Position numbers and translations under genes: made by a program
DNA from: a virus
Taxonomy: Duplodnaviria; Caudoviricetes
IMG/VR virus record: IMGVR_UViG_3300028832_000095
Span: 128,001 to 192,000 of that record
Reading direction: 5' to 3' (one strand)
Length of the DNA stretch: 64,000 nt
In this document: piece by piece, positions 1 through 64,000 of the stretch
How positions within the stretch are numbered: the first letter of the stretch is position 1
Layout: each line of letters begins with the position of its first letter
Notes under the pieces: model-generated
What the model was told of the DNA's origin: nothing
Seen by the model: only the letters and a program-made list of their open reading frames with translations
Database searches by the model: none

Positions 1-402
1 GTTACCGGAAGAACTCCTATCGTTGCAGAGAATGGTTTTGTAGCATACGCTTATACACAGTATGTAAAGATTCTTGATAAGCAAAGAAAAGAAGCAGAAA
101 GACTTGCAATTGTAGGAAAGAGCAACTATGTTGGTGAAACTGGAAAGAAGTACACATTCACTGGCAAGATTGAAAGAGTTGCCGGATATGATACAGATTA
201 TGGTTATGTCACAGTGTTTACATTCAGAACAGTTGACGGAAATGCAATCGTATGGAAAACAACATCTGATCCGCTTACAAAAGACTACACAGAAATTGGA
301 ACAATCGAAGTCACCGGAACAGTAAAAGAACACAAAGAATATAGAGATGAAAAACAGACAATCCTTACAAGGTGCAAGATCAGAGAAGTGGTTGGAGCAT
401 AA
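1..402 (+). CDS. Partial phage protein (5' truncated), C-terminal OB-fold-like domain
   Basis: Frame is open from base 1 to TAA at 400-402; ends VTGTVKEHKEYRDEKQTILTRCKI. Confidence 0.6.
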   Translation, partial: VTGRTPIVAENGFVAYAYTQYVKILDKQRKEAERLAIVGKSNYVGETGKKYTFTGKIERVAGYDTDYGYVTVFTFRTVDGNAIVWKTTSDPLTKDYTEIGTIEVTGTVKEHKEYRDEKQTILTRCKIREVVGA

Positions 403-417
403 ATCCAACCACTTTTT
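384..417 (+). terminator. Intrinsic terminator
   Basis: AGAAGTGGTTGGA...TCCAACCACTTTT hairpin spanning the stop codon. Confidence 0.6.
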
Positions 418-477
418 CTATTTTATCAATTCTAACTACATACAGAATAAATAAACCGAATATTTGATAACAATAAT

Positions 478-516
478 ACATAGTACGAATCGCCGTTTAC
501 TATGTCTTTTTTTTTT
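478..516 (+). terminator. Terminator-like hairpin directly upstream of tail-spike gene
   Basis: ACATAGTA...TACTATGT followed by T10. Confidence 0.55.
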
Positions 517-542
517 ATTCTTTATGTAGGAGATGATTTCTA

Positions 543-2273
543 ATGGCTGATGGAAAAGCAAAAGTTTTTTATTTAACATATGAAAGATATGAGAATTTGA
601 AAAACTCACAAGACCCAAACGAACATATTGATGCTAATTCATTTTATGTAGTATCTGAAACATCACAACTAGGTTCTAATATGCTTTCACTTTATCTAGG
701 TGAAGCAAAACAATGTGATCTATTAGATATTACACAAGATGTAGATGATCCTGAAAATCCTATTGATTATGTAGATTTTATAAATAATGACAATATTCCG
801 GAAAGTTATAAGATTCCTGATAAGCTATTATTCTATAAACAAGGTACTTATGGTGTTGATGAACATTATTCAATGCTAATGTATTATGTTCCGGAAGGGG
901 AAGATAGACAGCAAGGGAGATTTATTCAAGTAGGAGATAGTTCTTCTATAAAACCAGATAATCTAACTATACTATTAAATCAAGCTACTAATGAAATATA
1001 TGGTGTAGGTGCTAACTTAGAAGGAAAAGAAATTACATATGGTGTAAATACATATACAGGTGCCGTTGGTGCAACCGTATATAATGATTATGTTAATAAT
1101 AAAAATGCAGGACAATACTCTAATGTATTTGGAAGTAGTAATGCTGATATAAATGGTGAGTTTGACACTATCTTTGGTTATCAAAATACTGTTAGTGGTG
1201 GAACAGTTAGAGGAAATACAGTTTTAGCAGAAAATGTTTCTTTATCAGCACCAACAATAAAAAATAATTTAGTAAGTGGTTCTAGTATTACGGTCGGTAT
1301 GGGAGGAAATTGTGAACATAACACAATCATCGGGTCTAACCATAATATAGGAATGGGAAATGTTCCGTTTATAAACAATCTGATTTTTGGTTACGGTGTT
1401 GTAAGTCCGGCTGGTAGTGGTCAAAATCCAACAAAAATAAGATATTCTATTATAGGTGGTAAAGATCAAAAAATAACAGGTGCTGCTGATGGATATGTTA
1501 TATTGGGATTGAACTCTTCCTGTGTGAATTGTTATGACGGTTCTACTATTCTTGGAAGTAGTCATACAGTCACAAATGGTGTTGAGGGAATATTGGTGGC
1601 AGGTCGTTCAAATGAAGTTGACACAACACATTCACCCTATGATGACGCCGGAATAATAGTTGTGGGAGATCATTTAAATGTTTCACAATATACGAATTTT
1701 GGTTTTACTGTTCTTGGAAAATATAATGATACGTCTGTAAAAGATTCTATATTCACAATAGGAAATGGAACAAGTATAACAAGGTCAGATGTAATTAGAT
1801 TATCTAATACAGGTCTTTTACAAGTTTGTGGAACTAATGGAGATGTTGTAACATCAACAGGAAATAACTTAAACACAGAAATAAGAACAGTACCGATATC
1901 TACAACCTCTCATACATTTTTAGTTCTTCCATTTAACGGAAAAGAAACTATACTACAAAATACCGTATCACCAAATACAATATCAAGTATAGGAATATCA
2001 GACATAACATACATGAGTTATAACAATGGTCGTGGTGATACGTCTATGGCAACATCTGATGATTATAATTCGGTTATTGTATTCAAAAAAGGTTCTAGTA
2101 TGACAACAGCCGATAGTGTATTAGCAAACTTCACAGACCCAGATCTACCAAAAATATACTTGCTAAATCCAGATATTGATATTTCAACATTTGATATTCT
2201 TCACGTTATGTTATTTAATGACGGATTTCATATTTGTGCTATCGTTGCAGGATATGAGGAGGCTTCATCATGA
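543..2273 (+). CDS. Putative tail spike / adhesin with YadA-like beta-solenoid repeats
   Basis: G/N/S/I-rich short repeats followed by GKYN...IFTIGNG...RSD motif; SD AGGAG. Confidence 0.55.
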   Translation: MADGKAKVFYLTYERYENLKNSQDPNEHIDANSFYVVSETSQLGSNMLSLYLGEAKQCDLLDITQDVDDPENPIDYVDFINNDNIPESYKIPDKLLFYKQGTYGVDEHYSMLMYYVPEGEDRQQGRFIQVGDSSSIKPDNLTILLNQATNEIYGVGANLEGKEITYGVNTYTGAVGATVYNDYVNNKNAGQYSNVFGSSNADINGEFDTIFGYQNTVSGGTVRGNTVLAENVSLSAPTIKNNLVSGSSITVGMGGNCEHNTIIGSNHNIGMGNVPFINNLIFGYGVVSPAGSGQNPTKIRYSIIGGKDQKITGAADGYVILGLNSSCVNCYDGSTILGSSHTVTNGVEGILVAGRSNEVDTTHSPYDDAGIIVVGDHLNVSQYTNFGFTVLGKYNDTSVKDSIFTIGNGTSITRSDVIRLSNTGLLQVCGTNGDVVTSTGNNLNTEIRTVPISTTSHTFLVLPFNGKETILQNTVSPNTISSIGISDITYMSYNNGRGDTSMATSDDYNSVIVFKKGSSMTTADSVLANFTDPDLPKIYLLNPDIDISTFDILHVMLFNDGFHICAIVAGYEEASS

Positions 2274-2560
2274 ATAATAGAATGAAATTATTAAAGAGAT
2301 ACTATTGTAGTATTCCTACCAAAACAGAACCAGAACCGGAATTTACATATACAGTATCAAATAATGAAGCCACAACAGAATTTTATTATGGAACTAAAAC
2401 ATCTGTAACTGTTCCAAATACTCTTGGCGGATATCCGGTAAAAGAAGTTGGAAACACCACATTCAGTCTTGGAGCTTTAAAATTAGAGGATCTTGAAAAA
2501 CCAGATACAACACAAACAATCACATCTATCACTTTCTCAAACGGAATAGAAAAAATTTAA
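2270..2560 (+). CDS. Small protein with BspA/LRR_5-type N-cap fragment
   Basis: FTYTVSNNEAT...SVTVPNTLGGYPVKEVG...F...ITSITFSNGIEKI; ATGA-coupled to upstream gene. Confidence 0.55.
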   Translation: MNNRMKLLKRYYCSIPTKTEPEPEFTYTVSNNEATTEFYYGTKTSVTVPNTLGGYPVKEVGNTTFSLGALKLEDLEKPDTTQTITSITFSNGIEKI

Positions 2561-2569
2561 GCAATTCAC

Positions 2570-2591
2570 TTGACTTTTTGAATGTAGTGTG
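2570..2591 (+). promoter_or_regulatory. Orphaned -35 half of the clpP sigmaA promoter (split by IS607)
   Basis: TTGACT 2570-2575 plus 16 nt ending TGTG; joined to TTATAAT at 4648 it gives a 17-nt-spacer promoter. Confidence 0.75.
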
Positions 2592-2726
2592 TAAGTAACA
2601 GTTTTTGTTAAATATAAAAATTATAATAGTTATTTACATTATTTATAAAAATTATTCAATAAATAGTAGATAAATATAAATTGGAATAACTATATAAATA
2701 ACAACAAGATTTGGAGGTTGTTATTT

Positions 2727-3410
2727 ATGGTTAAGATAAGTGATCTCAATAAAGATTGGTATACTCCTGGTGATGTGGCTAGTATGCTCGGTGTTGTTCC
2801 TATGACAGTTATAGGATATGATAAGAAAGGTATTATGTCATTTGAGAGAACACCAACAAACAGAAGAACCATATCCAAATATAATCTTATTAAAAGTTTG
2901 AAAGAACTAAAAATTTTAGTGGATGATTCTTACAATAAGTTTGATGCCATATACGCAAGAGTGTCTACTCAAACACAATCTAAACGGGGTGATTTGGATC
3001 ACCAGATAAATACATTGTTATCTTTTTGTGCAGCAAAAAATCCAGTCAATCTTCAGATATATAAAGATGTTGGTAGCGGACTCAATGATAAAAGAAAAGG
3101 TATAATAAAACTTATTCATGATATAGAATCAGATAAAATAAGCAGATTATTTATTATGTATAAGGATAGATTAACAAGGTTTGGATTTAATTATTTATCT
3201 GAAATTTGTGTGACACATAATACAGAAATTATACAAGTCTCAAAGGAAGTCGTTACAAAAACAACGCAAGAGGAGTTGGCGGAAGATTTGTGTGCAATAA
3301 TACACTCTTTCAGTGGCAAATTATACGGGCTTAGAAAATCTCAAATAAAAGATATTAACGAAAAATTAAGTTTTTTGAGGGAGGTGAATGAGAATGATGA
3401 CTCTGGTTGA
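2727..3410 (+). CDS. tnpA: IS607 transposase, MerR-type HTH + serine recombinase
   Basis: N-terminal HTH (YTPGDVASMLGV...RTPTNRR), YARVS, DVGSGLN, DRLTRFGF, EELAEDL...SFSGKLYG. Confidence 0.92.
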   Translation: MVKISDLNKDWYTPGDVASMLGVVPMTVIGYDKKGIMSFERTPTNRRTISKYNLIKSLKELKILVDDSYNKFDAIYARVSTQTQSKRGDLDHQINTLLSFCAAKNPVNLQIYKDVGSGLNDKRKGIIKLIHDIESDKISRLFIMYKDRLTRFGFNYLSEICVTHNTEIIQVSKEVVTKTTQEELAEDLCAIIHSFSGKLYGLRKSQIKDINEKLSFLREVNENDDSG

Positions 3411-4605
3411 AAAACATATAATTAAAAGAAACCATAGATATTACAATAAAATAGATCATATTTGCTTTCTTTCAAAGAATCTATACAATTCAACATTGTA
3501 TGTTATCAGGCAACATTATAAAAATACAGAAGAATATCTTAATTATAATGAGGTAAATAAAATATTTACAGATAAAAAACAGATAGATTATTGTGCTTTG
3601 CCAAGAAAAGTGAGTAAATGCACCCAAATGCTTGTTGATAAAAATTATAAAGCATTTTTCAGTAAACACAAAAACGGAGATATGAGATGCCGACCTCCAA
3701 AATACCTAGATAAGATAAATGGTAGACAAGTTACTATGTACTGCAAACAAGCGTTATCTTTTAAAAGAATAGGATTTGTTAAACTATCAGGAACAGATAT
3801 CTTTATAAAAACAGACAAAGATGTTCAGTTTGTGCGTCTTGTTCCTAGAAATGGTTATTATATTATTGAGATTGGATATAATATACATTCAAACGATATT
3901 AAGATAGATAATAGCAGATATGCTAGCATTGATTTAGGAGTTAATAATCTTGCAACAATAACATCAAATGTATTTAGTCCAATTATAATAAATGGAAAGC
4001 CTGTAAAGTCTATAAACCACCACTATAATGAACTTGTTGCGAAATACAAGTCAAAATTACAACTGATAAATAATAAGAAAACATCAAATAGAATAAAGGC
4101 ATTCGGACGAATAAGAAATAATAAGATAGATGATTATTTTCATAAGGTATCCAGATTTATAGTGAATCATTTAGTTTCCACAAATGTTAATACTCTCATA
4201 ATTGGATACAATGAGGGATGGAAACAAGACACTAAAATGCACAAGGATGATAAACAAAACTTCATCTATATACCGTTTCTAAAATTTGTAAGAATGCTTG
4301 AATACAAATGTAATCTTGTTGGTATATGTGTTATTGTTCACGAGGAATCATATACATCCAAATGTAGTTTTATGAATCAGGATGTAATGCCTACATATGG
4401 AAACAAACTAATTGATTTTAATCCAACTGGAAAACGGATAAAACGTGGATTGTATAGAAATAATGATCTTTCTGCGATAAACGCAGACGTAAATGGATCA
4501 TACAACATAATGCGCAAAGTTCTTACTGAAAAAGCAGCATGGAACGAGAATATTTTCTCGAACTGTGTAGAGGTGTGCAGTACACCATTAGTTAAATCAT
4601 TTTAA
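3388..4605 (+). CDS. tnpB: RNA-guided endonuclease TnpB
   Basis: SKNLYN, RuvC-I IDLGVNN, EESYTSKCS, RuvC-III NADVNGSYNI. Confidence 0.92.
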   Translation: MRMMTLVEKHIIKRNHRYYNKIDHICFLSKNLYNSTLYVIRQHYKNTEEYLNYNEVNKIFTDKKQIDYCALPRKVSKCTQMLVDKNYKAFFSKHKNGDMRCRPPKYLDKINGRQVTMYCKQALSFKRIGFVKLSGTDIFIKTDKDVQFVRLVPRNGYYIIEIGYNIHSNDIKIDNSRYASIDLGVNNLATITSNVFSPIIINGKPVKSINHHYNELVAKYKSKLQLINNKKTSNRIKAFGRIRNNKIDDYFHKVSRFIVNHLVSTNVNTLIIGYNEGWKQDTKMHKDDKQNFIYIPFLKFVRMLEYKCNLVGICVIVHEESYTSKCSFMNQDVMPTYGNKLIDFNPTGKRIKRGLYRNNDLSAINADVNGSYNIMRKVLTEKAAWNENIFSNCVEVCSTPLVKSF

Positions 4606-4667
4606 CTATGAATTAGATTTTTATATTAACTATGAAAATCTAAACTGTTATAATAATTTTATGGAGG
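4540..4667 (+). ncRNA. Predicted TnpB omegaRNA (IS right end + flank-derived guide); 5' boundary unknown
   Basis: Inferred from general TnpB biology and the deduced right end at 4647. Confidence 0.4.
4626..4654 (+). promoter_or_regulatory. Hybrid IS/phage promoter for clpP
   Basis: TTAACT (IS, 4626-31) - 17 nt - TATAAT (4649-54), with extended -10 TG. Confidence 0.6.
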
Positions 4668-4675
4668 TGGTTGAT

Positions 4676-5323
4676 ATGCCAGATAATTCCTTTATTCTTC
4701 AACAGCCAAATGATTCAAGAATCCTTTACTTGAATGGTGATGTTGAAGATACAAACATTTCGCAAGTATGCAAAGATCTACTCAATATCATTGAAGAAGA
4801 TAAGAAAGGGCTTGAAAAATTCAGAGATTACAAGCTACTCCCGATCAAACTCTATGTGCAGTCTTATGGTGGATCAATAAATGATATGTGGGCATTGATT
4901 GATATTATTGAATCAAGTACAACACCTATTATTACATATTGTTCCGGATACTGTATGTCAGCAGCAGCACTTATATTCCTTGCTGGACATTATAGATGTA
5001 TGTATAAACACTCGTCAATTATGTTCCATCAAATGTTTGTTGCTACATTTGGAAAGATCATGGACTTCAACCTAGAACAAAAACAGTTTGATAATATGCA
5101 TCGGGATATGATTAAATACATCAAGAAGCATACTAAACTGACAAAGAAGTTCTTTCATAAGATGGTTGATATGAAACGTGATATGTATTTGGATGCTAAA
5201 CAGTGTTTGAAACATGGTGTCTGTGACAGTATTATTGATAACTCAGATATCCGGAGTGATATCAAAAAGCAACTTACTATTATCCTAAATCAACAGGAAT
5301 GTGGAGGATTAGAGGATGAATGA
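4676..5323 (+). CDS. clpP: ClpP-like protease
   Basis: RILYLNG, PIKLYVQSYGG, catalytic CMSAA, MFHQ, RDMYLDA; SD GGAGG. Confidence 0.88.
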   Translation: MPDNSFILQQPNDSRILYLNGDVEDTNISQVCKDLLNIIEEDKKGLEKFRDYKLLPIKLYVQSYGGSINDMWALIDIIESSTTPIITYCSGYCMSAAALIFLAGHYRCMYKHSSIMFHQMFVATFGKIMDFNLEQKQFDNMHRDMIKYIKKHTKLTKKFFHKMVDMKRDMYLDAKQCLKHGVCDSIIDNSDIRSDIKKQLTIILNQQECGGLEDE

Positions 5324-5561
5324 TAAAAAGTATTGGATTGTAAGACCTATCATCAATGGTTTTGAAACTTGTATGTGTCTTTATGGCACAGAGGAAGAAC
5401 TTAGACAGTATATTCAAGTAATGCTAAACGGTGTGACAGCTTATGCAGAAGCTACTGAGGATATTGCACAGATGTTCCTAAGACTAGCAATGAAAGTTTA
5501 TATGTGTCCAAATATTATTCCGGAAGAACAGAAACAAAAAGAAACAGAAGAAAATGTATAA
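5316..5561 (+). CDS. Hypothetical protein
   Basis: ORF coupled to clpP, SD GGAGG, followed by terminator. Confidence 0.6.
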   Translation: MNDKKYWIVRPIINGFETCMCLYGTEEELRQYIQVMLNGVTAYAEATEDIAQMFLRLAMKVYMCPNIIPEEQKQKETEENV

Positions 5562-5567
5562 TATAAA

Positions 5568-5600
5568 CAAAAACGATCTACTTCAAGTGGGTCGTTTTTG
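5568..5600 (+). terminator. Intrinsic terminator
   Basis: CAAAAACGATCTA...TGGGTCGTTTTTG. Confidence 0.6.
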
Positions 5601-5634
5601 TTACCTATAACATATGATATTTTTCAAAAATAAC

Positions 5635-5663
5635 TTGACTTTTTCGAGAAAGTGTGTTATACT
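5635..5663 (+). promoter_or_regulatory. sigmaA-type early promoter
   Basis: TTGACT-N17-TATACT, TGTG extended -10. Confidence 0.85.
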
Positions 5664-5887
5664 ATATTTAAGTAAATGTGTGGGAGAAGAAAGGTGACTG
5701 TTATGAAGAAGTTTGTACCTTATGAAAAACTATCAAAAAAGAAGAAAAAAGAGATCAACAACAAAAAGCGCAATACATGGGGAGATATGAATCCTGAAAC
5801 AAGGATTATCAATAAGAACTTTAAGAAGTTGAAGCAGATGGAATATGAAGATAGTCTTGATTATTAAAAATAAAAGGAGTTATTATT

Positions 5888-6100
5888 ATGAGAAAATATA
5901 AGATATCATTAAATAGTGATGAAGATCATGTTCGTCAGATTAAGGAAGGGCTTGCATCTAATGATGGATACTGCCCATGTCGTATCGGGAGACTTCCTGA
6001 AAATAAATGTATGTGTCAGGAGTTTAAGGATCAGTTGAAAGACGATAACTTTGAGGGTCTTTGTCATTGTGGTCTTTATCTTAAACAGTTTAAGGAGTAA
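5888..6100 (+). CDS. Ferredoxin-thioredoxin reductase catalytic (beta) subunit-like protein
   Basis: GYCPC...KCMC...LCHCGLY. Confidence 0.8.
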   Translation: MRKYKISLNSDEDHVRQIKEGLASNDGYCPCRIGRLPENKCMCQEFKDQLKDDNFEGLCHCGLYLKQFKE

Positions 6101-6103
6101 TGT

Positions 6104-6568
6104 ATGGACATTATTGGAAAACGGTTTGGAAAGTTAGTTGTTCTATCTAACGATCCAAACAGGAAATATTATGTTATGTGTCAGTGTGATTGTGGTAACA
6201 TAAAGTCTATTCGCTCTTGGAGCCTTACAACTCACGGCAAAAGACCTGTTCGTTCTTGTGGATGTGAAAAGGAAAGGGCTTGTTTAGAAAACGCAGAATC
6301 CCATAACAAAGTAGATAAGGCTTTCAATACAAAGTTTGGGATCATAGAAAGTGATAAACCTTATATCAACAATAAGAGTGGATATAAGGGAGTATGTTGG
6401 GATAAGCGTAGGAACAAGTGGTGTGCTGATATTCGCATTCAAGGCAAACGATTCAGATTAGGTAGATTTGATAATATCGAAGATGCTGTAAAAGCAAGAA
6501 TAGAAGCAGAAGAAAAACTACATGAACCTGTAATCAGATTAAAGGAGGAAAAATTAGGTGAACATTAA
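6104..6568 (+). CDS. AP2-domain DNA-binding protein (HNH-AP2 homing-endonuclease-related)
   Basis: GKRFGKLVV, CQCDCG, SCGC, NKSGYKGV.W...W.A.I...LGRF...A..AR..AE. Confidence 0.8.
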   Translation: MDIIGKRFGKLVVLSNDPNRKYYVMCQCDCGNIKSIRSWSLTTHGKRPVRSCGCEKERACLENAESHNKVDKAFNTKFGIIESDKPYINNKSGYKGVCWDKRRNKWCADIRIQGKRFRLGRFDNIEDAVKARIEAEEKLHEPVIRLKEEKLGEH

Positions 6569-6899
6569 AGAAAACTATATGGGATTTTCCGGAACTGTTA
6601 TTAGTGCTTTACGATATTGTTTAGGGAGAATGACATATATGCCGTCACTTGTTATTGAATTTGTCACTCCGTATCTACAAGAAATGGAAACGAAGGATTT
6701 GTATGTTATTCAACGAGACATTGTTGAACATGGTAAATTTGTAGTAACTCCACAAAAAGTAACACTCACATATGACGAACGTGGATTGTGTAAAGAGTGT
6801 TATGGTGATGAATGTGATTATAGAACATGGATGGATTTTCTGGAAAAGGTAGAAGCTGAACTTTATAACAGAAAGGAAGACACAGAAGATGAATCTTAA
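6558..6899 (+). CDS. Hypothetical phage protein
   Basis: ALRYCLGRMTY motif common in phage ORFs; SD AGGAGG. Confidence 0.6.
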   Translation: MNIKENYMGFSGTVISALRYCLGRMTYMPSLVIEFVTPYLQEMETKDLYVIQRDIVEHGKFVVTPQKVTLTYDERGLCKECYGDECDYRTWMDFLEKVEAELYNRKEDTEDES

Positions 6900-7260
6900 T
6901 GAAGCCATTGAACATCTGGAAGAATTGCTTAATGACACAAACAGAGAGTGGAACTGTGAAGAATGTAAAAATGAACATGAAGAACTTTATAACTTTCTAA
7001 AAGAACTTCAAACAAGAAGAACTCAATCTGATAACAGTTGGCATAATTTCAAAACAGATCCTCCACCGGAGAATGAGACTGTTCTTGTGGTGTTTGAATA
7101 TTTCAGATACGGTGATTATAATAGAATGTATAAAGACATTGGCTTATATGAACATCCATACGATCATTTTATAAACGGACAATCTGGTTGGAAAAATCTA
7201 AGAATCATCAAGTGGAAACATCTTGGAATTACAAACTATGATATTATTTCTGAAAAGTGA
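6889..7260 (+). CDS. DUF551-like phage protein
   Basis: WH...PP.NETVLV...IIKWKHL. Confidence 0.5.
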   Translation: MNLNEAIEHLEELLNDTNREWNCEECKNEHEELYNFLKELQTRRTQSDNSWHNFKTDPPPENETVLVVFEYFRYGDYNRMYKDIGLYEHPYDHFINGQSGWKNLRIIKWKHLGITNYDIISEK

Positions 7261-7271
7261 GGTAAATAATT

Positions 7272-7508
7272 ATGAGTAAGATCAAACTAGGTCAGGTTGT
7301 TGATTGTATTATCACATCTATCTGGACTGCTATTGGGGCTTTCTGTTCAGCAAGAGCCGCAACGACAAATAGCATGGATGCTGTATTTATTTACTTTGCT
7401 GTAGCAGTTGCAAGTTTCTATTTTATGTCACATTGTTTATCTAAAACAATCCATAAAAATGTAGAGCGTGATTATTTCTTTGAAGATGATATGACAAAAT
7501 ATCCATAA
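7272..7508 (+). CDS. Small membrane protein
   Basis: Two hydrophobic segments. Confidence 0.55.
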   Translation: MSKIKLGQVVDCIITSIWTAIGAFCSARAATTNSMDAVFIYFAVAVASFYFMSHCLSKTIHKNVERDYFFEDDMTKYP

Positions 7509-7605
7509 TGTAGAATTAAACTCACTACAAACATATATAATCAAACTCCTTCAAACATATATAATGTGGATGTTTTCCGCAATTTGTTGAAAGGAGTTTT
7601 TGACT

Positions 7606-7980
7606 ATGAAATTGTTTATTAAAGAAGGACGTTACGAAGATGATATGGCTGTTGCAAGACATATGTCAAAGTGGCTTGAACCAGATCCAGTAGATGATCC
7701 TGAAATGAGATACACCAGTGCAAAAATCACAGTGAGTTGTCTTGATACGGATGAGGATTATGAAACTGAGTTTGATTTCGATGTTTATAACTCTAAGAAG
7801 TTACCTAACGAAGATTTTGAAGAATATGTAAACAAGAATGCTTCACTTCTCGCACAGCAAGAATGTGAACAGGAAGGTTCTCTGGAGTTTATCGGAGTAA
7901 CAGATATTCAGTTTGAAGAAGAACCTTATTATGAAGATAAGTACGAGAACGATGATTTTTACGATCCATACGAATATTGA
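7606..7980 (+). CDS. Acidic protein with N-terminal MKLFIKE tag (candidate internal head protein)
   Basis: SD AAGGAG; D/E-rich. Confidence 0.6.
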   Translation: MKLFIKEGRYEDDMAVARHMSKWLEPDPVDDPEMRYTSAKITVSCLDTDEDYETEFDFDVYNSKKLPNEDFEEYVNKNASLLAQQECEQEGSLEFIGVTDIQFEEEPYYEDKYENDDFYDPYEY

Positions 7981-8014
7981 TTGATTGTTCTTCACATTAT
8001 AATTATTTATTCTA

Positions 8015-8048
8015 AACGTCACATTTATTTGTGGCGTTATTTTTTTTT
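8015..8048 (+). terminator. Intrinsic terminator
   Basis: AACGTCACA...TGTGGCGTT + T-run. Confidence 0.65.
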
Positions 8049-8059
8049 GAAATTTCCTA

Positions 8060-8088
8060 TTGACTTTTTTGAGTTATTGTGTTATAAT
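8060..8088 (+). promoter_or_regulatory. sigmaA-type early promoter
   Basis: TTGACT-N17-TATAAT. Confidence 0.85.
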
Positions 8089-8109
8089 ATGTTTACGGAG
8101 GTGTTGTAT

Positions 8110-8448
8110 ATGAATGAAATGCAAAGTAATTCATTAAAAAACATTAAAAGACAGGCTAATGAATATGCTGACAGTATTTTTGGAAGAGGACATATAAGAA
8201 CAATGAAATTAGATTCTTTGGAATATTTTATTTCTGCATGGTTTGAAATTTCTCCAATTGATGATGATATTGAAAAGTTTCCATACCCAACAGCACATAT
8301 TTATATTTATCCGGATGGTTCACTCAGATATCCAGTTCACATAAACCATGATATTTATGATGAAGATTACATAGATTTTAAGACAACTATTGAGTGTCAG
8401 TCGGCTAGAAATAAAAATATAAGAAAGGATGATCTATACTATGAGTAA
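8110..8448 (+). CDS. Hypothetical protein
   Basis: Start reassigned to ATG 8110 after GGAGG and promoter. Confidence 0.6.
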   Translation: MNEMQSNSLKNIKRQANEYADSIFGRGHIRTMKLDSLEYFISAWFEISPIDDDIEKFPYPTAHIYIYPDGSLRYPVHINHDIYDEDYIDFKTTIECQSARNKNIRKDDLYYE

Positions 8449-8752
8449 GAAGAAAGAAACAATTGAACCGGAACAGATTGGAGTTATTCTTAAAATTCCA
8501 AAAGGATGTAAAAAACTAACCCTTACAGCAATCATAGAGCAAGACGGAAAAGAATTGTCGGTATCTACTACGCTTAAAAAGAAAGCCCTTAAAACTGCTA
8601 GAAAAGACTTCCTTGATAATGTTGAATTTGGTGATGATTATGATGAAGTCTATGCTCTTACAGACGAAGGTAAAGCATACCTTAACAGTCCGGAAGGTAT
8701 GGCAGAATTGCGCAGAATCATCGAGGAAGAATTAGACAAAGAAGATAATTAA
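8429..8752 (+). CDS. Hypothetical protein
   Basis: ORF in operon. Confidence 0.55.
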   Translation: MIYTMSKKKETIEPEQIGVILKIPKGCKKLTLTAIIEQDGKELSVSTTLKKKALKTARKDFLDNVEFGDDYDEVYALTDEGKAYLNSPEGMAELRRIIEEELDKEDN

Positions 8753-8775
8753 ATAATAAAATTTTCTAAAAACAC

Positions 8776-8804
8776 TTGACTTTTTCCTTATAATGTGTTA
8801 TACT
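8776..8804 (+). promoter_or_regulatory. sigmaA-type early promoter
   Basis: TTGACT-N17-TATACT. Confidence 0.85.
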
Positions 8805-9205
8805 ATATTTACAAGATATTATGAAGGAGGAAGTCACTATGTTAGATCCTAATAGACTGTTTGAGGAAGGTATCGTTACAAAGGATATCAAGAAAATTCG
8901 TCAGGCTCAGTATGAGTATGAGATTCTTTTGGAACAGGAAATTATGCTTGACAATGAAGATCACTATGACCTCCGTGAAGATATCTCTAACTATGAGGAA
9001 TGTGGGTGGTGTGCATGACAGACAGTTATTTCAATATGTTTGCCAGAGAAGTTATTTCTGACAAACAATATACAGATGATTCAATAATAGATTATATACA
9101 AGAAGGTTTACATGAAATAGAATATCCAAATCCTAGAAATATTCCAAGATATCCAATTGATCCTTATGAATGGATTCATATAGTAGTATTACCTTGATAT
9201 AGGAG

Positions 9206-9901
9206 GTGAGTTTTCAAGTGTTTTATTATGCAGTCCGAAACGGACGAAGAACAGGAGTTTTCACAACATGGAAAGAGTGTGAGGAATCTGTTAAAGGTTA
9301 TTCTGGATCTATCTTTAAGAAGTTCACAGATTCAGAATCAGCATGGAACTTTGTAAATAATGTTCCCGAAAAACCTTCTCACAATACAGATGTTCCTACA
9401 TTTACAGAAACAGGATCAGATTGCTATTGTTTTGTTGACGGTTCATTTAATGCTGATACTGGTTTCTATGGATATGGTGGTGTTTTGTTTGATGGAACTA
9501 AATACCATCTTATTCAGGGAAGTGGTAATGATGTTGACATGGCTTCTATGCGCAATGTAGCAGGAGAAGTTATGGGAACAATGGAAGCATTAAAATGTGC
9601 ATCCAGTATTGGCATCAAGGATATCACCATATACTATGACTATCAAGGAATAAGAGCATGGGCAGATAAATCTTGGAAAGCTAAAAGAGAAGGAACTGTT
9701 GCCTATGTTCAATTTATTCGTGGACTGAATATGAATCTAAACTTTCAAAAAGTAGAAGCACATACCGGAGTTATAGGGAATGAATACGCTGATGTTATTG
9801 CAAAGAAAGCTGCTGCGATCAATCTAACAAGAGCACAGAGACTTCTTTATTTTGATGCCTTAAAACTTTGTGGACTTACAGTTACGGAGGAAGAAGAATG
9901 A
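9206..9901 (+). CDS. rnhA: Ribonuclease HI with N-terminal hybrid-binding (Cauli_VI) domain
   Basis: YYAVRNGRRTGVFTTWKEC; FVDGS; RNVAGE; YYDYQGI; KVEAHTG..GNEYAD. Confidence 0.9.
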   Translation: MSFQVFYYAVRNGRRTGVFTTWKECEESVKGYSGSIFKKFTDSESAWNFVNNVPEKPSHNTDVPTFTETGSDCYCFVDGSFNADTGFYGYGGVLFDGTKYHLIQGSGNDVDMASMRNVAGEVMGTMEALKCASSIGIKDITIYYDYQGIRAWADKSWKAKREGTVAYVQFIRGLNMNLNFQKVEAHTGVIGNEYADVIAKKAAAINLTRAQRLLYFDALKLCGLTVTEEEE

Positions 9902-10473
9902 TAAAGAATATCCTTTATTGGATTACAATCACTGCTTGTATGTGTGGACTTCTTATCTTAGGATTTTTGGTAGGAGTGACATATAAGAACTATGAACATA
10001 TAGATAACTTTGAATCAAGTTTTGAACAATCAAGTGAAAGCTATATTAAAACAGAAGATATGACAAAAAACGATAATTTTGAATGTGTTCAAGCATTTAC
10101 TTTTTCCGAAATACCTCATATGGATTTATTTGGAGTGGATACGTTAAAATCTGAAACCGCTACACCAACAAGTATTCGTTTTATATGTGATGAAGGAACA
10201 TTTATTGTGTATAAAGCATTTTGTGTTGTTGATTCTGATGGGTACATTGTTTCAGAATATAGTTCAGTTGCTCAGTTTATAGATACATATGGGAATAAAA
10301 CAACAATAGGTGAAGATAGTTTTAATGATGTTGTTATTGTTCCAAAAAACGAACAATTTAATCTTGGTGATAGAACATTTCTCGCACACAATGGTTGGTA
10401 CATTATATATAATGGAAATTATTATAGAATAAATAAAATTGAATCTGTGGATTATAGATATTGGGAGGATTGA
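9868..10473 (+). CDS. Membrane-anchored hypothetical protein
   Basis: N-terminal TM helix; probable start ATG 9898. Confidence 0.55.
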   Translation: MWTYSYGGRRMIKNILYWITITACMCGLLILGFLVGVTYKNYEHIDNFESSFEQSSESYIKTEDMTKNDNFECVQAFTFSEIPHMDLFGVDTLKSETATPTSIRFICDEGTFIVYKAFCVVDSDGYIVSEYSSVAQFIDTYGNKTTIGEDSFNDVVIVPKNEQFNLGDRTFLAHNGWYIIYNGNYYRINKIESVDYRYWED

Positions 10474-10477
10474 TATT

Positions 10478-11500
10478 ATGACCAGACAAGGATTTGAACT
10501 ATGGTGCAAAAAGATGTTTGATAACTTTTCATATGAGTATAAAACATCTACAGAAAGATTGAAAGAGATGATTGTAAATAATACAAACAACTATGATCGA
10601 AGAATGATTCTGAGAACATTGGATGATGGAACTCATAGTCCATTTGTTATAGCTATTGACATTAAACACGGTGATATTAGGATCACAAATGTAAAGACAG
10701 GTAAAACAGGAAAAGCCCATTGTCATCCAAAGGAAGAATTTGATCCAATTAAAGGAATTGCTATTGCTTGGGCAAGATATACAAAAACAGATATTCCAGA
10801 AATTACTCCGGAAAAGATTGAATTCCTTGCTCCGAGTGATAAAGCACGCCTAAAAGAACTTGTTTCATCTATAGCAGATTATCACAATTGCACAAAAGAA
10901 AATGTACTCAGTCTGATGTATAAGTATATTTCTGGAATGGTAATTGAAACAGAGGAAAAGAAAGACAGGGATATTTTCACAGTAGATCCAAAGTCATTCA
11001 TCAATACAAAAGAATTCAAGGATGTAATGAAACACAGCAAACACGAATATAAAGACACAGATTTGTTTATATTTAATGTAAAGTTATTGGACAGTTATAT
11101 GGAAGATAATGAATGTCTTTCTTATCATGAGATTGAGGAACTTCATAATAAAAAAGTTTTTAATGGAAAATTGATTTACTATAAAAGTAAACCTGTTGCA
11201 AGAATTTTTCATACACTTTTGATTAGTGACAATGATTATAATCTTAATCCTCAAAGAGAATTAAGAGCATATGCATACACTGTACGTCATGCAGGAAATG
11301 ATGATATTATTGAAAAGATCATATCAGGTAAACTTGATAAATGTTATGTTGTATATACATTTATGAGAAGAATATGTTCCATTTGTGGGGAGAATTATTG
11401 TTCTGCACATAGAAAGGGTGGGACGTATGACGGTAAGGTAGCACAGGACACGATTGAGGAAGTTACTGGTATCCATGATATTTATTTTGTGGAGGATTGA
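10478..11500 (+). CDS. Two-domain protein; C-terminal domain resembles a degenerate Firmicutes prophage prohead protease
   Basis: ARIF...LRAYAY...NDDIIEKIISG...ICSICG..C.AH.KG.TYDGK pattern; N-domain KTGKAHCHP...IAIAWARY. Confidence 0.5.
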   Translation: MTRQGFELWCKKMFDNFSYEYKTSTERLKEMIVNNTNNYDRRMILRTLDDGTHSPFVIAIDIKHGDIRITNVKTGKTGKAHCHPKEEFDPIKGIAIAWARYTKTDIPEITPEKIEFLAPSDKARLKELVSSIADYHNCTKENVLSLMYKYISGMVIETEEKKDRDIFTVDPKSFINTKEFKDVMKHSKHEYKDTDLFIFNVKLLDSYMEDNECLSYHEIEELHNKKVFNGKLIYYKSKPVARIFHTLLISDNDYNLNPQRELRAYAYTVRHAGNDDIIEKIISGKLDKCYVVYTFMRRICSICGENYCSAHRKGGTYDGKVAQDTIEEVTGIHDIYFVED

Positions 11501-12106
11501 TTTATGTCTCTCAGTTATGGAAAAACACTAAAAGATAAAGCTGCTGCATTTTGTGTAAACAAATCTATCGAACTTGAAGATATTGTAGAACAGATGCAAT
11601 CTCTTTATGATGAACTCAGTCCGGAAGATGCGTTGCTTATAGGTCTTACTATGAGATCAGTAGAAAAAGCATCTGAAGCATTACATACAGCCGCAGATAA
11701 ATTATATGAGGATAATTGAATATGAGAATTTTTAGAAAGCTATCAGGTTGGGAATACTCTGTATATGAATATGATAAGTTATTCATATACACAATAACAA
11801 TTAAGAATTCAGGACAGCACCTTGTAATTATAAATACAAATAAAGATGTAGATGGATGTATCTTTATTGGTCTTGACCCTTATATTGATATGGAAAAAAC
11901 ACTTAAAAGATGGATATCATCCGGAGTTATAATGCTTGATGAAGTTTCTTTTTATAGGTGTGTGACATTAGATCCATTAAGAACAGCCGATTATATATAT
12001 CTAATGGATAACGCTCTATATTATATGCAGAGTTGGTTAGAGTTTGACAGGTCGCAAATAACACCCGACAATTTTCAAAAAGAGGTTAGCTCTGAGATTA
12101 AGGAGG

Positions 12107-12436
12107 TTGGTAAGGATGAGAGCATTTGAATCCTATGAACAGGAGTACAAGAAAAACCTAAAATTCACATATCCCGAAGAAATGAAAACAATTATTGATT
12201 ATATAGAAAAGAGTGGTAAATGCAATCTGGATTATAAGAATTTGGAAAAGGCGTGGTATGTTTTCTCAGAAATTTATGATGCTACATTCCTAACTCCTGA
12301 TGATCAATTACTTCATGATTTCGGAGAATGGCTTACAGACTATGATGTAGAGGAAATCCGTAAGATGAATTACTATGGATATATGGAAGACACACCCTAT
12401 GAACCGTGGAAAGATGATTTTGAATATAAGGATTAA
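12107..12436 (+). CDS. Hypothetical acidic protein
   Basis: SD AGGAGG. Confidence 0.55.
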   Translation: MVRMRAFESYEQEYKKNLKFTYPEEMKTIIDYIEKSGKCNLDYKNLEKAWYVFSEIYDATFLTPDDQLLHDFGEWLTDYDVEEIRKMNYYGYMEDTPYEPWKDDFEYKD

Positions 12437-12447
12437 AAATAAACAAA

Positions 12448-12499
12448 AATAGATATCATACATAATGTTAAAAACGTAACTATATGTATGATATCTATT
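12448..12499. repeat. 17-bp perfect inverted repeat upstream of gene 12525
   Basis: AATAGATATCATACATA / TATGTATGATATCTATT. Confidence 0.8.
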
Positions 12500-12524
12500 A
12501 TTTTATAAAGGAGTTGTTTTTTCT

Positions 12525-13319
12525 ATGGTATTATACTATGAGAACATAATTACAGATTTACGCAGAAACAATATTAAGGTGACACAGAAGGTATTTGACT
12601 ATTTGAATGAGTATGTAGATTTACAGAATTCAACAATAGAAAAAATGGAGCCGGAGACATATAGAGATTTGAAAGACAAGAATGTTCTTGTTGTTGACGA
12701 TTCAAATGTTATTGCTGTATATGGGCAAAATAAGTTTATGTATAATCCAAATAAGATAAAGGCTTCTGCTATTCCTGAGTATGATGTTTATGAGGTTATT
12801 CAGGGCGGTGTGAATGTTCAAAATAGGAGAGAACAAAGAAGAGATTACTTAAAAGGATTGTCAAGTACAAAAGATTCTAAATTCAGTAATGTTCCAAGAT
12901 CATCTAATTATATTTGGGATAAAGACTGGAATCCAGAAGTCAATAAGCGTTATTACACAAAGTTATTACAACAGAATCATCTTGGTAAATATGCACAACA
13001 GTTAAATGATGCCTATGATGTTGTTAAAGAACTAATAGATCAACGTAGAGAAAGATTGACTGGTAAGAGGTCTGAGTATGATAGAATCATAACTGATATA
13101 TCTAGGCAAATCAGTCGTATTGAAGATGAAATGGTAGCTGCCGAAAGAGATTTTAGTTTTGATCCAGATAAACTTAAAAAGGAAATTTCAAAACTACCAA
13201 GAATGATTAGCAATGCACAGTTCTTTATTGATACAGAGAATAAGGAATTTGCCATTGCTGCAAGATATAATGGAACAGGTAGACGTAAACCTATTCCATA
13301 TACTAAGATCGAGAAGTGA
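12525..13319 (+). CDS. Hypothetical protein with coiled-coil C-terminus
   Basis: 264-aa ORF, SD AAGGAG. Confidence 0.65.
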   Translation: MVLYYENIITDLRRNNIKVTQKVFDYLNEYVDLQNSTIEKMEPETYRDLKDKNVLVVDDSNVIAVYGQNKFMYNPNKIKASAIPEYDVYEVIQGGVNVQNRREQRRDYLKGLSSTKDSKFSNVPRSSNYIWDKDWNPEVNKRYYTKLLQQNHLGKYAQQLNDAYDVVKELIDQRRERLTGKRSEYDRIITDISRQISRIEDEMVAAERDFSFDPDKLKKEISKLPRMISNAQFFIDTENKEFAIAARYNGTGRRKPIPYTKIEK

Positions 13320-13352
13320 TTAAGTTAAATAAAAAACTTTTTCAAAAAGTCC

Positions 13353-13382
13353 TTGACAAATCTCCTGATAATATGTTATAAT
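13353..13382 (+). promoter_or_regulatory. sigmaA-type early promoter
   Basis: TTGACA-N18-TATAAT, TG extended -10, upstream A-tract. Confidence 0.75.
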
Positions 13383-13420
13383 ATGTTTATAGTATAATGT
13401 GTGATTGGAGGAAATAAGTC

Positions 13421-13813
13421 ATGATTAAGAAGTATATGAATCAACTCTATAAGGAAATCATGTGGTATAAGAAAAAGATTGATAATGGTAAGCTCCAATA
13501 TTTCGGGAAGAAGGATATCGGAGACACTAATTGTTTTACTGTTATTTTGAAAGACGGTTCGTATTTTTATATCAATATTGGAACTGATAAGATTCCGTAT
13601 GTTCAGAAAAGACAAGTAGCGTATATCTTTAAGGAATTGCACAGAAGAGATGACAGACTTAATAAGTGGTATTTGGATTCCATAGATTCTGACCGTGGGT
13701 ACTATTGTTACAAAAAAGAGGATATATACGGACAGAGTAACTATGTGACAGAAAAAATGAAATATTATAAAGTTGACTATAATAAAGAATATGATACTGG
13801 TTGTTGGGATTGA
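13421..13813 (+). CDS. Hypothetical protein, paralogue of 40979 (VILKD family)
   Basis: Shared M...L..E...K..I...YF...VILKD..YF...P...I.K...SD.G. Confidence 0.65.
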   Translation: MIKKYMNQLYKEIMWYKKKIDNGKLQYFGKKDIGDTNCFTVILKDGSYFYINIGTDKIPYVQKRQVAYIFKELHRRDDRLNKWYLDSIDSDRGYYCYKKEDIYGQSNYVTEKMKYYKVDYNKEYDTGCWD

Positions 13814-13870
13814 ACGAAACCTATATTGAATAGATATTAAAAATGAGATTATGAAGAGGAATGATGATTT

Positions 13871-14440
13871 ATGATAACCCTGATGAATGAAGATGTATTA
13901 TTTGAAAAACTAACTGGAAAACAATTCTTCCAATCACTTCTTGAATATCTAACAAAAGATACGATGATTAAATACGCCGATGATTATATTCCTAATTTTG
14001 ATAAATCAAAGAAACAGAAATATGCAAAAGAGTATCCGATCAAAGATATCAAAGATGATATCGCTTCTTTTATAGATGACTGGTTAAGCGAAATAAAGAC
14101 CGAGTGTGACGTTTACTCTATGAAAAATAATCGTAAGTCTGATTCCTATGGATTCTCAAATTATATAACACTATCCTTTAATCGTCCTGCTGATAGAAGA
14201 CTGTATCAGTTCTACAAGGATAACGATGAACTATATAACAATGTGAAATTCCGTTTCTCGGAACACGAATCCAGAAATGATGATTCTGATATTGAGGATT
14301 GGGTAAACTTCACTGGTAAAACATTTAACCAAGCAGCAGAAGAAATGAAGTATAAGATTCAAAACTATGTCGTAGACCTTAGATCAAAAGAAAAGCAATA
14401 TTTGAAGAAACTGGATAAGAAGAATAAGAAAAGATGGTGA
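13871..14440 (+). CDS. Hypothetical protein, paralogue of N-domain of 41698 (SNY...RFSxHE family)
   Basis: GFSNYITLSF...KFRFSEHE vs GLSNYIEVQF...TIRFSDHE. Confidence 0.65.
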   Translation: MITLMNEDVLFEKLTGKQFFQSLLEYLTKDTMIKYADDYIPNFDKSKKQKYAKEYPIKDIKDDIASFIDDWLSEIKTECDVYSMKNNRKSDSYGFSNYITLSFNRPADRRLYQFYKDNDELYNNVKFRFSEHESRNDDSDIEDWVNFTGKTFNQAAEEMKYKIQNYVVDLRSKEKQYLKKLDKKNKKRW

Positions 14441-14446
14441 TTATAT

Positions 14447-14722
14447 ATGATTATTCTTGAGGATGTTGGGGTTAAAGACAACCATATTAAAAAAATATAT
14501 GATATAATCAAACAAAATTTCGATAATAAAAACTATAAGTTCGAGGAAAAAATAGAAGATTATGTTATCTGGTGTGATAACGATAAAGAACGTGCTGTAT
14601 TCATTCAGGCAAAAGATGGTTCATGCTATGGAACTGTCTGTAAGAATGATATTGATACTGGTTCGGAAGCTGATATTTTAGATTATATAAAAGATCAGCT
14701 TAACGATACAAAAGACGATTAA
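14447..14722 (+). CDS. Hypothetical protein
   Basis: ORF in operon; starts MIILED. Confidence 0.55.
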   Translation: MIILEDVGVKDNHIKKIYDIIKQNFDNKNYKFEEKIEDYVIWCDNDKERAVFIQAKDGSCYGTVCKNDIDTGSEADILDYIKDQLNDTKDD

Positions 14723-14740
14723 GGAAGGGAGTTATTTATT

Positions 14741-15034
14741 ATGACTACTACTCACGAATTTGATATTAGAAAAGATTGTTGGGGCGGGGCAGAAGACAGA
14801 ATCAAAGAACTTACAGATGATCAAATTGATGAACTGGAAGCCGTATTAGAGGATTATTTTATTGATGCTGATAATATTCCAAGCGATACAGATGTAAATG
14901 ATTTCATTTGGTTTGAGGAAGAGACATGGAAAGAATGGATCGGACTTGGTGAAACCGATGAAGATGAAGATTTCTATGACGAATACGAAGATGAAGAATT
15001 TGAAGATTTCGATGATGAAGAATTTGAAGATTAA
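14741..15034 (+). CDS. Highly acidic hypothetical protein
   Basis: WGGA...VNDFIWFE plus D/E tail. Confidence 0.6.
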   Translation: MTTTHEFDIRKDCWGGAEDRIKELTDDQIDELEAVLEDYFIDADNIPSDTDVNDFIWFEEETWKEWIGLGETDEDEDFYDEYEDEEFEDFDDEEFED

Positions 15035-15054
15035 ATAATCATAAAACATAGTAT

Positions 15055-15086
15055 AAGGCACATCCTTTATAGGGTGTGCTTTTTTT
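15055..15086 (+). terminator. Intrinsic terminator
   Basis: GGCACATCCT...AGGGTGTGC + T7. Confidence 0.7.
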
Positions 15087-15116
15087 GTTTAATAATAAAA
15101 ATATTTCAAAATCCTA

Positions 15117-15145
15117 TTGACATTTTCTAAGTTTTGTGTTATACT
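15117..15145 (+). promoter_or_regulatory. sigmaA-type early promoter
   Basis: TTGACA-N17-TATACT. Confidence 0.85.
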
Positions 15146-15179
15146 ATAATTACACTATTATATCATGGAGGTTGATATT

Positions 15180-17231
15180 ATGTCCTATTCAAAAACAATC
15201 AATGAACTTGTGGAGTACCTTAATGTATGCCGTGATGCTTATTATAATCTAAATAAACCTATTATTACAGATCAACAATATGACGATTTATTTGACAAAC
15301 TTACAGAACTTGAAAAGGAATCCGGTATTGTTCTAAGCAACTCCCCGACACAGACAGTTGGTTATACTGTTGCATCGGAGTTTAAGAAAGTAAAACATTA
15401 TAAACCACTTCTTTCATTAGATAAAACAAAATCCTACGAAGACATTGTAGCATTTTGTGATTATAGAGATGTTCTGTTCATGCATAAACTAGACGGACTC
15501 ACAATTCAATTGACATATGAAAATGGTGAGTTTGTTCGTGCTGAAACCCGTGGTGATGGTTTTATTGGTGAAGACATTACAGATAATGCAAAAACATTCA
15601 TTGGAGTTCCTAAAACTATTCCGGTAGATGGAACAGTTAGGATCACAGGTGAAGCGATCATCAATAAAAATGATTTTGAATATATCAATAGTAAACTTCC
15701 AGAAGATGAGCAGTATGCCAATCCTAGAAATCTTGCGAGTGGGTCTGTTAGACAACTTGATAGCAAAGTGTGTGCTTCCCGGAAAGTACGATTCATTGTA
15801 TGGAATGCAAATGATCTTTCCTCAGACGGAACAATGCTTAGTGGTATTGTAAAAGCGCATGAATACGGGTTTAACATTGTTCATTTCTGTGAAGCTAATA
15901 AAGTGAATGATACTTCTTATGTTGAAACAGTTTTCAACAATATGAAATCTGCTTCTACAACAAATGGAATTCCTATTGATGGTATCGTTGTAATGTTTAA
16001 TGACATTAGCTATGGTGATCTTCTTGGAAAAACGGCACACCACTTTAAGAACGGTATTGCTTTTAAGTTCTATGATGAAGGATCAATTACAGTTCTTGAA
16101 AACGTAGAATACACAATTGGAAAAACAGGTGTATTGACACCTACTGCTGTATTTAGTCCTGTGGAACTTTGTGGAACAACTGTAACAAGAGCAAGTGTTC
16201 ATAATATCTCAATTCTTAAAAAGTTGAATCTTAAAGTCGGAGATGAAATTGAAGTATATAAAAGTAATGAAATTATCCCCCAGGTAAGATGTAATAATAC
16301 ACTCCACAACAATGAAAAAGAATATACATACACAATTCCAAAGACTTGTCCATATTGTTCGTTCCCAACGGAGATTAAAACAAATAGAGTTAGAATAAAT
16401 AAAGATACTGAAAAAGAAGTATCTGTTCTGATGTGTACTAACCCAAAATGTCAGGGAAGACTTCTTAGAAAGCTCACGGCATTTGTTTCCAAACAAGCAA
16501 TGGATATTAAGGGTTTGTCAGACAAAACACTTGAAAAGTTTATTGAGCTTGGCTATCTGAATACATATGCGGATATTTATACTCTTATGGAAAACTACGC
16601 ACAAGCTATTAGTAAACTTGATGGGTTCGGGGATAAGTCTGTTTCACAATTAAATAAATCTATTGAGGATTCTAAAAATACTACTTTTGACAGAGTTCTT
16701 ACGGCATTGAATATTGATGGTGTTGGCGTAAATGTAGCAAAAACTATTTGTAAATACTTCAACAATAGTGTCGATAAGTTCTTGGAAAGTGTTGAAAATA
16801 AAACCTTGTATGCTTCACTTAATTCAATTAAAGGTCTTGGAGACTTTGTAGCATCCAATGTAGCAGAATATTTCAATGCACAAAGCACATATAATGAGTT
16901 TAAGAACCTTGTTTCTTACCTTACTCTTTATACGGGAGAAACAGTATCCGGAACTAAATTAAGCGGTAAGACATTTGTAATCACAGGTTCTTTGGAGTAT
17001 TATGCTAATAGGGATGAGTTAGTTAAAGAGATTGTTGATAATGGTGGAAATATTGATCCGTCTGTAAAGAAAACAACTTCATATCTTATCAATAATGATG
17101 TGACAAGTAATTCCAGCAAGAATAAGAAAGCAAAGGAACTTGGTGTAGCCATTATTTCCGAAAAAGAATTTATTGATATGCTTGGAAGCACAAAGGATAT
17201 GAAGCCTAAAAAGTCAGGCAAACTGTTCTAA
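15180..17231 (+). CDS. ligA: NAD-dependent DNA ligase
   Basis: KLDG adenylation motif, TRGDG..GEDIT, NPRNLASGS, Zn finger CPYC...CTNPKC, HhH, BRCT (GKTFVITG). Confidence 0.96.
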   Translation: MSYSKTINELVEYLNVCRDAYYNLNKPIITDQQYDDLFDKLTELEKESGIVLSNSPTQTVGYTVASEFKKVKHYKPLLSLDKTKSYEDIVAFCDYRDVLFMHKLDGLTIQLTYENGEFVRAETRGDGFIGEDITDNAKTFIGVPKTIPVDGTVRITGEAIINKNDFEYINSKLPEDEQYANPRNLASGSVRQLDSKVCASRKVRFIVWNANDLSSDGTMLSGIVKAHEYGFNIVHFCEANKVNDTSYVETVFNNMKSASTTNGIPIDGIVVMFNDISYGDLLGKTAHHFKNGIAFKFYDEGSITVLENVEYTIGKTGVLTPTAVFSPVELCGTTVTRASVHNISILKKLNLKVGDEIEVYKSNEIIPQVRCNNTLHNNEKEYTYTIPKTCPYCSFPTEIKTNRVRINKDTEKEVSVLMCTNPKCQGRLLRKLTAFVSKQAMDIKGLSDKTLEKFIELGYLNTYADIYTLMENYAQAISKLDGFGDKSVSQLNKSIEDSKNTTFDRVLTALNIDGVGVNVAKTICKYFNNSVDKFLESVENKTLYASLNSIKGLGDFVASNVAEYFNAQSTYNEFKNLVSYLTLYTGETVSGTKLSGKTFVITGSLEYYANRDELVKEIVDNGGNIDPSVKKTTSYLINNDVTSNSSKNKKAKELGVAIISEKEFIDMLGSTKDMKPKKSGKLF

Positions 17232-17257
17232 GGAGGAATAAGATATGATACTGAACG

Positions 17258-18058
17258 ATGGTATATCAAAAAATTTTGAAGGAAAATACGATTTTTGATT
17301 ATACACAGGATTTAGATACAGATATTTTACATCTATCAACAGATGAGAGTGGTGTTAAAACAGCTAACGGTCTTACATATTTCTACGCATACCAATTCAA
17401 TCCGAAAGCGGATTATAACGAAGTAAAAACATTTAGAAAATTATTCAACTATAATTATAGAGATTCACATTATTTTTATAATGACGATGTTTTTGATTTC
17501 ATTGAGGTTGGAATGCTTCATATGGATCATTTCAAAAAATTAGAATCCTTTGATATTGTGTTCATGACAGATTTTGGAAACGGTACATCTGCAGGAGTTA
17601 TGGCATTGCTAGATAGTATGTTGTTAGAATATACAAATGGATCATTTCTTGATGTAAGACTTGTTAAAAAGACATATGAAAATGTTAAATTTGACAGGGA
17701 TAAAGCTAAACAAGCAATACTAAGTACAAATAAATATTCTAATGAATATCAGGCTGAACGTGCTGTAAGATCTATGGAGGATACATTTAATCAGTTGAAA
17801 ACAAGTGGCGAATTGTTCAAGATGAAAAGATATCTTCCGGCAGCTGGTAGAGTAGGTTTTTACAATTTTCTAAAATTTGATACAGAGGAGCATAAAAGTG
17901 CTTTTATGTCTATGGAAAACGGATCAGAAGCCCTTATATGTGATGATCTAATAACATCAGGTTCTACAATAAAAGAAATAAAAAGATATTTACACTCAAT
18001 AAATCCAAATGTAAATATAACAGTGTTTGTTCTTATAGATCAGATGAGAGAATATTGA
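17258..18058 (+). CDS. Phosphoribosyltransferase-fold protein
   Basis: C-terminal PRPP-binding loop ALICDDLITSGSTI. Confidence 0.7.
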   Translation: MVYQKILKENTIFDYTQDLDTDILHLSTDESGVKTANGLTYFYAYQFNPKADYNEVKTFRKLFNYNYRDSHYFYNDDVFDFIEVGMLHMDHFKKLESFDIVFMTDFGNGTSAGVMALLDSMLLEYTNGSFLDVRLVKKTYENVKFDRDKAKQAILSTNKYSNEYQAERAVRSMEDTFNQLKTSGELFKMKRYLPAAGRVGFYNFLKFDTEEHKSAFMSMENGSEALICDDLITSGSTIKEIKRYLHSINPNVNITVFVLIDQMREY

Positions 18059-18579
18059 TATGGAGGACTAACATGAAAAAATCCAATTTTCAAAAACCTT
18101 TATTCGGTGTTTCGGACAAGAAAGATACTAAGGCAATAGAACAGCCAAAAAGAAGAGGAAGACCGCCGAAGCAGAAACAGGACAAAACACTTAAACAAAA
18201 TACTCCTAAAAAGGATTCTCCTAAAATCGTATCGAAAATAGGAGAAAAGAAAAAATTAGGAGAAAAAATAGTAGAAAAATCTACCCCGCAAAAATCAAAT
18301 GTAAAGGCAAATAAAGGATGGAAAGACTATAACACATCAAAACCAGAACTGATGCATCCTTGTGAATTCTATACTCAGGATGATAAAGGAAAACAATATA
18401 TGTTCTATGGGTATTTGGAATCAGATGGATGGGCGGTTACGGATGATCCATATAAGCTAGTGGTTCTTAGAAAGAAGTTTGGCAATATGTTTTATCGGGA
18501 GCTTCCTTGTAAAGATTTGTCAAACTGTAAAGATAACTTCCCACATTGTAAAACTTGTAAACTAAATAAGGAGAAATGA
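18055..18579 (+). CDS. Basic protein with AT-hook-like motif
   Basis: PKRRGRPPK, Lys-rich N-half, C-terminal Cys cluster. Confidence 0.55.
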   Translation: MIWRTNMKKSNFQKPLFGVSDKKDTKAIEQPKRRGRPPKQKQDKTLKQNTPKKDSPKIVSKIGEKKKLGEKIVEKSTPQKSNVKANKGWKDYNTSKPELMHPCEFYTQDDKGKQYMFYGYLESDGWAVTDDPYKLVVLRKKFGNMFYRELPCKDLSNCKDNFPHCKTCKLNKEK

Positions 18580-19046
18580 TTATGGGGCTTGAAAATTCAA
18601 TTTATCTAACTATAAGAGATAAAGAAACACACATAACGCAATATGAGGTAAGCGTTGCATACTGGCGAAAGTATTTTGGTGTTCGTGATACCCTTCTAAG
18701 ATTGTTTAAGAATGAACGATATTTGATTGAACAGAAGAGTGAATACTTGTTTATTTGTAGTCCAAATATTCTAACAAGTGTTATCTCAGAACTTATGGAA
18801 CATATAGGTACACTTGATTGTGAACTATGGACTAATTCATTCTGGGAGCCTGTAATTTCCCGTGACAGAACAATTCGCAATGTCGCAAATCTGTACGCTC
18901 TGCAAGCATGGATTTATGATCCGGAAAATGATGATGCACTGAATATTTGTAGATATGATACCGATGAAGATATTGGATGGTATGAAACTTATTTGAAAGA
19001 TAAAGATAAATATGAAATACTTATCACATTTGAAGATAGCTATTAA
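18576..19046 (+). CDS. Hypothetical phage protein
   Basis: MGL...VAYWRK motif. Confidence 0.55.
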   Translation: MIMGLENSIYLTIRDKETHITQYEVSVAYWRKYFGVRDTLLRLFKNERYLIEQKSEYLFICSPNILTSVISELMEHIGTLDCELWTNSFWEPVISRDRTIRNVANLYALQAWIYDPENDDALNICRYDTDEDIGWYETYLKDKDKYEILITFEDSY

Positions 19047-19057
19047 AGGAGGTTACA

Positions 19058-20206
19058 ATGAATATTAAGGAAGCTATATCCGGACAAGAATATTCGTTTC
19101 TTGTAGACTGTGAGTATTTACACAATATACTATTTCTTTGTTTTGGAGGAAGTCACGCTTACGGTCTGAATACAGAAACATCGGACGTTGATATTAGAGG
19201 ATGTTGTTTTCCTCCAATGGAAGGAATAGTTGGTTGTGGATTCTTACAGGAGAAAACAGAGCCTTATGTTATTCTCGGTGAAAACGGATTTGAACAAATA
19301 ACAGAAACAAACACAGATACAACCATTTACAGTTTCTATAAACTTCTTAAACTGCTTTATAACTGTAACCCAAATACAATTGAGATGCTTGGGTGTAGAG
19401 AACAAGATTATATTATTTATCATCCGGCAGGACAATATTTGATTGATCATAGTGAAGTGTTTTTATCTAAAATGGCATACAGATCCTTTGCTGAGTACGC
19501 ACGAGGACAGTTTCAACGACTTAAAAATGCCCTCGGTAGACAAAGACAAGGAAATTTATCTAATTGTCTGTGTATGACAGATGCAATAGGAAGAATGCAA
19601 AAACATCTTGAACGGGAGTACAGCGATTATAATTCTAATATGGTAAATGTTAGAATAACAGATAAAAGTGGAAATCCTGTTTATTGTGGTGTAAAACAAA
19701 TTGTCCCGGATGATGTGGAGCTTCTGTTTTATGATAACTATAAAGAACTTACAGTAAACGGAAAACCAATTAAAGACGAGGACATTCAAGTTACATTTGA
19801 TGTTCATGTAGATGGTCTACCTTCAAATCAGTTTACATCTGTTATGAATGAAATTGGTTCTAATATAAAAGAATTTAACAAAGTTCTTGGACACCGAAAT
19901 CATAAGAAAGATGATTACCATCTCTCGAAACACGCAATGCACTTGCTCCGTCTGTATATGATGGGTAGGGAGATTCTTGAAAATCATGTCATCAATACAT
20001 ATAGAGTCCATGAACACGACTTCTTAATGTCTGTTAAAAACGGAGCATATTTCAACGGTGAGTCTTTTAGCAAGGAGTTCTTTGATATTGTTTCAGAACT
20101 TAGTGTAAAACTGGATGAAGCATATAAGAATACAACACTTCCAGATACTCCGAACAAAAATCATATTATACAACTATCTAAAAAGATATCATCTTGGTTC
20201 TTCTAA
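19058..20206 (+). CDS. Predicted nucleotidyltransferase (Pol-beta superfamily)
   Basis: GGSHAYGLNTETSDVDIRG, NPNTIEML, KHAMHLLRLY. Confidence 0.85.
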   Translation: MNIKEAISGQEYSFLVDCEYLHNILFLCFGGSHAYGLNTETSDVDIRGCCFPPMEGIVGCGFLQEKTEPYVILGENGFEQITETNTDTTIYSFYKLLKLLYNCNPNTIEMLGCREQDYIIYHPAGQYLIDHSEVFLSKMAYRSFAEYARGQFQRLKNALGRQRQGNLSNCLCMTDAIGRMQKHLEREYSDYNSNMVNVRITDKSGNPVYCGVKQIVPDDVELLFYDNYKELTVNGKPIKDEDIQVTFDVHVDGLPSNQFTSVMNEIGSNIKEFNKVLGHRNHKKDDYHLSKHAMHLLRLYMMGREILENHVINTYRVHEHDFLMSVKNGAYFNGESFSKEFFDIVSELSVKLDEAYKNTTLPDTPNKNHIIQLSKKISSWFF

Positions 20207-20222
20207 AAAAAGGAGGGTTATT

Positions 20223-21212
20223 ATGAATAGTCTAACTGCAAAAGTAATTAAAGATTATGATATTCCGATTCAAACTGTTTCAAATAAACATATGGAATAT
20301 GCATTAACTGAATTCAAAGAATTTGATAAGTATAAAGACGCATTCTTCTTCGCTAAAAAGTATACGGAGACAGAAGGATTAAATACAGAACAATTTGATG
20401 CTAAAACACATGAAGTATCCGATAGATGCATTCAATCAGTTATGAACCTTGATTCATATAAGTATTTTTGTATGAAGAATTTACCAGTTCTTGATAAAGA
20501 AACAACTCCATTTCCGCAGTATAGCAAAGGATTAGATATCTACAAAAATCAAAATAACGGAAAGAGATTCATTTCTATCGACCTCACTCATGCCAATATA
20601 CAATCACTTAAATTTTCAGATGCTTTGTTTGAACCTAAGTTTGCAGATCAGGTTGATAATTTTGCAGAATTCATAGAACACTTTGGAACTTGCACGAACT
20701 ATTATTTGAAACAGTATATTTCTAACAGCAAGAGAATGCGCCAAATCATATTCGGTAATCTGAATCCAAAACGCCAACAGCATATGGAAAGATACATGGT
20801 TGAATCTCTTATAAAAGAACTAATTGATTGGAAAGTGTTGAAACCGGAAGATTTTTACGGATATACAACAGATGAAATAATCTTAAATGAAACTCCAAAT
20901 ACAATAGTTCTTGCATACAATAAATTCGATTCTATTTATAATATTACGACTAGCGGAGAAATTGTAGATGAAAATAATGTTGGCAAAGAGATAACAGTTC
21001 ATATCGAGGATTTCAACTTGGAAAAACTAGAACCCTATGATTTTTGGGTGAAGAAAGACCACTATGGAAATATACTGTCAATTAAGAAAGTTCCTATCGT
21101 ATACTACTTACAGGTATTGAAACATCTAAATAATAAACCATTGATCGAGGAAGATATGATGTTCCTGTATGAGAAAGTTCCATGCAAGTTTATTGATCCC
21201 TTGTGGAAATAA
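20223..21212 (+). CDS. Hypothetical protein, possibly divergent polymerase palm
   Basis: FISIDLTHAN / SKRMRQIIFGNL / YGYTTDEII; SD AGGAGG. Confidence 0.5.
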   Translation: MNSLTAKVIKDYDIPIQTVSNKHMEYALTEFKEFDKYKDAFFFAKKYTETEGLNTEQFDAKTHEVSDRCIQSVMNLDSYKYFCMKNLPVLDKETTPFPQYSKGLDIYKNQNNGKRFISIDLTHANIQSLKFSDALFEPKFADQVDNFAEFIEHFGTCTNYYLKQYISNSKRMRQIIFGNLNPKRQQHMERYMVESLIKELIDWKVLKPEDFYGYTTDEIILNETPNTIVLAYNKFDSIYNITTSGEIVDENNVGKEITVHIEDFNLEKLEPYDFWVKKDHYGNILSIKKVPIVYYLQVLKHLNNKPLIEEDMMFLYEKVPCKFIDPLWK

Positions 21213-21239
21213 TTAAATAAAAAAATTTTTATAAACCTC

Positions 21240-21268
21240 TTGACATTTCCGGAAATATGTGTTATACT
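21240..21268 (+). promoter_or_regulatory. sigmaA-type early promoter
   Basis: TTGACA-N17-TATACT. Confidence 0.85.
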
Positions 21269-21695
21269 ATATTTACTAGGATATGTCAGGATGTTATTAT
21301 ATGTCACTTAGAGTTATTCAAGTTATCGTTATGGCTTTCGCATGTTTCTACAACTTCTTTCAGGCTGTGGAAGAAAAGAGTCATAAGAAAAGTGTTCAAT
21401 ACGCATTTGTTAGTGGATGTTGTTTTATGACTCTTGTTATCTATCTTGTCTTTATTGTGGGGAGGTATTTCTAATGAGGGCATATACAGTTAATTATAGA
21501 CTTCATCCATATGACGAACATGAGACACAAATTTCTTTTCTTGCAAAAAATAAGCAAGATGCTTATGATAAAGCTGTATTTGAGATCATCCCACAAATGG
21601 AAGGTGAATCTCCTTATCACGCTTATGTTTATTCTGTGACTTATCAGAATGGTAATTATAAGATTTTTAATTGGTAAGGTTATAAGAGGGACTGA

Positions 21696-22151
21696 ATGGG
21701 AATGAGAATGTGGCATTACAAGTTATTGGACGTTCTTCCTGAACTTCAATTTAGAGGACAGTTGAGGGAGTTAGTTGCAATCTGTTCTAATATTCAACAG
21801 TTTGCAACTCCCCGACACCTTCTTGTTAATATTCTTCAGCAATATCCACCTGAACATCTTGCAACATATATTGATTACTATATCAGTATATATGAAAAGT
21901 GGTACGGTAAGAAGCCTAATAGTTATGATAAACTTCGAGAGTTTATTTATGATTTCCTAAATGTAAAGCCGTATGAAACTGTTGACGGAATATATTCTGA
22001 GTGGCATAACAGAGAATATTTACGAGTGTGTATGGCAAACCTTTATGAGAAGTTTGCATACAGTGATGGAAAATCAAAGATCAGTGAAAGTGACTGGAAA
22101 CGTCTTACAGATCGTTATTTAGAACTTACCGGACATAACTATATTATTTAA
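21696..22151 (+). CDS. Pyrimidine-dimer DNA glycosylase / endonuclease V-like
   Basis: MRMWH..L...LP..Q..GQ.RE...I, H.LVN. Confidence 0.7.
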   Translation: MGMRMWHYKLLDVLPELQFRGQLRELVAICSNIQQFATPRHLLVNILQQYPPEHLATYIDYYISIYEKWYGKKPNSYDKLREFIYDFLNVKPYETVDGIYSEWHNREYLRVCMANLYEKFAYSDGKSKISESDWKRLTDRYLELTGHNYII

Positions 22152-22167
22152 TTGGAGGTAAAATAAA

Positions 22168-22608
22168 ATGAGAAAGAATTGCAAGACATTTAAGGAATGG
22201 ATTGATTCTCAAGTAGCTGAATTTAATGCAGCTCACCACGGGGATGATCACGGGTATCATCTGTCTGCTAGTATTTGGTCTACTCCTCTTGGTGGATCTG
22301 TGAGATGTATGATCATAAATGATAGAAGAAACAAAACAGGATTTGCTTCTGTATCTGCAAAAGCATATAATGATCCTACTCAGATTGCAATCGGTCTGGC
22401 ATGGGCAGATTATAAGGGAGAGGAAATTCCTGATTTTAGCATTCCGCTGTATAAGTTGGGTAGAATGGATAAGTTTGAATACGGCGGCGAAACATATAAA
22501 TACCTTACAACAAATCCTTGTCTACCTGATAATATCATTGTATGTGATTATAAAGGATTTCCTTTTAATTTTAATCGGAATACAAAAGTTAGAATTAAGG
22601 AGGTGTAA
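22168..22608 (+). CDS. Hypothetical protein, paralogous to N-domain of 10478
   Basis: KTGFA...IAIGLAWADYKGEEIP vs KTGKA...IAIAWARYTKTDIP. Confidence 0.6.
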   Translation: MRKNCKTFKEWIDSQVAEFNAAHHGDDHGYHLSASIWSTPLGGSVRCMIINDRRNKTGFASVSAKAYNDPTQIAIGLAWADYKGEEIPDFSIPLYKLGRMDKFEYGGETYKYLTTNPCLPDNIIVCDYKGFPFNFNRNTKVRIKEV

Positions 22609-22612
22609 GGAT

Positions 22613-22966
22613 ATGACACTTACAGATTCTAAAGGAAGAGAATGTACTCCGGTTATGATTTCTACATCATTTGGAGCAGGATTTTCTACATGGCATTATG
22701 GATCCGCTACAGATGATCGACTTATTACATATTTATTTAATAATTATCAGCAGGAGCTTGGAACATATTGCTGTGAGTATTCCGAGCATGAGTTTGATTG
22801 CTACGAGTTTGAGCACAGACCTCTTTTTCCAAAAGGGATGAACGGTTTCATTGATGATGATATTACTGTTGTTCTTATTCCAAAAGGAACTGCTTATCGT
22901 ATCAATGAGTATGACGGACAAGAGAGTATTGAAATTTATTGTCCGGGAGGATACTCTATTGCATAA
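22613..22966 (+). CDS. Conserved phage hypothetical protein
   Basis: S..FGAGFSTW...IPKGT.YRINEYDG.ESI; start after AGGAGG. Confidence 0.6.
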   Translation: MTLTDSKGRECTPVMISTSFGAGFSTWHYGSATDDRLITYLFNNYQQELGTYCCEYSEHEFDCYEFEHRPLFPKGMNGFIDDDITVVLIPKGTAYRINEYDGQESIEIYCPGGYSIA

Positions 22967-23514
22967 GATGTGTATAGTATGAACGAATTGGGTAACTTTA
23001 TAATTGAGGTAAGATGTGATGGATAATCCATGTTATGATAAGATTACAAAAACATCGTGCTCAAGGCGGTGTGCTGGTTGTTCTATAGACTGTCCGGATT
23101 GGAAGCTATATGAATCAGAACGAAACGAGAAATATTATCAGAAGAAAACTGAATACAGTCATGTTGCAAATAGCTATGAGATACAAAGAACTCAAAGAAT
23201 TAAGAAAAAGATGAAAAGACATGATTGGAATAGGTATTAAGCTGGAGGAGTTATTATGTCTAAAGAATTTGAGTTGAACTCAATTACCAATGAAGATATT
23301 TCTTCAATCATTCAGTTATGTGCAAGACAAATCGGTATCTTGCAAACTCAGGTTAATGAGCTGCAAACTATTATCGTTGAATTGGAAAATAGAGTTGTTT
23401 CTAATGAGAAACTTCTTGAAAATGTATGTACTCAGTATAATAATCATATATGCGGTCAGGAATCTTTTTTAGTTGACATTGATGCTGATTATTAAATTAA
23501 AGGAGTGTTGAAAA

Positions 23515-24288
23515 ATGGCAATGTTTGATTATGGATATATTTTACTTCGTGATGGAAAACTTATTGATTGTACTGATAATCATATGTTTATGGAAGTATC
23601 TGATGTAGAAATTCCTCCGGTAGAAGAAGCATATGATTATTATAATAAACAACATAGCATTAGAGGAAACTATTTCGCATATGTTGGTGACGAAAATCTT
23701 ATGCTATGTTTCTATAAGACACACATCAAACTTGTTCGCGGTGATAGAGTATTAGGAACTATTTACTGCGGTCATTATAGTGAAAAATATCCAGATGATA
23801 AGAATGTGTATTACTCCACAATGCCCATTGAAACTCTTTATAATCCATTTAACTGTGGTATTGATATTAAGATTGATCTTCTTGATAGGAACTACTATCT
23901 TATGGATTGTGGCACAGTACGGGATGATGGTTTAACTTTTTGGGAATATTATAAGAAGTGTATTGGTTGGGAAAACGAAAGAACAAGTGCTTATACTGAA
24001 AGAGAGCATAAGAAATTCCTTAAAAATATGAGAGCAAGAAAAGTTCTTGAAAAAATCTACAAAGGTAGAGATTTGTGGGAACTTCCAGATGCTTATGTAA
24101 ATAATGATCAAAGTCATAAATTTGATGTAACATTTACTTTGAACGGATTTGAATATGAAATTATTTTTGGATATGGAATTAAAGGATTCAAAGAACACTA
24201 TCCTATAAGTTATACGGCGCAGGAAGTATGGAGCTTAATGTGTGCTGATCCAAATGCAACTATCCCTAAATATCCGAACTGGTGGTGA
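23515..24288 (+). CDS. Hypothetical protein
   Basis: 257-aa ORF, SD AAGGAG. Confidence 0.6.
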   Translation: MAMFDYGYILLRDGKLIDCTDNHMFMEVSDVEIPPVEEAYDYYNKQHSIRGNYFAYVGDENLMLCFYKTHIKLVRGDRVLGTIYCGHYSEKYPDDKNVYYSTMPIETLYNPFNCGIDIKIDLLDRNYYLMDCGTVRDDGLTFWEYYKKCIGWENERTSAYTEREHKKFLKNMRARKVLEKIYKGRDLWELPDAYVNNDQSHKFDVTFTLNGFEYEIIFGYGIKGFKEHYPISYTAQEVWSLMCADPNATIPKYPNWW

Positions 24289-24293
24289 TAATA

Positions 24294-24806
24294 ATGTCTA
24301 ATGTATGGTTTATTTCAGATACCCATTTTGGACATGAGAATATAATTAAATATTGTGACAGACCATTTAAGGATGTACCCCAAATGGATCAATACCTGAT
24401 CAAACAGTGGAACTCTGTTGTAAAGAAAAATGATACAGTTTATCATCTAGGAGATTTTTCATTAGGACATCCAAAGGAAGTTGTGAAAATGATTGTAGAG
24501 GAATTGAACGGCAATATCAAACTTGTAAAAGGTAATCATGATACATGGAGCAATGAAGTCTATCGTGAACTTGGATTTAAGGAAGTATATGATAAACCAA
24601 TCCTTATAAATGAATTTTTACTTCTTTCACATGAACCAGTACCATTTAGGATCAGTTCAATGTTTGTAAATATATATGGTCATGTTCATAATAGTAATCT
24701 GTTTGATACATATAAAGATGGATTCTTTTGTGTTTGTGTTGAAAGACATAACTATACTCCGATTAGTCTTAAAGATATTGGAAGAATCGTGGTGAGTGGA
24801 ACATGA
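24294..24806 (+). CDS. Calcineurin-like metallophosphoesterase
   Basis: SDTHFGH, LGDF, GNHD, SHEP, GHVH. Confidence 0.9.
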   Translation: MSNVWFISDTHFGHENIIKYCDRPFKDVPQMDQYLIKQWNSVVKKNDTVYHLGDFSLGHPKEVVKMIVEELNGNIKLVKGNHDTWSNEVYRELGFKEVYDKPILINEFLLLSHEPVPFRISSMFVNIYGHVHNSNLFDTYKDGFFCVCVERHNYTPISLKDIGRIVVSGT

Positions 24807-25379
24807 GGAATTTGACAACAAAAGAAAAGCAAGATTGCTTTGATAAGTATAAAGATATACAAAATAAAGTACAAGTACATGACTTCCAGTCTGCAATAGA
24901 AGCGTGTAAGCAAAAAGTATGTCAGGCTGTTCGCAAAAAACATAGAGATGATAAACGCAGATGCCGGAAATATGGAAATGGTAAGTTATCAGACTATAAC
25001 TATCGGGGAAAGATTCTTAGGGGGAGATACATCCTCCATGCGCAGAGAATACAAAAAGATTTGTAGCAATCATGAAAAATAAATATGGATCTGTTGAAAA
25101 CTATCACATTCAGAGAAAGGTTTATAAGGTGTTGAAAAATGGATAAAGAACTGATTTTGTCAGCTACAAAACAACCTAAGAATGATAAAACATATATTTG
25201 TCCTATTTGTGGAAAATCATTTTATGTTTCGGATAGGAATTATATTTATAAGAAGAAAAACAAGGAAGGTTTTACAAGATGGACTTGTAGCTATTCATGC
25301 AATAATAGATTAGGTGAAATTATTGAGGAATCCAAACATAATTACTATTGGTTAAAATAAAAAAATTTTTGAAAACCTA

Positions 25380-25408
25380 TTGACAAAACGATAAAAATAT
25401 GTTATACT
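25380..25408 (+). promoter_or_regulatory. sigmaA-type early promoter
   Basis: TTGACA-N17-TATACT. Confidence 0.85.
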
Positions 25409-25465
25409 ATATATGTAAGTTGAAGGACTTACGAAACAAAAATAATATAAAGTGAGGTACTTATT

Positions 25466-25762
25466 ATGAAGATGTTTGATGCAGGAAGATCCAGTATTTA
25501 CAGTATTCTCGAAAAGAATGGATTCACATACTATAAGGGATATGAGAGTGTGTGGATCGCAAAGACACCTATCGGTTATATCACTGTTGACGGTGATGAT
25601 ACAACAGAACTTTGGACAAAGAAGGATGGAGTTTTTGTGACGGATGAGATGTTTGTCGAAGCCGTTACCGGTTCGGACATTCAGATGTATGAAAATGTGA
25701 GAGATATGTTCGTCATCGAAAATGTTGGAATCCTTTATGCACTTGGTATTGCAGAGGACTGA
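25466..25762 (+). CDS. Hypothetical protein
   Basis: First gene after promoter, SD GAGG. Confidence 0.6.
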   Translation: MKMFDAGRSSIYSILEKNGFTYYKGYESVWIAKTPIGYITVDGDDTTELWTKKDGVFVTDEMFVEAVTGSDIQMYENVRDMFVIENVGILYALGIAED

Positions 25763-25828
25763 CAATTAAACAGGAACAATTAACCATAGGATTCAAACTC
25801 CTCTGGTTAATTGTTTAGGAGTGATTGT

Positions 25829-26920
25829 ATGTTAAAAGTATCTAAGTTTATTCGTGACAACAATAATTGGGAAGAGTTGTTACGGTCTGATCCATACAAT
25901 GTATCAATTAAACATCAAAATAACCTCATTCTTCTTAATTATATTCAAGGAGCATCTACTGTTTGTGATATAACAAATGAGTGTAGAGGTCTTGTTCTTG
26001 ACATTGCAGATGAAAGAAATCCAAAAGTGGTTCGGTGTGGATTTTATAGATTCTTCAATCTTGGAGATCCTAATGCAGTTACTATTGGAAATCATATTAC
26101 AGCATATGAAAAAGTTGATGGATCACTTGTGTTCCTTTACTTTGTAAACGATAAATGGTGTTTTGGAACAAGAAATACATTTGATCTTGAAGTAGATGAA
26201 GTTACAGCCGGAAATACACCTAAACTTAGAAAAATGGCTAAACAGATTCGCAGTGTACTGAATCCAAACATTTTTGATTCCCTCAATAAGAACTTTACAT
26301 ACTGTTTTGAGTTTGTATCTCCTGATTTCCAAATTATTGTTCCTTATGAGAAACCGGATATGTATCTACTTATGATTAGGAATAATAATACATTGGAAGA
26401 GGTTGAAACTGCTATTTCTGTTGAATTCAAAAAGCCGAAAGTATATAGTCTTAATTCTATTTCTGAAATTGAAAAGTATGTATCTCAATTCTCGGCAACT
26501 GAGTTTGAGGGCATTGTTGTCAAAGACGAAAACAATAATCGTATTAAGATCAAAAACCTTAATTGGCTTCAACTTCACTATCTGTATAATAACGGTCAGT
26601 TTTCAGATAGATACTTTATTCATTTGTATATGAATGATGACTATCAGGAGCTTTTAAGTTATTTCACAAACCTGAAAGAACGGTTTAACAAGGTTGTGAA
26701 TAGATATAACACGATTAAAGAAGCTGCCAGATTGATGGATAATATTCCTGTTAATACTATTATGACTAAAAAACAATTCTTTGAACTTGTAGATAGAACA
26801 GTTAAAGACAAAGGTTTTCAAATGCTTGCTTTGAAGTCCTATAATAATTGTGCATATAACTGGTTTTGTATGTTAGATGAACATTGGTATTCACATTATT
26901 TTGTAGGAGAAGAAAGATGA
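25829..26920 (+). CDS. RNA ligase 1 (T4 RnlA-like)
   Basis: ECRGLVL, RFFN, EKVDGS (motif I), FEF, EGIVV, RIKIK. Confidence 0.88.
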   Translation: MLKVSKFIRDNNNWEELLRSDPYNVSIKHQNNLILLNYIQGASTVCDITNECRGLVLDIADERNPKVVRCGFYRFFNLGDPNAVTIGNHITAYEKVDGSLVFLYFVNDKWCFGTRNTFDLEVDEVTAGNTPKLRKMAKQIRSVLNPNIFDSLNKNFTYCFEFVSPDFQIIVPYEKPDMYLLMIRNNNTLEEVETAISVEFKKPKVYSLNSISEIEKYVSQFSATEFEGIVVKDENNNRIKIKNLNWLQLHYLYNNGQFSDRYFIHLYMNDDYQELLSYFTNLKERFNKVVNRYNTIKEAARLMDNIPVNTIMTKKQFFELVDRTVKDKGFQMLALKSYNNCAYNWFCMLDEHWYSHYFVGEER

Positions 26921-27840
26921 TTACTTTATTTATGACAATTGGACTTCCCGGTTCTGGAAAATCTCATTGGGCATCTGAACAGGATGCAAAAGTTGTATCT
27001 TCGGATGCTATCAGGGAAGAACTGTTTGGAGATGTAAATGATCAGAATTATAATAATGAAGTATTCAACGAAGTACATAACCGTATTCAGAACTACCTTA
27101 AACAGCGGTTTAATGTAGTTTATGATGCAACCAATCTCAGCAGTAAGAGAAGAAAAGGATTTCTTAATACTGTTCCTGAATTTGTAAGAAAGGTTGCTGT
27201 TGTATTCTGTACTGATTATAGTATTTGTCTTAAAAGAAATGCAGAAAGAGAAAGACACGTTCCGGAAGAAGTTATTGAACGTATGTATAAAAGAATCACT
27301 CTTCCTACACATTTAGAAGGATTCGATCAGATTGAATATATTTTCTGTCCGGAAAATGATAAAACAGAACTTGACTATTATCTTGAAACAGTTGGTTATA
27401 ATCAGGATAATCCTCATCACAGTCTTACTCTTGACAAGCATCTTGAAAAAGCATATAATCTTGCTCATGAAAAAGGATCTGACCTTAATGATTATGATAA
27501 AGAAATTCTTTGTAGGGCTGCTTTGATGCATGATGTTGGAAAGCCTGTTTGTAAAACATATGAACTTTTCTCCGGAAAAGTAGATGATCATGCACACTAT
27601 TATAATCATGCTAATGTAGGAGCATATAAGATTCTTTGTTCAAGACCTATTATTTTTGGGTTAGATAAAATTCATAATAGAATGGAAAGACAGAAATTAG
27701 TCGCTATTGCTACACTTATTCAGTTACATATGAACTTCTTTGACAGCAACTTCTCACTTAATGAATATAGAAAATACTACGAAAATAACCTCATTACACT
27801 CCTTGAAATTTTACATGAGTGTGATGTAGAAGCGCATTAA
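26917..27840 (+). CDS. Polynucleotide kinase (P-loop) fused to HD phosphohydrolase
   Basis: GLPGSGKS, SSDAIR, DATN, RN..R.R.VP; HH...H, MHDVGK, HANVGA, HM, D..AH. Confidence 0.85.
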   Translation: MITLFMTIGLPGSGKSHWASEQDAKVVSSDAIREELFGDVNDQNYNNEVFNEVHNRIQNYLKQRFNVVYDATNLSSKRRKGFLNTVPEFVRKVAVVFCTDYSICLKRNAERERHVPEEVIERMYKRITLPTHLEGFDQIEYIFCPENDKTELDYYLETVGYNQDNPHHSLTLDKHLEKAYNLAHEKGSDLNDYDKEILCRAALMHDVGKPVCKTYELFSGKVDDHAHYYNHANVGAYKILCSRPIIFGLDKIHNRMERQKLVAIATLIQLHMNFFDSNFSLNEYRKYYENNLITLLEILHECDVEAH

Positions 27841-27860
27841 AAAAAGGAACTGATGACTTA

Positions 27861-28616
27861 ATGAAGAAAAAAATATTTATTCTTATTATGCAAATAACAA
27901 TTATTATATTGTTATTTGCTGTAACCGAAAAGAAAAACACTATCAAGAATGATTCAACAGCATCAATTGAAACAGTATTTATTGATACCTGTATATACGA
28001 AACTACGGCTTGGGTTTCTACCATATCAACTTATCCGGAAACAACTACCACAACTATACAGGAGACAAGCACAACCTCTGTTCCTGAAACCAATACAACG
28101 ATAACAAATACAGAAGGATCAACTAAAAAGACAACAAATACGACCACAAAAAGATATACTACTACTTCAAAAACTACCACAAAAATAACTACAACAAAAA
28201 CAACCACATCAACTACAAAAACAACTACTACCACAACACAGAAAAAAGAATCTAATAATATGGAGCTAGTTGGAACATTCAAACTAACATACTATATTCC
28301 TACATCAAAACAGAATCCAAATACTCTTGTTGGTGGATCAGGTAGGAAACTAATTGATTGTTCTATGGGTGATGGAACAGTAAAAGGATCTGTTGCTTGT
28401 CGCGCTGTGTACGAAAAATATGGATATAAATATAACGGAAAAAGAACTATGATATATTTGGATGTACCGAATTTCAAATATTTAACCGGATATTATTATG
28501 TAGACGATTGCTGTGGTGGAAAAGCAACTGTTGATATTTACTATAATTCTAAGAATAATTGTCCATTTAAGAATATCGGCGTTATTCGTGGGGCTAAGTG
28601 TTATATTGTTAAATAA
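27861..28616 (+). CDS. Membrane-anchored Thr-rich protein with 3D-like domain
   Basis: N-terminal TM, long Thr linker, GTFKLTYY...YYYVDDCCGG...VDIY. Confidence 0.6.
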   Translation: MKKKIFILIMQITIIILLFAVTEKKNTIKNDSTASIETVFIDTCIYETTAWVSTISTYPETTTTTIQETSTTSVPETNTTITNTEGSTKKTTNTTTKRYTTTSKTTTKITTTKTTTSTTKTTTTTTQKKESNNMELVGTFKLTYYIPTSKQNPNTLVGGSGRKLIDCSMGDGTVKGSVACRAVYEKYGYKYNGKRTMIYLDVPNFKYLTGYYYVDDCCGGKATVDIYYNSKNNCPFKNIGVIRGAKCYIVK

Positions 28617-28635
28617 AAAACATATTCCAAAATAC

Positions 28636-28664
28636 TTGACATTTTGGAATAGTTGTGTTATACT
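28636..28664 (+). promoter_or_regulatory. sigmaA-type early promoter
   Basis: TTGACA-N17-TATACT. Confidence 0.85.
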
Positions 28665-28699
28665 ATATTTATAAGTTATTCTGGAAAGGACTATCATAT

Positions 28700-29323
28700 A
28701 TGATTCTAATTCTATGCGGTAAATCCGCAAGTGGTAAAGATACAATCCTAAATGATTTTATTCAAGATGGGTTTGTTCATAAGATTGTATCCTACACAAC
28801 AAGACCTAAAAGAGATGGCGAAGTAAACGGAATTGATTATAATTTTGTTACAGAACGTCAGTTCATTGACATGATGAATGAAGGATTGTTCTTCCAAACA
28901 AGACAATATAATACAAATGTTAATGGACATCTTGATACTTGGTATTATGGATCGAAAAAGGTAGAAATTGATAAAAATATTCATTTTGGTTGTATTGTTG
29001 ATATGGGTGGAGTTAGAGATTATGTGAATACATACGGTAAAGAAAATGTGTTTGTTGTTTATGTTGATGCTCCGGATGAAATACGAAAACAGAGATGTAT
29101 CAAGCGTGGATCTTTTGATGAAACTGAATGGAACAGACGATTAGAGGATGACACAATTAAATTTGATATCAACAATCCAGAAGTATATAATCTAATCAAT
29201 AGGGTTGTTGAAAACACCGGAGATATCCGTGATGCTAAATTTGAAATCTCTTATGATTTTTATAACTACATCATGGATAGATATAAAAATGAAAATCATA
29301 CACGTTTTGGAGGAAACAAATGA
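28700..29323 (+). CDS. gmk: Guanylate kinase
   Basis: GKSASGKDT, SYTTRPKRDGEVNGIDYNFV, WYYG. Confidence 0.9.
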   Translation: MILILCGKSASGKDTILNDFIQDGFVHKIVSYTTRPKRDGEVNGIDYNFVTERQFIDMMNEGLFFQTRQYNTNVNGHLDTWYYGSKKVEIDKNIHFGCIVDMGGVRDYVNTYGKENVFVVYVDAPDEIRKQRCIKRGSFDETEWNRRLEDDTIKFDINNPEVYNLINRVVENTGDIRDAKFEISYDFYNYIMDRYKNENHTRFGGNK

Positions 29324-29504
29324 AAGTATCAACTAAAAAGAAGATGGGTGAACTCAAAGAATACCTTGAAGAACTTGGTCTGTTTATCTGGCAACTTAAT
29401 CAGAAGGATGATGAGGAACTGAAAGAACTTGCTAAAAAGATGCAACTCTGCTATACTGTATGTATGAAGCAGATCAAACAAATCACCAAGGAGGAATTTG
29501 AATA

Positions 29505-29954
29505 ATGTATCTGGTATCAAAACGACATAAGTTGTTTAATGATCCACCTGAAAATCTTAAAGTATTTCAAACAGAATCCGCAGCATTATCATTTATAAAT
29601 AGCCTTGTATCAGATAGCGATTATGTGTACTGTATGACAGAAATTCGCAGTGGTAATGATTATCATATGCACTATGGATATCGGTATAGAGTATATGTTA
29701 CATGGCATATGATATATTTCTGTGTTGAAAGAGTTGAAGTTCTTGACAGATGTGAGATTAAAAATGATTGTTTATATCTTACAAATGTAAAGAAAGATGA
29801 TTATGAATTCTGTTTTGAGATTGAAACAATGTATGAACTTCATACAGATGAATGGATTGAAAGTCATGGATATTGTAGCAGTACAATTTCAGACGATATA
29901 CTCAGACAGAATAAACTTCCGAGGTTGATTGAAAAGTTATATTCAATTAAATAA
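29505..29954 (+). CDS. Hypothetical protein
   Basis: SD GGAGG. Confidence 0.55.
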   Translation: MYLVSKRHKLFNDPPENLKVFQTESAALSFINSLVSDSDYVYCMTEIRSGNDYHMHYGYRYRVYVTWHMIYFCVERVEVLDRCEIKNDCLYLTNVKKDDYEFCFEIETMYELHTDEWIESHGYCSSTISDDILRQNKLPRLIEKLYSIK

Positions 29955-29974
29955 TTACTTTATGGTGATTAAAT

Positions 29975-30415
29975 ATGATTAAATTATATGTCGAAAGACG
30001 AAAGAGGTTATCAGAAAGTCTTGATGCCCCGTGTGAAGGGATATTTTGGATTATTGATAATGAACTAATCGCATACACAGATCAGGTTGATACATCTGGA
30101 AAATTATCTACCACTCTTGAACATAGGAAGATATGGAATGAGATTAAAGATAAGTACACAGATGATGAAATGCAATTAGTTCCTTATGATTATTATCCTC
30201 GTGGAAGAGTTATGGTGAATCCTATTTATAAAGATGGGAAGTTCGATCACTATAATGCATATATTTATATGGATGAATGTATCAAAACATATGAAAACAT
30301 AACTGATATAATCTATGAGTTTAGGCTTAAAAATAATTGTGATATTAAGTATGTTGGTTCATCTGGTGGTGTTGAATCAGGTCATTATGTATGTCATAAC
30401 TGCAAAGGAGGATGA
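29975..30415 (+). CDS. Hypothetical protein (YPRGRV family) with MIKLYVE...LSES leader
   Basis: GIFW...H..IW...YDYYPRGRV...HYVCHNC. Confidence 0.6.
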   Translation: MIKLYVERRKRLSESLDAPCEGIFWIIDNELIAYTDQVDTSGKLSTTLEHRKIWNEIKDKYTDDEMQLVPYDYYPRGRVMVNPIYKDGKFDHYNAYIYMDECIKTYENITDIIYEFRLKNNCDIKYVGSSGGVESGHYVCHNCKGG

Positions 30416-31295
30416 TACAGTGGATCCTATTTGTGTAAATATTGCGTGTAGACAGAATGGTATGTGTGATACTTGCATTAAAGAATGTCAATTTTATACA
30501 GATATAGACTCTTTACTTAGAGTTCTCAGTTCGACAAAATATGGATTTGATGTTATCAGTGATGCTCATGAAATGACAATTCAGGAATACTATAATGATA
30601 TTGAAACGGAACTGATATTTTGAAAAGAGATAAGGAGGATTAAGATGGATATTAGAATTCTTGGTTACGCCGGAATTATTTGTTTTGCAATTCTTGTAAT
30701 TTGTGCTTTATATGCTGTTATTATGATCGCAGCAAACACTAAAAGGATTGCGGATGAATTAAAATATCTTAACAGGAATGTTTCTGACTTAAAACTCAAA
30801 ATGACGGGCAAGGATAATAAAACAGGGATTTATGATGATCTTGGAGGTGAATAAGATGGATTCTAAAGTAACAAAACAAATCATGGCAGTTTCTATCTGT
30901 CAACTTAGCAACAGTATCTCGGATCTCGGAAAGTTGCTACAAAATGATGAATTCACAGACACACTGTTTTTTAAAATGGAAGATGATTTGGAAGATTTCA
31001 TCATTGAGGTTTCAGATAAAATTATGGATGTTACAAGAAAAATGGCTTTAATGAAACTATCGGAGGGTAAGAATGAAGTTTAAGTTGATAGGTAGCTGCA
31101 AGAATTGTGATAAAGTTATCACTATGACACAAAGATTTGATATTCCTGAAACTGAAAAAGAATTCAGTGAAGCTGAAATTCTAAATGCTATTGCTTGTAA
31201 AGTACATAATGAAATTCATAAATGTTCTGCCGGAAGTCCTAATGTATTTGGTCTTGTAGAACCTTTTCAAATTGTAAAGGAGGATTGAGTCAAAA

Positions 31296-32093
31296 ATGCT
31301 CTATGTTAGTTTAATTATCATTGGATTTCTTTTATGTGTTTGTATTTATTTAATATATCAACTTAAAGGATCTGGTTCAAAACATAACAATGATATGAAA
31401 GATCTTGATAATAGTTATGTGAAAAAACAAGAGCAACTTCAAAAAGACTTTGAATCTCGTGTAAATGATATAAATGCTAGATTTTATGAGATTCAACAAT
31501 CATATATACAAAAGGAACAATCTTATGATGTTGAGATACAAGATATATTATTTCGGCTAGAGAACTATAAAGAATTAGAAAATAAAGTTGTTGAAAAGTA
31601 TAAACAAAAAGAGATTGATGAGAAACAAAGAGATTTTTATAGAATCATCCTAGAAAAGTCTGATCTCTCTGATGTTGAAAAGTTAAATGCTTTTGCCCCA
31701 CAACTTTCAAAGCCAGTTGTATTGTATAAACTAATGTATGAGGTATATTACAAATCTAAATTGGAGGAACTATTTAAGAGGTTGATACCTAGTGATTGCA
31801 CATCTGGAGGAATATATAAAATAACAAATATAAAAAATAATAAATGCTATATTGGAAGAACAACTAATTTTCTAACTAGGTGGAGAGATCATGCTAAGTG
31901 TGGGATAGGTGCTGATTCCGGAGCGCAAGTAAGGAATAAGTTTTACGAAGCAATAAAAATGGATGGTATTGAAAATTTTACATTTGAAATTATTGATAGG
32001 TGTGAAAAAGATATTCAACCAGAACGAGAAAAATTTTGGATTGATTATTATAAATCTACAGAATATGGATATAATACAGTATCAGGAGGTTAA
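31296..32093 (+). CDS. Membrane-anchored GIY-YIG nuclease
   Basis: N-terminal TM, coiled coil, GIYKITN...CYIG...RW..H...FTFEII...E..WI...GYN. Confidence 0.82.
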   Translation: MLYVSLIIIGFLLCVCIYLIYQLKGSGSKHNNDMKDLDNSYVKKQEQLQKDFESRVNDINARFYEIQQSYIQKEQSYDVEIQDILFRLENYKELENKVVEKYKQKEIDEKQRDFYRIILEKSDLSDVEKLNAFAPQLSKPVVLYKLMYEVYYKSKLEELFKRLIPSDCTSGGIYKITNIKNNKCYIGRTTNFLTRWRDHAKCGIGADSGAQVRNKFYEAIKMDGIENFTFEIIDRCEKDIQPEREKFWIDYYKSTEYGYNTVSGG

Positions 32094-32098
32094 TATTT

Positions 32099-33136
32099 AT
32101 GAAAAGTGTGTTTAATAAATGCTTGGCAATTCTAGTGTCTATTTGTATGGTTCCTTTGTTTAAGATCCATGTTGAAGCAAAGATAATTGAACCAGAAGTT
32201 GTAAAAACAGAAAAATGGACTACTTCTTATTTTATTGATGATGATATGGAAACTCTTTATCCATATGTTCAATGTGAAGCAGATATTTATAACGATGGAA
32301 CGATTAAATTCTATATGTGGAATACACATGAGTGGAATGGTTTTACAACATATGAACATAATTTATGTATTTGCGGAACACATATTTTTTATGATGAAGA
32401 TTCTATACCGTATCAGTATTATTTTGGGAAACGTGATGATTCTGGTATTCATTTTGAACAAGGAATGCTGGACAATACAATTTTGGAAGACGGTATTGTA
32501 CCAAATGATATAAATAATGAAAAAGTAGTTAATTTGTTTTTGAATTCTTTTAGTTATAAACCGTGTTCTTATGAGTTAGAATTATATGATTGTCCTATAC
32601 CAGAGACAATAGGTGTTATAGGAAAGAAAGATTCATTTAAGACATTTCCTATATTTATTGATATGGTTAAAAATATTTCACTTCCGAAGTTTTCAGAATA
32701 TTATTCAACTAAAAATAATCCAATAGTAAGGTTTACGTTAAAACCAAAAACAGAACCTATAAAACAGTATGATTTTAAATTATATGGTCACGGTATCACG
32801 ATTACACCAGAACTTCTTTCTGGTAGTGTGATAGCTACTCCGGAGCCTTCCGAACAAGAAAAACGTATTGCAGAACTAGAAGAACAGAATAAAATACTAA
32901 TTGAACAGAATAATCAACTTGAAGCAGAGATTGATAGAATCAACGAAGAAAATAATCACCTAAGTTTTGAAAATGATAGACTTGAATATGAAGTAAAATC
33001 ATTAAAATCTCAGCTTGATTCGATTTTAGTCGGTGATCTAAACAGTGATGGATCAATTGACATCCTTGATGCCATTGTAATTCGTAGATTCCTAGCAGGA
33101 ACTATTGAAGAACTACCATATAAAGGAGGAGAATGA
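32099..33136 (+). CDS. Secreted protein with coiled coil and single C-terminal dockerin-type repeat
   Basis: Signal peptide ending VEA; coiled coil; GDLNSDGSIDILDAIVIRRFLAG. Confidence 0.75.
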   Translation: MKSVFNKCLAILVSICMVPLFKIHVEAKIIEPEVVKTEKWTTSYFIDDDMETLYPYVQCEADIYNDGTIKFYMWNTHEWNGFTTYEHNLCICGTHIFYDEDSIPYQYYFGKRDDSGIHFEQGMLDNTILEDGIVPNDINNEKVVNLFLNSFSYKPCSYELELYDCPIPETIGVIGKKDSFKTFPIFIDMVKNISLPKFSEYYSTKNNPIVRFTLKPKTEPIKQYDFKLYGHGITITPELLSGSVIATPEPSEQEKRIAELEEQNKILIEQNNQLEAEIDRINEENNHLSFENDRLEYEVKSLKSQLDSILVGDLNSDGSIDILDAIVIRRFLAGTIEELPYKGGE

Positions 33137-33771
33137 ATATGTCAACCATGTCAGAGTGGGCAAGAAGAGAAGTTGAGATTGCCTGTAAAAAAGAAGCACC
33201 TAACCGAAAAGAATGTGAGTGGGATTATGGTTGTTCATGTTATGAATCAGCCTTAAAAGCATTTGAATCTTTATGTGAAGATGGTCATAGTGGATATAGT
33301 TTTTCTGTTACAAGAAATATTCTTACAAGACTTATGAATCATTATCCACTTACTCCAATCAATGATGATGAAACATGGGGAGAGTCAGATCAGTGTGCAA
33401 GAATGTCCTCTCTTTTTCGGGAAACAGATGAAAATGGCAACATCTTATATTCAGATGTAGATAGAGTTATTTGTATTGATACAGAAGATGGATGTACTTT
33501 TACAAATGGATTCATTACACGGATGATTGATAAGATGTTTCCAATAAAAATGCCATATTATCCGAATGGAAAATATCATGTTGAAGTTGAACATCTTTCT
33601 ACTACAAATGATCCGGATAGTTTTGATACCATTATTATTCATTCTATTAAACATCCTGATGGACACACAACGAAAGATTTTATTGCATTCGCAGAAGATA
33701 CGGAAGGTAAATTACATAAAATTAGTGAGGAAGAGTTATTGGTTAGAAGAAAAATGGCAGAAATGAGGTGA
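33133..33771 (+). CDS. Conserved phage hypothetical protein
   Basis: WARREVEIA...DGHSG.S...PLTPI...QC.RMSSLF. Confidence 0.65.
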   Translation: MNMSTMSEWARREVEIACKKEAPNRKECEWDYGCSCYESALKAFESLCEDGHSGYSFSVTRNILTRLMNHYPLTPINDDETWGESDQCARMSSLFRETDENGNILYSDVDRVICIDTEDGCTFTNGFITRMIDKMFPIKMPYYPNGKYHVEVEHLSTTNDPDSFDTIIIHSIKHPDGHTTKDFIAFAEDTEGKLHKISEEELLVRRKMAEMR

Positions 33772-33937
33772 GTACAATGAAAGTATATATCGTAACTGAC
33801 GACTGTGGAGCTATTATAAAAATATTCAAAAGTAAAGAAAGAGCTTATGAACTATATGATGAACTGATGAAAGAAACTCCAAGAACTTCTTTTTATTATG
33901 AAGTAATGGAGTATGATGTTGAAGAATAAGATTTATC

Positions 33938-33970
33938 AAGTACCTGACAGATTAGTTAGGTACTTTACTT
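33938..33970 (+). terminator. Intrinsic terminator
   Basis: AAGTACCTGAC...GTTAGGTACTT + T-rich. Confidence 0.6.
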
Positions 33971-34069
33971 TTGCTTAATTAAAATTAGATTTACTTTGTT
34001 TTTGTATAGTATATACAAAAATCATTATTATTTTGAGAGTAGTTTATAATGCTAAAATTCAAAAACCAC

Positions 34070-34098
34070 TTGACATTTCATAGATTTTGTGTTATACT
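34070..34098 (+). promoter_or_regulatory. sigmaA-type early promoter
   Basis: TTGACA-N17-TATACT. Confidence 0.85.
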
Positions 34099-34118
34099 AT
34101 ATTTACAAAGTATTATAG

Positions 34119-37100
34119 ATGGAGGTACATAAAATGGCAGTCACGTTCATCTCTTACACAGGTAAATATCCATGTCTTTGTTCCGGTATCCTCACTGTTG
34201 ACATTGATGGTAAAGAGTATCGTTTTGGATCGAAATGTGGTGATGATACACTGTATCCTAAGTTCTGGAGTTCCGGTGGATCTTGTGGGTTCGATAGTTC
34301 TTGGAATAGTTATATAGAACATAATTCCTGGATAGAGAGTTCCTTTTGGAGAACATACAAAGATAAAGATAAGGATAAAGAATTCTTCATTGAATCACAT
34401 CTCAGTGAACTTTTATCTGTTATGAATGCAAATGTTCCTCACGGATGCTGCGGAGGATGTTTGTAAAAATAAAAAAAAAGAAACGGAGGACAAAAAAGAT
34501 GGGAGTATACGCAAAGGTAAATGGTATTCTTTATTGTAATGCCGGAAATATTAAGACAAAGGATTTCAATATTGTAGATCAATGTCTTAAACGAATTATT
34601 CACGTTGGTGATCTGAAAAAAGATGACATTGTAATTGAATACTCACAGGGCGGAATTTATACATTCTATATCAAGGAATCTGTATATACTATCTGCTATT
34701 CAAGTGTTATTTCTACATTCAAGGAGGAAAATGTATAATGGTTACGGTTGATGTTAATATTATGATTGGAAATTTTACAAGTACAAAGACAATGGAATTT
34801 GACAGTCTTAACGAAGCACTTGATTATATCAAAGTTCATATGTTTGACAATTACAAGAATTGTCAGTATGTTCATGTTGATAACTATGATACTGAAGGTG
34901 AAATTTATCTTGTGGTTGTAAACGGAGCTATTATAACCGAGGTTACTATTACTGGAAATCCAGATGAGGAAGATAAATGAATTCACAGACAGAAAAACTG
35001 TTGATGAATATTTTTATCTATTAGAAAAGGAGTATGGTAATCATGACAAAAGATGATATGAGTACCGCAACAGATAAACTTCCAGTCTTTCTTGACGCAA
35101 ATGAATCACTTAAATTTTATCAAATTGAAAAGAATAGAAAGTATATTCAAATGAGAGACTATCTGCTATATGAGCACAAAATAGACAGTGATAAGATTAT
35201 TTCAGATATTACTGAAAGCATTTCTAGTCTGTTCCCGAAAGAGTTGAACGGGTTTAAGGTTGAATGGGAAGTTATTCTTGATAATATTTCAAGTCATGGA
35301 AGTGCTATATTCAAAGTAAATAGTAAGATTACAAGATTTGGTAATATGCATCTATATCAAACATTTGGAATTGTATGGGCATTGGATATAAACTATTCAG
35401 GATTCCTCGGTGATGAATTTATTAAAGACGGAATGAGAAGTGTAGAAGAACAAGTAAAAGAATTGATCTTTACTATGATAGAATGGAGTAATAAAGAGTA
35501 TGTGGATTGGTGAAAATAGAACAGTCGTAAGGTGTGAGGAAAGAGATATTAGTATTGTTTCTGCCAAATGTAATAAATGTAATAAATATGTAGAACAAGT
35601 AAATAACTTTTCTCCTATCCTGTCTTATGTTTACTGTCCGTTCTGTGGAAATAAAAATGCTGAAACAGAAACAAGGACAGACTGTAAAGGTTGTGATTAT
35701 TATATCACTCATACACCGACTCAAGCGTATTGCAGTAAACATAATAAGCACGTTGACGGATATGAAAACTATTTGTATCTCTATAAGATCTGTGGGTGTG
35801 AAGATGTAAAGAACGGAGGTTGATTGTTATGTGGGAAGAAGATTTTTGGGAAGACGATTATTCTGAATATGACAAACTTATCTACGACTTAAAAGAATCT
35901 TTGAAGTCTGGGATTAAACAGGAAGTTACAGATAAGATCAATGATTTGGAATCACAGTTATATGAGGTCAGAGAGTTTATTGCGGAACGTGACAGATATA
36001 TGGAAGAAATGAAAACACTTGAAAGAAAACTTGACGAGTGTGAAAAGTCTGTTGACAAACGAGCTAAAGATATTAGACTTCGTGAACTTCTTGAAATACT
36101 TAAAAAACCTGCTTGGGTGTGTGACTATAAATGGGTATATCCAAAAGAAAAATGTGATAAGTGTGATGATAAAAGAACAATTCATTTCTTTTCTCCGTCA
36201 GGTAAAGAACATACTGAAAGCTGTCCGTTTTGTGGATATCATAGAATGGAATATTACCCGCAAGAAGCAGAACTTATTGAGATCAAAGAAACAAAACCTG
36301 GTATTCGTATTGAACAAGAAATTCAAGGAGTTCATTTTACATTCGCAGTTCCTAGAAGATATGTAGAAAAGGAATTACGAGGAGAAGATATTTTTTATAC
36401 GAACATTGAAATTCTGTATGGTGGAGAAGATTTCAAATATTCTTATGATATCTTCCGTACATATTTCAGGAACAAAGAAGATTGTCAGAGAGCCTGTGAT
36501 TGGCTGAATGAGAGAACGATTAATGGTGAAAAATAAATTGGGATGGTGAACGATGTGAAAACATATGAAGTTGTAGATATGATCAATATATTCGGTGAAA
36601 ATGCAACACTAAAACAAGTTCTTTCAATTGTTTCTGGTGGAAGAAAGTACAAATGCCCGAAATGCATCGGGAAAGGTAAAATTACAGTTAGATATAACGG
36701 TTATCCGAAAGGTTTACCTGACAGTGGCTTTGTTTACGAAGAATCCTTTAAGGACATTGAATGTGATATATGTTGTGGCGAGGGGTACACAAGAGAAGAA
36801 TACAAGCCTAGATATATCCAAGATGGATTTGAAGTAGTCGTTGGAAACGGAGGAAAGCAGAAATGACAATGAGCAAGGATGAATTCGAGGCATACATCAA
36901 AAAACACAAAATCGCCAAAAAGACTATTATTGAGGCGTACATAGCGGAGAACCCGAAGGACGAATACCACTATGATGACATCGACGCTGTGTACCAGCTC
37001 CAAGTTGACACACAGATTGGAGCACATACCATCGGGCGTACAAGGCAGGGTCGCGTGGGATGCGGGCATGGATCGACAAGGACAATGAACGGCACAAAGT

Positions 37101-39470
37101 ACGGACATGACTACCAGTGAAGGGGATAATCAAGAATAGTAGTAATTATTTTATGAATTAGTATATTATTGTTGGTGAGGAGCGTAAATAATGACAAATT
37201 CTGATAGGATTAGACAGATGACGGACGAGGAACTTGCGGAGTTTCTGGATGAAGATGCAAGCTATACGTGCAGTATATGCACAAGGCATGATGCTAAAAA
37301 TTCTTGTAGTGATTACGAGTGTAAAAAATTTGTGCTTAACTGGCTACAAAAGGAGGCTGACGAAGATGAAACTAAAAGAATTGATTGATAACATGGCATA
37401 TGGAACACATTACAAGTTGCTTGGTGCTAGTACAGGTAAACATCTTGCAGACAGTTGGAAGAATAAAGAGGATTTCATTAAGGCATTTTTTGAAGATGAT
37501 GTTTCTGGTATTTTCCCATCTTTTGATGCCCAGAAAGATCACATTACGAAAGTTCCAAAATACATAGGACCTATGATTTGCATTTGGTTGAGTGGGAGGT
37601 GATAGAGATGACAGAATTGATTGATAAACAGAAAGTTATAAGATTGTTTATTGAAGGTGATGGTCACGATGATGACAGATTCACAGAAGGATATAATTTT
37701 GCTACTGAGAAATATCGTGAAGCAATCAAAAACATTAAACCATTAGATAACTGGATTCCATGCATTGAGAAACTACCGGAACAGTTAGTGGATGTAATTG
37801 TTTGTACTGACATTAAGACAGTCACACTTGCATGGCTGAATGGAGATCATTGGGTATTTGCTGATACTGGAAATGGACATACAGAGAATTGGAGTTTGGA
37901 TGCCGTGACACATTGGCAACCGAAGCCAAGACCTGTGGGGGAATATGCATAATGAAAATGAATAAAGAAGATTTTGCTGCCCTGATTTGTTTACTACTTA
38001 TATTTTTTCTGATAGGTGTTCTTGTTGGAGGTTATTGGTGTAGGAAGAATATGAGTAATGAAGAATCTAATAATCAATGTTCTTGTAGATGTTGTGAAGA
38101 ATAACATTATATAGTTTTGAAAGGTGTGAATAAAAAATGATTGAATCCTTTAAACAAGAAACGGTTGATAATACCACTACACATAAGATCAAAATGGTTA
38201 CAGGTGCTTGGTTATTTTGTGGTAACTATAAAGATTATGACGGAGATATATGTTCGGTTTACAGATGCTCTAATTGTTCGGAAAAAGTTATGAAAAGATC
38301 TAACTTCTGTCCGAACTGTGGATCTGAAATGAAAGGTTGGGCTAAATAATGGGAGAAGAATTAAAATATTATGATCTAAAAGATATTCTAAGATTTATTG
38401 GAATTGATTATGAATTTGAAAGAAAGAAAACATACCCTTTTAATAAGGATCCAAAACAAATCTCATTCTCATGGGGTCAGATCATAATTCCAAAACAAGG
38501 TATCCGAGATGTCGTAAAGAATAAGATTTGTGACAATAAAGAACTTCCTATTGATAGCATTAAGATGATGTATCAAATCCCGTTTAAGAATGATTGGAAA
38601 GATGGAACCGTTGGTATTGGAGTTATCAATCAGGATATTCAACTTACATTTAGATATGATAAAGAATATAAATATGGGAATATTACGAAATCAATTTACG
38701 AGGTTTGTTTTTATATCCTTGAAAATGCAACCGCTACAAATGATTTTTATATTATAACAGATGAAGAAGTTTTCAATTTCTTTTCCTATTACATTATTCC
38801 AAATCAATGGGGTCTTGGAAGAATGACAGTTTCAAGTCCTTGTGTTGAAAAATGGGAAATAAATGAGGATCAGATTAAGGAAGAAAAGGAAGAATACACT
38901 GCTGCTGAAGAGGATAAAAGCAATGATGTTCCATGCGAATCTTGTTCACACCTAATTCCAACAGCACCATTTGTAGCATCCTGTTCTAAATGTAATGTAG
39001 TTGTTGATGGTGATAATTGGACAAACACAAAAAATAATATGTGGAATAAGTGTAAGGGAGTGTGTGCTAAGTCATGTCGGATGAAGAAGTAAAGAATGGA
39101 TATTGGAAAGGTCTTACATCAAGATATTGGAAAGCTAATAAAGATGGATACAGTGGAGAATATAAAGATTATATATTCTATAAATGCTCTGTATGTGGTA
39201 GAAAAACTGTAATCAGGGAAAATTTCTGTCCGAGTTGCGGTAAAAAAATGAGTAAGGAGGAAATAAGAAATGACTGATTGGATCAAATGTAAAGATAAGT
39301 TACCAAAGGATCAAGTTAGAGTTTTGATTTTTACAAAATATAAAGGAAATGCAATCGCTAAAAGATGTGGCAATGGTGATTGGTATCTTGATAAGAATGA
39401 TTATCTGGCTGTCTATCATGCAAATGATAGACACGCACTGGATGCCACTTCCTAATGATCCGGAAGAATA
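34119..39470 (+). other. Early operon of about 15 small accessory genes (Zn-ribbon CxxC proteins at 35500, 35820, 36543, 38137, 39074; DUF551-like at 37578 and 39270)
   Basis: Tightly coupled short ORFs between promoter 34070 and terminator 39497; CxxC...NFCPxCG and W..C.E.LP...THW motifs. Confidence 0.65.
36863..37120 (+). CDS. Hypothetical protein with anomalously high GC
   Basis: 125/258 G+C (48%) by hand count; SD GGAGG. Confidence 0.55.
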   Translation: MTMSKDEFEAYIKKHKIAKKTIIEAYIAENPKDEYHYDDIDAVYQLQVDTQIGAHTIGRTRQGRVGCGHGSTRTMNGTKYGHDYQ

Positions 39471-39471
39471 A
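39270..39471 (+). pseudogene. Frameshifted DUF551-family gene
   Basis: WIKCKDKLP start; conserved THWMPLP end lies in the +1 frame. Confidence 0.55.
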
Positions 39472-39496
39472 AAGAAATAATATTCGTTATAATCAA

Positions 39497-39529
39497 CAAA
39501 AACCTCACATAAAGTTTGTGAGGTTTTTG
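39497..39529 (+). terminator. Intrinsic terminator
   Basis: CAAAAACCTCACA...TGTGAGGTTTTTG. Confidence 0.7.
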
Positions 39530-39552
39530 CTTTCTTATTTATCAAATATCTA

Positions 39553-39581
39553 TTGACATTTTACTTATTTTATGTTATACT
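39553..39581 (+). promoter_or_regulatory. sigmaA-type early promoter
   Basis: TTGACA-N17-TATACT. Confidence 0.85.
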
Positions 39582-39640
39582 ATATTTACAGAATGTTTAA
39601 TAGACATTTCTGATAACATTACTTTTCGGAGGTAGTTATT

Positions 39641-39820
39641 ATGGATAATACTGTTAGAGTTTGTCCGGAATGTAAAAAAGAATTTACAGGTTATGGATCA
39701 ATATCAAGAAAAGATGATAAAACAATTATATGTCCTGAATGTGGAGTAAAACAGGCAATGGGAGCATACGTTGAATATTTTGGCAGTCTTTCAAAAAATA
39801 AAGAAGAGGAATATTTTTAA
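39641..39820 (+). CDS. Small Zn-finger protein (not in ORF track)
   Basis: MDNTVRVCPECKKEF...SRKD...ICPECG; SD GGAGG. Confidence 0.65.
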   Translation: MDNTVRVCPECKKEFTGYGSISRKDDKTIICPECGVKQAMGAYVEYFGSLSKNKEEEYF

Positions 39821-40129
39821 CTATGAGTGAATATCTTAATGAAATTGATAATATCTCAACTGAAACTGTTCTGGACTTTGCGGCTAGGACTAATAACGAA
39901 ACGGCAAGCTACCTTCTTCGGTTTTATGGAGTAGAGAATTTTGACGGATCAGAACAAGAATATATGGAACTTATGGAGTTCCTGACAAGAAAAAGAAAAG
40001 TAAAGAATAACAAAGGCAATAAGGTAATGGCGTAAAATATATAAACAATCATTCTCACACAAATAAAAGTTATCTATAAAGGAACAATAAAATTGATTTA
40101 AGTAATCACAATTTATCTTATATGAAAGG

Positions 40130-40951
40130 ATGTTTAATATGGATAATTATTTTGTTGGTGTGTTTAAGAATGATGATTACGATGCTGACGGCAATCGTAT
40201 CTATGATGATGTTTTTACATTTGACGATAGATCCGATGCTTGGGATGAAGCCCTAAAATGGAACCTAAAAGGATATTGGGTTGAATTCGCTTCCATTGAA
40301 AAAGTAGGTTATGGTGATTATAGAGATGACTATGACTACTACGAAGAAGAGGATTACAATACATATGATTATGCTCCCTATGAGATGAGAAAATATATGT
40401 CCTCTATGGGAGAATCAAACAGGAGGAAAAACATGAAACTTAGAATTGATGAAGATAACTATGGTTATGATTCTAATGGTAATGAGATTGATGAGTCTAT
40501 GGTAGAGGAACTTTATAGAGTTGCCAATAGTGAAATTCTTTCTGAGTCTGAATTAGCTAAGATTGGTTATGCTGATATTGATGAAGATTCGTGGGAAGTG
40601 TATAACACCGGAACGGCATACGGGATGAATCTTACATACAATATCAATTTTGATGTAGATAGTAATGCTATTGATCTTGAACAGTTTGTTACTGATAAAA
40701 ATATTCTAATACCTATTTTTGATGCAGATCATGCTACGGCAAAACTCAATTTCGTTATCCATGTCTATAACGGAACTGATATTGAAGTAGAACTTACTGA
40801 CTATTCTGTATATGACTGCGGAGACTTCTATAGTGAATATGATACAAATAACTTCAAGAGTTATGTCAATGTCAAAGCACTGGAACAGCTTGTAAAGGAT
40901 ATGTCTCAGGAAGTTGTAAATGAGATTCAGGGAACATTGAGTAATATTTGA
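40130..40951 (+). CDS. Acidic protein with in-frame internal start (MKLRIDE at 40433)
   Basis: AGGAGG-6nt-ATG at 40421-40435, in frame. Confidence 0.65.
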   Translation: MFNMDNYFVGVFKNDDYDADGNRIYDDVFTFDDRSDAWDEALKWNLKGYWVEFASIEKVGYGDYRDDYDYYEEEDYNTYDYAPYEMRKYMSSMGESNRRKNMKLRIDEDNYGYDSNGNEIDESMVEELYRVANSEILSESELAKIGYADIDEDSWEVYNTGTAYGMNLTYNINFDVDSNAIDLEQFVTDKNILIPIFDADHATAKLNFVIHVYNGTDIEVELTDYSVYDCGDFYSEYDTNNFKSYVNVKALEQLVKDMSQEVVNEIQGTLSNI

Positions 40952-40978
40952 TTTTTGTGAAAATGGAGGAACACAAAA

Positions 40979-41701
40979 ATGTTAGATAATATCATGCTTT
41001 CACTAAAAGAGGAACTTAAAAACATTAAGCATGAAATAGAAGAAAATAGATATTTCACAACTAAGGGAAATATTGACGGAGTTATTTATGGTGTCATATT
41101 GAAAGATAAAACATATTTTACTCTTACGGCGAATAATTCAACATTGTTTCCTACCATTGATTTTAATGATATTTGTTTTATATATAAGAAAAGAGATATA
41201 GACAAACACTCAGATAGAAAAGAAACCTGTAATTCAGATACAGGTGATTCTAATATAGGTGTTGATTTCGACAGTTACTTGAAACTATATAATGCCTTTG
41301 GAAATAAACTTATTATTAAAAGAACAGTATCAGAGTATCTACCTGAAATCAAATCCGATGTTGAATACCTTCTTAGTGAAAAATATTGGGAAAAGAGTAT
41401 TGAGGATGATTACGATTGGGAAGATGAGTTCTATACATATTCACAAGATCATTCTTGTTGGAATGTTTCAATTCATAGTAAATACTTCTCAATAGACCCT
41501 CAAACAAGTGAAGATGATCTCAGAACAATTCTTAAAAATATTGATAATATCTCATATGCTATGAAGGACTTTATTTGGGATACAGTTGTTGGTGACATTG
41601 AAGATTTTTGTGATTTTCAAAATCATGGATGTCATTATATTGAACTTGCCGAAAAATATTGTGGTAATTTTACGATTGATTTAATGAAAGCTAGGTTGTG
41701 A
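40979..41701 (+). CDS. Hypothetical protein, paralogue of 13421
   Basis: YGVILKDKTYF; SD GGAGG. Confidence 0.65.
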   Translation: MLDNIMLSLKEELKNIKHEIEENRYFTTKGNIDGVIYGVILKDKTYFTLTANNSTLFPTIDFNDICFIYKKRDIDKHSDRKETCNSDTGDSNIGVDFDSYLKLYNAFGNKLIIKRTVSEYLPEIKSDVEYLLSEKYWEKSIEDDYDWEDEFYTYSQDHSCWNVSIHSKYFSIDPQTSEDDLRTILKNIDNISYAMKDFIWDTVVGDIEDFCDFQNHGCHYIELAEKYCGNFTIDLMKARL

Positions 41702-42915
41702 TAATAATGATTGAACAGATAAAAAGAATATTTATAGATATACTTCCATCATATATTATAAAAGAGTATCTGATGGAAGAAATACTCGATCCTAACGATA
41801 CTATAATGTCTGGTAATAAATATAAGGATCATATTGAAACAAGAAAGAGTATAAACACACATCTAAAAGGACTTGCTACAAGAATTAGAAATTTACCGTA
41901 TATAAAAAGTTGTAATCCAGACCCATCCAGAAGTAAGGGAAAAGGACTATCTAACTATATAGAAGTTCAATTCAACTATCCAGACGGTTTAACAAAAGAT
42001 GAGATTGATAAGAATTATAAATATACAATACGATTTTCTGATCATGAGGATACACATAAAGATTCCAGAACTCATAAAACTTCTTATGTTGATGTTGTTG
42101 GTAGAAAAGTTAAGAATCTTGAAAAAGCAGGTATACGTGAGTTTAAGACATCGTTAGTTGATATACAAAATAAAATAAAGGATTTTGAGATTGGAAAATT
42201 TGGAGAACAAAAAACATTTATAAATAGAACAGATGAATGTAAACTACGAATAAGGGAGTTGACAATAAATGAGAACTTAGAAGAAATAGCTCCATCAACC
42301 TACTGTACCGATAGTGCAAAAGATATCGCTAACTGGATCGTAAATAAACCAAAACCATATAGAATTCTATATGATGTAAAATATGATATCTGGTGTATTG
42401 CGGATGCAATGTCTCAGACACACAGAGATATGTCAATAGATATGTTCGATACAGATACAAAATATCTATATGGGTATGCAAGAGATCTGGATAATGATAT
42501 TATAAAAATGCGCCAAATTGGTAATTATAGTAGTGGATGGACTGATGCGGAAGTATATTCAGATTTCCAGTTTGAACATAGAAATCTAGTAGGAATGATA
42601 TTCATTCCAAATAATATGAATTATAGAGACTATGAAGAATCTGGATTCTACGAGAATCAAACAAGACTTACAACCGGAACGATGTTTACATTATTCCCGT
42701 TCAACAGTACCGGAGTATTCAAGGATCTATATAGAAAACTATTTTACATGAATGCTATTCCTGTTTCTCTTAAACAGTTATTTAAGAACTGCTATAAAGA
42801 AATGGGAAGTGACTGCTTGGATAAGTTCTATCAAGATGCAGAAGCAATGGGATATTCAGAAAGTGAGATTCAGGACTTTCTAAACAGTCCGGAAATGGCA
42901 GATGTTGTTATATGA
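41698..42915 (+). CDS. Two-domain hypothetical protein (RFSDHE domain + second domain after KLRIRE linker)
   Basis: Paralogy with 13871; internal KLRIRELTINENLEE. Confidence 0.65.
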   Translation: MIIMIEQIKRIFIDILPSYIIKEYLMEEILDPNDTIMSGNKYKDHIETRKSINTHLKGLATRIRNLPYIKSCNPDPSRSKGKGLSNYIEVQFNYPDGLTKDEIDKNYKYTIRFSDHEDTHKDSRTHKTSYVDVVGRKVKNLEKAGIREFKTSLVDIQNKIKDFEIGKFGEQKTFINRTDECKLRIRELTINENLEEIAPSTYCTDSAKDIANWIVNKPKPYRILYDVKYDIWCIADAMSQTHRDMSIDMFDTDTKYLYGYARDLDNDIIKMRQIGNYSSGWTDAEVYSDFQFEHRNLVGMIFIPNNMNYRDYEESGFYENQTRLTTGTMFTLFPFNSTGVFKDLYRKLFYMNAIPVSLKQLFKNCYKEMGSDCLDKFYQDAEAMGYSESEIQDFLNSPEMADVVI

Positions 42916-43202
42916 TTATTTTTGGTAAAAAGTTAAATTTGACACAGTATAAAAACTATTTACTTCAATCTCTGGCACATAAGAATCCAAAAGTGGTATC
43001 AGATACAGAAAGCTATTTTTCAATGAATGTGCAAAAGGATGAACGAAATATATCTATAAATCTAAATAATCAAACAAAAGGATACATCATTATTGATGTA
43101 ATAGATCCTTATGCTATTATCCGCATTCCGAGAACAAAGATTTCAGACTTTGAGAAATTCAGGGAATTCTGTTTAAATACGATCAACGTAAACCTGATTT
43201 GA
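42912..43202 (+). CDS. Hypothetical protein
   Basis: ATGA-coupled ORF. Confidence 0.55.
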   Translation: MIIFGKKLNLTQYKNYLLQSLAHKNPKVVSDTESYFSMNVQKDERNISINLNNQTKGYIIIDVIDPYAIIRIPRTKISDFEKFREFCLNTINVNLI

Positions 43203-43242
43203 TAACCGTATAGAAATTATCTAAATTCGCATAACAATAACT

Positions 43243-43280
43243 TTACTCATACTTACAATAAGTATGAGTAATTTTTTTTT
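43243..43280 (+). terminator. Terminator hairpin just upstream of tail-gene cluster
   Basis: TTACTCATACTTA-CAA-TAAGTATGAGTAA + T9. Confidence 0.7.
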
Positions 43281-43305
43281 GAATTTTATTTTGGTGGTGA
43301 TTTAT

Positions 43306-44145
43306 ATGGATATTACAGAATTACTCTCCGAGATTGATAGATCAGAGACATATCCAAAAATGTTATCCATGACACTGGAAACGAATGCATTGTATCTGAA
43401 AATCAATACAACAGATTGGACAGAACAGATGCTTGCAGAGCTTCCGTCAATACAATTTGACATATATACAAATACAAATGGAACATATATCAAGTACAAA
43501 ACCGTAACAGTTTGTTTAGACACAGATATTTGTAACGGTAATTATGCTGTAGAAATTAAGGATGTACCGAATGATTCTTATCTAGCTGTCACTCCTATGT
43601 TTGATAATAACGCTATTGAATCACACAATAATCTTGTCTCTACTGGTATTATTGATAGTGATATGTGGGATACTGAAACAAGTTCTTTTGATGTTTCTAT
43701 TTCATATGGAGCAGAAGAAGGTGCTCCACCAACACCGCCTTCCCCGACACCAGAAGATTGTCCTTTTACTTGTGATATAGAATATTTTCTCGACTCCGAA
43801 AAAGAGTGGACTATAAACACCGCTACATATAAGAAATCAACAGACGAATATGGTGTTGGTATTTGCTGCACATTAGAGTCTGGTGGAACATGGACAGCAC
43901 CTATTTTACTATCACCAACACAAACCGCTGTTGGATATCTTGTGAACGGCAGTGCAGAAGGAGTATTGGGTGGTTCTGTTGTATACGATAATGTTACATG
44001 GTATTACAGTATATCTTATGGTCAGAGTGGAAGTTATGTAGCTGATGGTATGCCTATGTCTACATATGAAAATGTTAATTATCCTTTCTCTGAGCAACAA
44101 ATACTTGATTTCTTAGCTGAAATGAATGTTCAAAATAAATCTTAA
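43306..44145 (+). CDS. Putative virion protein (paralogue of 44168)
   Basis: WTEQM.ELP and P.FDNNAI..HN...TG shared; Pro linker. Confidence 0.55.
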   Translation: MDITELLSEIDRSETYPKMLSMTLETNALYLKINTTDWTEQMLAELPSIQFDIYTNTNGTYIKYKTVTVCLDTDICNGNYAVEIKDVPNDSYLAVTPMFDNNAIESHNNLVSTGIIDSDMWDTETSSFDVSISYGAEEGAPPTPPSPTPEDCPFTCDIEYFLDSEKEWTINTATYKKSTDEYGVGICCTLESGGTWTAPILLSPTQTAVGYLVNGSAEGVLGGSVVYDNVTWYYSISYGQSGSYVADGMPMSTYENVNYPFSEQQILDFLAEMNVQNKS

Positions 44146-44167
44146 TATAACATGGTGGTGATTAAGT

Positions 44168-45004
44168 ATGGCACAGACACAAATAGTAAACAGTATTTCG
44201 AGGTCTGATTCATTTCCAGTTAGTGCTACATTAAGTGCTTCTTATAATTGTGGAACATTGATGTTAATACTTTCCGGAACATGGACAGAACAAATGGTAT
44301 GTGAATTACCTGCTCTAAACTGCACTATTTACATTGATTCAGACACTATCTTACAATCTTTCAATGTGAATATGAGAACAGTATTAGAGAGATCTACTCC
44401 GGCTGATCCATATTGCATTCCTGTTTACGATATTCCTAGTCAATGTATTATCAAAGTAAGTCCATTATTTGATAATAATGCTATTATAGCTCATAATGAT
44501 ATGATAGAAACAGGTGTTGGTGGAACTGATGGAGGTATTATTTGGACAACTCCTACACAAACATTTGATCTTACTCTTGTATTTGATAATGCAAATATTA
44601 AATCTGGAAATTCCTCCGGTGGTGGCGGTGGAGGCGGAAGCTCTGATGCAAAGGATATTTCTTTTAATAATCTAGGAACATCACTGGCATCCACAAATGT
44701 TCAAGATGCAATCGTGGAAGTTGCAAATAAAACATCCACATCCGCTACTACAAATGCTACATTATATGCTAATAGCTGGGATACTGTAAATAGAACATAT
44801 GCAATTCCATGTGCAGATATTACATCTCAATCTGATATCTTTATTTCACTTCCTTCCAATACATCCGATGCTAATTATAATGCGATTGCAGAAGCTAACA
44901 TTGTAGCACAAAGTCAGTCTACCGGACAGGTTGTGGTTAAAGCAGTTGGAACTATTCCTACTATTGATACTCAGTTAGTTATAACTGTTTACAATAAAGG
45001 TTAA
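44168..45004 (+). CDS. Putative virion/tail protein
   Basis: Gly linker, NVQDAIVEV, TLYANSW, IPTID tail-fibre-type motifs. Confidence 0.6.
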   Translation: MAQTQIVNSISRSDSFPVSATLSASYNCGTLMLILSGTWTEQMVCELPALNCTIYIDSDTILQSFNVNMRTVLERSTPADPYCIPVYDIPSQCIIKVSPLFDNNAIIAHNDMIETGVGGTDGGIIWTTPTQTFDLTLVFDNANIKSGNSSGGGGGGGSSDAKDISFNNLGTSLASTNVQDAIVEVANKTSTSATTNATLYANSWDTVNRTYAIPCADITSQSDIFISLPSNTSDANYNAIAEANIVAQSQSTGQVVVKAVGTIPTIDTQLVITVYNKG

Positions 45005-45018
45005 AGGAGGAACATATT

Positions 45019-45390
45019 ATGGCAATTTATGTGGTTCTTCCAAATGAGAGAAAAGATAATAATATATCAAATTATATTCCCACGCAAAATATATCATCAA
45101 CCACATTTAATAATGGTTATAATGAATGTATACTATATAAAAATAATGACGAAGCAGCTTATAATGATTATAGAGAGAGATGTTTGGCAAAATTTCCGAT
45201 TCAAATAGATAATCAGCTATTGTATTATATTGGAACAAATCCAGATTTCTGGAGTGATTGTTATGTGTATACATCTGTTGGTGATGAAGGTAATTCTTCT
45301 GGTGCGGCTCCTAAATACAGGGTTTGTTATGCAATTGTCGAGAACTCTGTGATAACATTTAGAATCTATGAAAACACCTTTAATATGTAA
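45019..45390 (+). CDS. Hypothetical protein (tail cluster)
   Basis: SD AGGAGG. Confidence 0.55.
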   Translation: MAIYVVLPNERKDNNISNYIPTQNISSTTFNNGYNECILYKNNDEAAYNDYRERCLAKFPIQIDNQLLYYIGTNPDFWSDCYVYTSVGDEGNSSGAAPKYRVCYAIVENSVITFRIYENTFNM

Positions 45391-45407
45391 TAAAGAGGTG
45401 AATATGC

Positions 45408-45701
45408 ATGGGAATCTATATAACAACTCCTTCTCACATTAGCACAATAGAAGCTGAAAAAGTAAAGTATACAAATCCTCTTGGGACACTCACAAATGTA
45501 AAAAGTTCTTTGGATGATCTGTATGCCGCTAAAAATCCTGTTTACTTTGGGTCATATATGGAATTCCCAAATGTAGGATCTGAGGATATACTTTACATTG
45601 ACAAATCTACAACCTATATGTATTTATGGGATACTGAAACAGCATCATATAAACAACAGGTCAGTGATGTTACAAATTACATATTTCAATCAACATTATA
45701 A
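45408..45701 (+). CDS. Small tail-associated protein
   Basis: FPNVGSEDILYIDKST...YLWD motif seen in tail fibres. Confidence 0.55.
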   Translation: MGIYITTPSHISTIEAEKVKYTNPLGTLTNVKSSLDDLYAAKNPVYFGSYMEFPNVGSEDILYIDKSTTYMYLWDTETASYKQQVSDVTNYIFQSTL

Positions 45702-45722
45702 TTATAAAGGGGAGATGTTTTT

Positions 45723-47657
45723 ATGGCTGATGTAAGCATGAATGTAAAAATATTACAAGTCACAAAAACAACCGCACAGTGGGCATCTGTCACTGATATT
45801 ATTTCAAAGGGTTTACTTTGTGTAGAATTAGATACGAATGAAAAATCTTGGGTTAAGATTGGTGATGGTGTTCATACATATGCACAATTACCATATATTA
45901 CAGACGCTGCTATTGCAAGTCTTGGAGATTTTCTAAGAGTTAAGGGCGTTGTAGCAACTACATCATTACTTCCGACAACTGGAAATAAAGTTGGTGATGT
46001 TTACTTTGTAGGTGATGCATCAACAGCAGGATCAGATAAGTTTGAAGAATATGTTTGGACAACTGGAAGTACATGGGAATTTATTGGTAAGATTTCTGAT
46101 CCACCTACATATCATGGTGGAACTGGAATCACTATTGACAACAGTAATAATATCAACTTATCACAAGCAACAGATTCAAGTCTTGGCGGTATTAAGGTAG
46201 GTACTAATCTGTCAATAAATTCTTCTACTGGTGAATTAAGTGCAACAGATACTACATACAGTATAGCAGGTGCTTATGGTTCTGGTAATGATACATGGGT
46301 TACAACTCTTACTCCTTCCTCCGGTAGTGCGACAACTTCAACAGTTCCAAAAGCAACCACATCTGTTTACGGTATTACTACTTTAACAGACTCCACATCA
46401 TCTACATCCACAACAACAGCGGCTACACCAAACGCTGTTAAAAGTGCTTATGATCTGGCAAATGGAAAATCAACAGTTTCTCAATTCAGTGATCTAAGTG
46501 CTAATGGTTTAACGATTGGATCTGTTACTATTGATGGAACTGCAAACACTCTTAAAGTTCCTACTGGAACTACATCTTCAACAGTGGCATTAGGTAATCA
46601 TACTCATACAACTACTATTGCTGCTGGAACATCCGGAGATACAAATCAACTTACAATGGCATCTAATACAAAATATAAAATGACAACTGGCGGAACTAAT
46701 TTTGTATTTACAACTCCACCTGGAACAACTGTTTCAGTCAGTGATACAGTTGCAACCGGAACTAAGATTGCTACGATTACAGTTGATGGAACAGCAAATG
46801 ACATAAATGTGAAAACAACCGCTATCGCTACTTCTTCTGCATCAACAGGTGTTACAGATTTATCTGCTAATACAAAGTATGAACTTACAGCAGGAAATAA
46901 CTCAATTGTATTTAAGACACCTTCTGATACTACATATGAATTTGCTGACAGTTACAATGCTTCTACAAATAAGGGTGCAACTGTTGCAACTGTTACAAAT
47001 GCAATAAACGGTATTGATTTTCCGGTTGATGATGTTAAAATAGGCACAGCATCAATTGTAAGTAGTGGTATAGCAACAATTGCTGTTGAAGGTACATATA
47101 ATAGTTCATCTAATAAAATTGCAACACAAACAACTGTATCAGATGCTATTGCTTTACTTGATGGGAGTATAACAGGTACAGGTGGAACAACAAAAACTAT
47201 AACATCTTTATCACAAACAGACGGCGTTGTATCTGCTACATTTGAAAGCATTGATTTTCCAGTTACAGATGTTACTGTTAATGGAACTTCTGTATTAAGT
47301 AGTGGTGTTGCTGCATTAGGTGTTGCTGCCGGAAAAGATGTTACAGATAATTCAACGGCAACCGCTGTTACATCAACAGATACAAATCTAATTACAGGAA
47401 GAACATTATATAATGCCGGATATATTAAAAATGTATCTATAAACGGAACAAGTGGAACTACATTTACTGGTATTGCAAAATCTGCAACAATAAATGGCGG
47501 TGCTACAATATCCGCTGATAGTTCTACTGGAAATATTGCTTTAACTGGATTGGTGACAGGATTAAGTTATACAAATTCATCTGGAACAACATCTACTCTA
47601 TCTCCTACAAATGGAAATCTTGATGTAACATCTTTAATTCTTAACTGCTCACTATAA
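45723..47657 (+). CDS. Tail fibre protein
   Basis: Mtd/hyaluronidase-like N-terminus (WAS...KG...ELDT...KIGDG...LPY); ATDSSLGGIKVG; fibre repeat ATTSVYGITTL...AATPNAVKSAYDLA; T/S/G-rich. Confidence 0.8.
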   Translation: MADVSMNVKILQVTKTTAQWASVTDIISKGLLCVELDTNEKSWVKIGDGVHTYAQLPYITDAAIASLGDFLRVKGVVATTSLLPTTGNKVGDVYFVGDASTAGSDKFEEYVWTTGSTWEFIGKISDPPTYHGGTGITIDNSNNINLSQATDSSLGGIKVGTNLSINSSTGELSATDTTYSIAGAYGSGNDTWVTTLTPSSGSATTSTVPKATTSVYGITTLTDSTSSTSTTTAATPNAVKSAYDLANGKSTVSQFSDLSANGLTIGSVTIDGTANTLKVPTGTTSSTVALGNHTHTTTIAAGTSGDTNQLTMASNTKYKMTTGGTNFVFTTPPGTTVSVSDTVATGTKIATITVDGTANDINVKTTAIATSSASTGVTDLSANTKYELTAGNNSIVFKTPSDTTYEFADSYNASTNKGATVATVTNAINGIDFPVDDVKIGTASIVSSGIATIAVEGTYNSSSNKIATQTTVSDAIALLDGSITGTGGTTKTITSLSQTDGVVSATFESIDFPVTDVTVNGTSVLSSGVAALGVAAGKDVTDNSTATAVTSTDTNLITGRTLYNAGYIKNVSINGTSGTTFTGIAKSATINGGATISADSSTGNIALTGLVTGLSYTNSSGTTSTLSPTNGNLDVTSLILNCSL

Positions 47658-47694
47658 TGATTATATAATTCTAAGAGTGAGGTGATATTTATAT

Positions 47695-50600
47695 ATGTCA
47701 GATGTAATCGTAGAACTTAAAGAATTTAATGTTGAATTTGATGATACTAATACAAGTAAAAGTGCAAATATAGTTTCCGGTCATGATATAAAAGAATCAT
47801 TTGCTACAATTCATAAAAGATTGAATAATATTGGATACACTTGGGGAACAGAAAGAATTATAATTGACTCAAATGCAGACTTAGACAACTATAAGACACC
47901 TGGAATTTATGAAATGATATCTTCAAGCTACACGATAACACATTCTCCAATTGATGATAGATTTAGAATGTATGTAATGACTGTTGGAAATAACATGACA
48001 GCACAATATTATATTCCTGAAAACTATGATTGTATTTATACAAGAAAATATAGTGATATTAGTGGGTTTGAAGGATGGTCTGATTGGAAACGTATTGGCG
48101 AACAGATAATACTATCTTATGGAAATTCAACATGGGACGATTTCTACAATGCATATATTCATAATGCGGTCGTTTATTGTAGAGCTAGTTCCAATACTAA
48201 TCCAGCGACCGGAAGTCAAACAAGAATGGCATTTATGGCATATGTTAATAATGGAACAAGCCCAACAGAAGTTGAATTCCAATATTATAGAAGTGTAAGT
48301 TCTCATTCAGATTCCCAACAAGGAGATCAGGTATTTGTATATAAATTGGTTAAAAATAGTGGATGGTCTGTTACAACAAGAGAAGCAAGTTCTAAAATTG
48401 CTGTGACTTCTCCTATTGCGAAAAGCTATTCAAGTGGAACAATAACACTCAGCCATGCTACATCTGGTGTGACAGCCGGAACATATGATTCTGTTACAGT
48501 GGATGCAAAAGGTCACGTTACAGCGGGAACAAACTATCAACAAGAAGAAATTAACTATGCAATAAATACTGGTGTAAAGAACATACTCAAAATAACAGAA
48601 CGCTATAAGGAACATCAAGGCGTCACATTTACTGTGAACGCAGATGAGTCGGTTTCAATTTCAGGTGGAACTACCGGAACTAATTCATTTATAAGATTAA
48701 CCGGAAGTCAACCTTCAACCGACTATACCGATCAGGTTCCGATCCCAAAAGGAAAATATAAGATTAGTTGTCCAAAGGCAGTATCAACCGATACATTTAT
48801 TTTAGTAATAGGATATCGGGAATCATCCAGTGACACAAGGCATACATTACAGGCAAACTCTGGGAACGATTTTACAAATGAGTTTGAAATTACTACAGAC
48901 ACAGGACGATTTGATGTAACACTGCTATCTTATAGCACAGATACCTCATATACTGCCACGGTTTATCCAATGGTTAGGTCAGCAGAGATTACTGATAATA
49001 CGTTTGAATCATACGCGCTTCCTAATCCCGAACTAACAGCGTCAGAAATAGAACTAGTTGATAATGGGGCGAAGAATAAATTTTCTGGAACATATACTTC
49101 GCAAACTCGGAGTGGGATTGCATTCACTGTAAATGCGGATGGAACGATTACAGCCAATCGAGTATCTTCTTCTAATTCTGCGGCGAACATGCCTTCAACG
49201 AGTTTTACCCTTAAAGCTGGAACATATGTATTCAGTTGTTCGCCCAATCCACAAAGAGATGTTACATACGATTCATATGTATACAACATAGATGCTTCTG
49301 CAACAATAGCAAGAGACAATCCAAACGACCCTCCAGGAAATGTTTTTACAATAACACAGGATACAACGGTTAGAGTAAATGTAAGAGTTGCAAGTGGTTA
49401 TGCTGCATCAAATCTTATATTCTCGCCAATGATATGCTCTCTTGCAGAATGGAATGTATCTAAAAAATTTGTTCCTTATGTTTCGACAATTAGAGAATTA
49501 TTTGAATCAATACAAGATAATGATAATATAATCTCAGGATATGTTTCGGATAATACGGGAACAACAAAAACAGTAATAACAAGCGGTGTAAATGCAACAA
49601 AAAGTGTTAAAGATGGTACAATAGCATATATAACATTTAAGGAAGATAATACAGCTACTTATACAGATATAACAACAACTGGTATTAGTTTGTCTGTAAA
49701 TGGAACATCTGCTTTAATACCCGGTACCGGAAATGAATGTTATGATTATGATAATACATCAACAGTAAACCCTGCTGTCGGATCTATTGATACTATGTAT
49801 ATTGAATTAAATCCTCGTTATGGAATACAGGGTTGTACCAATTTATATATCTATAAAGATTTTGGAAATAATAATACTAAGTGGATATATTTATGTTCAA
49901 CAGGTTTGGATTTATGGTCTTTTTATAATTTCACCGGAATTAGTGGGACACTACAAAACATATACATGAATACAAATAGTTCCGGTTATAGCGTTAATCT
50001 AAAAGGTGATACTGTTTTTCCTTTTGCATTAGCAACCTGTGACACTTCTGCATCAGCACAAAATAAAGTAGCATCGGTATCTCAGTCAGCATGGAGTAGA
50101 AAAGTTGGTTGTATTGTTGCTGTAAAATATGCTAATACTAATACTTATAATGCTAATAATTCTACCACAGGAACAGGTTCTATAACACTTAATGTTAATG
50201 GCACTGGTGATGCAAATATTTATTATGGCTCGACTGCTGATCCAACAGGAACGAATTCAGCAGCATTTGGTTATGCTAATAGATATGCTTACTATATGTG
50301 GGATGGTACATATTGGGTTTGGTTGAGCCAAAGTACAGATAACAACACGACATATTCAGCAATATCACAAGCCAACATAACAAATGGTTCTGGAACAAGT
50401 AGTGGACTTATTACAGGTCAGAGAGCTAAACAAGCAGTCGATAAATTTGCATTTGGAACGAATACACAAATAACTTCCGGTTCTAATTTTGATAGTTATA
50501 CAACCGTTGGTGTTTATTATGTTGCTTCGGACACTGATGCATTAAATATAACTCACTGTCCTGTGGAATATCACGGAAGATTAGAAGTAATTACAACAAA

Positions 50601-51027
50601 AAGTGATTCAAACATAATGCAAATATACTATGCTAATATATCAAGTATAGACTGTCCTCAAATATTTGTTAGAGTTAGGGCAACAAATTGGGGTGGTTGG
50701 GTTGCACTAAATGGACAATCTGTTGGTATTCATCTGTCAACTGGAGATGACCTTGATAATATAGTAGATCCGGGTATTTACCAGTGTGGAACAGTTACAA
50801 AAGCAAAATCATTATTACATACACCATTTGCAGATGCTACAACACCGATAGGTCAAACTAATTATAACTCTGCCGCATTCAAATTTATTGTTGAAAACGT
50901 AAACTCGCCATCAACAATTAAACAAACCATAATACCGTTATATGGAAATTCAACACATTTTGAAAGAACAAGACTGAGTGGTGTTTGGAATACATGGTAT
51001 GCATTTTCCGGTACTGCTGTGATATAA
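47695..51027 (+). CDS. Long tail fibre / receptor-binding protein
   Basis: Three knob-type repeats (DLDNYKTPGIY, NFDSYTTVGVY, DLDNIVDPGIY); GVTAGTY.SVTVDAKGHVT; duplicated G.TFTVNAD module. Confidence 0.8.
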   Translation: MSDVIVELKEFNVEFDDTNTSKSANIVSGHDIKESFATIHKRLNNIGYTWGTERIIIDSNADLDNYKTPGIYEMISSSYTITHSPIDDRFRMYVMTVGNNMTAQYYIPENYDCIYTRKYSDISGFEGWSDWKRIGEQIILSYGNSTWDDFYNAYIHNAVVYCRASSNTNPATGSQTRMAFMAYVNNGTSPTEVEFQYYRSVSSHSDSQQGDQVFVYKLVKNSGWSVTTREASSKIAVTSPIAKSYSSGTITLSHATSGVTAGTYDSVTVDAKGHVTAGTNYQQEEINYAINTGVKNILKITERYKEHQGVTFTVNADESVSISGGTTGTNSFIRLTGSQPSTDYTDQVPIPKGKYKISCPKAVSTDTFILVIGYRESSSDTRHTLQANSGNDFTNEFEITTDTGRFDVTLLSYSTDTSYTATVYPMVRSAEITDNTFESYALPNPELTASEIELVDNGAKNKFSGTYTSQTRSGIAFTVNADGTITANRVSSSNSAANMPSTSFTLKAGTYVFSCSPNPQRDVTYDSYVYNIDASATIARDNPNDPPGNVFTITQDTTVRVNVRVASGYAASNLIFSPMICSLAEWNVSKKFVPYVSTIRELFESIQDNDNIISGYVSDNTGTTKTVITSGVNATKSVKDGTIAYITFKEDNTATYTDITTTGISLSVNGTSALIPGTGNECYDYDNTSTVNPAVGSIDTMYIELNPRYGIQGCTNLYIYKDFGNNNTKWIYLCSTGLDLWSFYNFTGISGTLQNIYMNTNSSGYSVNLKGDTVFPFALATCDTSASAQNKVASVSQSAWSRKVGCIVAVKYANTNTYNANNSTTGTGSITLNVNGTGDANIYYGSTADPTGTNSAAFGYANRYAYYMWDGTYWVWLSQSTDNNTTYSAISQANITNGSGTSSGLITGQRAKQAVDKFAFGTNTQITSGSNFDSYTTVGVYYVASDTDALNITHCPVEYHGRLEVITTKSDSNIMQIYYANISSIDCPQIFVRVRATNWGGWVALNGQSVGIHLSTGDDLDNIVDPGIYQCGTVTKAKSLLHTPFADATTPIGQTNYNSAAFKFIVENVNSPSTIKQTIIPLYGNSTHFERTRLSGVWNTWYAFSGTAVI

Positions 51028-51047
51028 TTTTTTAGGAGAGTGATTTT

Positions 51048-51260
51048 ATGTATTATTTAGTAATTATTCAAAATAACAATACACAATCTATATTTTCATA
51101 TCAAACTATTGATGAGGCACTATCTGTATTTCATACAGAGTTAGCATATCGTGGAGAAACAAGAAATTCTACTGTGTGTGTTATTCTGGAAGAAACAGGT
51201 GCTTTGATCAAAAGAGATTCTTGGCAAAGACCAACTAATGCACAAACATCCGAAGAATAA
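51048..51260 (+). CDS. Small protein after tail fibre
   Basis: SD AGGAG. Confidence 0.55.
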   Translation: MYYLVIIQNNNTQSIFSYQTIDEALSVFHTELAYRGETRNSTVCVILEETGALIKRDSWQRPTNAQTSEE

Positions 51261-51265
51261 TAAAA

Positions 51266-51295
51266 ATGGAACCCTAATTTTAATTAGGGTTCCAT
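51266..51295. terminator. Bidirectional terminator between convergent genes
   Basis: ATGGAACCCTAATT / AATTAGGGTTCCAT. Confidence 0.7.
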
Positions 51296-51299
51296 AATA

Positions 51300-51578
51300 T
51301 CAACATTCTCTAAACACATAAACAGGAATTCCATTTTTTGTTTTGTTGTCTACAAGCCACCATGTACTCTCGGATTCACCATCTGATTTTCCGTAACCGA
51401 AATACATATGATTATATTCATTTGTCTTTTTTACGGTTTCACAGAATAGTTTTTCTTTTGCAATGGATCTTGCTTTGTCAACAGAACAATAATCTTCCCT
51501 GATTGCACATAACATTCCTTTTTTGTCAGAGAACACCATAGCATTTACCTTTGATTTACTCATAGTTAAACCCTCCAA
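51300..51578 (-). CDS. Hypothetical protein (stand-alone minus-strand gene)
   Basis: Own promoter and GGAGG SD; probable start 51563. Confidence 0.65.
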   Translation of the reverse strand: MEGLTMSKSKVNAMVFSDKKGMLCAIREDYCSVDKARSIAKEKLFCETVKKTNEYNHMYFGYGKSDGESESTWWLVDNKTKNGIPVYVFREC

Positions 51579-51612
51579 ATATAATATAGTGGTAGATAAT
51601 ACCTACACATAT

Positions 51613-51641
51613 ATTATAACATATTTTATAGAAAATGTCAA
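51613..51641 (-). promoter_or_regulatory. sigmaA-type promoter (minus strand)
   Basis: TTGACA-N17-TATAAT on reverse strand. Confidence 0.8.
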
Positions 51642-51678
51642 TATGAAAATTAGATTTTTTGAAAGGGGTTGCTTCACA

Positions 51679-53052
51679 ATGGTAAAAGAATATCAATATG
51701 GAGATACAACTCAACTATCTGAGCATTTTAATGCAAAGGAATTTCAATGCAAATGTGGAAAACCACACAGCTTCTTTGTTTCGGAGGAACTTATTGCAAA
51801 TCTTGAAATTCTAAGATCAACACTTGACTGCCGAAATATTCATGTTTCAAGTGGTTTCCGCTGTCCGGAACATGATGTTGCTGTTGGCGGTAAGGGAAAT
51901 GGTAAACATACAAAAGGACTTGCTGCTGATGTTATTTGTTATGATAAAAATGGAAATCCTATTTCATCTAAACTTGTTAGCTGTAAAGCACAAGACATTG
52001 GATTTAAGGGAATTGCAAATATCACAAAATCATACACTTCTACTCATTTAGATATGCGTGAGGGCAAGAAGTGGTATGGTGATGAAACAAAAGGAACATC
52101 TTGGGCTTGCAATGATTTTTATGAATACTATGGTATTCCTAGGGATAATAGTGATGAGGATGATAATATGAGTGATACAACAAAACGTGGAATGGATATT
52201 TCTTATTGTCAAAAGAAAGTTACATGGAGTAAAGTTAAAGGAATTGATTTTGCTATCCTTCGTGCTGGATATGGAAGATATACAAATCAAAAGGACTCAA
52301 TGTTTGAGAGTCATTATGCAGGAGCAAAATCCGTAAATATTCCGGTAGGTGCTTATTGGTACTCATATGCTACAACACCGGAAGATGCTAAAAAAGAAGC
52401 AGATGCTTGTATTGAAGTTATTAAAGGTAAACAATTCGAGTATCCGATATGGTATGATATCGAAGAACAAAAACAGCTTGAAACAGGTAAAAAGAATGTT
52501 TCTGCTATCGTTCGTGCATTCTTAGAAAAAGTACAGAAAGCCGGATATTGGGTAGGAGTATATTCAATGGTAAGTGCCTTGAACAATTATGTTGAAGACG
52601 ATATCTTACAAAAATATTCTGTATGGGTAGCTCATGTCGGCGTTAAGAAACCTTCTTATTCAAAGCCTTATGGAATGTGGCAGTATTCATGGAAAGGTGT
52701 GGTTGATGGAATAACTGGTGACGTTGACATGGATTATGGATATGTTGACTACCCAACCATGATTAAGGAAAAGGGTCTTAATGGCTTTGGTACACCTACA
52801 GATGATACAGATGATAACAAATGTCCATACCCAGAACCTACAAAAGCAATTCGTGAAGGTGATACCGGAGACAGTGTTAAATGGTTACAATGGAATCTAA
52901 TATATCTTGGATATTTCAATGATGAAATAAATGGAATTTTTGATATCTTTACTCTTGGATCACTTCTTGCATATCAATTAAAGAATAATCTTGCCGTAGA
53001 CGGTGTATGTGGTTCTGCTACAAGAAGTTCAATTATAAGTCAAAGTAAATAA
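51679..53052 (+). CDS. Endolysin: peptidase M15 + GH25 muramidase + peptidoglycan-binding domain
   Basis: HFNAKEFQCKCG, SGFRC, H..GLAAD, HLD.R; GMDISYCQ, GAYWYSY, DIEE, WQYS..G.V.GI.GDVD; GD.G..VKWLQ...VDGVCG. Confidence 0.9.
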   Translation: MVKEYQYGDTTQLSEHFNAKEFQCKCGKPHSFFVSEELIANLEILRSTLDCRNIHVSSGFRCPEHDVAVGGKGNGKHTKGLAADVICYDKNGNPISSKLVSCKAQDIGFKGIANITKSYTSTHLDMREGKKWYGDETKGTSWACNDFYEYYGIPRDNSDEDDNMSDTTKRGMDISYCQKKVTWSKVKGIDFAILRAGYGRYTNQKDSMFESHYAGAKSVNIPVGAYWYSYATTPEDAKKEADACIEVIKGKQFEYPIWYDIEEQKQLETGKKNVSAIVRAFLEKVQKAGYWVGVYSMVSALNNYVEDDILQKYSVWVAHVGVKKPSYSKPYGMWQYSWKGVVDGITGDVDMDYGYVDYPTMIKEKGLNGFGTPTDDTDDNKCPYPEPTKAIREGDTGDSVKWLQWNLIYLGYFNDEINGIFDIFTLGSLLAYQLKNNLAVDGVCGSATRSSIISQSK

Positions 53053-53059
53053 TGATATA

Positions 53060-53093
53060 AAAAAGCAAGTGGTGTAAAAGCCACTTGCTTTTT
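53060..53093. terminator. Bidirectional terminator
   Basis: AAAAAGCAAGTGG / CCACTTGCTTTTT. Confidence 0.75.
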
Positions 53094-53100
53094 CTTTTAC

Positions 53101-53484
53101 TTATTCATCATCTTCATCAGTATCTTGACCAAATAGATTCAGAAAAGCATCGTATCCAATTCCGTCAATATCATCATAATCATCTTCTTCGTCACTACTC
53201 ATAAGCTGTTCGTAAACATATTGAGCCTGAACATAAACAGCCATCTCAGAGGAAATATCAAGTTTTCCGTCCTGATACATTTTATTTACAAGTTCCATCC
53301 CTTTTTGGAAGTTTTCAACGTACACTTCAATTCTCTGAAATATTCCGGTTGAAAGAAAACATATAACCCATTGATTTTTATTTGTTTCCTTATCAACAAC
53401 AGAAAAGCAGTCAACTTTATCTACTTCTAACAGACTGAGGGAAGATGATCCAGTTTCACTATACATCAATAACATATTATACAA
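53101..53484 (-). CDS. Hypothetical protein
   Basis: Minus-strand operon, acidic tail. Confidence 0.6.
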   Translation of the reverse strand: MYNMLLMYSETGSSSLSLLEVDKVDCFSVVDKETNKNQWVICFLSTGIFQRIEVYVENFQKGMELVNKMYQDGKLDISSEMAVYVQAQYVYEQLMSSDEEDDYDDIDGIGYDAFLNLFGQDTDEDDE

Positions 53485-53803
53485 TTTCCTTTCTATTATA
53501 GATTTCTTTTACCTTAGACATGAAGTTTTCAATGTCAGTTTGTGCATTTTCAAAACTATTTACATCTAGTGTAAATGTCATATTTCTTTTAGCTTGTGGA
53601 TAGATTGAATTATATCTATAATCTGGAATAGTTGCAATCATCTTTCTATCATTCACAAAGTATTCAAATTTTAATGACATATCCGAATTTCCGCTTGCAT
53701 ATTTTGAACAATCATTACAAGTCGGAAAGAAACCTTGTGATAAAAGGTAAAGTCTAAGATCTGGTAAACATCTGATTTCAATCATAGTTATAATCCTCCT
53801 CAT
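53477..53803 (-). CDS. Hypothetical protein
   Basis: Minus-strand operon with AGGAGG SD. Confidence 0.6.
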   Translation of the reverse strand: MRRIITMIEIRCLPDLRLYLLSQGFFPTCNDCSKYASGNSDMSLKFEYFVNDRKMIATIPDYRYNSIYPQAKRNMTFTLDVNSFENAQTDIENFMSKVKEIYNRKEIV

Positions 53804-53830
53804 GTTATAATAGAACTATTCTATAAACAC

Positions 53831-53859
53831 AGTATAACATATAATTGCAAAAAAGTCAA
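53831..53859 (-). promoter_or_regulatory. sigmaA-type promoter (minus strand)
   Basis: TTGACT-N17-TATACT on reverse strand. Confidence 0.8.
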
Positions 53860-53900
53860 GTAATATTAGATTGTTAAATAAAAAAATTTTCAAAAAACAC

Positions 53901-53929
53901 TTGACAAATATCTAAAAATGTGTTATACT
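53901..53929 (+). promoter_or_regulatory. sigmaA-type early promoter (divergent pair with 53831-53859)
   Basis: TTGACA-N17-TATACT. Confidence 0.85.
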
Positions 53930-53973
53930 ATATTTACAAGGTTAAGATGTGTGATCGGAACAGGAGGTACATT

Positions 53974-54612
53974 ATGGATTCCACAAAGATGATTGAAACC
54001 ATTAAGAAATTACTTAGAACTTCTATGGATAGTGGTGCTACTGAGAATGAAGCGAGACTGGCTTCCCTCAAAGCACAGAAACTTATGGCAAAATACAACA
54101 TCGAGATCACTGATGTTGAAGAACAGGAAGAAGATATTTCCTATACTGTTATTGATACAGGAACAGGAAATAAGTGGAAGTATTCTTTGGCAATTATTGT
54201 TGCAAGAAACTTCTGCTGTAAGTTCTTTACTATCGGAACTGGTAAAATGGCATTCTATGGGTACAACCATAACACAGCGGTTGCAAAAGAAGTTTTTAAT
54301 TTTCTGTATAATGTTGGTAACAGACTTGCAATGAGACATTATCAGAATCTCAGATATCGCAATGAGGAAACAAAAGGTGTTAAAAATTCTTTCCTTATTG
54401 GATATGTAAAAGGTATTGCAAGCGTTCTTGATCAGCAGTGCAGAGCCTTAATGCTTGTAACACCTAAGAAGGTTGAAGAAACCTATAAGGAAATGACTTC
54501 CGAAAATGACTTCCGAACAAAGAATACACGAACTGCATATAATGAAGGAAAGTCTTACGAAGAAGGATACAAAAGGGGCAGAGAAACTGCCGAGAGTAGA
54601 TATATTGAATAA
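53974..54612 (+). CDS. DUF2786-family protein
   Basis: IKKLL...ENEA..A..KAQKLMAKYNI; SF..GY..GI; Y..GY..G. Confidence 0.75.
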   Translation: MDSTKMIETIKKLLRTSMDSGATENEARLASLKAQKLMAKYNIEITDVEEQEEDISYTVIDTGTGNKWKYSLAIIVARNFCCKFFTIGTGKMAFYGYNHNTAVAKEVFNFLYNVGNRLAMRHYQNLRYRNEETKGVKNSFLIGYVKGIASVLDQQCRALMLVTPKKVEETYKEMTSENDFRTKNTRTAYNEGKSYEEGYKRGRETAESRYIE

Positions 54613-54654
54613 AGATAAATAATTGTAGGACAAAAAGAAAAGGAGATAACTAAA

Positions 54655-54858
54655 ATGAAAACTTTCAAAAATAAGGCATCCAGAAACGGTTATATATTCG
54701 GTCAGATCTGTTCTGTTGTCGGTGTACTGATGATTCTGGTATCTCTTATAACAATGGAAACAGCAGAACAAACAATTAACATCAAAGGATTTATGACTGC
54801 CATGATCGGATTCCTTGTATACAAATACGGTGATTTTAGAACAGGAGGATTGAAATGA
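54655..54858 (+). CDS. Small membrane protein
   Basis: Two hydrophobic segments. Confidence 0.55.
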   Translation: MKTFKNKASRNGYIFGQICSVVGVLMILVSLITMETAEQTINIKGFMTAMIGFLVYKYGDFRTGGLK

Positions 54859-55235
54859 AAAAGTTCGGCTATTTCATCAAGTTCACAACACTTGATATTA
54901 TCATTAGTGGAGTATGTGGATATATCACATACACGAAAACTCTTTCCGGATCTCTTTGGTGGCTTCTCGGTGGAGCTGCTTGTGGATATCTTGCACTAAT
55001 ATTTGCAATTGATATCCTTGTAGAGATCAACCTATTTCTCTGTGGAGAAATTGATAATGAATGGTTAGTTGTAAGAGAAGCTATCCCTGGTGTTGGAGAA
55101 ATCCTTGCTGCAATGTTTGAAGGATTTGGAACTAGCACAAGACTTTCTGCAAATGAAAAACTCAAAGTAAAAGACCTTATGCAGACTATTGATGAGTATC
55201 ATAACGGAAGTCACAACCGGATTGATCGTAAATAA
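54855..55235 (+). CDS. Membrane protein
   Basis: Two TM segments. Confidence 0.55.
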   Translation: MKKFGYFIKFTTLDIIISGVCGYITYTKTLSGSLWWLLGGAACGYLALIFAIDILVEINLFLCGEIDNEWLVVREAIPGVGEILAAMFEGFGTSTRLSANEKLKVKDLMQTIDEYHNGSHNRIDRK

Positions 55236-55260
55236 ATATAGTACATCTAGTGTTAAATTT

Positions 55261-55293
55261 TGTAACCCTTGTAACCGCCATACAAGGGTTACA
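55261..55293. repeat. 13-bp perfect inverted repeat with TGTAAC units
   Basis: TGTAACCCTTGTA-N7-TACAAGGGTTACA. Confidence 0.8.
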
Positions 55294-55528
55294 TTTTGTA
55301 ACATAAAATATATTATATATTAACCACAAAAAAAACAGCATAAAACATAAGATAATATACATTAAACAATAAGTATAATAACACAATAATATAATAACTA
55401 TATGTATATACATTCTTTTAGTAGATAATTGTTTGTTGATTATTTATTAAGATTTTGGCGTTCGTTATATGTTTTAACAATTACAAAAACCGATCATATA
55501 TCAACATAATATTTGTGTAAAATAACTA

Positions 55529-55557
55529 TTGACAACGATTTGCAAATATGTTATACT
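55529..55557 (+). promoter_or_regulatory. sigmaA-type promoter
   Basis: TTGACA-N17-TATACT. Confidence 0.85.
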
Positions 55558-55563
55558 AAAAAT

Positions 55564-55690
55564 GTAAAAGAGTAACGGCTTTACAACATAATTGAATAAA
55601 TACTTGTCCGTGTTTTGTGGTTGTAAAGTCGCTACATGGAGGAATAAACACATCCAGAAGTCCGTTACCTTTTGGGTGTGTTTATTTTTT
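55564..55690 (+). ncRNA. Structured leader / small RNA ending in terminator
   Basis: 16-bp stem 55572-87/55620-35; 18-bp terminator stem 55643-60/55669-86 + T-run. Confidence 0.55.
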
Positions 55691-55766
55691 ATGTGTTTGA
55701 TTTTAATAAGTGTGAAACAAAACAAAACAATATAGGTAAAATATTCTGTTTTGGAGGGGATTCAAA

Positions 55767-57062
55767 TTGGAACAGTCTTTTTTAAGTACAGTGGTTTCAT
55801 TGAAGAAATCTGGAATGGGCAACGGTGATATCTATAAAGTGTTGCATAATAAATTTCCAGAACTCACATATGAGTGCATTCGATCCAGAGTTAGAAGATT
55901 AAATATTGATAATATACAGACAGAAAGCGTAAGAGTAGAAGATCAGGAATTAGAACCACAAACAACCTCAATGGAATATCGCAAAGATGGAACTATTGTC
56001 TTTGAAAAAGTTATTTGTTTAGCAAAGAATCAGGAACTAACACCTGAGAATATACTTATTGCACATGGTATGAATCCTGATAAATGGGAGATTATTTCAT
56101 ATAAGAATAACTTTTGGCAATCGCAGAAAAAAGGTGGAGAGATATTAAACCTTTACCAAAGCAAGATTACCGCCAAACCAAGAAAAGAGTATATAAGCCT
56201 AGAAGATATCAAAAAACATTTTGATACTTTTAGCAGAGAACATAAAGCACCAACACCTTTTGATAACTATGTATATCCAAAAGGAAACAGAGAACTGTTA
56301 TATGAAATAAACATATGTGATCTTCATCTTGGAAGATTTTGTTATGACAACGAAACAGATGAACCACTAAGCACAGAGATCACAAAGAAAAGATACTTTG
56401 ATGTTATTAAAGCTGAGTGTGAAAGAATCAAAAGTTTTGGGAATGATGTTTCTAAAATCCTGTTTGTTTGGTCAAATGATTTCTTTAATTCGGACGGTAT
56501 ATCAGGATGCACAACTGGTGGAACTCCACAAGATACTGATAAGAAATGGCAAGAATTATATAAAATAGGAATTGAAATGCTTGTTGATACTGTTGAGATG
56601 TTAGTTCAATATGCTCCTGTTATTACATTCTATATAGCTTCTAACCACAGCCGTCAGGTAGATTTTTTTGCGATTAACTATCTGTATGCTTGGTTTAGAA
56701 AATATAGTAATGTCGATGTGTGGACTAACTGTTCTCCAAGACAGTATGTTGTATTTGGTCAAAACTTATTAGGTTTTGCTCATGGGTATTATGAAAAGAA
56801 AGATCAACTTCCATTTTTAATGAGTAATGAGTGTTCTAAAGAATGGTCTAATACAAAGTATAGAGAATTCCACTTAGCACATATTCACTCCGAGAAAGTA
56901 GAAGAAAAAGGCGGTATTGTATTCCGTTGGCTACCAAGTGTGACAAGTGCTGATACATGGTCAAAAGAATGTGGATATGTAATGGCAACAAAAAGAAGTT
57001 ATAGTTTTGTATATGATCATGATAAAGGACTTATTCAGATCAATTCAACTATTGTGGAGTGA
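55767..57062 (+). CDS. Calcineurin-like phosphoesterase with N-terminal extension
   Basis: CDLHLG, NDFFN, SNH, FAHG, HLAHIH. Confidence 0.75.
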   Translation: MEQSFLSTVVSLKKSGMGNGDIYKVLHNKFPELTYECIRSRVRRLNIDNIQTESVRVEDQELEPQTTSMEYRKDGTIVFEKVICLAKNQELTPENILIAHGMNPDKWEIISYKNNFWQSQKKGGEILNLYQSKITAKPRKEYISLEDIKKHFDTFSREHKAPTPFDNYVYPKGNRELLYEINICDLHLGRFCYDNETDEPLSTEITKKRYFDVIKAECERIKSFGNDVSKILFVWSNDFFNSDGISGCTTGGTPQDTDKKWQELYKIGIEMLVDTVEMLVQYAPVITFYIASNHSRQVDFFAINYLYAWFRKYSNVDVWTNCSPRQYVVFGQNLLGFAHGYYEKKDQLPFLMSNECSKEWSNTKYREFHLAHIHSEKVEEKGGIVFRWLPSVTSADTWSKECGYVMATKRSYSFVYDHDKGLIQINSTIVE

Positions 57063-57376
57063 TTTATGTGAGCAGATCATATAGGAAGAATCCTATTCTA
57101 AAAGATAGATATGGTTCTAAAGCATTGCGTTTTTTCAAAAGACAATCAAATAAAAAGGTTCGTAAGGATGACAATATTGCACAACATGGAAAATTCAAAA
57201 AGATTTATAACTCATGGGAGATACATGATTATATTGGAAGATACTCAGAACAGGAATTTCAAGAATCATGGAAATCAGAAACTTCAAAACCAAAATACTT
57301 ACAATGGATGCATAAACAATTTAAGACATATAAAGAAGCGCTTATATGGTGGAAGAAGAAATACAGATATAAATAA
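57059..57376 (+). CDS. Basic hypothetical protein
   Basis: SRSYRK.P...K...NKKVR...KK.Y.SW.I.DY. Confidence 0.6.
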   Translation: MIYVSRSYRKNPILKDRYGSKALRFFKRQSNKKVRKDDNIAQHGKFKKIYNSWEIHDYIGRYSEQEFQESWKSETSKPKYLQWMHKQFKTYKEALIWWKKKYRYK

Positions 57377-57381
57377 AGGAG

Positions 57382-57582
57382 TTGGTTAAATTGAAACTTA
57401 GAATCAATGAAGATACTGCTTGTATTCCTTCAAAAACATCTTATATGAATGAAGATGGATTTTATAATGGAATATATTATTTTGGAGATCCTAAACAGCC
57501 AAAGAGTTGGAGAGATTATGTAAAGAGTAAAAAGAAACAAACAGAAAAACTAACAATTGCAGAAACAGACGAACAGCTTTAA
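57382..57582 (+). CDS. Small protein with (M)KLRINE tag
   Basis: SD AAGGAG; probable TTG start 57391. Confidence 0.55.
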   Translation: MVKLKLRINEDTACIPSKTSYMNEDGFYNGIYYFGDPKQPKSWRDYVKSKKKQTEKLTIAETDEQL

Positions 57583-57594
57583 GGAGTTGTAATA

Positions 57595-58290
57595 ATGATA
57601 ATAGGTGGTATACAAAAACTAACACTTTTAGATTATCCTGAAAAAGTAGCGTGTACTGTTTTTACATATGGATGCAATTTAAGATGTCCTTTCTGTCATA
57701 ATAAAGCATTAGTTACAGAATCCGCAACAAATGTTATTCAGGAACAGCAAATATATGATTTTCTAAAAACAAGAAAAGGAATACTTGATGCTGTATGTAT
57801 CTCAGGTGGTGAGCCTTTTCTTAATTTAGATATAATTGATTTTGCTAAAAACATAAAAGAAATGGGATTCCTTGTAAAAGTAGATACGAATGGAACTTTT
57901 CCGGAACGATTAGAAGAACTATGTAATACCGGATATATAGATTATGTAGCAATGGATATAAAGAACAGTATTGATAAATATACCATGACTTGCGGAATAG
58001 ATAAGATCGTTGTTGGAAAAGTTATGAAATCGGTTAGTTACCTAATGTCACAAGATAAAGTTGATTATGAGTTCAGAACAACTTGCACAGAGACATTTCA
58101 TACTGAGGAAGATATAGATAAAATAGCTTCTTGGATCAAAGGATGTAATCACTATTATTTACAGAAATATCTTTATCGAGAATCCGTTATAGACAAAACT
58201 TGTTTAGAATGTAGTAATGAGAAGATGAAAGACTTCTTAGCTATTGCACAACGGCATATACCGAATACAAAACTAAGAGGAGTTGAATGA
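57595..58290 (+). CDS. nrdG: Anaerobic ribonucleotide reductase activating enzyme (radical SAM)
   Basis: GGIQKLTLLDYP, GCNLRCPFCHN, SGGEP, KVDTNG, YVAMDIK, YEFRTT. Confidence 0.88.
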   Translation: MIIGGIQKLTLLDYPEKVACTVFTYGCNLRCPFCHNKALVTESATNVIQEQQIYDFLKTRKGILDAVCISGGEPFLNLDIIDFAKNIKEMGFLVKVDTNGTFPERLEELCNTGYIDYVAMDIKNSIDKYTMTCGIDKIVVGKVMKSVSYLMSQDKVDYEFRTTCTETFHTEEDIDKIASWIKGCNHYYLQKYLYRESVIDKTCLECSNEKMKDFLAIAQRHIPNTKLRGVE

Positions 58291-58293
58291 GAG

Positions 58294-58533
58294 ATGAAAC
58301 TATATATTCACGAAAAAGGAAAAGATAATCACTATTTTTATGTTATGGGATGGAAGACAGATAATAAGCAATCTGCACCATATAAGAGATGTAAATTCGA
58401 TATCTATGATGAAGCAGTACAGTTCTTCAAAGACATATCTAAGGTATGTAAATATGTTGAAATGTTTGAGTATATTGGAGGAAAAAGAAAGTGGATCGCA
58501 GATACAGACGATACTTCCATTTTTGAAACCTGA
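58294..58533 (+). CDS. Small protein with MKLYIHE tag
   Basis: SD GAGGAG. Confidence 0.55.
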   Translation: MKLYIHEKGKDNHYFYVMGWKTDNKQSAPYKRCKFDIYDEAVQFFKDISKVCKYVEMFEYIGGKRKWIADTDDTSIFET

Positions 58534-58640
58534 TATGTAAAATAAATACAAATCACATAAAGATTCTAAGTAGTTTCTTCAACTACAATATTAGCAAAGA
58601 TTCTTTGTGTGATTTTTATTTTATTTTGGAGGTGGTCGAA

Positions 58641-59030
58641 ATGATCTATGTTCCGGTTGATGTAAGGGAACCGATAGTAGGTAAACCATCTATTAGAATA
58701 CAGAATGGACTAACTAATAACTTCCCAGAGATCGTTTTTGAACTTCACGATAAATGTAAATACTTTGATCTTGGTGATGATGTATCTTTAATGGCAGTTA
58801 TAACAAATACATATGAAGAATCTGTTGTGTTTACTGGTGAACTAAGTATATTGAATCCACATAGAGGACAGATTCTATGCAAACTCAGCGCAAAAGACTT
58901 TACTAGAACAGGGTTAAACACTTTAACTATCTTATGTACTTCACAGAATTTTGACATTTCATTTCAAAAAACGGTATTTGTAGAATCCATAAGTGATTCT
59001 ATATTAGATATTATGGAAAGGGGAAGCTAA
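58641..59030 (+). CDS. BppU-like baseplate upper protein domain
   Basis: Q......I.F.L.D....FDL...G...I.....G.I...L....T..G pattern; SD GGAGG. Confidence 0.55.
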   Translation: MIYVPVDVREPIVGKPSIRIQNGLTNNFPEIVFELHDKCKYFDLGDDVSLMAVITNTYEESVVFTGELSILNPHRGQILCKLSAKDFTRTGLNTLTILCTSQNFDISFQKTVFVESISDSILDIMERGS

Positions 59031-59032
59031 TT

Positions 59033-59422
59033 ATGAAAGAGTTTTTTATTGCGTTAGGATCAACGGTTGTTCTTATCATTCTTTCTAGTGTTCTTGTGGC
59101 GGTTGGTAGATTTGCCCATGTTCAGTTTGAAAGACTTAAACAAGCAACCGATAATGAAACATTAAAGAACCTTATATCTAAATTAGATTATATTGTTCAA
59201 TTATGTGTAGAAGCAACCAATCAAAAGTTTGTGAATGATAAAAAGAAAACAGGAGAGTTTACAAAAGAAGATATGGAAGAAGCATTTACACAAACTCTTA
59301 ACAATATCACTAATATGCTAACAGATGAAGATAAGGAAATGATTATAAGCAATTTCGGTGATGTTAGCACCCTTATCTGTAATTCTATTGAATCTTATAT
59401 TAAACAATCAAAAGACATTTAA
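59033..59422 (+). CDS. Putative holin (LL-H-like)
   Basis: One N-terminal TM; V..CVEATNQ.FV...KK.G.F...IE..I. Confidence 0.6.
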   Translation: MKEFFIALGSTVVLIILSSVLVAVGRFAHVQFERLKQATDNETLKNLISKLDYIVQLCVEATNQKFVNDKKKTGEFTKEDMEEAFTQTLNNITNMLTDEDKEMIISNFGDVSTLICNSIESYIKQSKDI

Positions 59423-59427
59423 GGAGT

Positions 59428-59829
59428 GTGACAATAATGGATAATGAAAAGATTGTAGAAAAAGTCGCAGAACATGATGTTCGTATAGGAGTTCTTGAAA
59501 GAGATCACGCCCAGCTAGAAACAGATGTTAAAAAACTATCAGACATGAATGTTTCTATACATGATATGCTTGGCGAAATGAAAGCTATGAGAATTGAAAC
59601 AAACGGCAAAATTGATACATTGGATACTAAGTTTGAAAATTTAACAACTGATGTGAAACAAGTAAAAACAGGATTATCTGAGGTATCAAATAAAGTCACA
59701 GAACTTGAGACAGTTCCGGATAAAAAAGATGCAAAACTCTTTAATGATATAAAGTATAAAATACTGTGGATCATTATAGCTGGAGCAGTAGGTTTTCTTT
59801 TAGCACAAGCATTTCCACAAATATTCTAA
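59428..59829 (+). CDS. XhlA-like coiled-coil membrane protein (lysis accessory)
   Basis: Coiled coil + C-terminal TM. Confidence 0.55.
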   Translation: MTIMDNEKIVEKVAEHDVRIGVLERDHAQLETDVKKLSDMNVSIHDMLGEMKAMRIETNGKIDTLDTKFENLTTDVKQVKTGLSEVSNKVTELETVPDKKDAKLFNDIKYKILWIIIAGAVGFLLAQAFPQIF

Positions 59830-59841
59830 GGAGAGGATTAT

Positions 59842-60144
59842 ATGGTTCGTCTATTAGAATATGAACAGTTGATACATGTTGATGCAAAAACAGAATTGAA
59901 AAAAGCTACAATTCAGTATGCTTTGTATAATGCTCAATATACAAGAAGATATGCAAAGTTTTATACTGGAAAATATTATATCACAGTTTCATTCAACCGT
60001 GATAATACAATTCAACTATCATCCAATTATCGTGTTGACATGAAGTTTAATAGAGACTTACAGCGATTGGAAGATCAAAAGTATACTCTTTATAAGACTA
60101 CATACTTTATTTGGTATTGGATGAATAAACTAAGAAAACTATAA
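59842..60144 (+). CDS. Hypothetical protein
   Basis: SD AGGAG. Confidence 0.55.
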   Translation: MVRLLEYEQLIHVDAKTELKKATIQYALYNAQYTRRYAKFYTGKYYITVSFNRDNTIQLSSNYRVDMKFNRDLQRLEDQKYTLYKTTYFIWYWMNKLRKL

Positions 60145-60161
60145 GAAAGGATCTAGTTGCT

Positions 60162-60875
60162 ATGAATAAATTTATTACAAAGGTTTTCAAAGGCGCAGGA
60201 GTTAATGCAAAAGTGTCTAAAGATTCTAAAAATCCAAGATTTAAGGTAGTAGAGAATAAGCTAACACTTGAAGGCGTTGTGACTCCTACAAGATATAAGA
60301 TGACAATCACAGATAATACTGGTGCTGAGATTGATGAACTTTCTGTTTCTATTAAGAATAGCAATGATGTTGTAAATAGAATCAATGAATCTATTCAAAC
60401 ACTTCAAATGCTTTCTAAGGCATATGACCACAAGAAACTTGTCGAGGAAGATGAAGAGTTTGATACTGTCACAGTAGATGATGAAGAAGAAATTATTGAC
60501 GAAGAGCCAAAGGATATTGTTGATGGTCTTGCAGAAGTATATGAGGATGTTCTTGATATCGCTGAAAAAGTACAGTCTTTAACAGATCTTGTTGATGATA
60601 ACGATGCAGAAACAATTAACAACATTATCGGAATAACAAGTTCTTTATATGATTGTGCCATTGATATTGATGATTTCAAAATGGAGTTAGAGCCAGAGGA
60701 AGAAGAGGATATGGACGAATCCTTAAACAGAAAAAAGACTTCTTCCGGATATGTTAAGAATGTTATCAGTAACCTTACAATGTCTGAATCACTGCTTAGA
60801 GGAAACAAAGAACTTAGAGATATCTATAATGCTATAAAGGATATTAAATCAGAGTTGATAGTTAGGGGATATTGA
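60162..60875 (+). CDS. Acidic protein, candidate prohead core/internal protein
   Basis: INES, KKLVEE, MDESL, MSESL sites. Confidence 0.5.
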   Translation: MNKFITKVFKGAGVNAKVSKDSKNPRFKVVENKLTLEGVVTPTRYKMTITDNTGAEIDELSVSIKNSNDVVNRINESIQTLQMLSKAYDHKKLVEEDEEFDTVTVDDEEEIIDEEPKDIVDGLAEVYEDVLDIAEKVQSLTDLVDDNDAETINNIIGITSSLYDCAIDIDDFKMELEPEEEEDMDESLNRKKTSSGYVKNVISNLTMSESLLRGNKELRDIYNAIKDIKSELIVRGY

Positions 60876-61309
60876 TTATGATCTTCTTAAATCATGAGGA
60901 AGAACCTGTTGTTACAATAAACAAAGACATGGTTCTTGATTATAAACAAACAGGTGACGATTGTTTAGTTGGAATTAAAAGAGAACTTTCTAAGCAGCTC
61001 GTATACTATATCTTATATACAGACCTACAAGAAGTGAATGCTTCATTTGGAACAATTATTGAAAAATTGCTTGATAATAAGTATTTAGATGTTCGTGATC
61101 TGGATAAAGACATAGCGAAACTAGATAAGAACTGCAAGGCTTTATTAAAAAGCTGTGATGGTTTTGTTGAAGAATATGTTATCGAAAATGTAAAAATATG
61201 GGTTGATAGACTTCTCCTTTGTGTTTCAAAGTTGAAGTATATCCTTGATAAGTTCTGTACTGATAATTCGGAGGGAGTATTTAGAAATGAAGTTCGTCCA
61301 GTTTTCTAA
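60872..61309 (+). CDS. Hypothetical protein
   Basis: Coupled ORF. Confidence 0.55.
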   Translation: MIMIFLNHEEEPVVTINKDMVLDYKQTGDDCLVGIKRELSKQLVYYILYTDLQEVNASFGTIIEKLLDNKYLDVRDLDKDIAKLDKNCKALLKSCDGFVEEYVIENVKIWVDRLLLCVSKLKYILDKFCTDNSEGVFRNEVRPVF

Positions 61310-61505
61310 TATGCCTGTAAAGGTAAGAATCAAATGGGTTCAGGATAAACTAATTAAGTTCGGTTATTTGTCTGAAGGGGAGAGTGTTCCATTTAAAAGA
61401 GATAAAAAATATATCAAAGCTCTTATGAGATTTCAAGATAATCATGGAATGACCCCTAATGCAGATATAACCGAACCTCTTTTTGATAAATTAAACTATA
61501 ATTAA
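61287..61505 (+). CDS. Stand-alone peptidoglycan-binding domain protein
   Basis: IKWVQDKL...GY...ALMRFQ..HGM...T...L. Confidence 0.65.
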   Translation: MKFVQFSNMPVKVRIKWVQDKLIKFGYLSEGESVPFKRDKKYIKALMRFQDNHGMTPNADITEPLFDKLNYN

Positions 61506-61525
61506 ATCAAAGGAGGATAATTTAA

Positions 61526-61906
61526 GTGAGATTCAATAAAAGGTTTAATAAGTTTTATGATAAAAAACTTAAAGAAGCAGATGATGCTGAAATTGAAAAT
61601 GATGAGATAGAAGAAATTGAAGATGTGATTGAGGAACTTGATATTGAAGCGGTACTTGAAGAAATAGCAGATAAACTAGGATTTGATTATACAAGTTCTA
61701 ATGGATCTGGATCATATTCTATTTCAGATAATGTTGAAGTTCGTGTTAGATTTACACCAAAGAAGATTTCAAGAATTCAAACTGTTATTCTTAAAAATCC
61801 GGCAAGATTTGATTGTACTAAAAATACAACAACAGTTGATAATTTATCAGTAGAACTACAAACAAGTGTTCTTATTATAAAAGAAATAAAACAAAAACTT
61901 ATGTAA
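61526..61906 (+). CDS. Acidic hypothetical protein
   Basis: SD AGGAGG, GTG start, KKLKEADD. Confidence 0.6.
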   Translation: MRFNKRFNKFYDKKLKEADDAEIENDEIEEIEDVIEELDIEAVLEEIADKLGFDYTSSNGSGSYSISDNVEVRVRFTPKKISRIQTVILKNPARFDCTKNTTTVDNLSVELQTSVLIIKEIKQKLM

Positions 61907-61915
61907 TGGGGTGTT

Positions 61916-62905
61916 ATGATGAAACTTGTGTTTGAAGATTTTGAAAGCACAACTTCTATTGGAACAGAAGATAATCCTCTTTCAGTTTTTGAACAAGGGG
62001 ATTTTGTGCAATACGGTGATTATGTCGATATAGCATCTGCTATGGAACCAATTGCAGATGCATCAAGTGTATACGAAGATTTAGAAGCTATTGGATTTGT
62101 ACTTATGTTAGCATCTAACGATATTCATACAATTCATATCAATGCCCACGGTAAGGATTTTACAAGACTTCACCTTGAAACAGATGAATTGTATAAACAG
62201 TTAAATGAGTACAGCGATACTTGCTTAGAGATGTGTTGTGAGGATGGACACTTTATTCACAATCTCAACAATGCAAAAGATTGCTTAACTCAGTGGAGTA
62301 TTGAAGTTCCTGACTGTGAAGGTTTTACTCTTATAGACGGGATTCGTGTTACAACGGAAATTCTTAATAATGTTATTGTTGCTATTTCAGAGGTATATAA
62401 TGATTGCACAACAGATGTTCAGTCTACATTAGATGAGTGGTTACGCTATCTAAATTCTAAGATGAACTATTTCCTCGGAAGAATTTTACAGGAAAGCAAA
62501 AAGCGTACAAATGAAAGTATGATGAACAGAAACACAAGACATGATAAAAAGAAATGTGTTTGTGAACATCTTGATTATCTGAAATTAGGTCAGCCTTATA
62601 AGATGTTCTGTCAGGTGGAAGACCATATTGATGATTATAATTGTGATACTGTTTCACTTAAACCGGGTGATTTCATTATAAGAGATTTCCAATTTGGTCA
62701 CTTGCCAAACGGAGGAAATAAAGGTTATATACCATATGAAGTAATTGATATTGAATATGATAGAGATGATGATAACGGCGGTTATTGGGATGCAAGAAAA
62801 AGACTTCACCTTTATGACGGAGAAGAAGATTTCTACATTGAGTGCTATAATGAAAGATTCAATGGTATGTTCCATAAACTGAAAAAGAGTTCTGTTAAGG
62901 AGTGA
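61916..62905 (+). CDS. Dps/ferritin-like domain protein with C-terminal extra domain
   Basis: HTIHINAHGKDFTRLHLETDELY...DTCLE. Confidence 0.65.
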   Translation: MMKLVFEDFESTTSIGTEDNPLSVFEQGDFVQYGDYVDIASAMEPIADASSVYEDLEAIGFVLMLASNDIHTIHINAHGKDFTRLHLETDELYKQLNEYSDTCLEMCCEDGHFIHNLNNAKDCLTQWSIEVPDCEGFTLIDGIRVTTEILNNVIVAISEVYNDCTTDVQSTLDEWLRYLNSKMNYFLGRILQESKKRTNESMMNRNTRHDKKKCVCEHLDYLKLGQPYKMFCQVEDHIDDYNCDTVSLKPGDFIIRDFQFGHLPNGGNKGYIPYEVIDIEYDRDDDNGGYWDARKRLHLYDGEEDFYIECYNERFNGMFHKLKKSSVKE

Positions 62906-62911
62906 TCTACT

Positions 62912-63145
62912 ATGAAAATAATGGGAGAAGAATTTTTTGATAAGGATGATTTTTCTTCCTTAGTACGAGACATTTATGATATGTTAAACGAAATAGAAAA
63001 AAGATCCCGTAAATATGAAAAATCCATTCGAACTGAAATTCGACTTGGTTTTGATCCAGACCCACAGGACGATGATCTAAAGAAACTAGACTTTATTCAT
63101 AACAACCTACTCGGTATTATAGAAGAGCTTGATGAAAGGGAGTAA
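62912..63145 (+). CDS. Hypothetical protein
   Basis: SD AAGGAG. Confidence 0.55.
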   Translation: MKIMGEEFFDKDDFSSLVRDIYDMLNEIEKRSRKYEKSIRTEIRLGFDPDPQDDDLKKLDFIHNNLLGIIEELDERE

Positions 63146-63151
63146 TTTATT

Positions 63152-63712
63152 ATGACTGAGTATGTAGCAGAAACAAGGATTTTTCTAAAAGAATATACAG
63201 ACGAAAGAGTAGATTATTATTGTGAAAAAGGTTATGTACCTACTGAGGAAGAAGTTATTGTTGACATTTATGAAGATCTAACTCCTATGTCTTATGACGA
63301 AGCACAATTATATAATCGTTCTGGAGTAGAAATTCTAAGTGTTGACGATTTAGCAAAGAACATTCAAAATCTAGTTTCTTTCAATCTAGATGAAATTGAT
63401 GAAAGCCTCAAACTTAAAATTCGTGAAGAGGTGGAATATACAGATACTATAGACGCTATCTATGATATCCTAAAAAGAAAATATAGAAACGATGATAGAT
63501 TTGTAGAAATTAAAGTAGTAAATAAACCAAGAAGAGCGGTTCATGTTGAAACAGAAAAAGAAATCGAAGACGGAGAAACCTTTAATATGGACAGATATAT
63601 CTATGTAGATGATTCTGATAGAATCACTATGGTTTCAAAAGATGATAAAACAAGAAAATTCGTAGATGTCGAAGCCGTTTCAGATTTCTTTGACGAATAT
63701 CTAAATTCATAA
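63152..63712 (+). CDS. Acidic two-part protein with internal IDES-LKLKIRE linker
   Basis: SD GGGAG. Confidence 0.6.
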   Translation: MTEYVAETRIFLKEYTDERVDYYCEKGYVPTEEEVIVDIYEDLTPMSYDEAQLYNRSGVEILSVDDLAKNIQNLVSFNLDEIDESLKLKIREEVEYTDTIDAIYDILKRKYRNDDRFVEIKVVNKPRRAVHVETEKEIEDGETFNMDRYIYVDDSDRITMVSKDDKTRKFVDVEAVSDFFDEYLNS

Positions 63713-63716
63713 GGTC

Positions 63717-63941
63717 GTGACTAAATTGATATGTAAACATTGTGGGTGCGAAACATCTACTGTAATTTGTCATAATTGTGGAATCAATGTTGTTTGGTAT
63801 AATAAATACGGTCAGTTAAACGATGATATTGAATCTGGGGAACTTGATCTTCTTTCGTATCTCAACAAAGATTCCACAGAAAAACCTAAAATAGAGGAAG
63901 TTGTAAAAGAAGTATTTAATCCAGATGGTTCTGGAGATTAA
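63717..63941 (+). CDS. Small Zn-ribbon protein
   Basis: CKHCG...CHNCG. Confidence 0.55.
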   Translation: MTKLICKHCGCETSTVICHNCGINVVWYNKYGQLNDDIESGELDLLSYLNKDSTEKPKIEEVVKEVFNPDGSGD

Positions 63942-64000
63942 GAAAGGGTGTAAAACTATTATGGATACATACGAGATTATCTACGATTATTGTGATGAAG

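Follow-up and report, generated by a model that had tools for sequence, protein, structure and literature searches.

The window analysed here is a stretch of 64,000 nucleotides taken from an IMG/VR contig of 201,895 bp (CheckV 84%), which belongs to an uncultured rumen/gut phage of ~200 kb. It probably infects a rumen or gut Firmicute. The consensus peptide M-K-L-x-I-x-E, or in its fuller form M-(I/V)-K/R-L-x-(I/L/F/V)-x-E, stands at the extreme N-terminus of 26 proteins of this genome under a strict definition, and nearly all of these carriers are orphans. Five of the ~26 carriers and three internal copies of the tag fall in the window. A sequence-only reading had listed such N-termini in the window; all were found where it placed them, most with a Shine-Dalgarno sequence 5–12 nt upstream.

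All features of the window described below are on the + strand, and an arrow in a motif marks the putative cut. The gene at 7606..7980 is the last of a host-type promoter unit and encodes an orphan of 124 aa (MKLFIKE↓G) with no match in a Pfam search. Its orthologs P0123 and P0124 (55–57% identity) keep MKLTI(N/K)E, and residues 8–25 have diverged. In the protein of 146 aa at 29975..30415, a paralog of the g198111 cargo family, two tag-like elements are stacked at the N-terminus, MIKLYVE-RR-KRLSE↓S. The alignment places the invariant Glu within the second element; in G003 the homologous domain carries MKRYIQCA. Two small tagged proteins are encoded among enzyme genes, one of 63 aa with a TTG start at 57391..57582, (M)KLRINE↓D, and one of 79 aa at 58294..58533, MKLYIHE↓K, for which a Pfam search gave no match. 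A small unannotated ORF (57068-57376) follows directly on an exonuclease gene (55767-57062) and precedes the first of them, and a radical-SAM gene separates the two. The operon with the tagged genes of the 57–64 kb region is headed by a host-type consensus promoter at 55529..55560 (TTGACA-17-TATACT with TG), and a search for terminator-like sites on the + strand from 55.7 to 63.7 kb found none. The 100-aa protein at 59842..60144 is loosely tagged (MVRLLE↓Y), and its ortholog in G001 (49% identity) begins MLHIPMLTE. The 266-aa protein at 17258..18058 (MVYQKILKE↓N) has a C-terminal PRTase domain; the tagged g1904 (MKLEFE↓G), outside the window, is its paralog with 40% identity.

Internal copies were found in three ORFs. 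The 270-aa ORF at 40139..40951 contains an in-frame MKLRIDE at 40433 with AGGAGG before it; either translation is initiated there, or an N-terminal part that is acidic and Tyr-rich ends at a fusion/polyprotein junction. The 402-aa ORF at 41707..42915, without a match in a Pfam search, contains the cluster KLRIRE-LTINE-NLEE from 42241 (residue 179). The 186-aa ORF at 63152..63712 begins MTEYVAE↓T and has, behind an acidic stretch, KLKIRE at about 63410 (residue 87). The last two copies had been noted from the sequence, and both are present.

The gene at 61919..62905 encodes a tagged two-domain cargo of 328 aa. Behind its tag (MKLVFE↓DFE↓S) and ~50 acidic residues stands a Dps/ferritin-like domain (52-188), which the linker GRILQE↓SKKRTNE↓S joins to a second domain. 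The Dps-like assignment made earlier holds for this protein, which matches PHROG 3636 from residue 52 (E = 1e-9) and for which 13 of the 13 PDB matches were Dps/ferritin (best E = 0.004). G001 encodes the second domain on its own, in a gene of 129 aa that starts MLKIKVE↓S. The earlier proposal of cleavable polyproteins thus finds partial support, since the 61919 protein fuses, through a tag-like RILQE-S linker, two units that are tagged separately in a relative, and the internal motif KL[RK]IxE is in excess (4 observed vs 0.25 expected). To judge by the stacked and internal tags, some products may be trimmed at two or more sites or freed from fusions.

The enrichment of the tag was measured on our own gene calls across all 201,895 bp (310 proteins of at least 45 aa). 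The pattern ^M.{0,2}[KR]L.{1,3}E was observed 24 times, compared with 3.5 expected when residues were shuffled within each N-terminus and 4.9 when columns were shuffled; the maximum in 2000 shuffles was 12. The motif is therefore commoner than in shuffled N-termini. A stricter pattern was observed 14 times, with 1.0 or 1.6 expected under the two shuffles. Any hydrophobic-x-Glu (h-x-E) motif within the first 8 residues was observed in 63 proteins, with 30–39 expected and a shuffle maximum of 53, so that about half of this loose class is expected by chance and single weak assignments are uncertain. Three ORFs at 12525..14722 belong to it, with MVLYYE (12525), MITLMNE (13871) and MIILE (14447); the N-termini are as first read, but individually they are indistinguishable from chance matches. 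BLASTP on sequences without the first 12 residues joined only a few of the carriers. The shared motif on unrelated proteins is real, and its signal across the genome is stronger than that in the window. Other properties ascribed to the carriers fared less well. Their acidity is only modest (net charge −0.047 vs −0.025 per residue, p = 0.019), the supposed richness in [ILM]-x-E-S sites is not seen (0.11 vs 0.12 sites per 100 residues, p = 0.70), and Pfam and PHROGs gave nothing for nucleases among the cargo.

The comparison genomes were the relatives L020, L022 and G001, the sister lineage G002/G003, and GXN1, the closest cultured relative. L020, L022 and G001 contain arrays of 6 to >10 proteins that start with MKLRINE or a variant and share no BLAST paralogy; MKLRINEDT, the start of the 57391 protein, also heads array genes in L020 and L022. 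The arrays are associated with structural modules, and in the source phage and in G001 they lie upstream of the terminase. The cargo set is hypervariable among related phages, and the distance from tag to domain differs among homologs. In an AlphaFold (AF2) model of the g198111 family (pLDDT 90), residues 1-8 are coil and the core begins at residue 38. For two cargo families, those of g198111 and the 61919 protein, the tag is thus predicted to lie outside the folded domain and would hence be removable. A search for N-terminal motif enrichment in GXN1, the control phage, found none. GXN1 encodes the head protease described below and lacks the tag repertoire, which counts against the reading as a protease-associated tag.

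The expected gp21-type protease was found in the genome. The gene at genome positions 11130-12836 matches Peptidase_S77 (PF03420; 50.7 and 48.1 bits, cut-off 27) and PHROG 207, head maturation protease (E = 4e-40), and the catalytic His and Ser, aligned to T4 gp21 positions 85 and 140, are invariant. Its N-terminus MGKKVLIE-T aligns with MNEPQLLIE-T of T4 gp21, sharing L-I-E-T, and LIE-9 of T4 gp21 is a self-site (PMC9026906). It carries a long coiled-coil, scaffold-like tail, which has 20 h-x-E sites. The genome also has genes for a gp20-type portal and a gp23-type capsid protein. The capsid propeptide has six h-x-E sites within 62 residues, the last of which, L-A-E↓ATNSSNI, aligns with L-R-E↓STTTNSNSI of T4 gp24, whose short propeptide is cleaved by gp21 (PMC5694885). 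At the sequence level, the h-x-E end of the tag is the same motif as the sites in the capsid protein, the protease N-terminus and the scaffold-like tail. The cleavage rule of T4 gp21 is L/I-x-E (PMC9026906), and prohead-core proteins in the T4 record start alike (gp67 MEGLIE, gp68 MLLIPE, gp22 MLKEQLIAE).

The best evidence for a tag read by the protease comes from the sister lineage. Another tag, MK(R/K)YI(R/K)(S/A)(S/A/T), begins 27 proteins in G002 and 21 in G003. At the position homologous to L-A-E↓ATNSSNI, the capsid site of these phages is V/I-T-A↓ATNTTNI; the protease N-terminus is I-V-A↓D and I-K-A↓D, and the scaffold halves have 5-6 h-x-E sites vs 20-22 in the source phage. The cargo proteins follow the same division. 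The g198111 cargo begins MKLRIPE↓S in one lineage and MKRYIKS↓P or MKRHIMA↓E in the other (44-47% identity), and the g3901 cargo begins MKLTLE↓D in one and MKITA↓T or MKIISS↓R in the other. The N-terminal enrichment is largely reciprocal between the lineages, with a marginal h-x-E excess retained in G003 and neither kind in GXN1. Because the tag, capsid, protease and scaffold sites all go from Glu to Ala/Ser together, the end of the tag behaves as a lineage-specific head-protease site. This is what a tag read by the protease would predict, and the covariation depends on one evolutionary switch between two lineages.

We consider it reasonably probable that the peptide is a T4-style capsid-targeting/propeptide tag with a large repertoire. 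The ~26 tagged proteins would then probably be packed into the capsid and cut, like a few internal proteins of T4. The tag would dock a protein onto the scaffolding core of the assembling prohead. The gp21-type serine protease with its scaffold-like coiled-coil tail would cut the tag after Glu (P3 = Ile/Leu, P1 = Glu), and would cut the capsid propeptide, its own N-terminus and the scaffold at sites of the same kind. After clipping, the cargo would remain with the DNA inside the head and would probably enter the next host alongside it. The portable head-loading tag of the sequence-only reading draws support from the protease, the h-x-E end and the covariation; early-looking promoters speak against it, and its nuclease cargo was not borne out.

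Those promoters give some weight to an explanation by an N-terminal signal of early proteins (a degron, or an optimum of translation initiation or of the nascent peptide) on host-takeover proteins, in which the likeness to protease sites would be a coincidence. The genome has 34 near-identical host-type promoters, and the operons behind them contain many of the tagged genes. It had been claimed that none is the first gene behind a sigmaA promoter, which is true within the window but not genome-wide, as the tagged genes at genome positions 193113 and 118885 are first in line. Small orphan genes near the contig ends look like early host-takeover clusters, and the tag codons are AU-rich (AAA, TTA/CTT, ATT, GAA). 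In T4, the packaged Alt and gp68 are products of late genes (PMC9697503), with which the early-looking promoters before many tagged genes conflict. A search for a late-promoter motif in the phage found none, and late-type genes (a tail-fibre-like gene and an endolysin) likewise lie within host-type promoter units. The shift from Glu to Ala/Ser shared with the capsid, protease and scaffold sites has no account under an early-protein signal. Residue order is strongly non-random even though the shuffle within each N-terminus preserves composition, the internal copies at domain junctions exceed expectation, and tagged genes are associated with structural ones, within the head module of G002 and flanking the tail tube of G003. 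We believe this explanation to be unlikely.

It is less likely still that the tag is a by-product of DNA recombination, with a ~21-nt tag-coding repeat at the head of each gene serving mainly as microhomology for cassette shuffling in a hyperplastic region. Several genes in the relatives have identical ATGAAATTAAGAATTAATGAA, the tag codons supply the commonest 12-mers in the G002 genome, and array content is very different among relatives. The preferred AT-rich codons would yield identical DNA anyway. In the source genome the codons vary widely (six Leu codons; K/R and I/L/F/V swaps) and h-x-h-x-E is retained. In the arrays of the relatives, the upstream DNA is conserved no further than the RBS, and orthologs exchange tag variants with the pattern retained; the covariation with capsid and protease sites is also left unexplained. 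Descent from one fast-diverging paralog family, of which only the N-terminal strand would be recognisable and without a separate function of the tag, is highly improbable, because although carriers cluster in tandem and a real paralog family (g198111, g157975, g198628, g110389, g70903) has an invariant Glu in a tag-like element, the carriers are 63 to 358 aa long and differ in domain content (Dps-like, PRTase, the g198111 fold), most lack mutual BLAST similarity in three genomes, and the tag stands at varying distances from homologous domains, with extra tags stacked ahead of old ones.

If the peptide is a capsid-targeting tag, a broader and more doubtful possibility is that about 1/10 of the proteome is a hypervariable, dual-use, injected arsenal that can be read from the sequence. 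Proteins made from host-type promoters would serve in the ongoing infection and would also be carried into progeny heads by means of the 7-residue tag, and stacked and internal tags would free several products from fusions. The sister gp21-type protease would have changed its P1 preference, and all of its substrates, the cargo among them, would have been recoded from Glu to Ala/Ser. In the cited literature, cleavage by gp21 relatives is described only after Glu.

The closest known system is that of phage T4, in which a capsid-targeting sequence (CTS) on IPI, IPII, IPIII and Alt, and the gp24 propeptide, are removed by gp21 (Mullaney and Black 1996; PMC9026906, PMC3012670, PMC5694885). The T4 propeptides span 7 residues (Alt) to 65 (gp23) (same sources). 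As in the source phage, a short N-terminal peptide is common to unrelated proteins and has a hydrophobic-x-Glu end that follows the gp21 rule, one genome combines a gp21-type S77 protease with a gp20-type portal and a gp23-type capsid protein, and cargo is hypervariable among relatives. T4 differs in having a handful of carriers instead of ~26, and its CTS has another sequence and 10 residues vs 6-9, so that the 7-residue tag counts against the parallel. The source phage adds stacked and internal tag copies and fused cargo, its carriers often stand behind host-type promoters and are not recognisably late, its protease is fused to the long coiled-coil tail, its host is probably a Firmicute, and its targeting, cleavage and injection are predicted from sequence. 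In phiKZ, 201phi2-1 and SPN3US, propeptides of ejection and inner-body proteins are cut after Glu (S/A-x-E, A-x-E) by the gp21-related gp175 and gp245 (PMC9026906, PMC5694885, PMC10052503). These giant phages likewise use a diverged gp21 homolog to process many head-internal proteins after Glu, with propeptides thought to direct the proteins into the prohead. Unlike the tag described here, their propeptides are mostly long (20 to >100 residues) and lack a common short tag, their P3 is small (Ser/Ala/Gly) instead of Ile/Leu, and the findings rest on virion mass spectrometry. The anti-restriction protein DarB of phage P1 has an N-terminal capsid-targeting signal (PMC9024508), which suffices to load a heterologous protein into the capsid. 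The Dar proteins differ in having no consensus tag and no link to a gp21-type cleavage motif, and their signal is between 9 and 30 residues.

The tag, an N-terminal M-K-L-x-I-x-E peptide, is strongly enriched in the analysed phage. The N-termini and internal sites cited by the sequence-only reading were all found at their positions. The pattern ^M.{0,2}[KR]L.{1,3}E matched 24 N-termini, compared with 3.5 expected when each N-terminus was shuffled and 4.9 when columns were shuffled, and the maximum in 2000 shuffles was 12 matches. The proposed excess over shuffled N-termini was confirmed, and the genome-wide signal was much stronger than that of the window alone. The tag was not enriched in the control phage GXN1. 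A strict definition gave 26 carriers on the whole contig. A SNF2 helicase (genome 46371) and QueE (genome 61028) matched only a loose regex and were discarded as chance hits to ordinary enzymes. One cluster of carriers lies at genome 193-201 kb, with tags on about nine of its first 12 genes, and another at genome 1.9-6.1 kb, directly upstream of the terminase gene. By synteny with the tag-bearing relative G001, the two ends of the contig are one region. When 12 residues were trimmed, few carriers were linked by BLASTP. Pfam and PHROGs searches of about 35 tagged proteins returned almost nothing: only a PRTase C-domain in the phage gene g1904 and its paralog, and a Dps-like domain in window gene 61919. 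The putative nuclease cargo was not borne out, as no nuclease domain was found among the tagged proteins. Nor were tagged proteins richer in [ILM]-x-E-S than others, as had been claimed (p = 0.70), and their reported acidity exceeded that of other proteins only slightly (p = 0.019).

The source contig is 201,895 bp long (IMG/VR class linear; CheckV 84% complete; approximately 32% G+C), the window covers its bases 128001-192000, and 315 of the 321 genes called in this analysis on the whole contig lie on the + strand. The nearest cultured phages are large Firmicute myoviruses, namely Streptococcus GXN1, Listeria LIS04, and Bacillus SP-15 and HSE3, with portal identities of at most 38%. A single MAG label suggests that the host may be of Ruminococcus type. 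No cultured-phage match to 8 kb of the window was obtained by megablast. A T4-type head module lies outside the window on this contig. It contains a terminase large subunit with an intein (genome 6324-8750; Pfam Intein_splicing, 56.6 bits, residues ~590-676), a gp20-type portal (Pfam Portal_T4, 174 bits) and a gp23-type capsid gene split by homing-endonuclease genes. The G001 terminase ortholog is 941 aa long and has its insert placed differently.

A gp21-type protease was looked for in the genome and found. The prohead protease (genome 11130-12836, 568 aa) has a Peptidase_S77 (T4 gp21) domain in its first ~170 residues, and the remainder is coiled coil. It retains the His and Ser that correspond in alignment to T4 gp21 residues 85 and 140. 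Its scaffold-like coiled-coil tail of about 370 aa has 20 hydrophobic-x-Glu (h-x-E) sites, and no separate gp22-like scaffold gene was seen adjoining the protease gene. T4 gp21 cleaves after the Glu of L/I-x-E, T4 propeptides are 7 to 65 residues long, and for targeting, residues 1-10 of IPIII are enough (PMC9026906). The short propeptides of T4 gp24 and the internal proteins are named CTS (PMC5694885), that of gp24 being N-terminal (PMC5694885; T4 record note). The T4 record also has short h-x-E starts in gp67 (MEGLIE), gp68 (MLLIPE) and gp22 (MLKEQLIAE). In the analysed phage, MGKKVLIE-T at the protease N-terminus lines up with MNEPQLLIE-T (the 'LIE-9' self-site) of T4, and the capsid propeptide has the h-x-E-type sites MINE, LLE, LIE, IAE, TLE and LAE. 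The final site, L-A-E↓ATNSSNI (↓, predicted cut point), aligns with T4 gp24 L-R-E↓STTTNSNSI, in which the cut presumably falls after Glu10.

The Dps-like protein (window 61919) was confirmed: it matched PHROG 3636 from residue 52 (E = 1e-9), and 13 of 13 PDB matches were Dps/ferritin. The tag is followed by ~50 acidic residues, the Dps-like domain, the linker GRILQE↓SKKRTNE↓S and a second domain, which is a separate gene in G001 starting with MLKIKVE↓S. In g198111 (genome 198111-198608), its G001 ortholog and window gene 29975, a second MKLxIxE is stacked before a tag-like M-(I/L)-L-K-E-(S/D); in an alignment of paralogs, A1, three members begin directly with this latter motif, which holds the invariant Glu. 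Also invariant in this cargo family, whose paralogs include window 29975-30415, are GIFW, PRGR and a C-terminal His. An AlphaFold model of the family (25 sequences, pLDDT 90, pTM 0.81) has residues 1-8 as coil, a helix at 18-31 and a beta core from residue 38, and Foldseek found no PDB match at E of 0.001 or better. Internal KL[RK]IxE occurred four times versus 0.25 expected, and three of the four are in the window (40433, 42241 and ~63410). The stacked tags, the two fused units of 61919 and this internal excess lend the proposed cleavable fusions partial support at the level of sequence.

The tag is conserved in relatives. G001 (portal identity 59%) has six tag-like N-termini immediately upstream of its terminase. 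The related viral contigs L020 and L022 carry arrays of at least 10 genes of varied lengths, starting with MKLRINE, MKLRIKE, MKLQIKE, MKIKIKE or MIIKE. No BLAST paralogy was found among the genes of one array, and the upstream DNA was not conserved past the RBS. Between L020/L022 orthologs the tag variant is exchanged and the h-x-h-x-E pattern is kept. Orthologs of window gene 7606 keep MKLTI(N/K)E, and the following ~18 residues diverge. Such a tag is also retained in metagenomic homologs of g198111, which number 705 and lie on contigs of up to 294 kb. Conservation of this kind points to the peptide as the object of selection, and not to a DNA cassette or shared descent.

The main difficulty for a capsid-loading reading is timing. 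The T4 genes alt and 68 are late (PMC9697503). In the analysed phage, 34 host-type promoters of nearly identical sequence, TTGACA-N12-TGTGTTATACTATA, were counted on the + strand of the whole genome, and the structural block at genome 6-43 kb lacks them. In the window, + strand promoters end at about 5666, 8091, 8807, 15148, 21271, 25411, 28667, 34101, 39584, 53932 and 55560. Conservation of the consensus, TTGACA-N12-TGTGTTATACTATATTTACA, runs well beyond the -10 element. Units rich in tags are headed by such promoters. The claim that no tagged gene is first behind a sigmaA promoter failed genome-wide, as genome 193113 and 118885 are both directly behind one. Window promoter 55529 heads the operon with 57391-63712, and no terminator-like site was found on the + strand at window 55.7-63.7 kb. 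Small tagged genes near window 57391 sit among enzyme genes, with an exonuclease (55767) upstream and a radical-SAM gene (57595) between them.

A reading of these units as early only is opposed by the late-type genes that they contain and by the array positions in G002 and G003, a sister lineage with a different tag. The tail-fibre-like and endolysin genes lie kilobases downstream of a host-type promoter. They have no other recognisable promoter, so late promoters must exist. The head module of G002 includes a block of tagged genes, placed between those for capsid and decoration proteins, and in G003 tag arrays flank the tail-tube gene. No clean late-promoter motif emerged from a k-mer contrast of regions upstream of structural, tagged and other genes or from counting TATAAATA-like words. 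Footprinting against G001 yielded no more than hints: TATAAT/TATATG beside a GAAAGGA RBS, seen at the capsid gene and at some of the tagged ones. The G003 52-bp 'DTR' proved to be an assembly overlap, so distance from the contig end is uninformative on timing; the 69-nt end repeats of G003 were ruled out as promoters of tagged genes.

Other local elements were observed. The gap at window 7509-7605, upstream of tagged gene 7606, has two copies of the direct repeat CAAACATATATAAT, found in no other intergenic region of the genome; it is a candidate for a private promoter or operator. Two tagged gene pairs, MVKKLRLDE/MVKKLRLSE and MIRRLNE/MIKRLNE (genome 118.7-120.3 kb and 122.9-124.3 kb), have their own upstream regions of 120-230 nt each. 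There, an inverted repeat separates an A-rich promoter-like stretch from a GAAAGGA RBS and may form a regulatory hairpin common to their 5' UTRs. A minus-strand gene island (window 51300-51563 and 53101-53803) flanks the + strand endolysin gene (51679-53052), with minus-strand host-type promoters at ~51610-51641 and ~53828-53859.

The covariation test used G002 (171 kb) and G003 (159 kb), both complete; their proteases share 26-28% identity with that of the analysed phage, to which they are related. MK(R/K)YI(R/K)(S/A)(S/A/T) starts 27 proteins in G002 and 21 in G003. The homologous capsid site is V-T-A↓ATNTTNI or I-T-A↓ATNTTNI, the capsid propeptides hold PIMAS and PVMAS, and I-V-A↓D and I-K-A↓D stand at the N-termini of the proteases. 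The scaffold-like tails have 5-6 h-x-E sites, versus 20-22 in the analysed phage and G001, and 7-9 h-x-[AS][AS] sites, versus 0-2. At N-termini, h-x-E was observed 63 times in the analysed phage (30-39 expected), 18 in G002 (15), 31 in G003 (20-24) and 21 in GXN1 (20-21); the counts of h-x-[AS][AST] were 3 (5), 27 (7.7), 27 (7.4-11) and 5 (5), respectively. The enrichment of the two site types is largely reciprocal between lineages. Individual genes switched as well: MKLRIPE↓S of g198111 becomes MKRYIKS↓P and MKRHIMA↓E at 44-47% full-length identity, MKLTLE↓D of g3901 becomes MKITA↓T and MKIISS↓R, and the g157975/g110389 domain has MKRYIQCA in G003. In G002, the tag codons rank first among 12-mers of the genome by frequency, and a second tag subtype, MKR(T/Q)FT...AS, lies inside the head module (72382-71280). 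Ala at the capsid maturation site and the changed tags imply that the G002/G003 protease would have lost cutting after Glu. This co-switch of tag, capsid and protease, a single evolutionary switch, is what would be expected if the head protease reads the tag end. Models in which the tag serves translation, degradation or recombination have difficulty accounting for it.

Overall, we lean towards the reading that the tag loads proteins into the capsid on the T4 CTS principle. If it works as in T4, the proteins shipped with DNA become readable from sequence across an abundant rumen/gut phage clade. T4 packaged cargo is a first-response counter-defence: IPI acts against GmrSD, and IPIII is required on E. 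coli ECOR17 (PMC9026906; bioRxiv 10.1101/2022.04.14.488369). On this ground, the ~26 orphans, including the Dps-like protein and the family without a solved fold relative, would be prioritised candidate anti-defence or host-takeover factors. The co-change of tag and capsid site is a natural experiment in which the specificity of a gp21-type protease would change in step with all its substrates. For loading foreign proteins into Firmicute phage capsids, a 7-residue tag would offer a compact handle. Our literature search found no paper joining 'capsid targeting' with metagenomic phages. Compared with the T4 CTS, the tag here is shorter (6-9 residues) and has ~26 carriers, many of which lie in a host-type promoter context; tags are also stacked or internal, cargo is fused, the protease is fused to a scaffold-like tail, and the phage belongs to another clade.

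Follow-up and report, generated by a model that had tools for sequence, protein, structure and literature searches.

Genomic context of the half-dockerin gene

The window, i.e. the whole 64,000-nucleotide stretch of DNA analyzed here, is part of a 202-kb rumen-type phage record. On its plus strand, an open reading frame encodes a predicted protein of 345 amino acids that ends in a single dockerin repeat, with the following features at the locus:

31296..32093, plus strand: GIY-YIG nuclease gene, directly upstream, ending 5 nt from the ATG of the half-dockerin gene
32084..32089, plus strand: AGGAGG motif read from the sequence, a ribosome-binding site placed 9 nt 5' of the ATG
32099..33136, plus strand: half-dockerin gene
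33133..33771, plus strand: downstream gene for a Tad3-like Thoeris inhibitor (Pfam PF25185, 85 bits; phrog_24386)
33938..33965, plus strand: terminator-like hairpin whose 11-bp stem precedes a T run

The product of the upstream gene combines an N-terminal hydrophobic helix, a coiled coil and a GIY-YIG nuclease domain (Pfam GIY-YIG, 41.7 bits; PHROG homing-endonuclease families), and a GIY-YIG gene is also located immediately 5' of the half-dockerin family gene in the related phage L007. On the downstream side, the ATG of the Tad3-like gene and the TGA of the half-dockerin gene are merged in an ATGA overlap that can be read directly from the nucleotides, and the half-dockerin gene is predicted to be translationally coupled to this anti-Thoeris gene. 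The hairpin is the only terminator-like site between 30500 and 34500 and probably closes the operon; the half-dockerin and Tad3-like genes are probably carried on one transcript. Given this probable co-transcription, we read the half-dockerin gene as a phage-host interaction gene rather than a virion or lysis gene. The surrounding genes belong to nucleotide metabolism and anti-defense, and the tail genes are far off, at 45.7-51 kb. A blastn search of a phage database with a 6-kb query returned a single match, of 173 bp, which falls under the Tad3-like gene and comes from an unannotated human-gut phage.

Domain architecture of the predicted protein

The first-pass annotation, made from the sequence, had described a signal peptide, an unknown domain of about 220 residues, an ATPEPS linker, a coiled coil of about 55 residues and a single dockerin repeat starting at 33032. 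All of these parts were recovered, with the following boundaries, all on the plus strand:

32099..32179, plus strand: predicted Sec (SPase I) signal peptide, residues 1-27, with cleavage between VEA and K
32180..32362, plus strand: conserved N-terminal cargo block, residues 28-88 (KIIEPE...WNTHEWNGF)
32363..32725, plus strand: hypervariable cargo insert, residues 89-209, without conserved columns
32726..32821, plus strand: conserved C-terminal cargo block, residues 210-241, ending in YGHGITITPELLS
32822..32851, plus strand: linker, residues 242-251, with ATPEPS at 245-250, non-regular in the AlphaFold2 (AF2) model
32852..33028, plus strand: leucine zipper, residues 252-310, a single AF2 helix of about 7.4 heptads
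33029..33133, plus strand: single-repeat (half) dockerin, residues 311-345, with the Ca loop at D313-D324 and a helix at 322-332

The signal peptide has canonical Sec features, namely a basic n-region (MKSVFNK), a hydrophobic stretch (CLAILVSICMVPLF) and an AXA-type site (HVEA before the K), and AF2 places a helix at residues 2-17, inside this segment. The site is conserved in the protein family described below: of 121 members, 119 have Ala at position -1 and 120 a small residue at -3, and a K or R within the first ten residues is likewise found in 120.

The N-terminal cargo domain (residues 28-241, 214 aa) is mostly beta when folded alone with AF2 (pLDDT 79.5, pTM 0.80). Its first block is nearly invariant among 112-120 relatives and is modeled as beta strands with pLDDT 87-96, the insert has partly low pLDDT, and in the C-terminal block His231 never varies and Pro237 and Leu240 vary little or not at all. 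Among the members, the domain as a whole measures 163 to 256 aa, and some His, Glu and Cys residues are conserved. No fold match was recognizable: a Foldseek search of the PDB with the whole model produced no match, and a search of the PDB and BFVD with the cargo domain alone produced none at E <= 0.001. With VIA-align, the whole model matched unrelated coiled coils through its long helix alone, and the best match of the cargo domain, 8jx2_H (Z 5.0, rmsd 4.7 A over 127 residues), lies below the noise level of 7-8; such sub-noise matches were to beta-sandwich domains of the alpha-hemolysin/leukocidin and adhesin types. Scores in the ESM Atlas did not exceed 0.85. On the basis of these searches, we make no claim of a particular fold or of a toxin. 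Searches of PHROGs and NCBIfam with the protein yielded coiled-coil noise only, and a match to an Rz-like spanin (E 0.011) was rejected, being confined to the heptads in a phage whose likely host is Gram-positive.

The linker has an equivalent in the relatives (A/TxPxLTEQE) and leads into a continuous helix of 59 residues (pLDDT 89-98 over 251-300 and 86 over 301-310). The heptad positions of this helix are those of a leucine zipper, with I/N/N/I/N/N/V/L at a and L/L/L/I/L/L/L/I at d; Pfam reports weak matches to bZIP_1, bZIP_2 and HALZ, and a zipper with Asn at a is retained in 92 of the 94 relatives scored. Asn at a combined with Leu at d, as with Asn16 of GCN4, favors parallel dimers, and Asn at a disfavors trimers. 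Accordingly, by its sequence the phage zipper looks like a parallel dimer, the oligomeric state being predicted from heptad rules. The parallel dimeric zippers of bZIP proteins and GCN4 are alike in Leu at d, Asn at a and a length of 4-8 heptads; however, the likeness is one of heptad pattern only, and the phage protein has no basic DNA-binding region and is predicted to be extracellular.

Long coiled coils are also common in phage fibers, and the protein could be imagined as a trimeric virion fiber or decoration protein whose signal-like start serves as a membrane or assembly anchor; a match to the neck domain of a lactococcal receptor-binding protein was obtained at chance level (E 0.12). 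We consider this highly improbable in view of the canonical, conserved SPase I site, the Asn residues at a, the position of the gene remote from the tail genes and the stand-alone copies in bacterial chromosomes (see below).

A single dockerin repeat at the C-terminus

The repeat, GDLNSDGSIDILDAIVIRRFLAG, occupies residues 312-334, with the first base of codon 312 at nucleotide 33032. Read from the sequence, D313, N315, D317 and D324 supply the Ca ligands of loop positions 1, 3, 5 and 12; in the AF2 model, helical structure stops at residue 332, and the 12-residue tail ends in LPYKGGE. In the comparison with Pfam Dockerin_1 (PF00404), which had been proposed as a check, residues 312-333 align to profile positions 2-23 of 57 and the protein scores 20.8 bits against a gathering cut-off of 22.9, about the score attainable by half a domain. 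When the complete 202-kb record was scanned in six frames, the half-dockerin was the sole Dockerin_1 match (E 2.2e-5; positions 2-24 of 57), at 22.8 bits, or 23.3 when neighboring in-frame matches are counted. A second repeat was not found: the motif scan detects one loop, after which 21 residues remain.

Among solved dockerins, the last 46 residues are most similar to the type-I modules of Acetivibrio cellulolyticus ScaB (4UYP_B, E 1.6e-9) and Clostridium thermocellum CelS (1DAQ, E 1.6e-8), and the alignment with the latter runs along the second (C-terminal) repeat through the terminal LPYKxG; the same residues give E above 1 with troponin C. The match is more than chance, given the E value of 1.6e-9 and the retention of the single repeat in about 138 relatives. 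By these comparisons, the repeat is a true dockerin repeat, as the first-pass annotation had supposed, and not a generic EF-hand, and it is like the C-terminal one of the two repeats in clostridial type-I dockerins, with which it has in common the ligands 1, 3, 5 and 12, the helix and the LPYKxG terminus. Unlike canonical type-I dockerins, whose chain contains a tandem pair of repeats, each about 22 residues long, the phage protein has one.

Half-dockerins had been treated in the first-pass annotation as unprecedented, and this does not hold: reports of naturally occurring, functional dockerins with one repeat date from 2017 and 2025 (PMC5301203; PMC12270676). Known as group-2 dockerins of Ruminococcus flavefaciens, these modules recognize the cohesins ScaE and ScaH (Israeli-Ruimy et al., 2017; PMC5301203) with a modest affinity (Ka 1e6-1e7 per M), form both 1:1 and 2:1 complexes (PMC12270676), and have been seen as two copies of the R. 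flavefaciens FD-1 module RfDoc2 on one ScaE cohesin (PDB 9GVB; Duarte, 2025; PMC12270676). According to the 2025 paper, group 2, with five sequences from one bacterium, comprised the only functional natural truncated dockerins known (PMC12270676). The phage protein is similar to them in that it has a single Ca loop and a single putative cohesin-binding helix at the C-terminus and is predicted to be exported. In contrast to group 2, it has Ile322-Leu323 rather than Gly-Arg at recognition positions 10 and 11, ends in the LPYKGGE tail, and lacks a second C-terminal helix; its half-dockerin matches RfDoc2 (9GVB_B) only at E 0.17. Furthermore, the half follows a leucine zipper in the same chain, a feature that the relevant passages of PMC12270676 and PMC5301203 do not mention, and it is phage-encoded, whereas the published group-2 set as described there contains no phage sequences.

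A protein family with complementary anchors

The half-dockerin protein is one of about 140 members of a family in which zippers and repeats were tallied by motif count. About 138 members combine a zipper with one repeat, and two, P0138 and P0170, lack the zipper and carry a complete two-repeat dockerin (Pfam dockerin positions 1-56 and 2-57 of 57, respectively) that begins five residues past the same linker. By the same count, none of the approximately 140 members combines a zipper with two repeats. The nearest relatives of P0138 are zipper-plus-one-repeat proteins with the same repeat style, and the two-repeat, zipper-less form is known from a single lineage; a weak member, P0171, apparently has one repeat without a zipper. 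The occurrence of a full dockerin exactly where the zipper is missing suggests, at the level of motif patterns, that each anchor requires two repeats.

The anchors of this family are diverse. Recognition positions 10 and 11 differ between subfamilies (GR in 12 relatives, AR in 15), and some relatives have C-terminal tails of 27-33 residues. One member, P0086, has Gly-Arg at these positions and aligns over the whole 9GVB_B module (E 2.2e-12); by alignment, some family members, such as P0086, carry true group-2 dockerins. On the cargo-domain tree, dockerin type changes 16 times, compared to 38-41 times with shuffled labels. Thus, the anchor is mostly co-inherited with the cargo domain, and there is no strong case for anchor swapping. 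A search for other architectures, in which a zipper plus half-dockerin query was compared with longer proteins, produced one irrelevant match.

Distribution, transfer and the host

Apart from the present record, one other contig alone in IMG/VR carries the family, which is also represented in the related phages L007 and L005 at 32-38% identity. There are about 120 metagenomic relatives, several of them on contigs of 170-320 kb. The bacterial carriers are Ruminococcus sp. XPD3002, a Ruminococcus MAG and an Oscillospiraceae MAG; in the sample of 301 genomes of the Ruminococcus family, the one carrier is the query genome itself. One of the bacterial homologues lies between genes for dihydroorotate dehydrogenase and a histidine phosphatase, and two adjoin a transposase or a resolvase. 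The GC content of the phage gene equals that of the phage, while the bacterial copies are low-GC islands, 5-21 points below their flanks. This contrast, together with the transposase and resolvase neighbors, points to transfer towards bacteria.

These homologues in bacterial chromosomes would also be expected if the gene were a passenger, i.e. a bacterial surface protein gene recently acquired by the phage and without a role in infection. The retention of the gene in related phages at the identity given above, in L007 with synteny of the upstream gene, its phage-like GC content, the island character of the bacterial copies, the strong ribosome-binding site and the coupling to an anti-defense gene all argue against this scenario, which appears improbable.

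Cohesins are encoded in all three named bacterial carrier genomes, compared to 83 of the 301 genomes (28%) of that bacterial family, and none was found in the phage record itself. The named relatives of the phage endolysin come mostly from Oscillospiraceae and R. flavefaciens bins. The host, as far as sequence comparison can indicate, is probably a cohesin-bearing, Ruminococcus-like member of Oscillospiraceae.

The loop-helix might instead cap the coiled coil in a Ca-dependent manner or bind a partner other than a cohesin, as suggested for non-cellulosomal dockerin-like modules. The Pfam score below the gathering cut-off, the lack of a cohesin in the phage record and the limited share of cohesin-bearing genomes in the bacterial family are in line with this possibility. 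Nevertheless, the tail is close to cohesin-binding dockerins down to the terminal LPYKxG, part of the family has a group-2 module of the type for which cohesin binding is experimentally established, the named carriers all have cohesins, and positions 10 and 11 vary by subfamily as expected for partner specificity, so that a non-cohesin role is quite unlikely.

A possible mode of action

The explanation that we favor overall, with only slightly more confidence than doubt, is an exported surface-display protein of four modules in which zipper-paired halves fill one cohesin. The rebuilding of a dockerin from two coiled-coil-linked halves had been proposed in the first-pass annotation and finds partial support here. 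Under this scenario, the protein would be exported and cleaved between VEA and K, and two chains would join via the parallel zipper, which would set the two Ca-binding loop-helix halves side by side. We propose that, in this position, the halves together would fill the dockerin-binding face of one cohesin of a host surface scaffoldin, in an arrangement like that of the RfDoc2 pair bound to a single ScaE cohesin in 9GVB. Halves engineered from type-I dockerins, which can retain wild-type affinity (PMC12270676), also speak for this explanation. As a result, two copies of the variable domain would be held at the surface of the infected cell on a stalk of about 9 nm.

Several observations weigh against this explanation. 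The distance between the last zipper core residue and the first Ca ligand is three residues in the phage copy, compared to a family median of 6, and this spacer is tight for the antiparallel halves of 9GVB. In addition, the phage half differs in type from the group-2 modules with proven function, many engineered halves lost binding (PMC12270676), the zipper-less form with two repeats comes from a single lineage, P0171 apparently has one repeat and no zipper, and the phage record contains no cohesin.

The tight spacer is in line with an alternative in which each half acts singly, one per cohesin, and the zipper confers bivalency, either for avidity or for cross-linking of cohesins or scaffoldins. 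The 1:1 complexes of group-2 dockerins and the engineered type-I halves, some of which had wild-type affinity alone (PMC12270676), are compatible with this possibility, and avidity would help at the modest group-2 affinity (PMC5301203). Against it stands the family pattern, with a complete dockerin exactly where the zipper is absent. Moreover, EF-hand-type motifs generally need a partner motif to be stable. On balance, single-acting halves appear rather unlikely.

What paired display would achieve is much less certain. Superinfection is blocked at the cell surface by small exported phage proteins such as Llp of phage T5 and Ltp of the Streptococcus thermophilus phage TP-J34, which are lipid-anchored lipoproteins that target FhuA and the tape-measure protein, respectively. 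Like these, the half-dockerin protein is predicted to be exported, is encoded in a non-structural gene region and would be tethered outside the infected cell; unlike them, it would be anchored by a cohesin-dockerin contact, and it is not known to resemble them in sequence or fold. We suggest, very tentatively, that the displayed domain occupies or masks a surface component and thereby blocks superinfection or the loss of progeny on already infected cells. The broader proposal that phages of cellulosome-bearing rumen bacteria carry and spread split-dockerin display, loading their variable protein onto the cell-anchoring scaffoldin, displacing or masking cellulosome components used as phage receptors and effecting superinfection exclusion via the cellulosome, is to be regarded as doubtful; if it is true, an arms race would be recorded in the variability of the insert and in the shifts at the recognition positions.

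Implications

In the searchable literature, we found no description of a dockerin-tagged exported protein from a phage of cellulosome-producing bacteria. The approximately 140-member family, its group-2 members, its occurrence in phages and bacterial islands and the coupling to a Tad3-like gene are new here. With about 138 sequences added and diverse recognition residues among them, single-repeat dockerins appear to be much more common than reported. The family also suggests how they may work, namely as halves pre-paired by a zipper, with the zipper-less, full-dockerin members as a built-in control, and it would offer cellulosome engineers a natural two-chain dockerin design. If confirmed, these findings would mean that rumen phages plug into the cohesin-dockerin system of fiber degradation, and do so with a gene located beside an anti-defense gene.

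Domain organization of the phage protein

The window spans bases 128001-192000 of an IMG/VR virus record (201,895 bp, ~84% complete according to CheckV). GC content is ~32%, and almost all of the ORFs of at least 120 aa lie on the + strand; an NAD-dependent ligase, an endolysin and tail-fibre-like proteins are present among the marker genes, which confirms that the virus is a large tailed phage. The ORF analyzed here is open and is preceded by an AGGAGG site 9 nt 5' of the ATG. All the elements that the first-pass annotation had listed for it were recovered where that annotation had placed them, including the start of the C-terminal repeat at nucleotide 33032, which agrees with residue 312.

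32099-33136, +, complete ORF, 345 aa
residues 1-27, signal peptide, MKSVFNK / CLAILVSICMVPLF / HVEA, then K
residues 28-241, cargo domain
residues 245-250, linker ATPEPS
residues 252-310, single helix, confident in the predicted structure
residues 312-334 (from nucleotide 33032), dockerin repeat GDLNSDGSIDILDAIVIRRFLAG

The signal peptide is conserved across 121 relatives, with Ala at -1 in 119, a small residue at -3 in 120 and Lys or Arg among the first ten residues in 120, and in the matches to a cargo-domain profile the cargo always starts directly after it. Folded alone with AlphaFold2 (pLDDT 79.5, pTM 0.80), the cargo domain is mostly beta. An N-terminal block of ~62 residues (AKVIEPE...WNTHEWDGF) and a C-terminal block of ~30 residues (...GHDITITPELLS) are nearly invariant in the family, and the insert between them contains zero conserved columns, with the whole domain ranging from 163 to 256 aa. 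No known fold was recognized for this domain with Foldseek against PDB and BFVD (no match), in the ESM Atlas (nothing above 0.85) or with VIA-align, where the best alignment, to alpha-hemolysin-type caps (Z 5.0, rmsd 4.7 A over 127 aligned residues), lies below the noise level of 7-8 stated for this tool and Gram-positive adhesin domains rank next.

A single dockerin repeat behind a leucine zipper

The best Pfam family at the C-terminus is Dockerin_1; the match covers only positions 2-23 of 57 and scores 20.8 bits, versus a cut-off of 22.9. When the complete phage record was scanned in six frames, no dockerin match other than this repeat (E 2.2e-5, positions 2-24 of 57) was obtained, and no cohesin was found in the 201,895 bp. 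The last 46 residues match the solved dockerins of A. cellulolyticus ScaB (E 1.6e-9) and C. thermocellum CelS (E 1.6e-8), compared with an E above 1 for troponin C; because solved dockerins match and EF-hand proteins do not, the tail is a genuine dockerin repeat of clostridial type I rather than a generic EF-hand. In the CelS alignment, the tail pairs with the second repeat, including the final residues of the chain (IDTLPYKNG in CelS, IEELPYKGG in the phage protein); the repeat retained corresponds to a C-terminal one, and the first is absent.

In its best heptad register, the preceding helix has I/N/N/I/N/N/V/L at position a and L/L/L/I/L/L/L/I at position d, which is the pattern of a leucine zipper, and it gives weak Pfam matches to bZIP_1, bZIP_2 and HALZ. 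Leucine at d combined with asparagine at a favours parallel, in-register dimers, as in GCN4 and its variants. The core motif I-xx-L-xxx-N-xx-L of the zipper, in which Asn occupies an a position, is found in 92 of the 94 members scored, spanning a median of four heptads in the family versus 7.4 in the phage copy.

A zipper or a second repeat in the same position

Among 5.8 billion proteins searched, 120 relatives were found, 211-592 aa long and almost all without a name, and a profile of the cargo domain alone recovered just 85 cluster representatives among 1.84 billion proteins; the family is small and closed. Each complete member scanned ends in one dockerin-like repeat, which a tail of 18-55 residues follows. 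Positions 10/11, which recognize the cohesin, vary between subfamilies (VA 20, AR 15, GR 12, NA 10, AA 9, VE 8, and others) and are IL in the phage copy. Because the repeat type changes 16 times on the cargo-domain tree, versus 38-41 times with shuffled labels, the anchor is inherited mostly along with the cargo, with some switches. A metagenomic member of 448 aa (P0096) carries, after the zipper, a diverged second copy of the conserved cargo start that replaces the dockerin repeat.

P0138 (335 aa) and the fragment P0170, which are distant members of the family, are without a coiled coil and instead have a complete two-repeat dockerin five residues past the conserved PEML linker, with Pfam coverage of positions 1-56 of 57 (44.3 bits) and 2-57 of 57 (39.8 bits), respectively. 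A motif-based count gave 136 proteins with a zipper and one repeat, 2 with two repeats and no zipper, and two odd cases (P0148 and P0178); on inspection, both of the latter proved to be mis-scored by the motif and to have a zipper and one repeat each, bringing the tally to ~138 versus 2. No member of the counted family (~140) combines a zipper with two repeats. Because the nearest cargo-domain relatives of P0138 (P0132 and P0135, 36-37% identity) have a zipper and one repeat, of like repeat style, the family uses, at the identical position, either a zipper with one repeat or else two repeats, as expected if a zipper dimer of halves replaces a whole dockerin. The two-repeat form is confined to one lineage, and a weak member (P0171, E 1.4e-7) is an exception, with seemingly one repeat and no zipper.

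Relationship to natural truncated dockerins

The first-pass annotation had taken a half-dockerin to be unprecedented, which does not hold, given the published group-2 dockerins of Ruminococcus flavefaciens. According to the Results and Discussion portions of Duarte et al. (2025; PMC12270676), group-2 dockerins, to which five sequences were assigned, are the sole functional natural truncated dockerins known. In the solved complex with CohScaE (PDB 9GVB), each dockerin has a Ca loop, then one helix that binds the cohesin, a loop and a short helix at the C-terminus, and one cohesin holds two side-by-side dockerin copies that mimic a full dockerin; 1:1 complexes are reported as well, and among engineered type-I dockerin halves some kept wild-type affinity and others lost binding. 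In passages of PMC5301203 (2017), the group-2 dockerins of strain FD-1 are described as looking like truncated group-4 modules, and ScaE as attached to the cell envelope by a covalent bond. A leucine zipper ahead of the half-dockerin is mentioned neither in those portions nor in those passages.

One relative (P0086) matches the entire dockerin chain of that complex (9GVB_B, RfDoc2, residues 26-71; E 2.2e-12), Gly-Arg at positions 10/11 included, so part of the family carries the group-2 module itself. Compared with RfDoc2, the phage copy is of another type (E 0.17, Ile-Leu at 10/11, LPYKGGE end), and its model is without a second helix, unlike the group-2 module with its short C-terminal helix.

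Genomic context and distribution

25811-27840, +, RNA-ligase-like gene, then AAA_33 kinase and HD phosphohydrolase gene
27861-28616, +, exported-type protein
31296-32093, +, 265 aa, N-terminal hydrophobic helix, long coiled coil and C-terminal GIY-YIG nuclease domain
33133-33771, +, Tad3-like gene (Type I Thoeris inhibitor; Pfam PF25185, 85 bits; phrog_24386)
33938-33965, terminator-like hairpin
34070-34098, strong promoter-like site
51523-53052, +, three-module endolysin (M15 peptidase, GH25 muramidase, PG_binding_1)

The Tad3-like gene start overlaps the stop of the dockerin gene (ATGA), which makes translational coupling of the two probable. The gene upstream stops 5 nt short of the ATG and has a counterpart (47% identity) in synteny directly 5' of the family gene in a related phage (L007:9162-10001); a membrane-tethered nuclease would be odd for a homing endonuclease. 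Farther upstream are the RNA-ligase-like gene, the kinase/HD gene, which together resemble a T4 Rnl/Pnk-type pair for tRNA repair, and a guanylate kinase. The exported-type protein has a start resembling a signal peptide, then a long Thr-rich linker, and ends in a domain of ~110 aa; it has no Pfam or PHROG match. The region consists of metabolism and host-interaction genes and is distinct from the structural or lysis block, at 45.7-53 kb.

Related phages carry the family: L007 has five other proteins in common with this phage (24-60% identity), and L005, L013 and L014 have five or six. Among bacteria, the family gene adjoins a resolvase in a Ruminococcus MAG, is flanked by dihydroorotate dehydrogenase and histidine phosphatase in an Oscillospiraceae MAG, and lies beside an rve transposase and a dockerin ORF without cargo in Ruminococcus sp. 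XPD3002. The latter ORF (L004:1607-1954, 115 aa), between the transposase and the family gene, encodes hardly more than a dockerin with both of its repeats complete (Pfam 53.8 bits), perhaps what is left of a dockerin protein after its disruption. At all bacterial loci (L002, L003, L004, L010, L011) the gene lies 5-21 GC points under its flanks (for example, 46% versus 57-59% and 37% versus 53-57%), whereas at the phage loci (this one, L005 and L007) it matches its surroundings, which suggests that the bacterial copies came from low-GC elements, such as these phages or mobile elements; an unusual amino-acid composition could account for part of the gap.

Cohesins are encoded in all three carrier bacterial genomes (11, 1 and 16 matches), which is modest support because 83 of 301 sampled genomes of the same bacterial family (28%) have them anyway. 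At E <= 1e-20, the phage endolysin has over 2500 relatives, the majority without the C-terminal PG-binding module; named ones, labelled Oscillospiraceae (61% identity), R. flavefaciens (57%) and, in one case, Alistipes, are a weak clue to the host because the labels come from MAG bins.

Proposed mode of action and significance

The modular anatomy, the identity of the single dockerin repeat, the zipper heptad, the conserved layout and the zipper-less two-repeat alternative are established, confirming the original observation; its interpretation is partly supported. On balance, we lean towards a scenario in which the protein would be exported and its signal peptide cleaved, two chains would dimerise via the zipper, and the paired halves would jointly fill, as in 9GVB, one cohesin of a scaffoldin on the cell surface, displaying the variable cargo domains of both chains on a ~9-nm stalk (59 residues x 1.5 A). 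The spacer between the last zipper core residue and the first Ca ligand, three residues in the phage copy versus a family median of six, speaks somewhat for the main alternative, in which cohesin binding is retained, each half binds its own cohesin and the zipper adds avidity or cross-links scaffoldins; overall, we judge this arrangement unlikely. The displayed domain might occupy the anchoring cohesin or mask a surface receptor, as proposed at the outset, a rather doubtful role that nevertheless agrees with the hypervariable insert and with the anti-defence surroundings of the gene.

Dockerins of phages infecting cellulosome producers were not found in the literature searched, where the sole viral mention is a passing remark in PMC13452462 on dockerin domains in a contig, putatively viral, of ANME archaea. 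The principle of the half-dockerin has been published before; new, so far as the literature searched extends, are the coupling of a half-dockerin to a zipper, its spread over ~140 proteins whose recognition residues vary, the internal control that the family provides, and its presence in phages beside an anti-defence gene.
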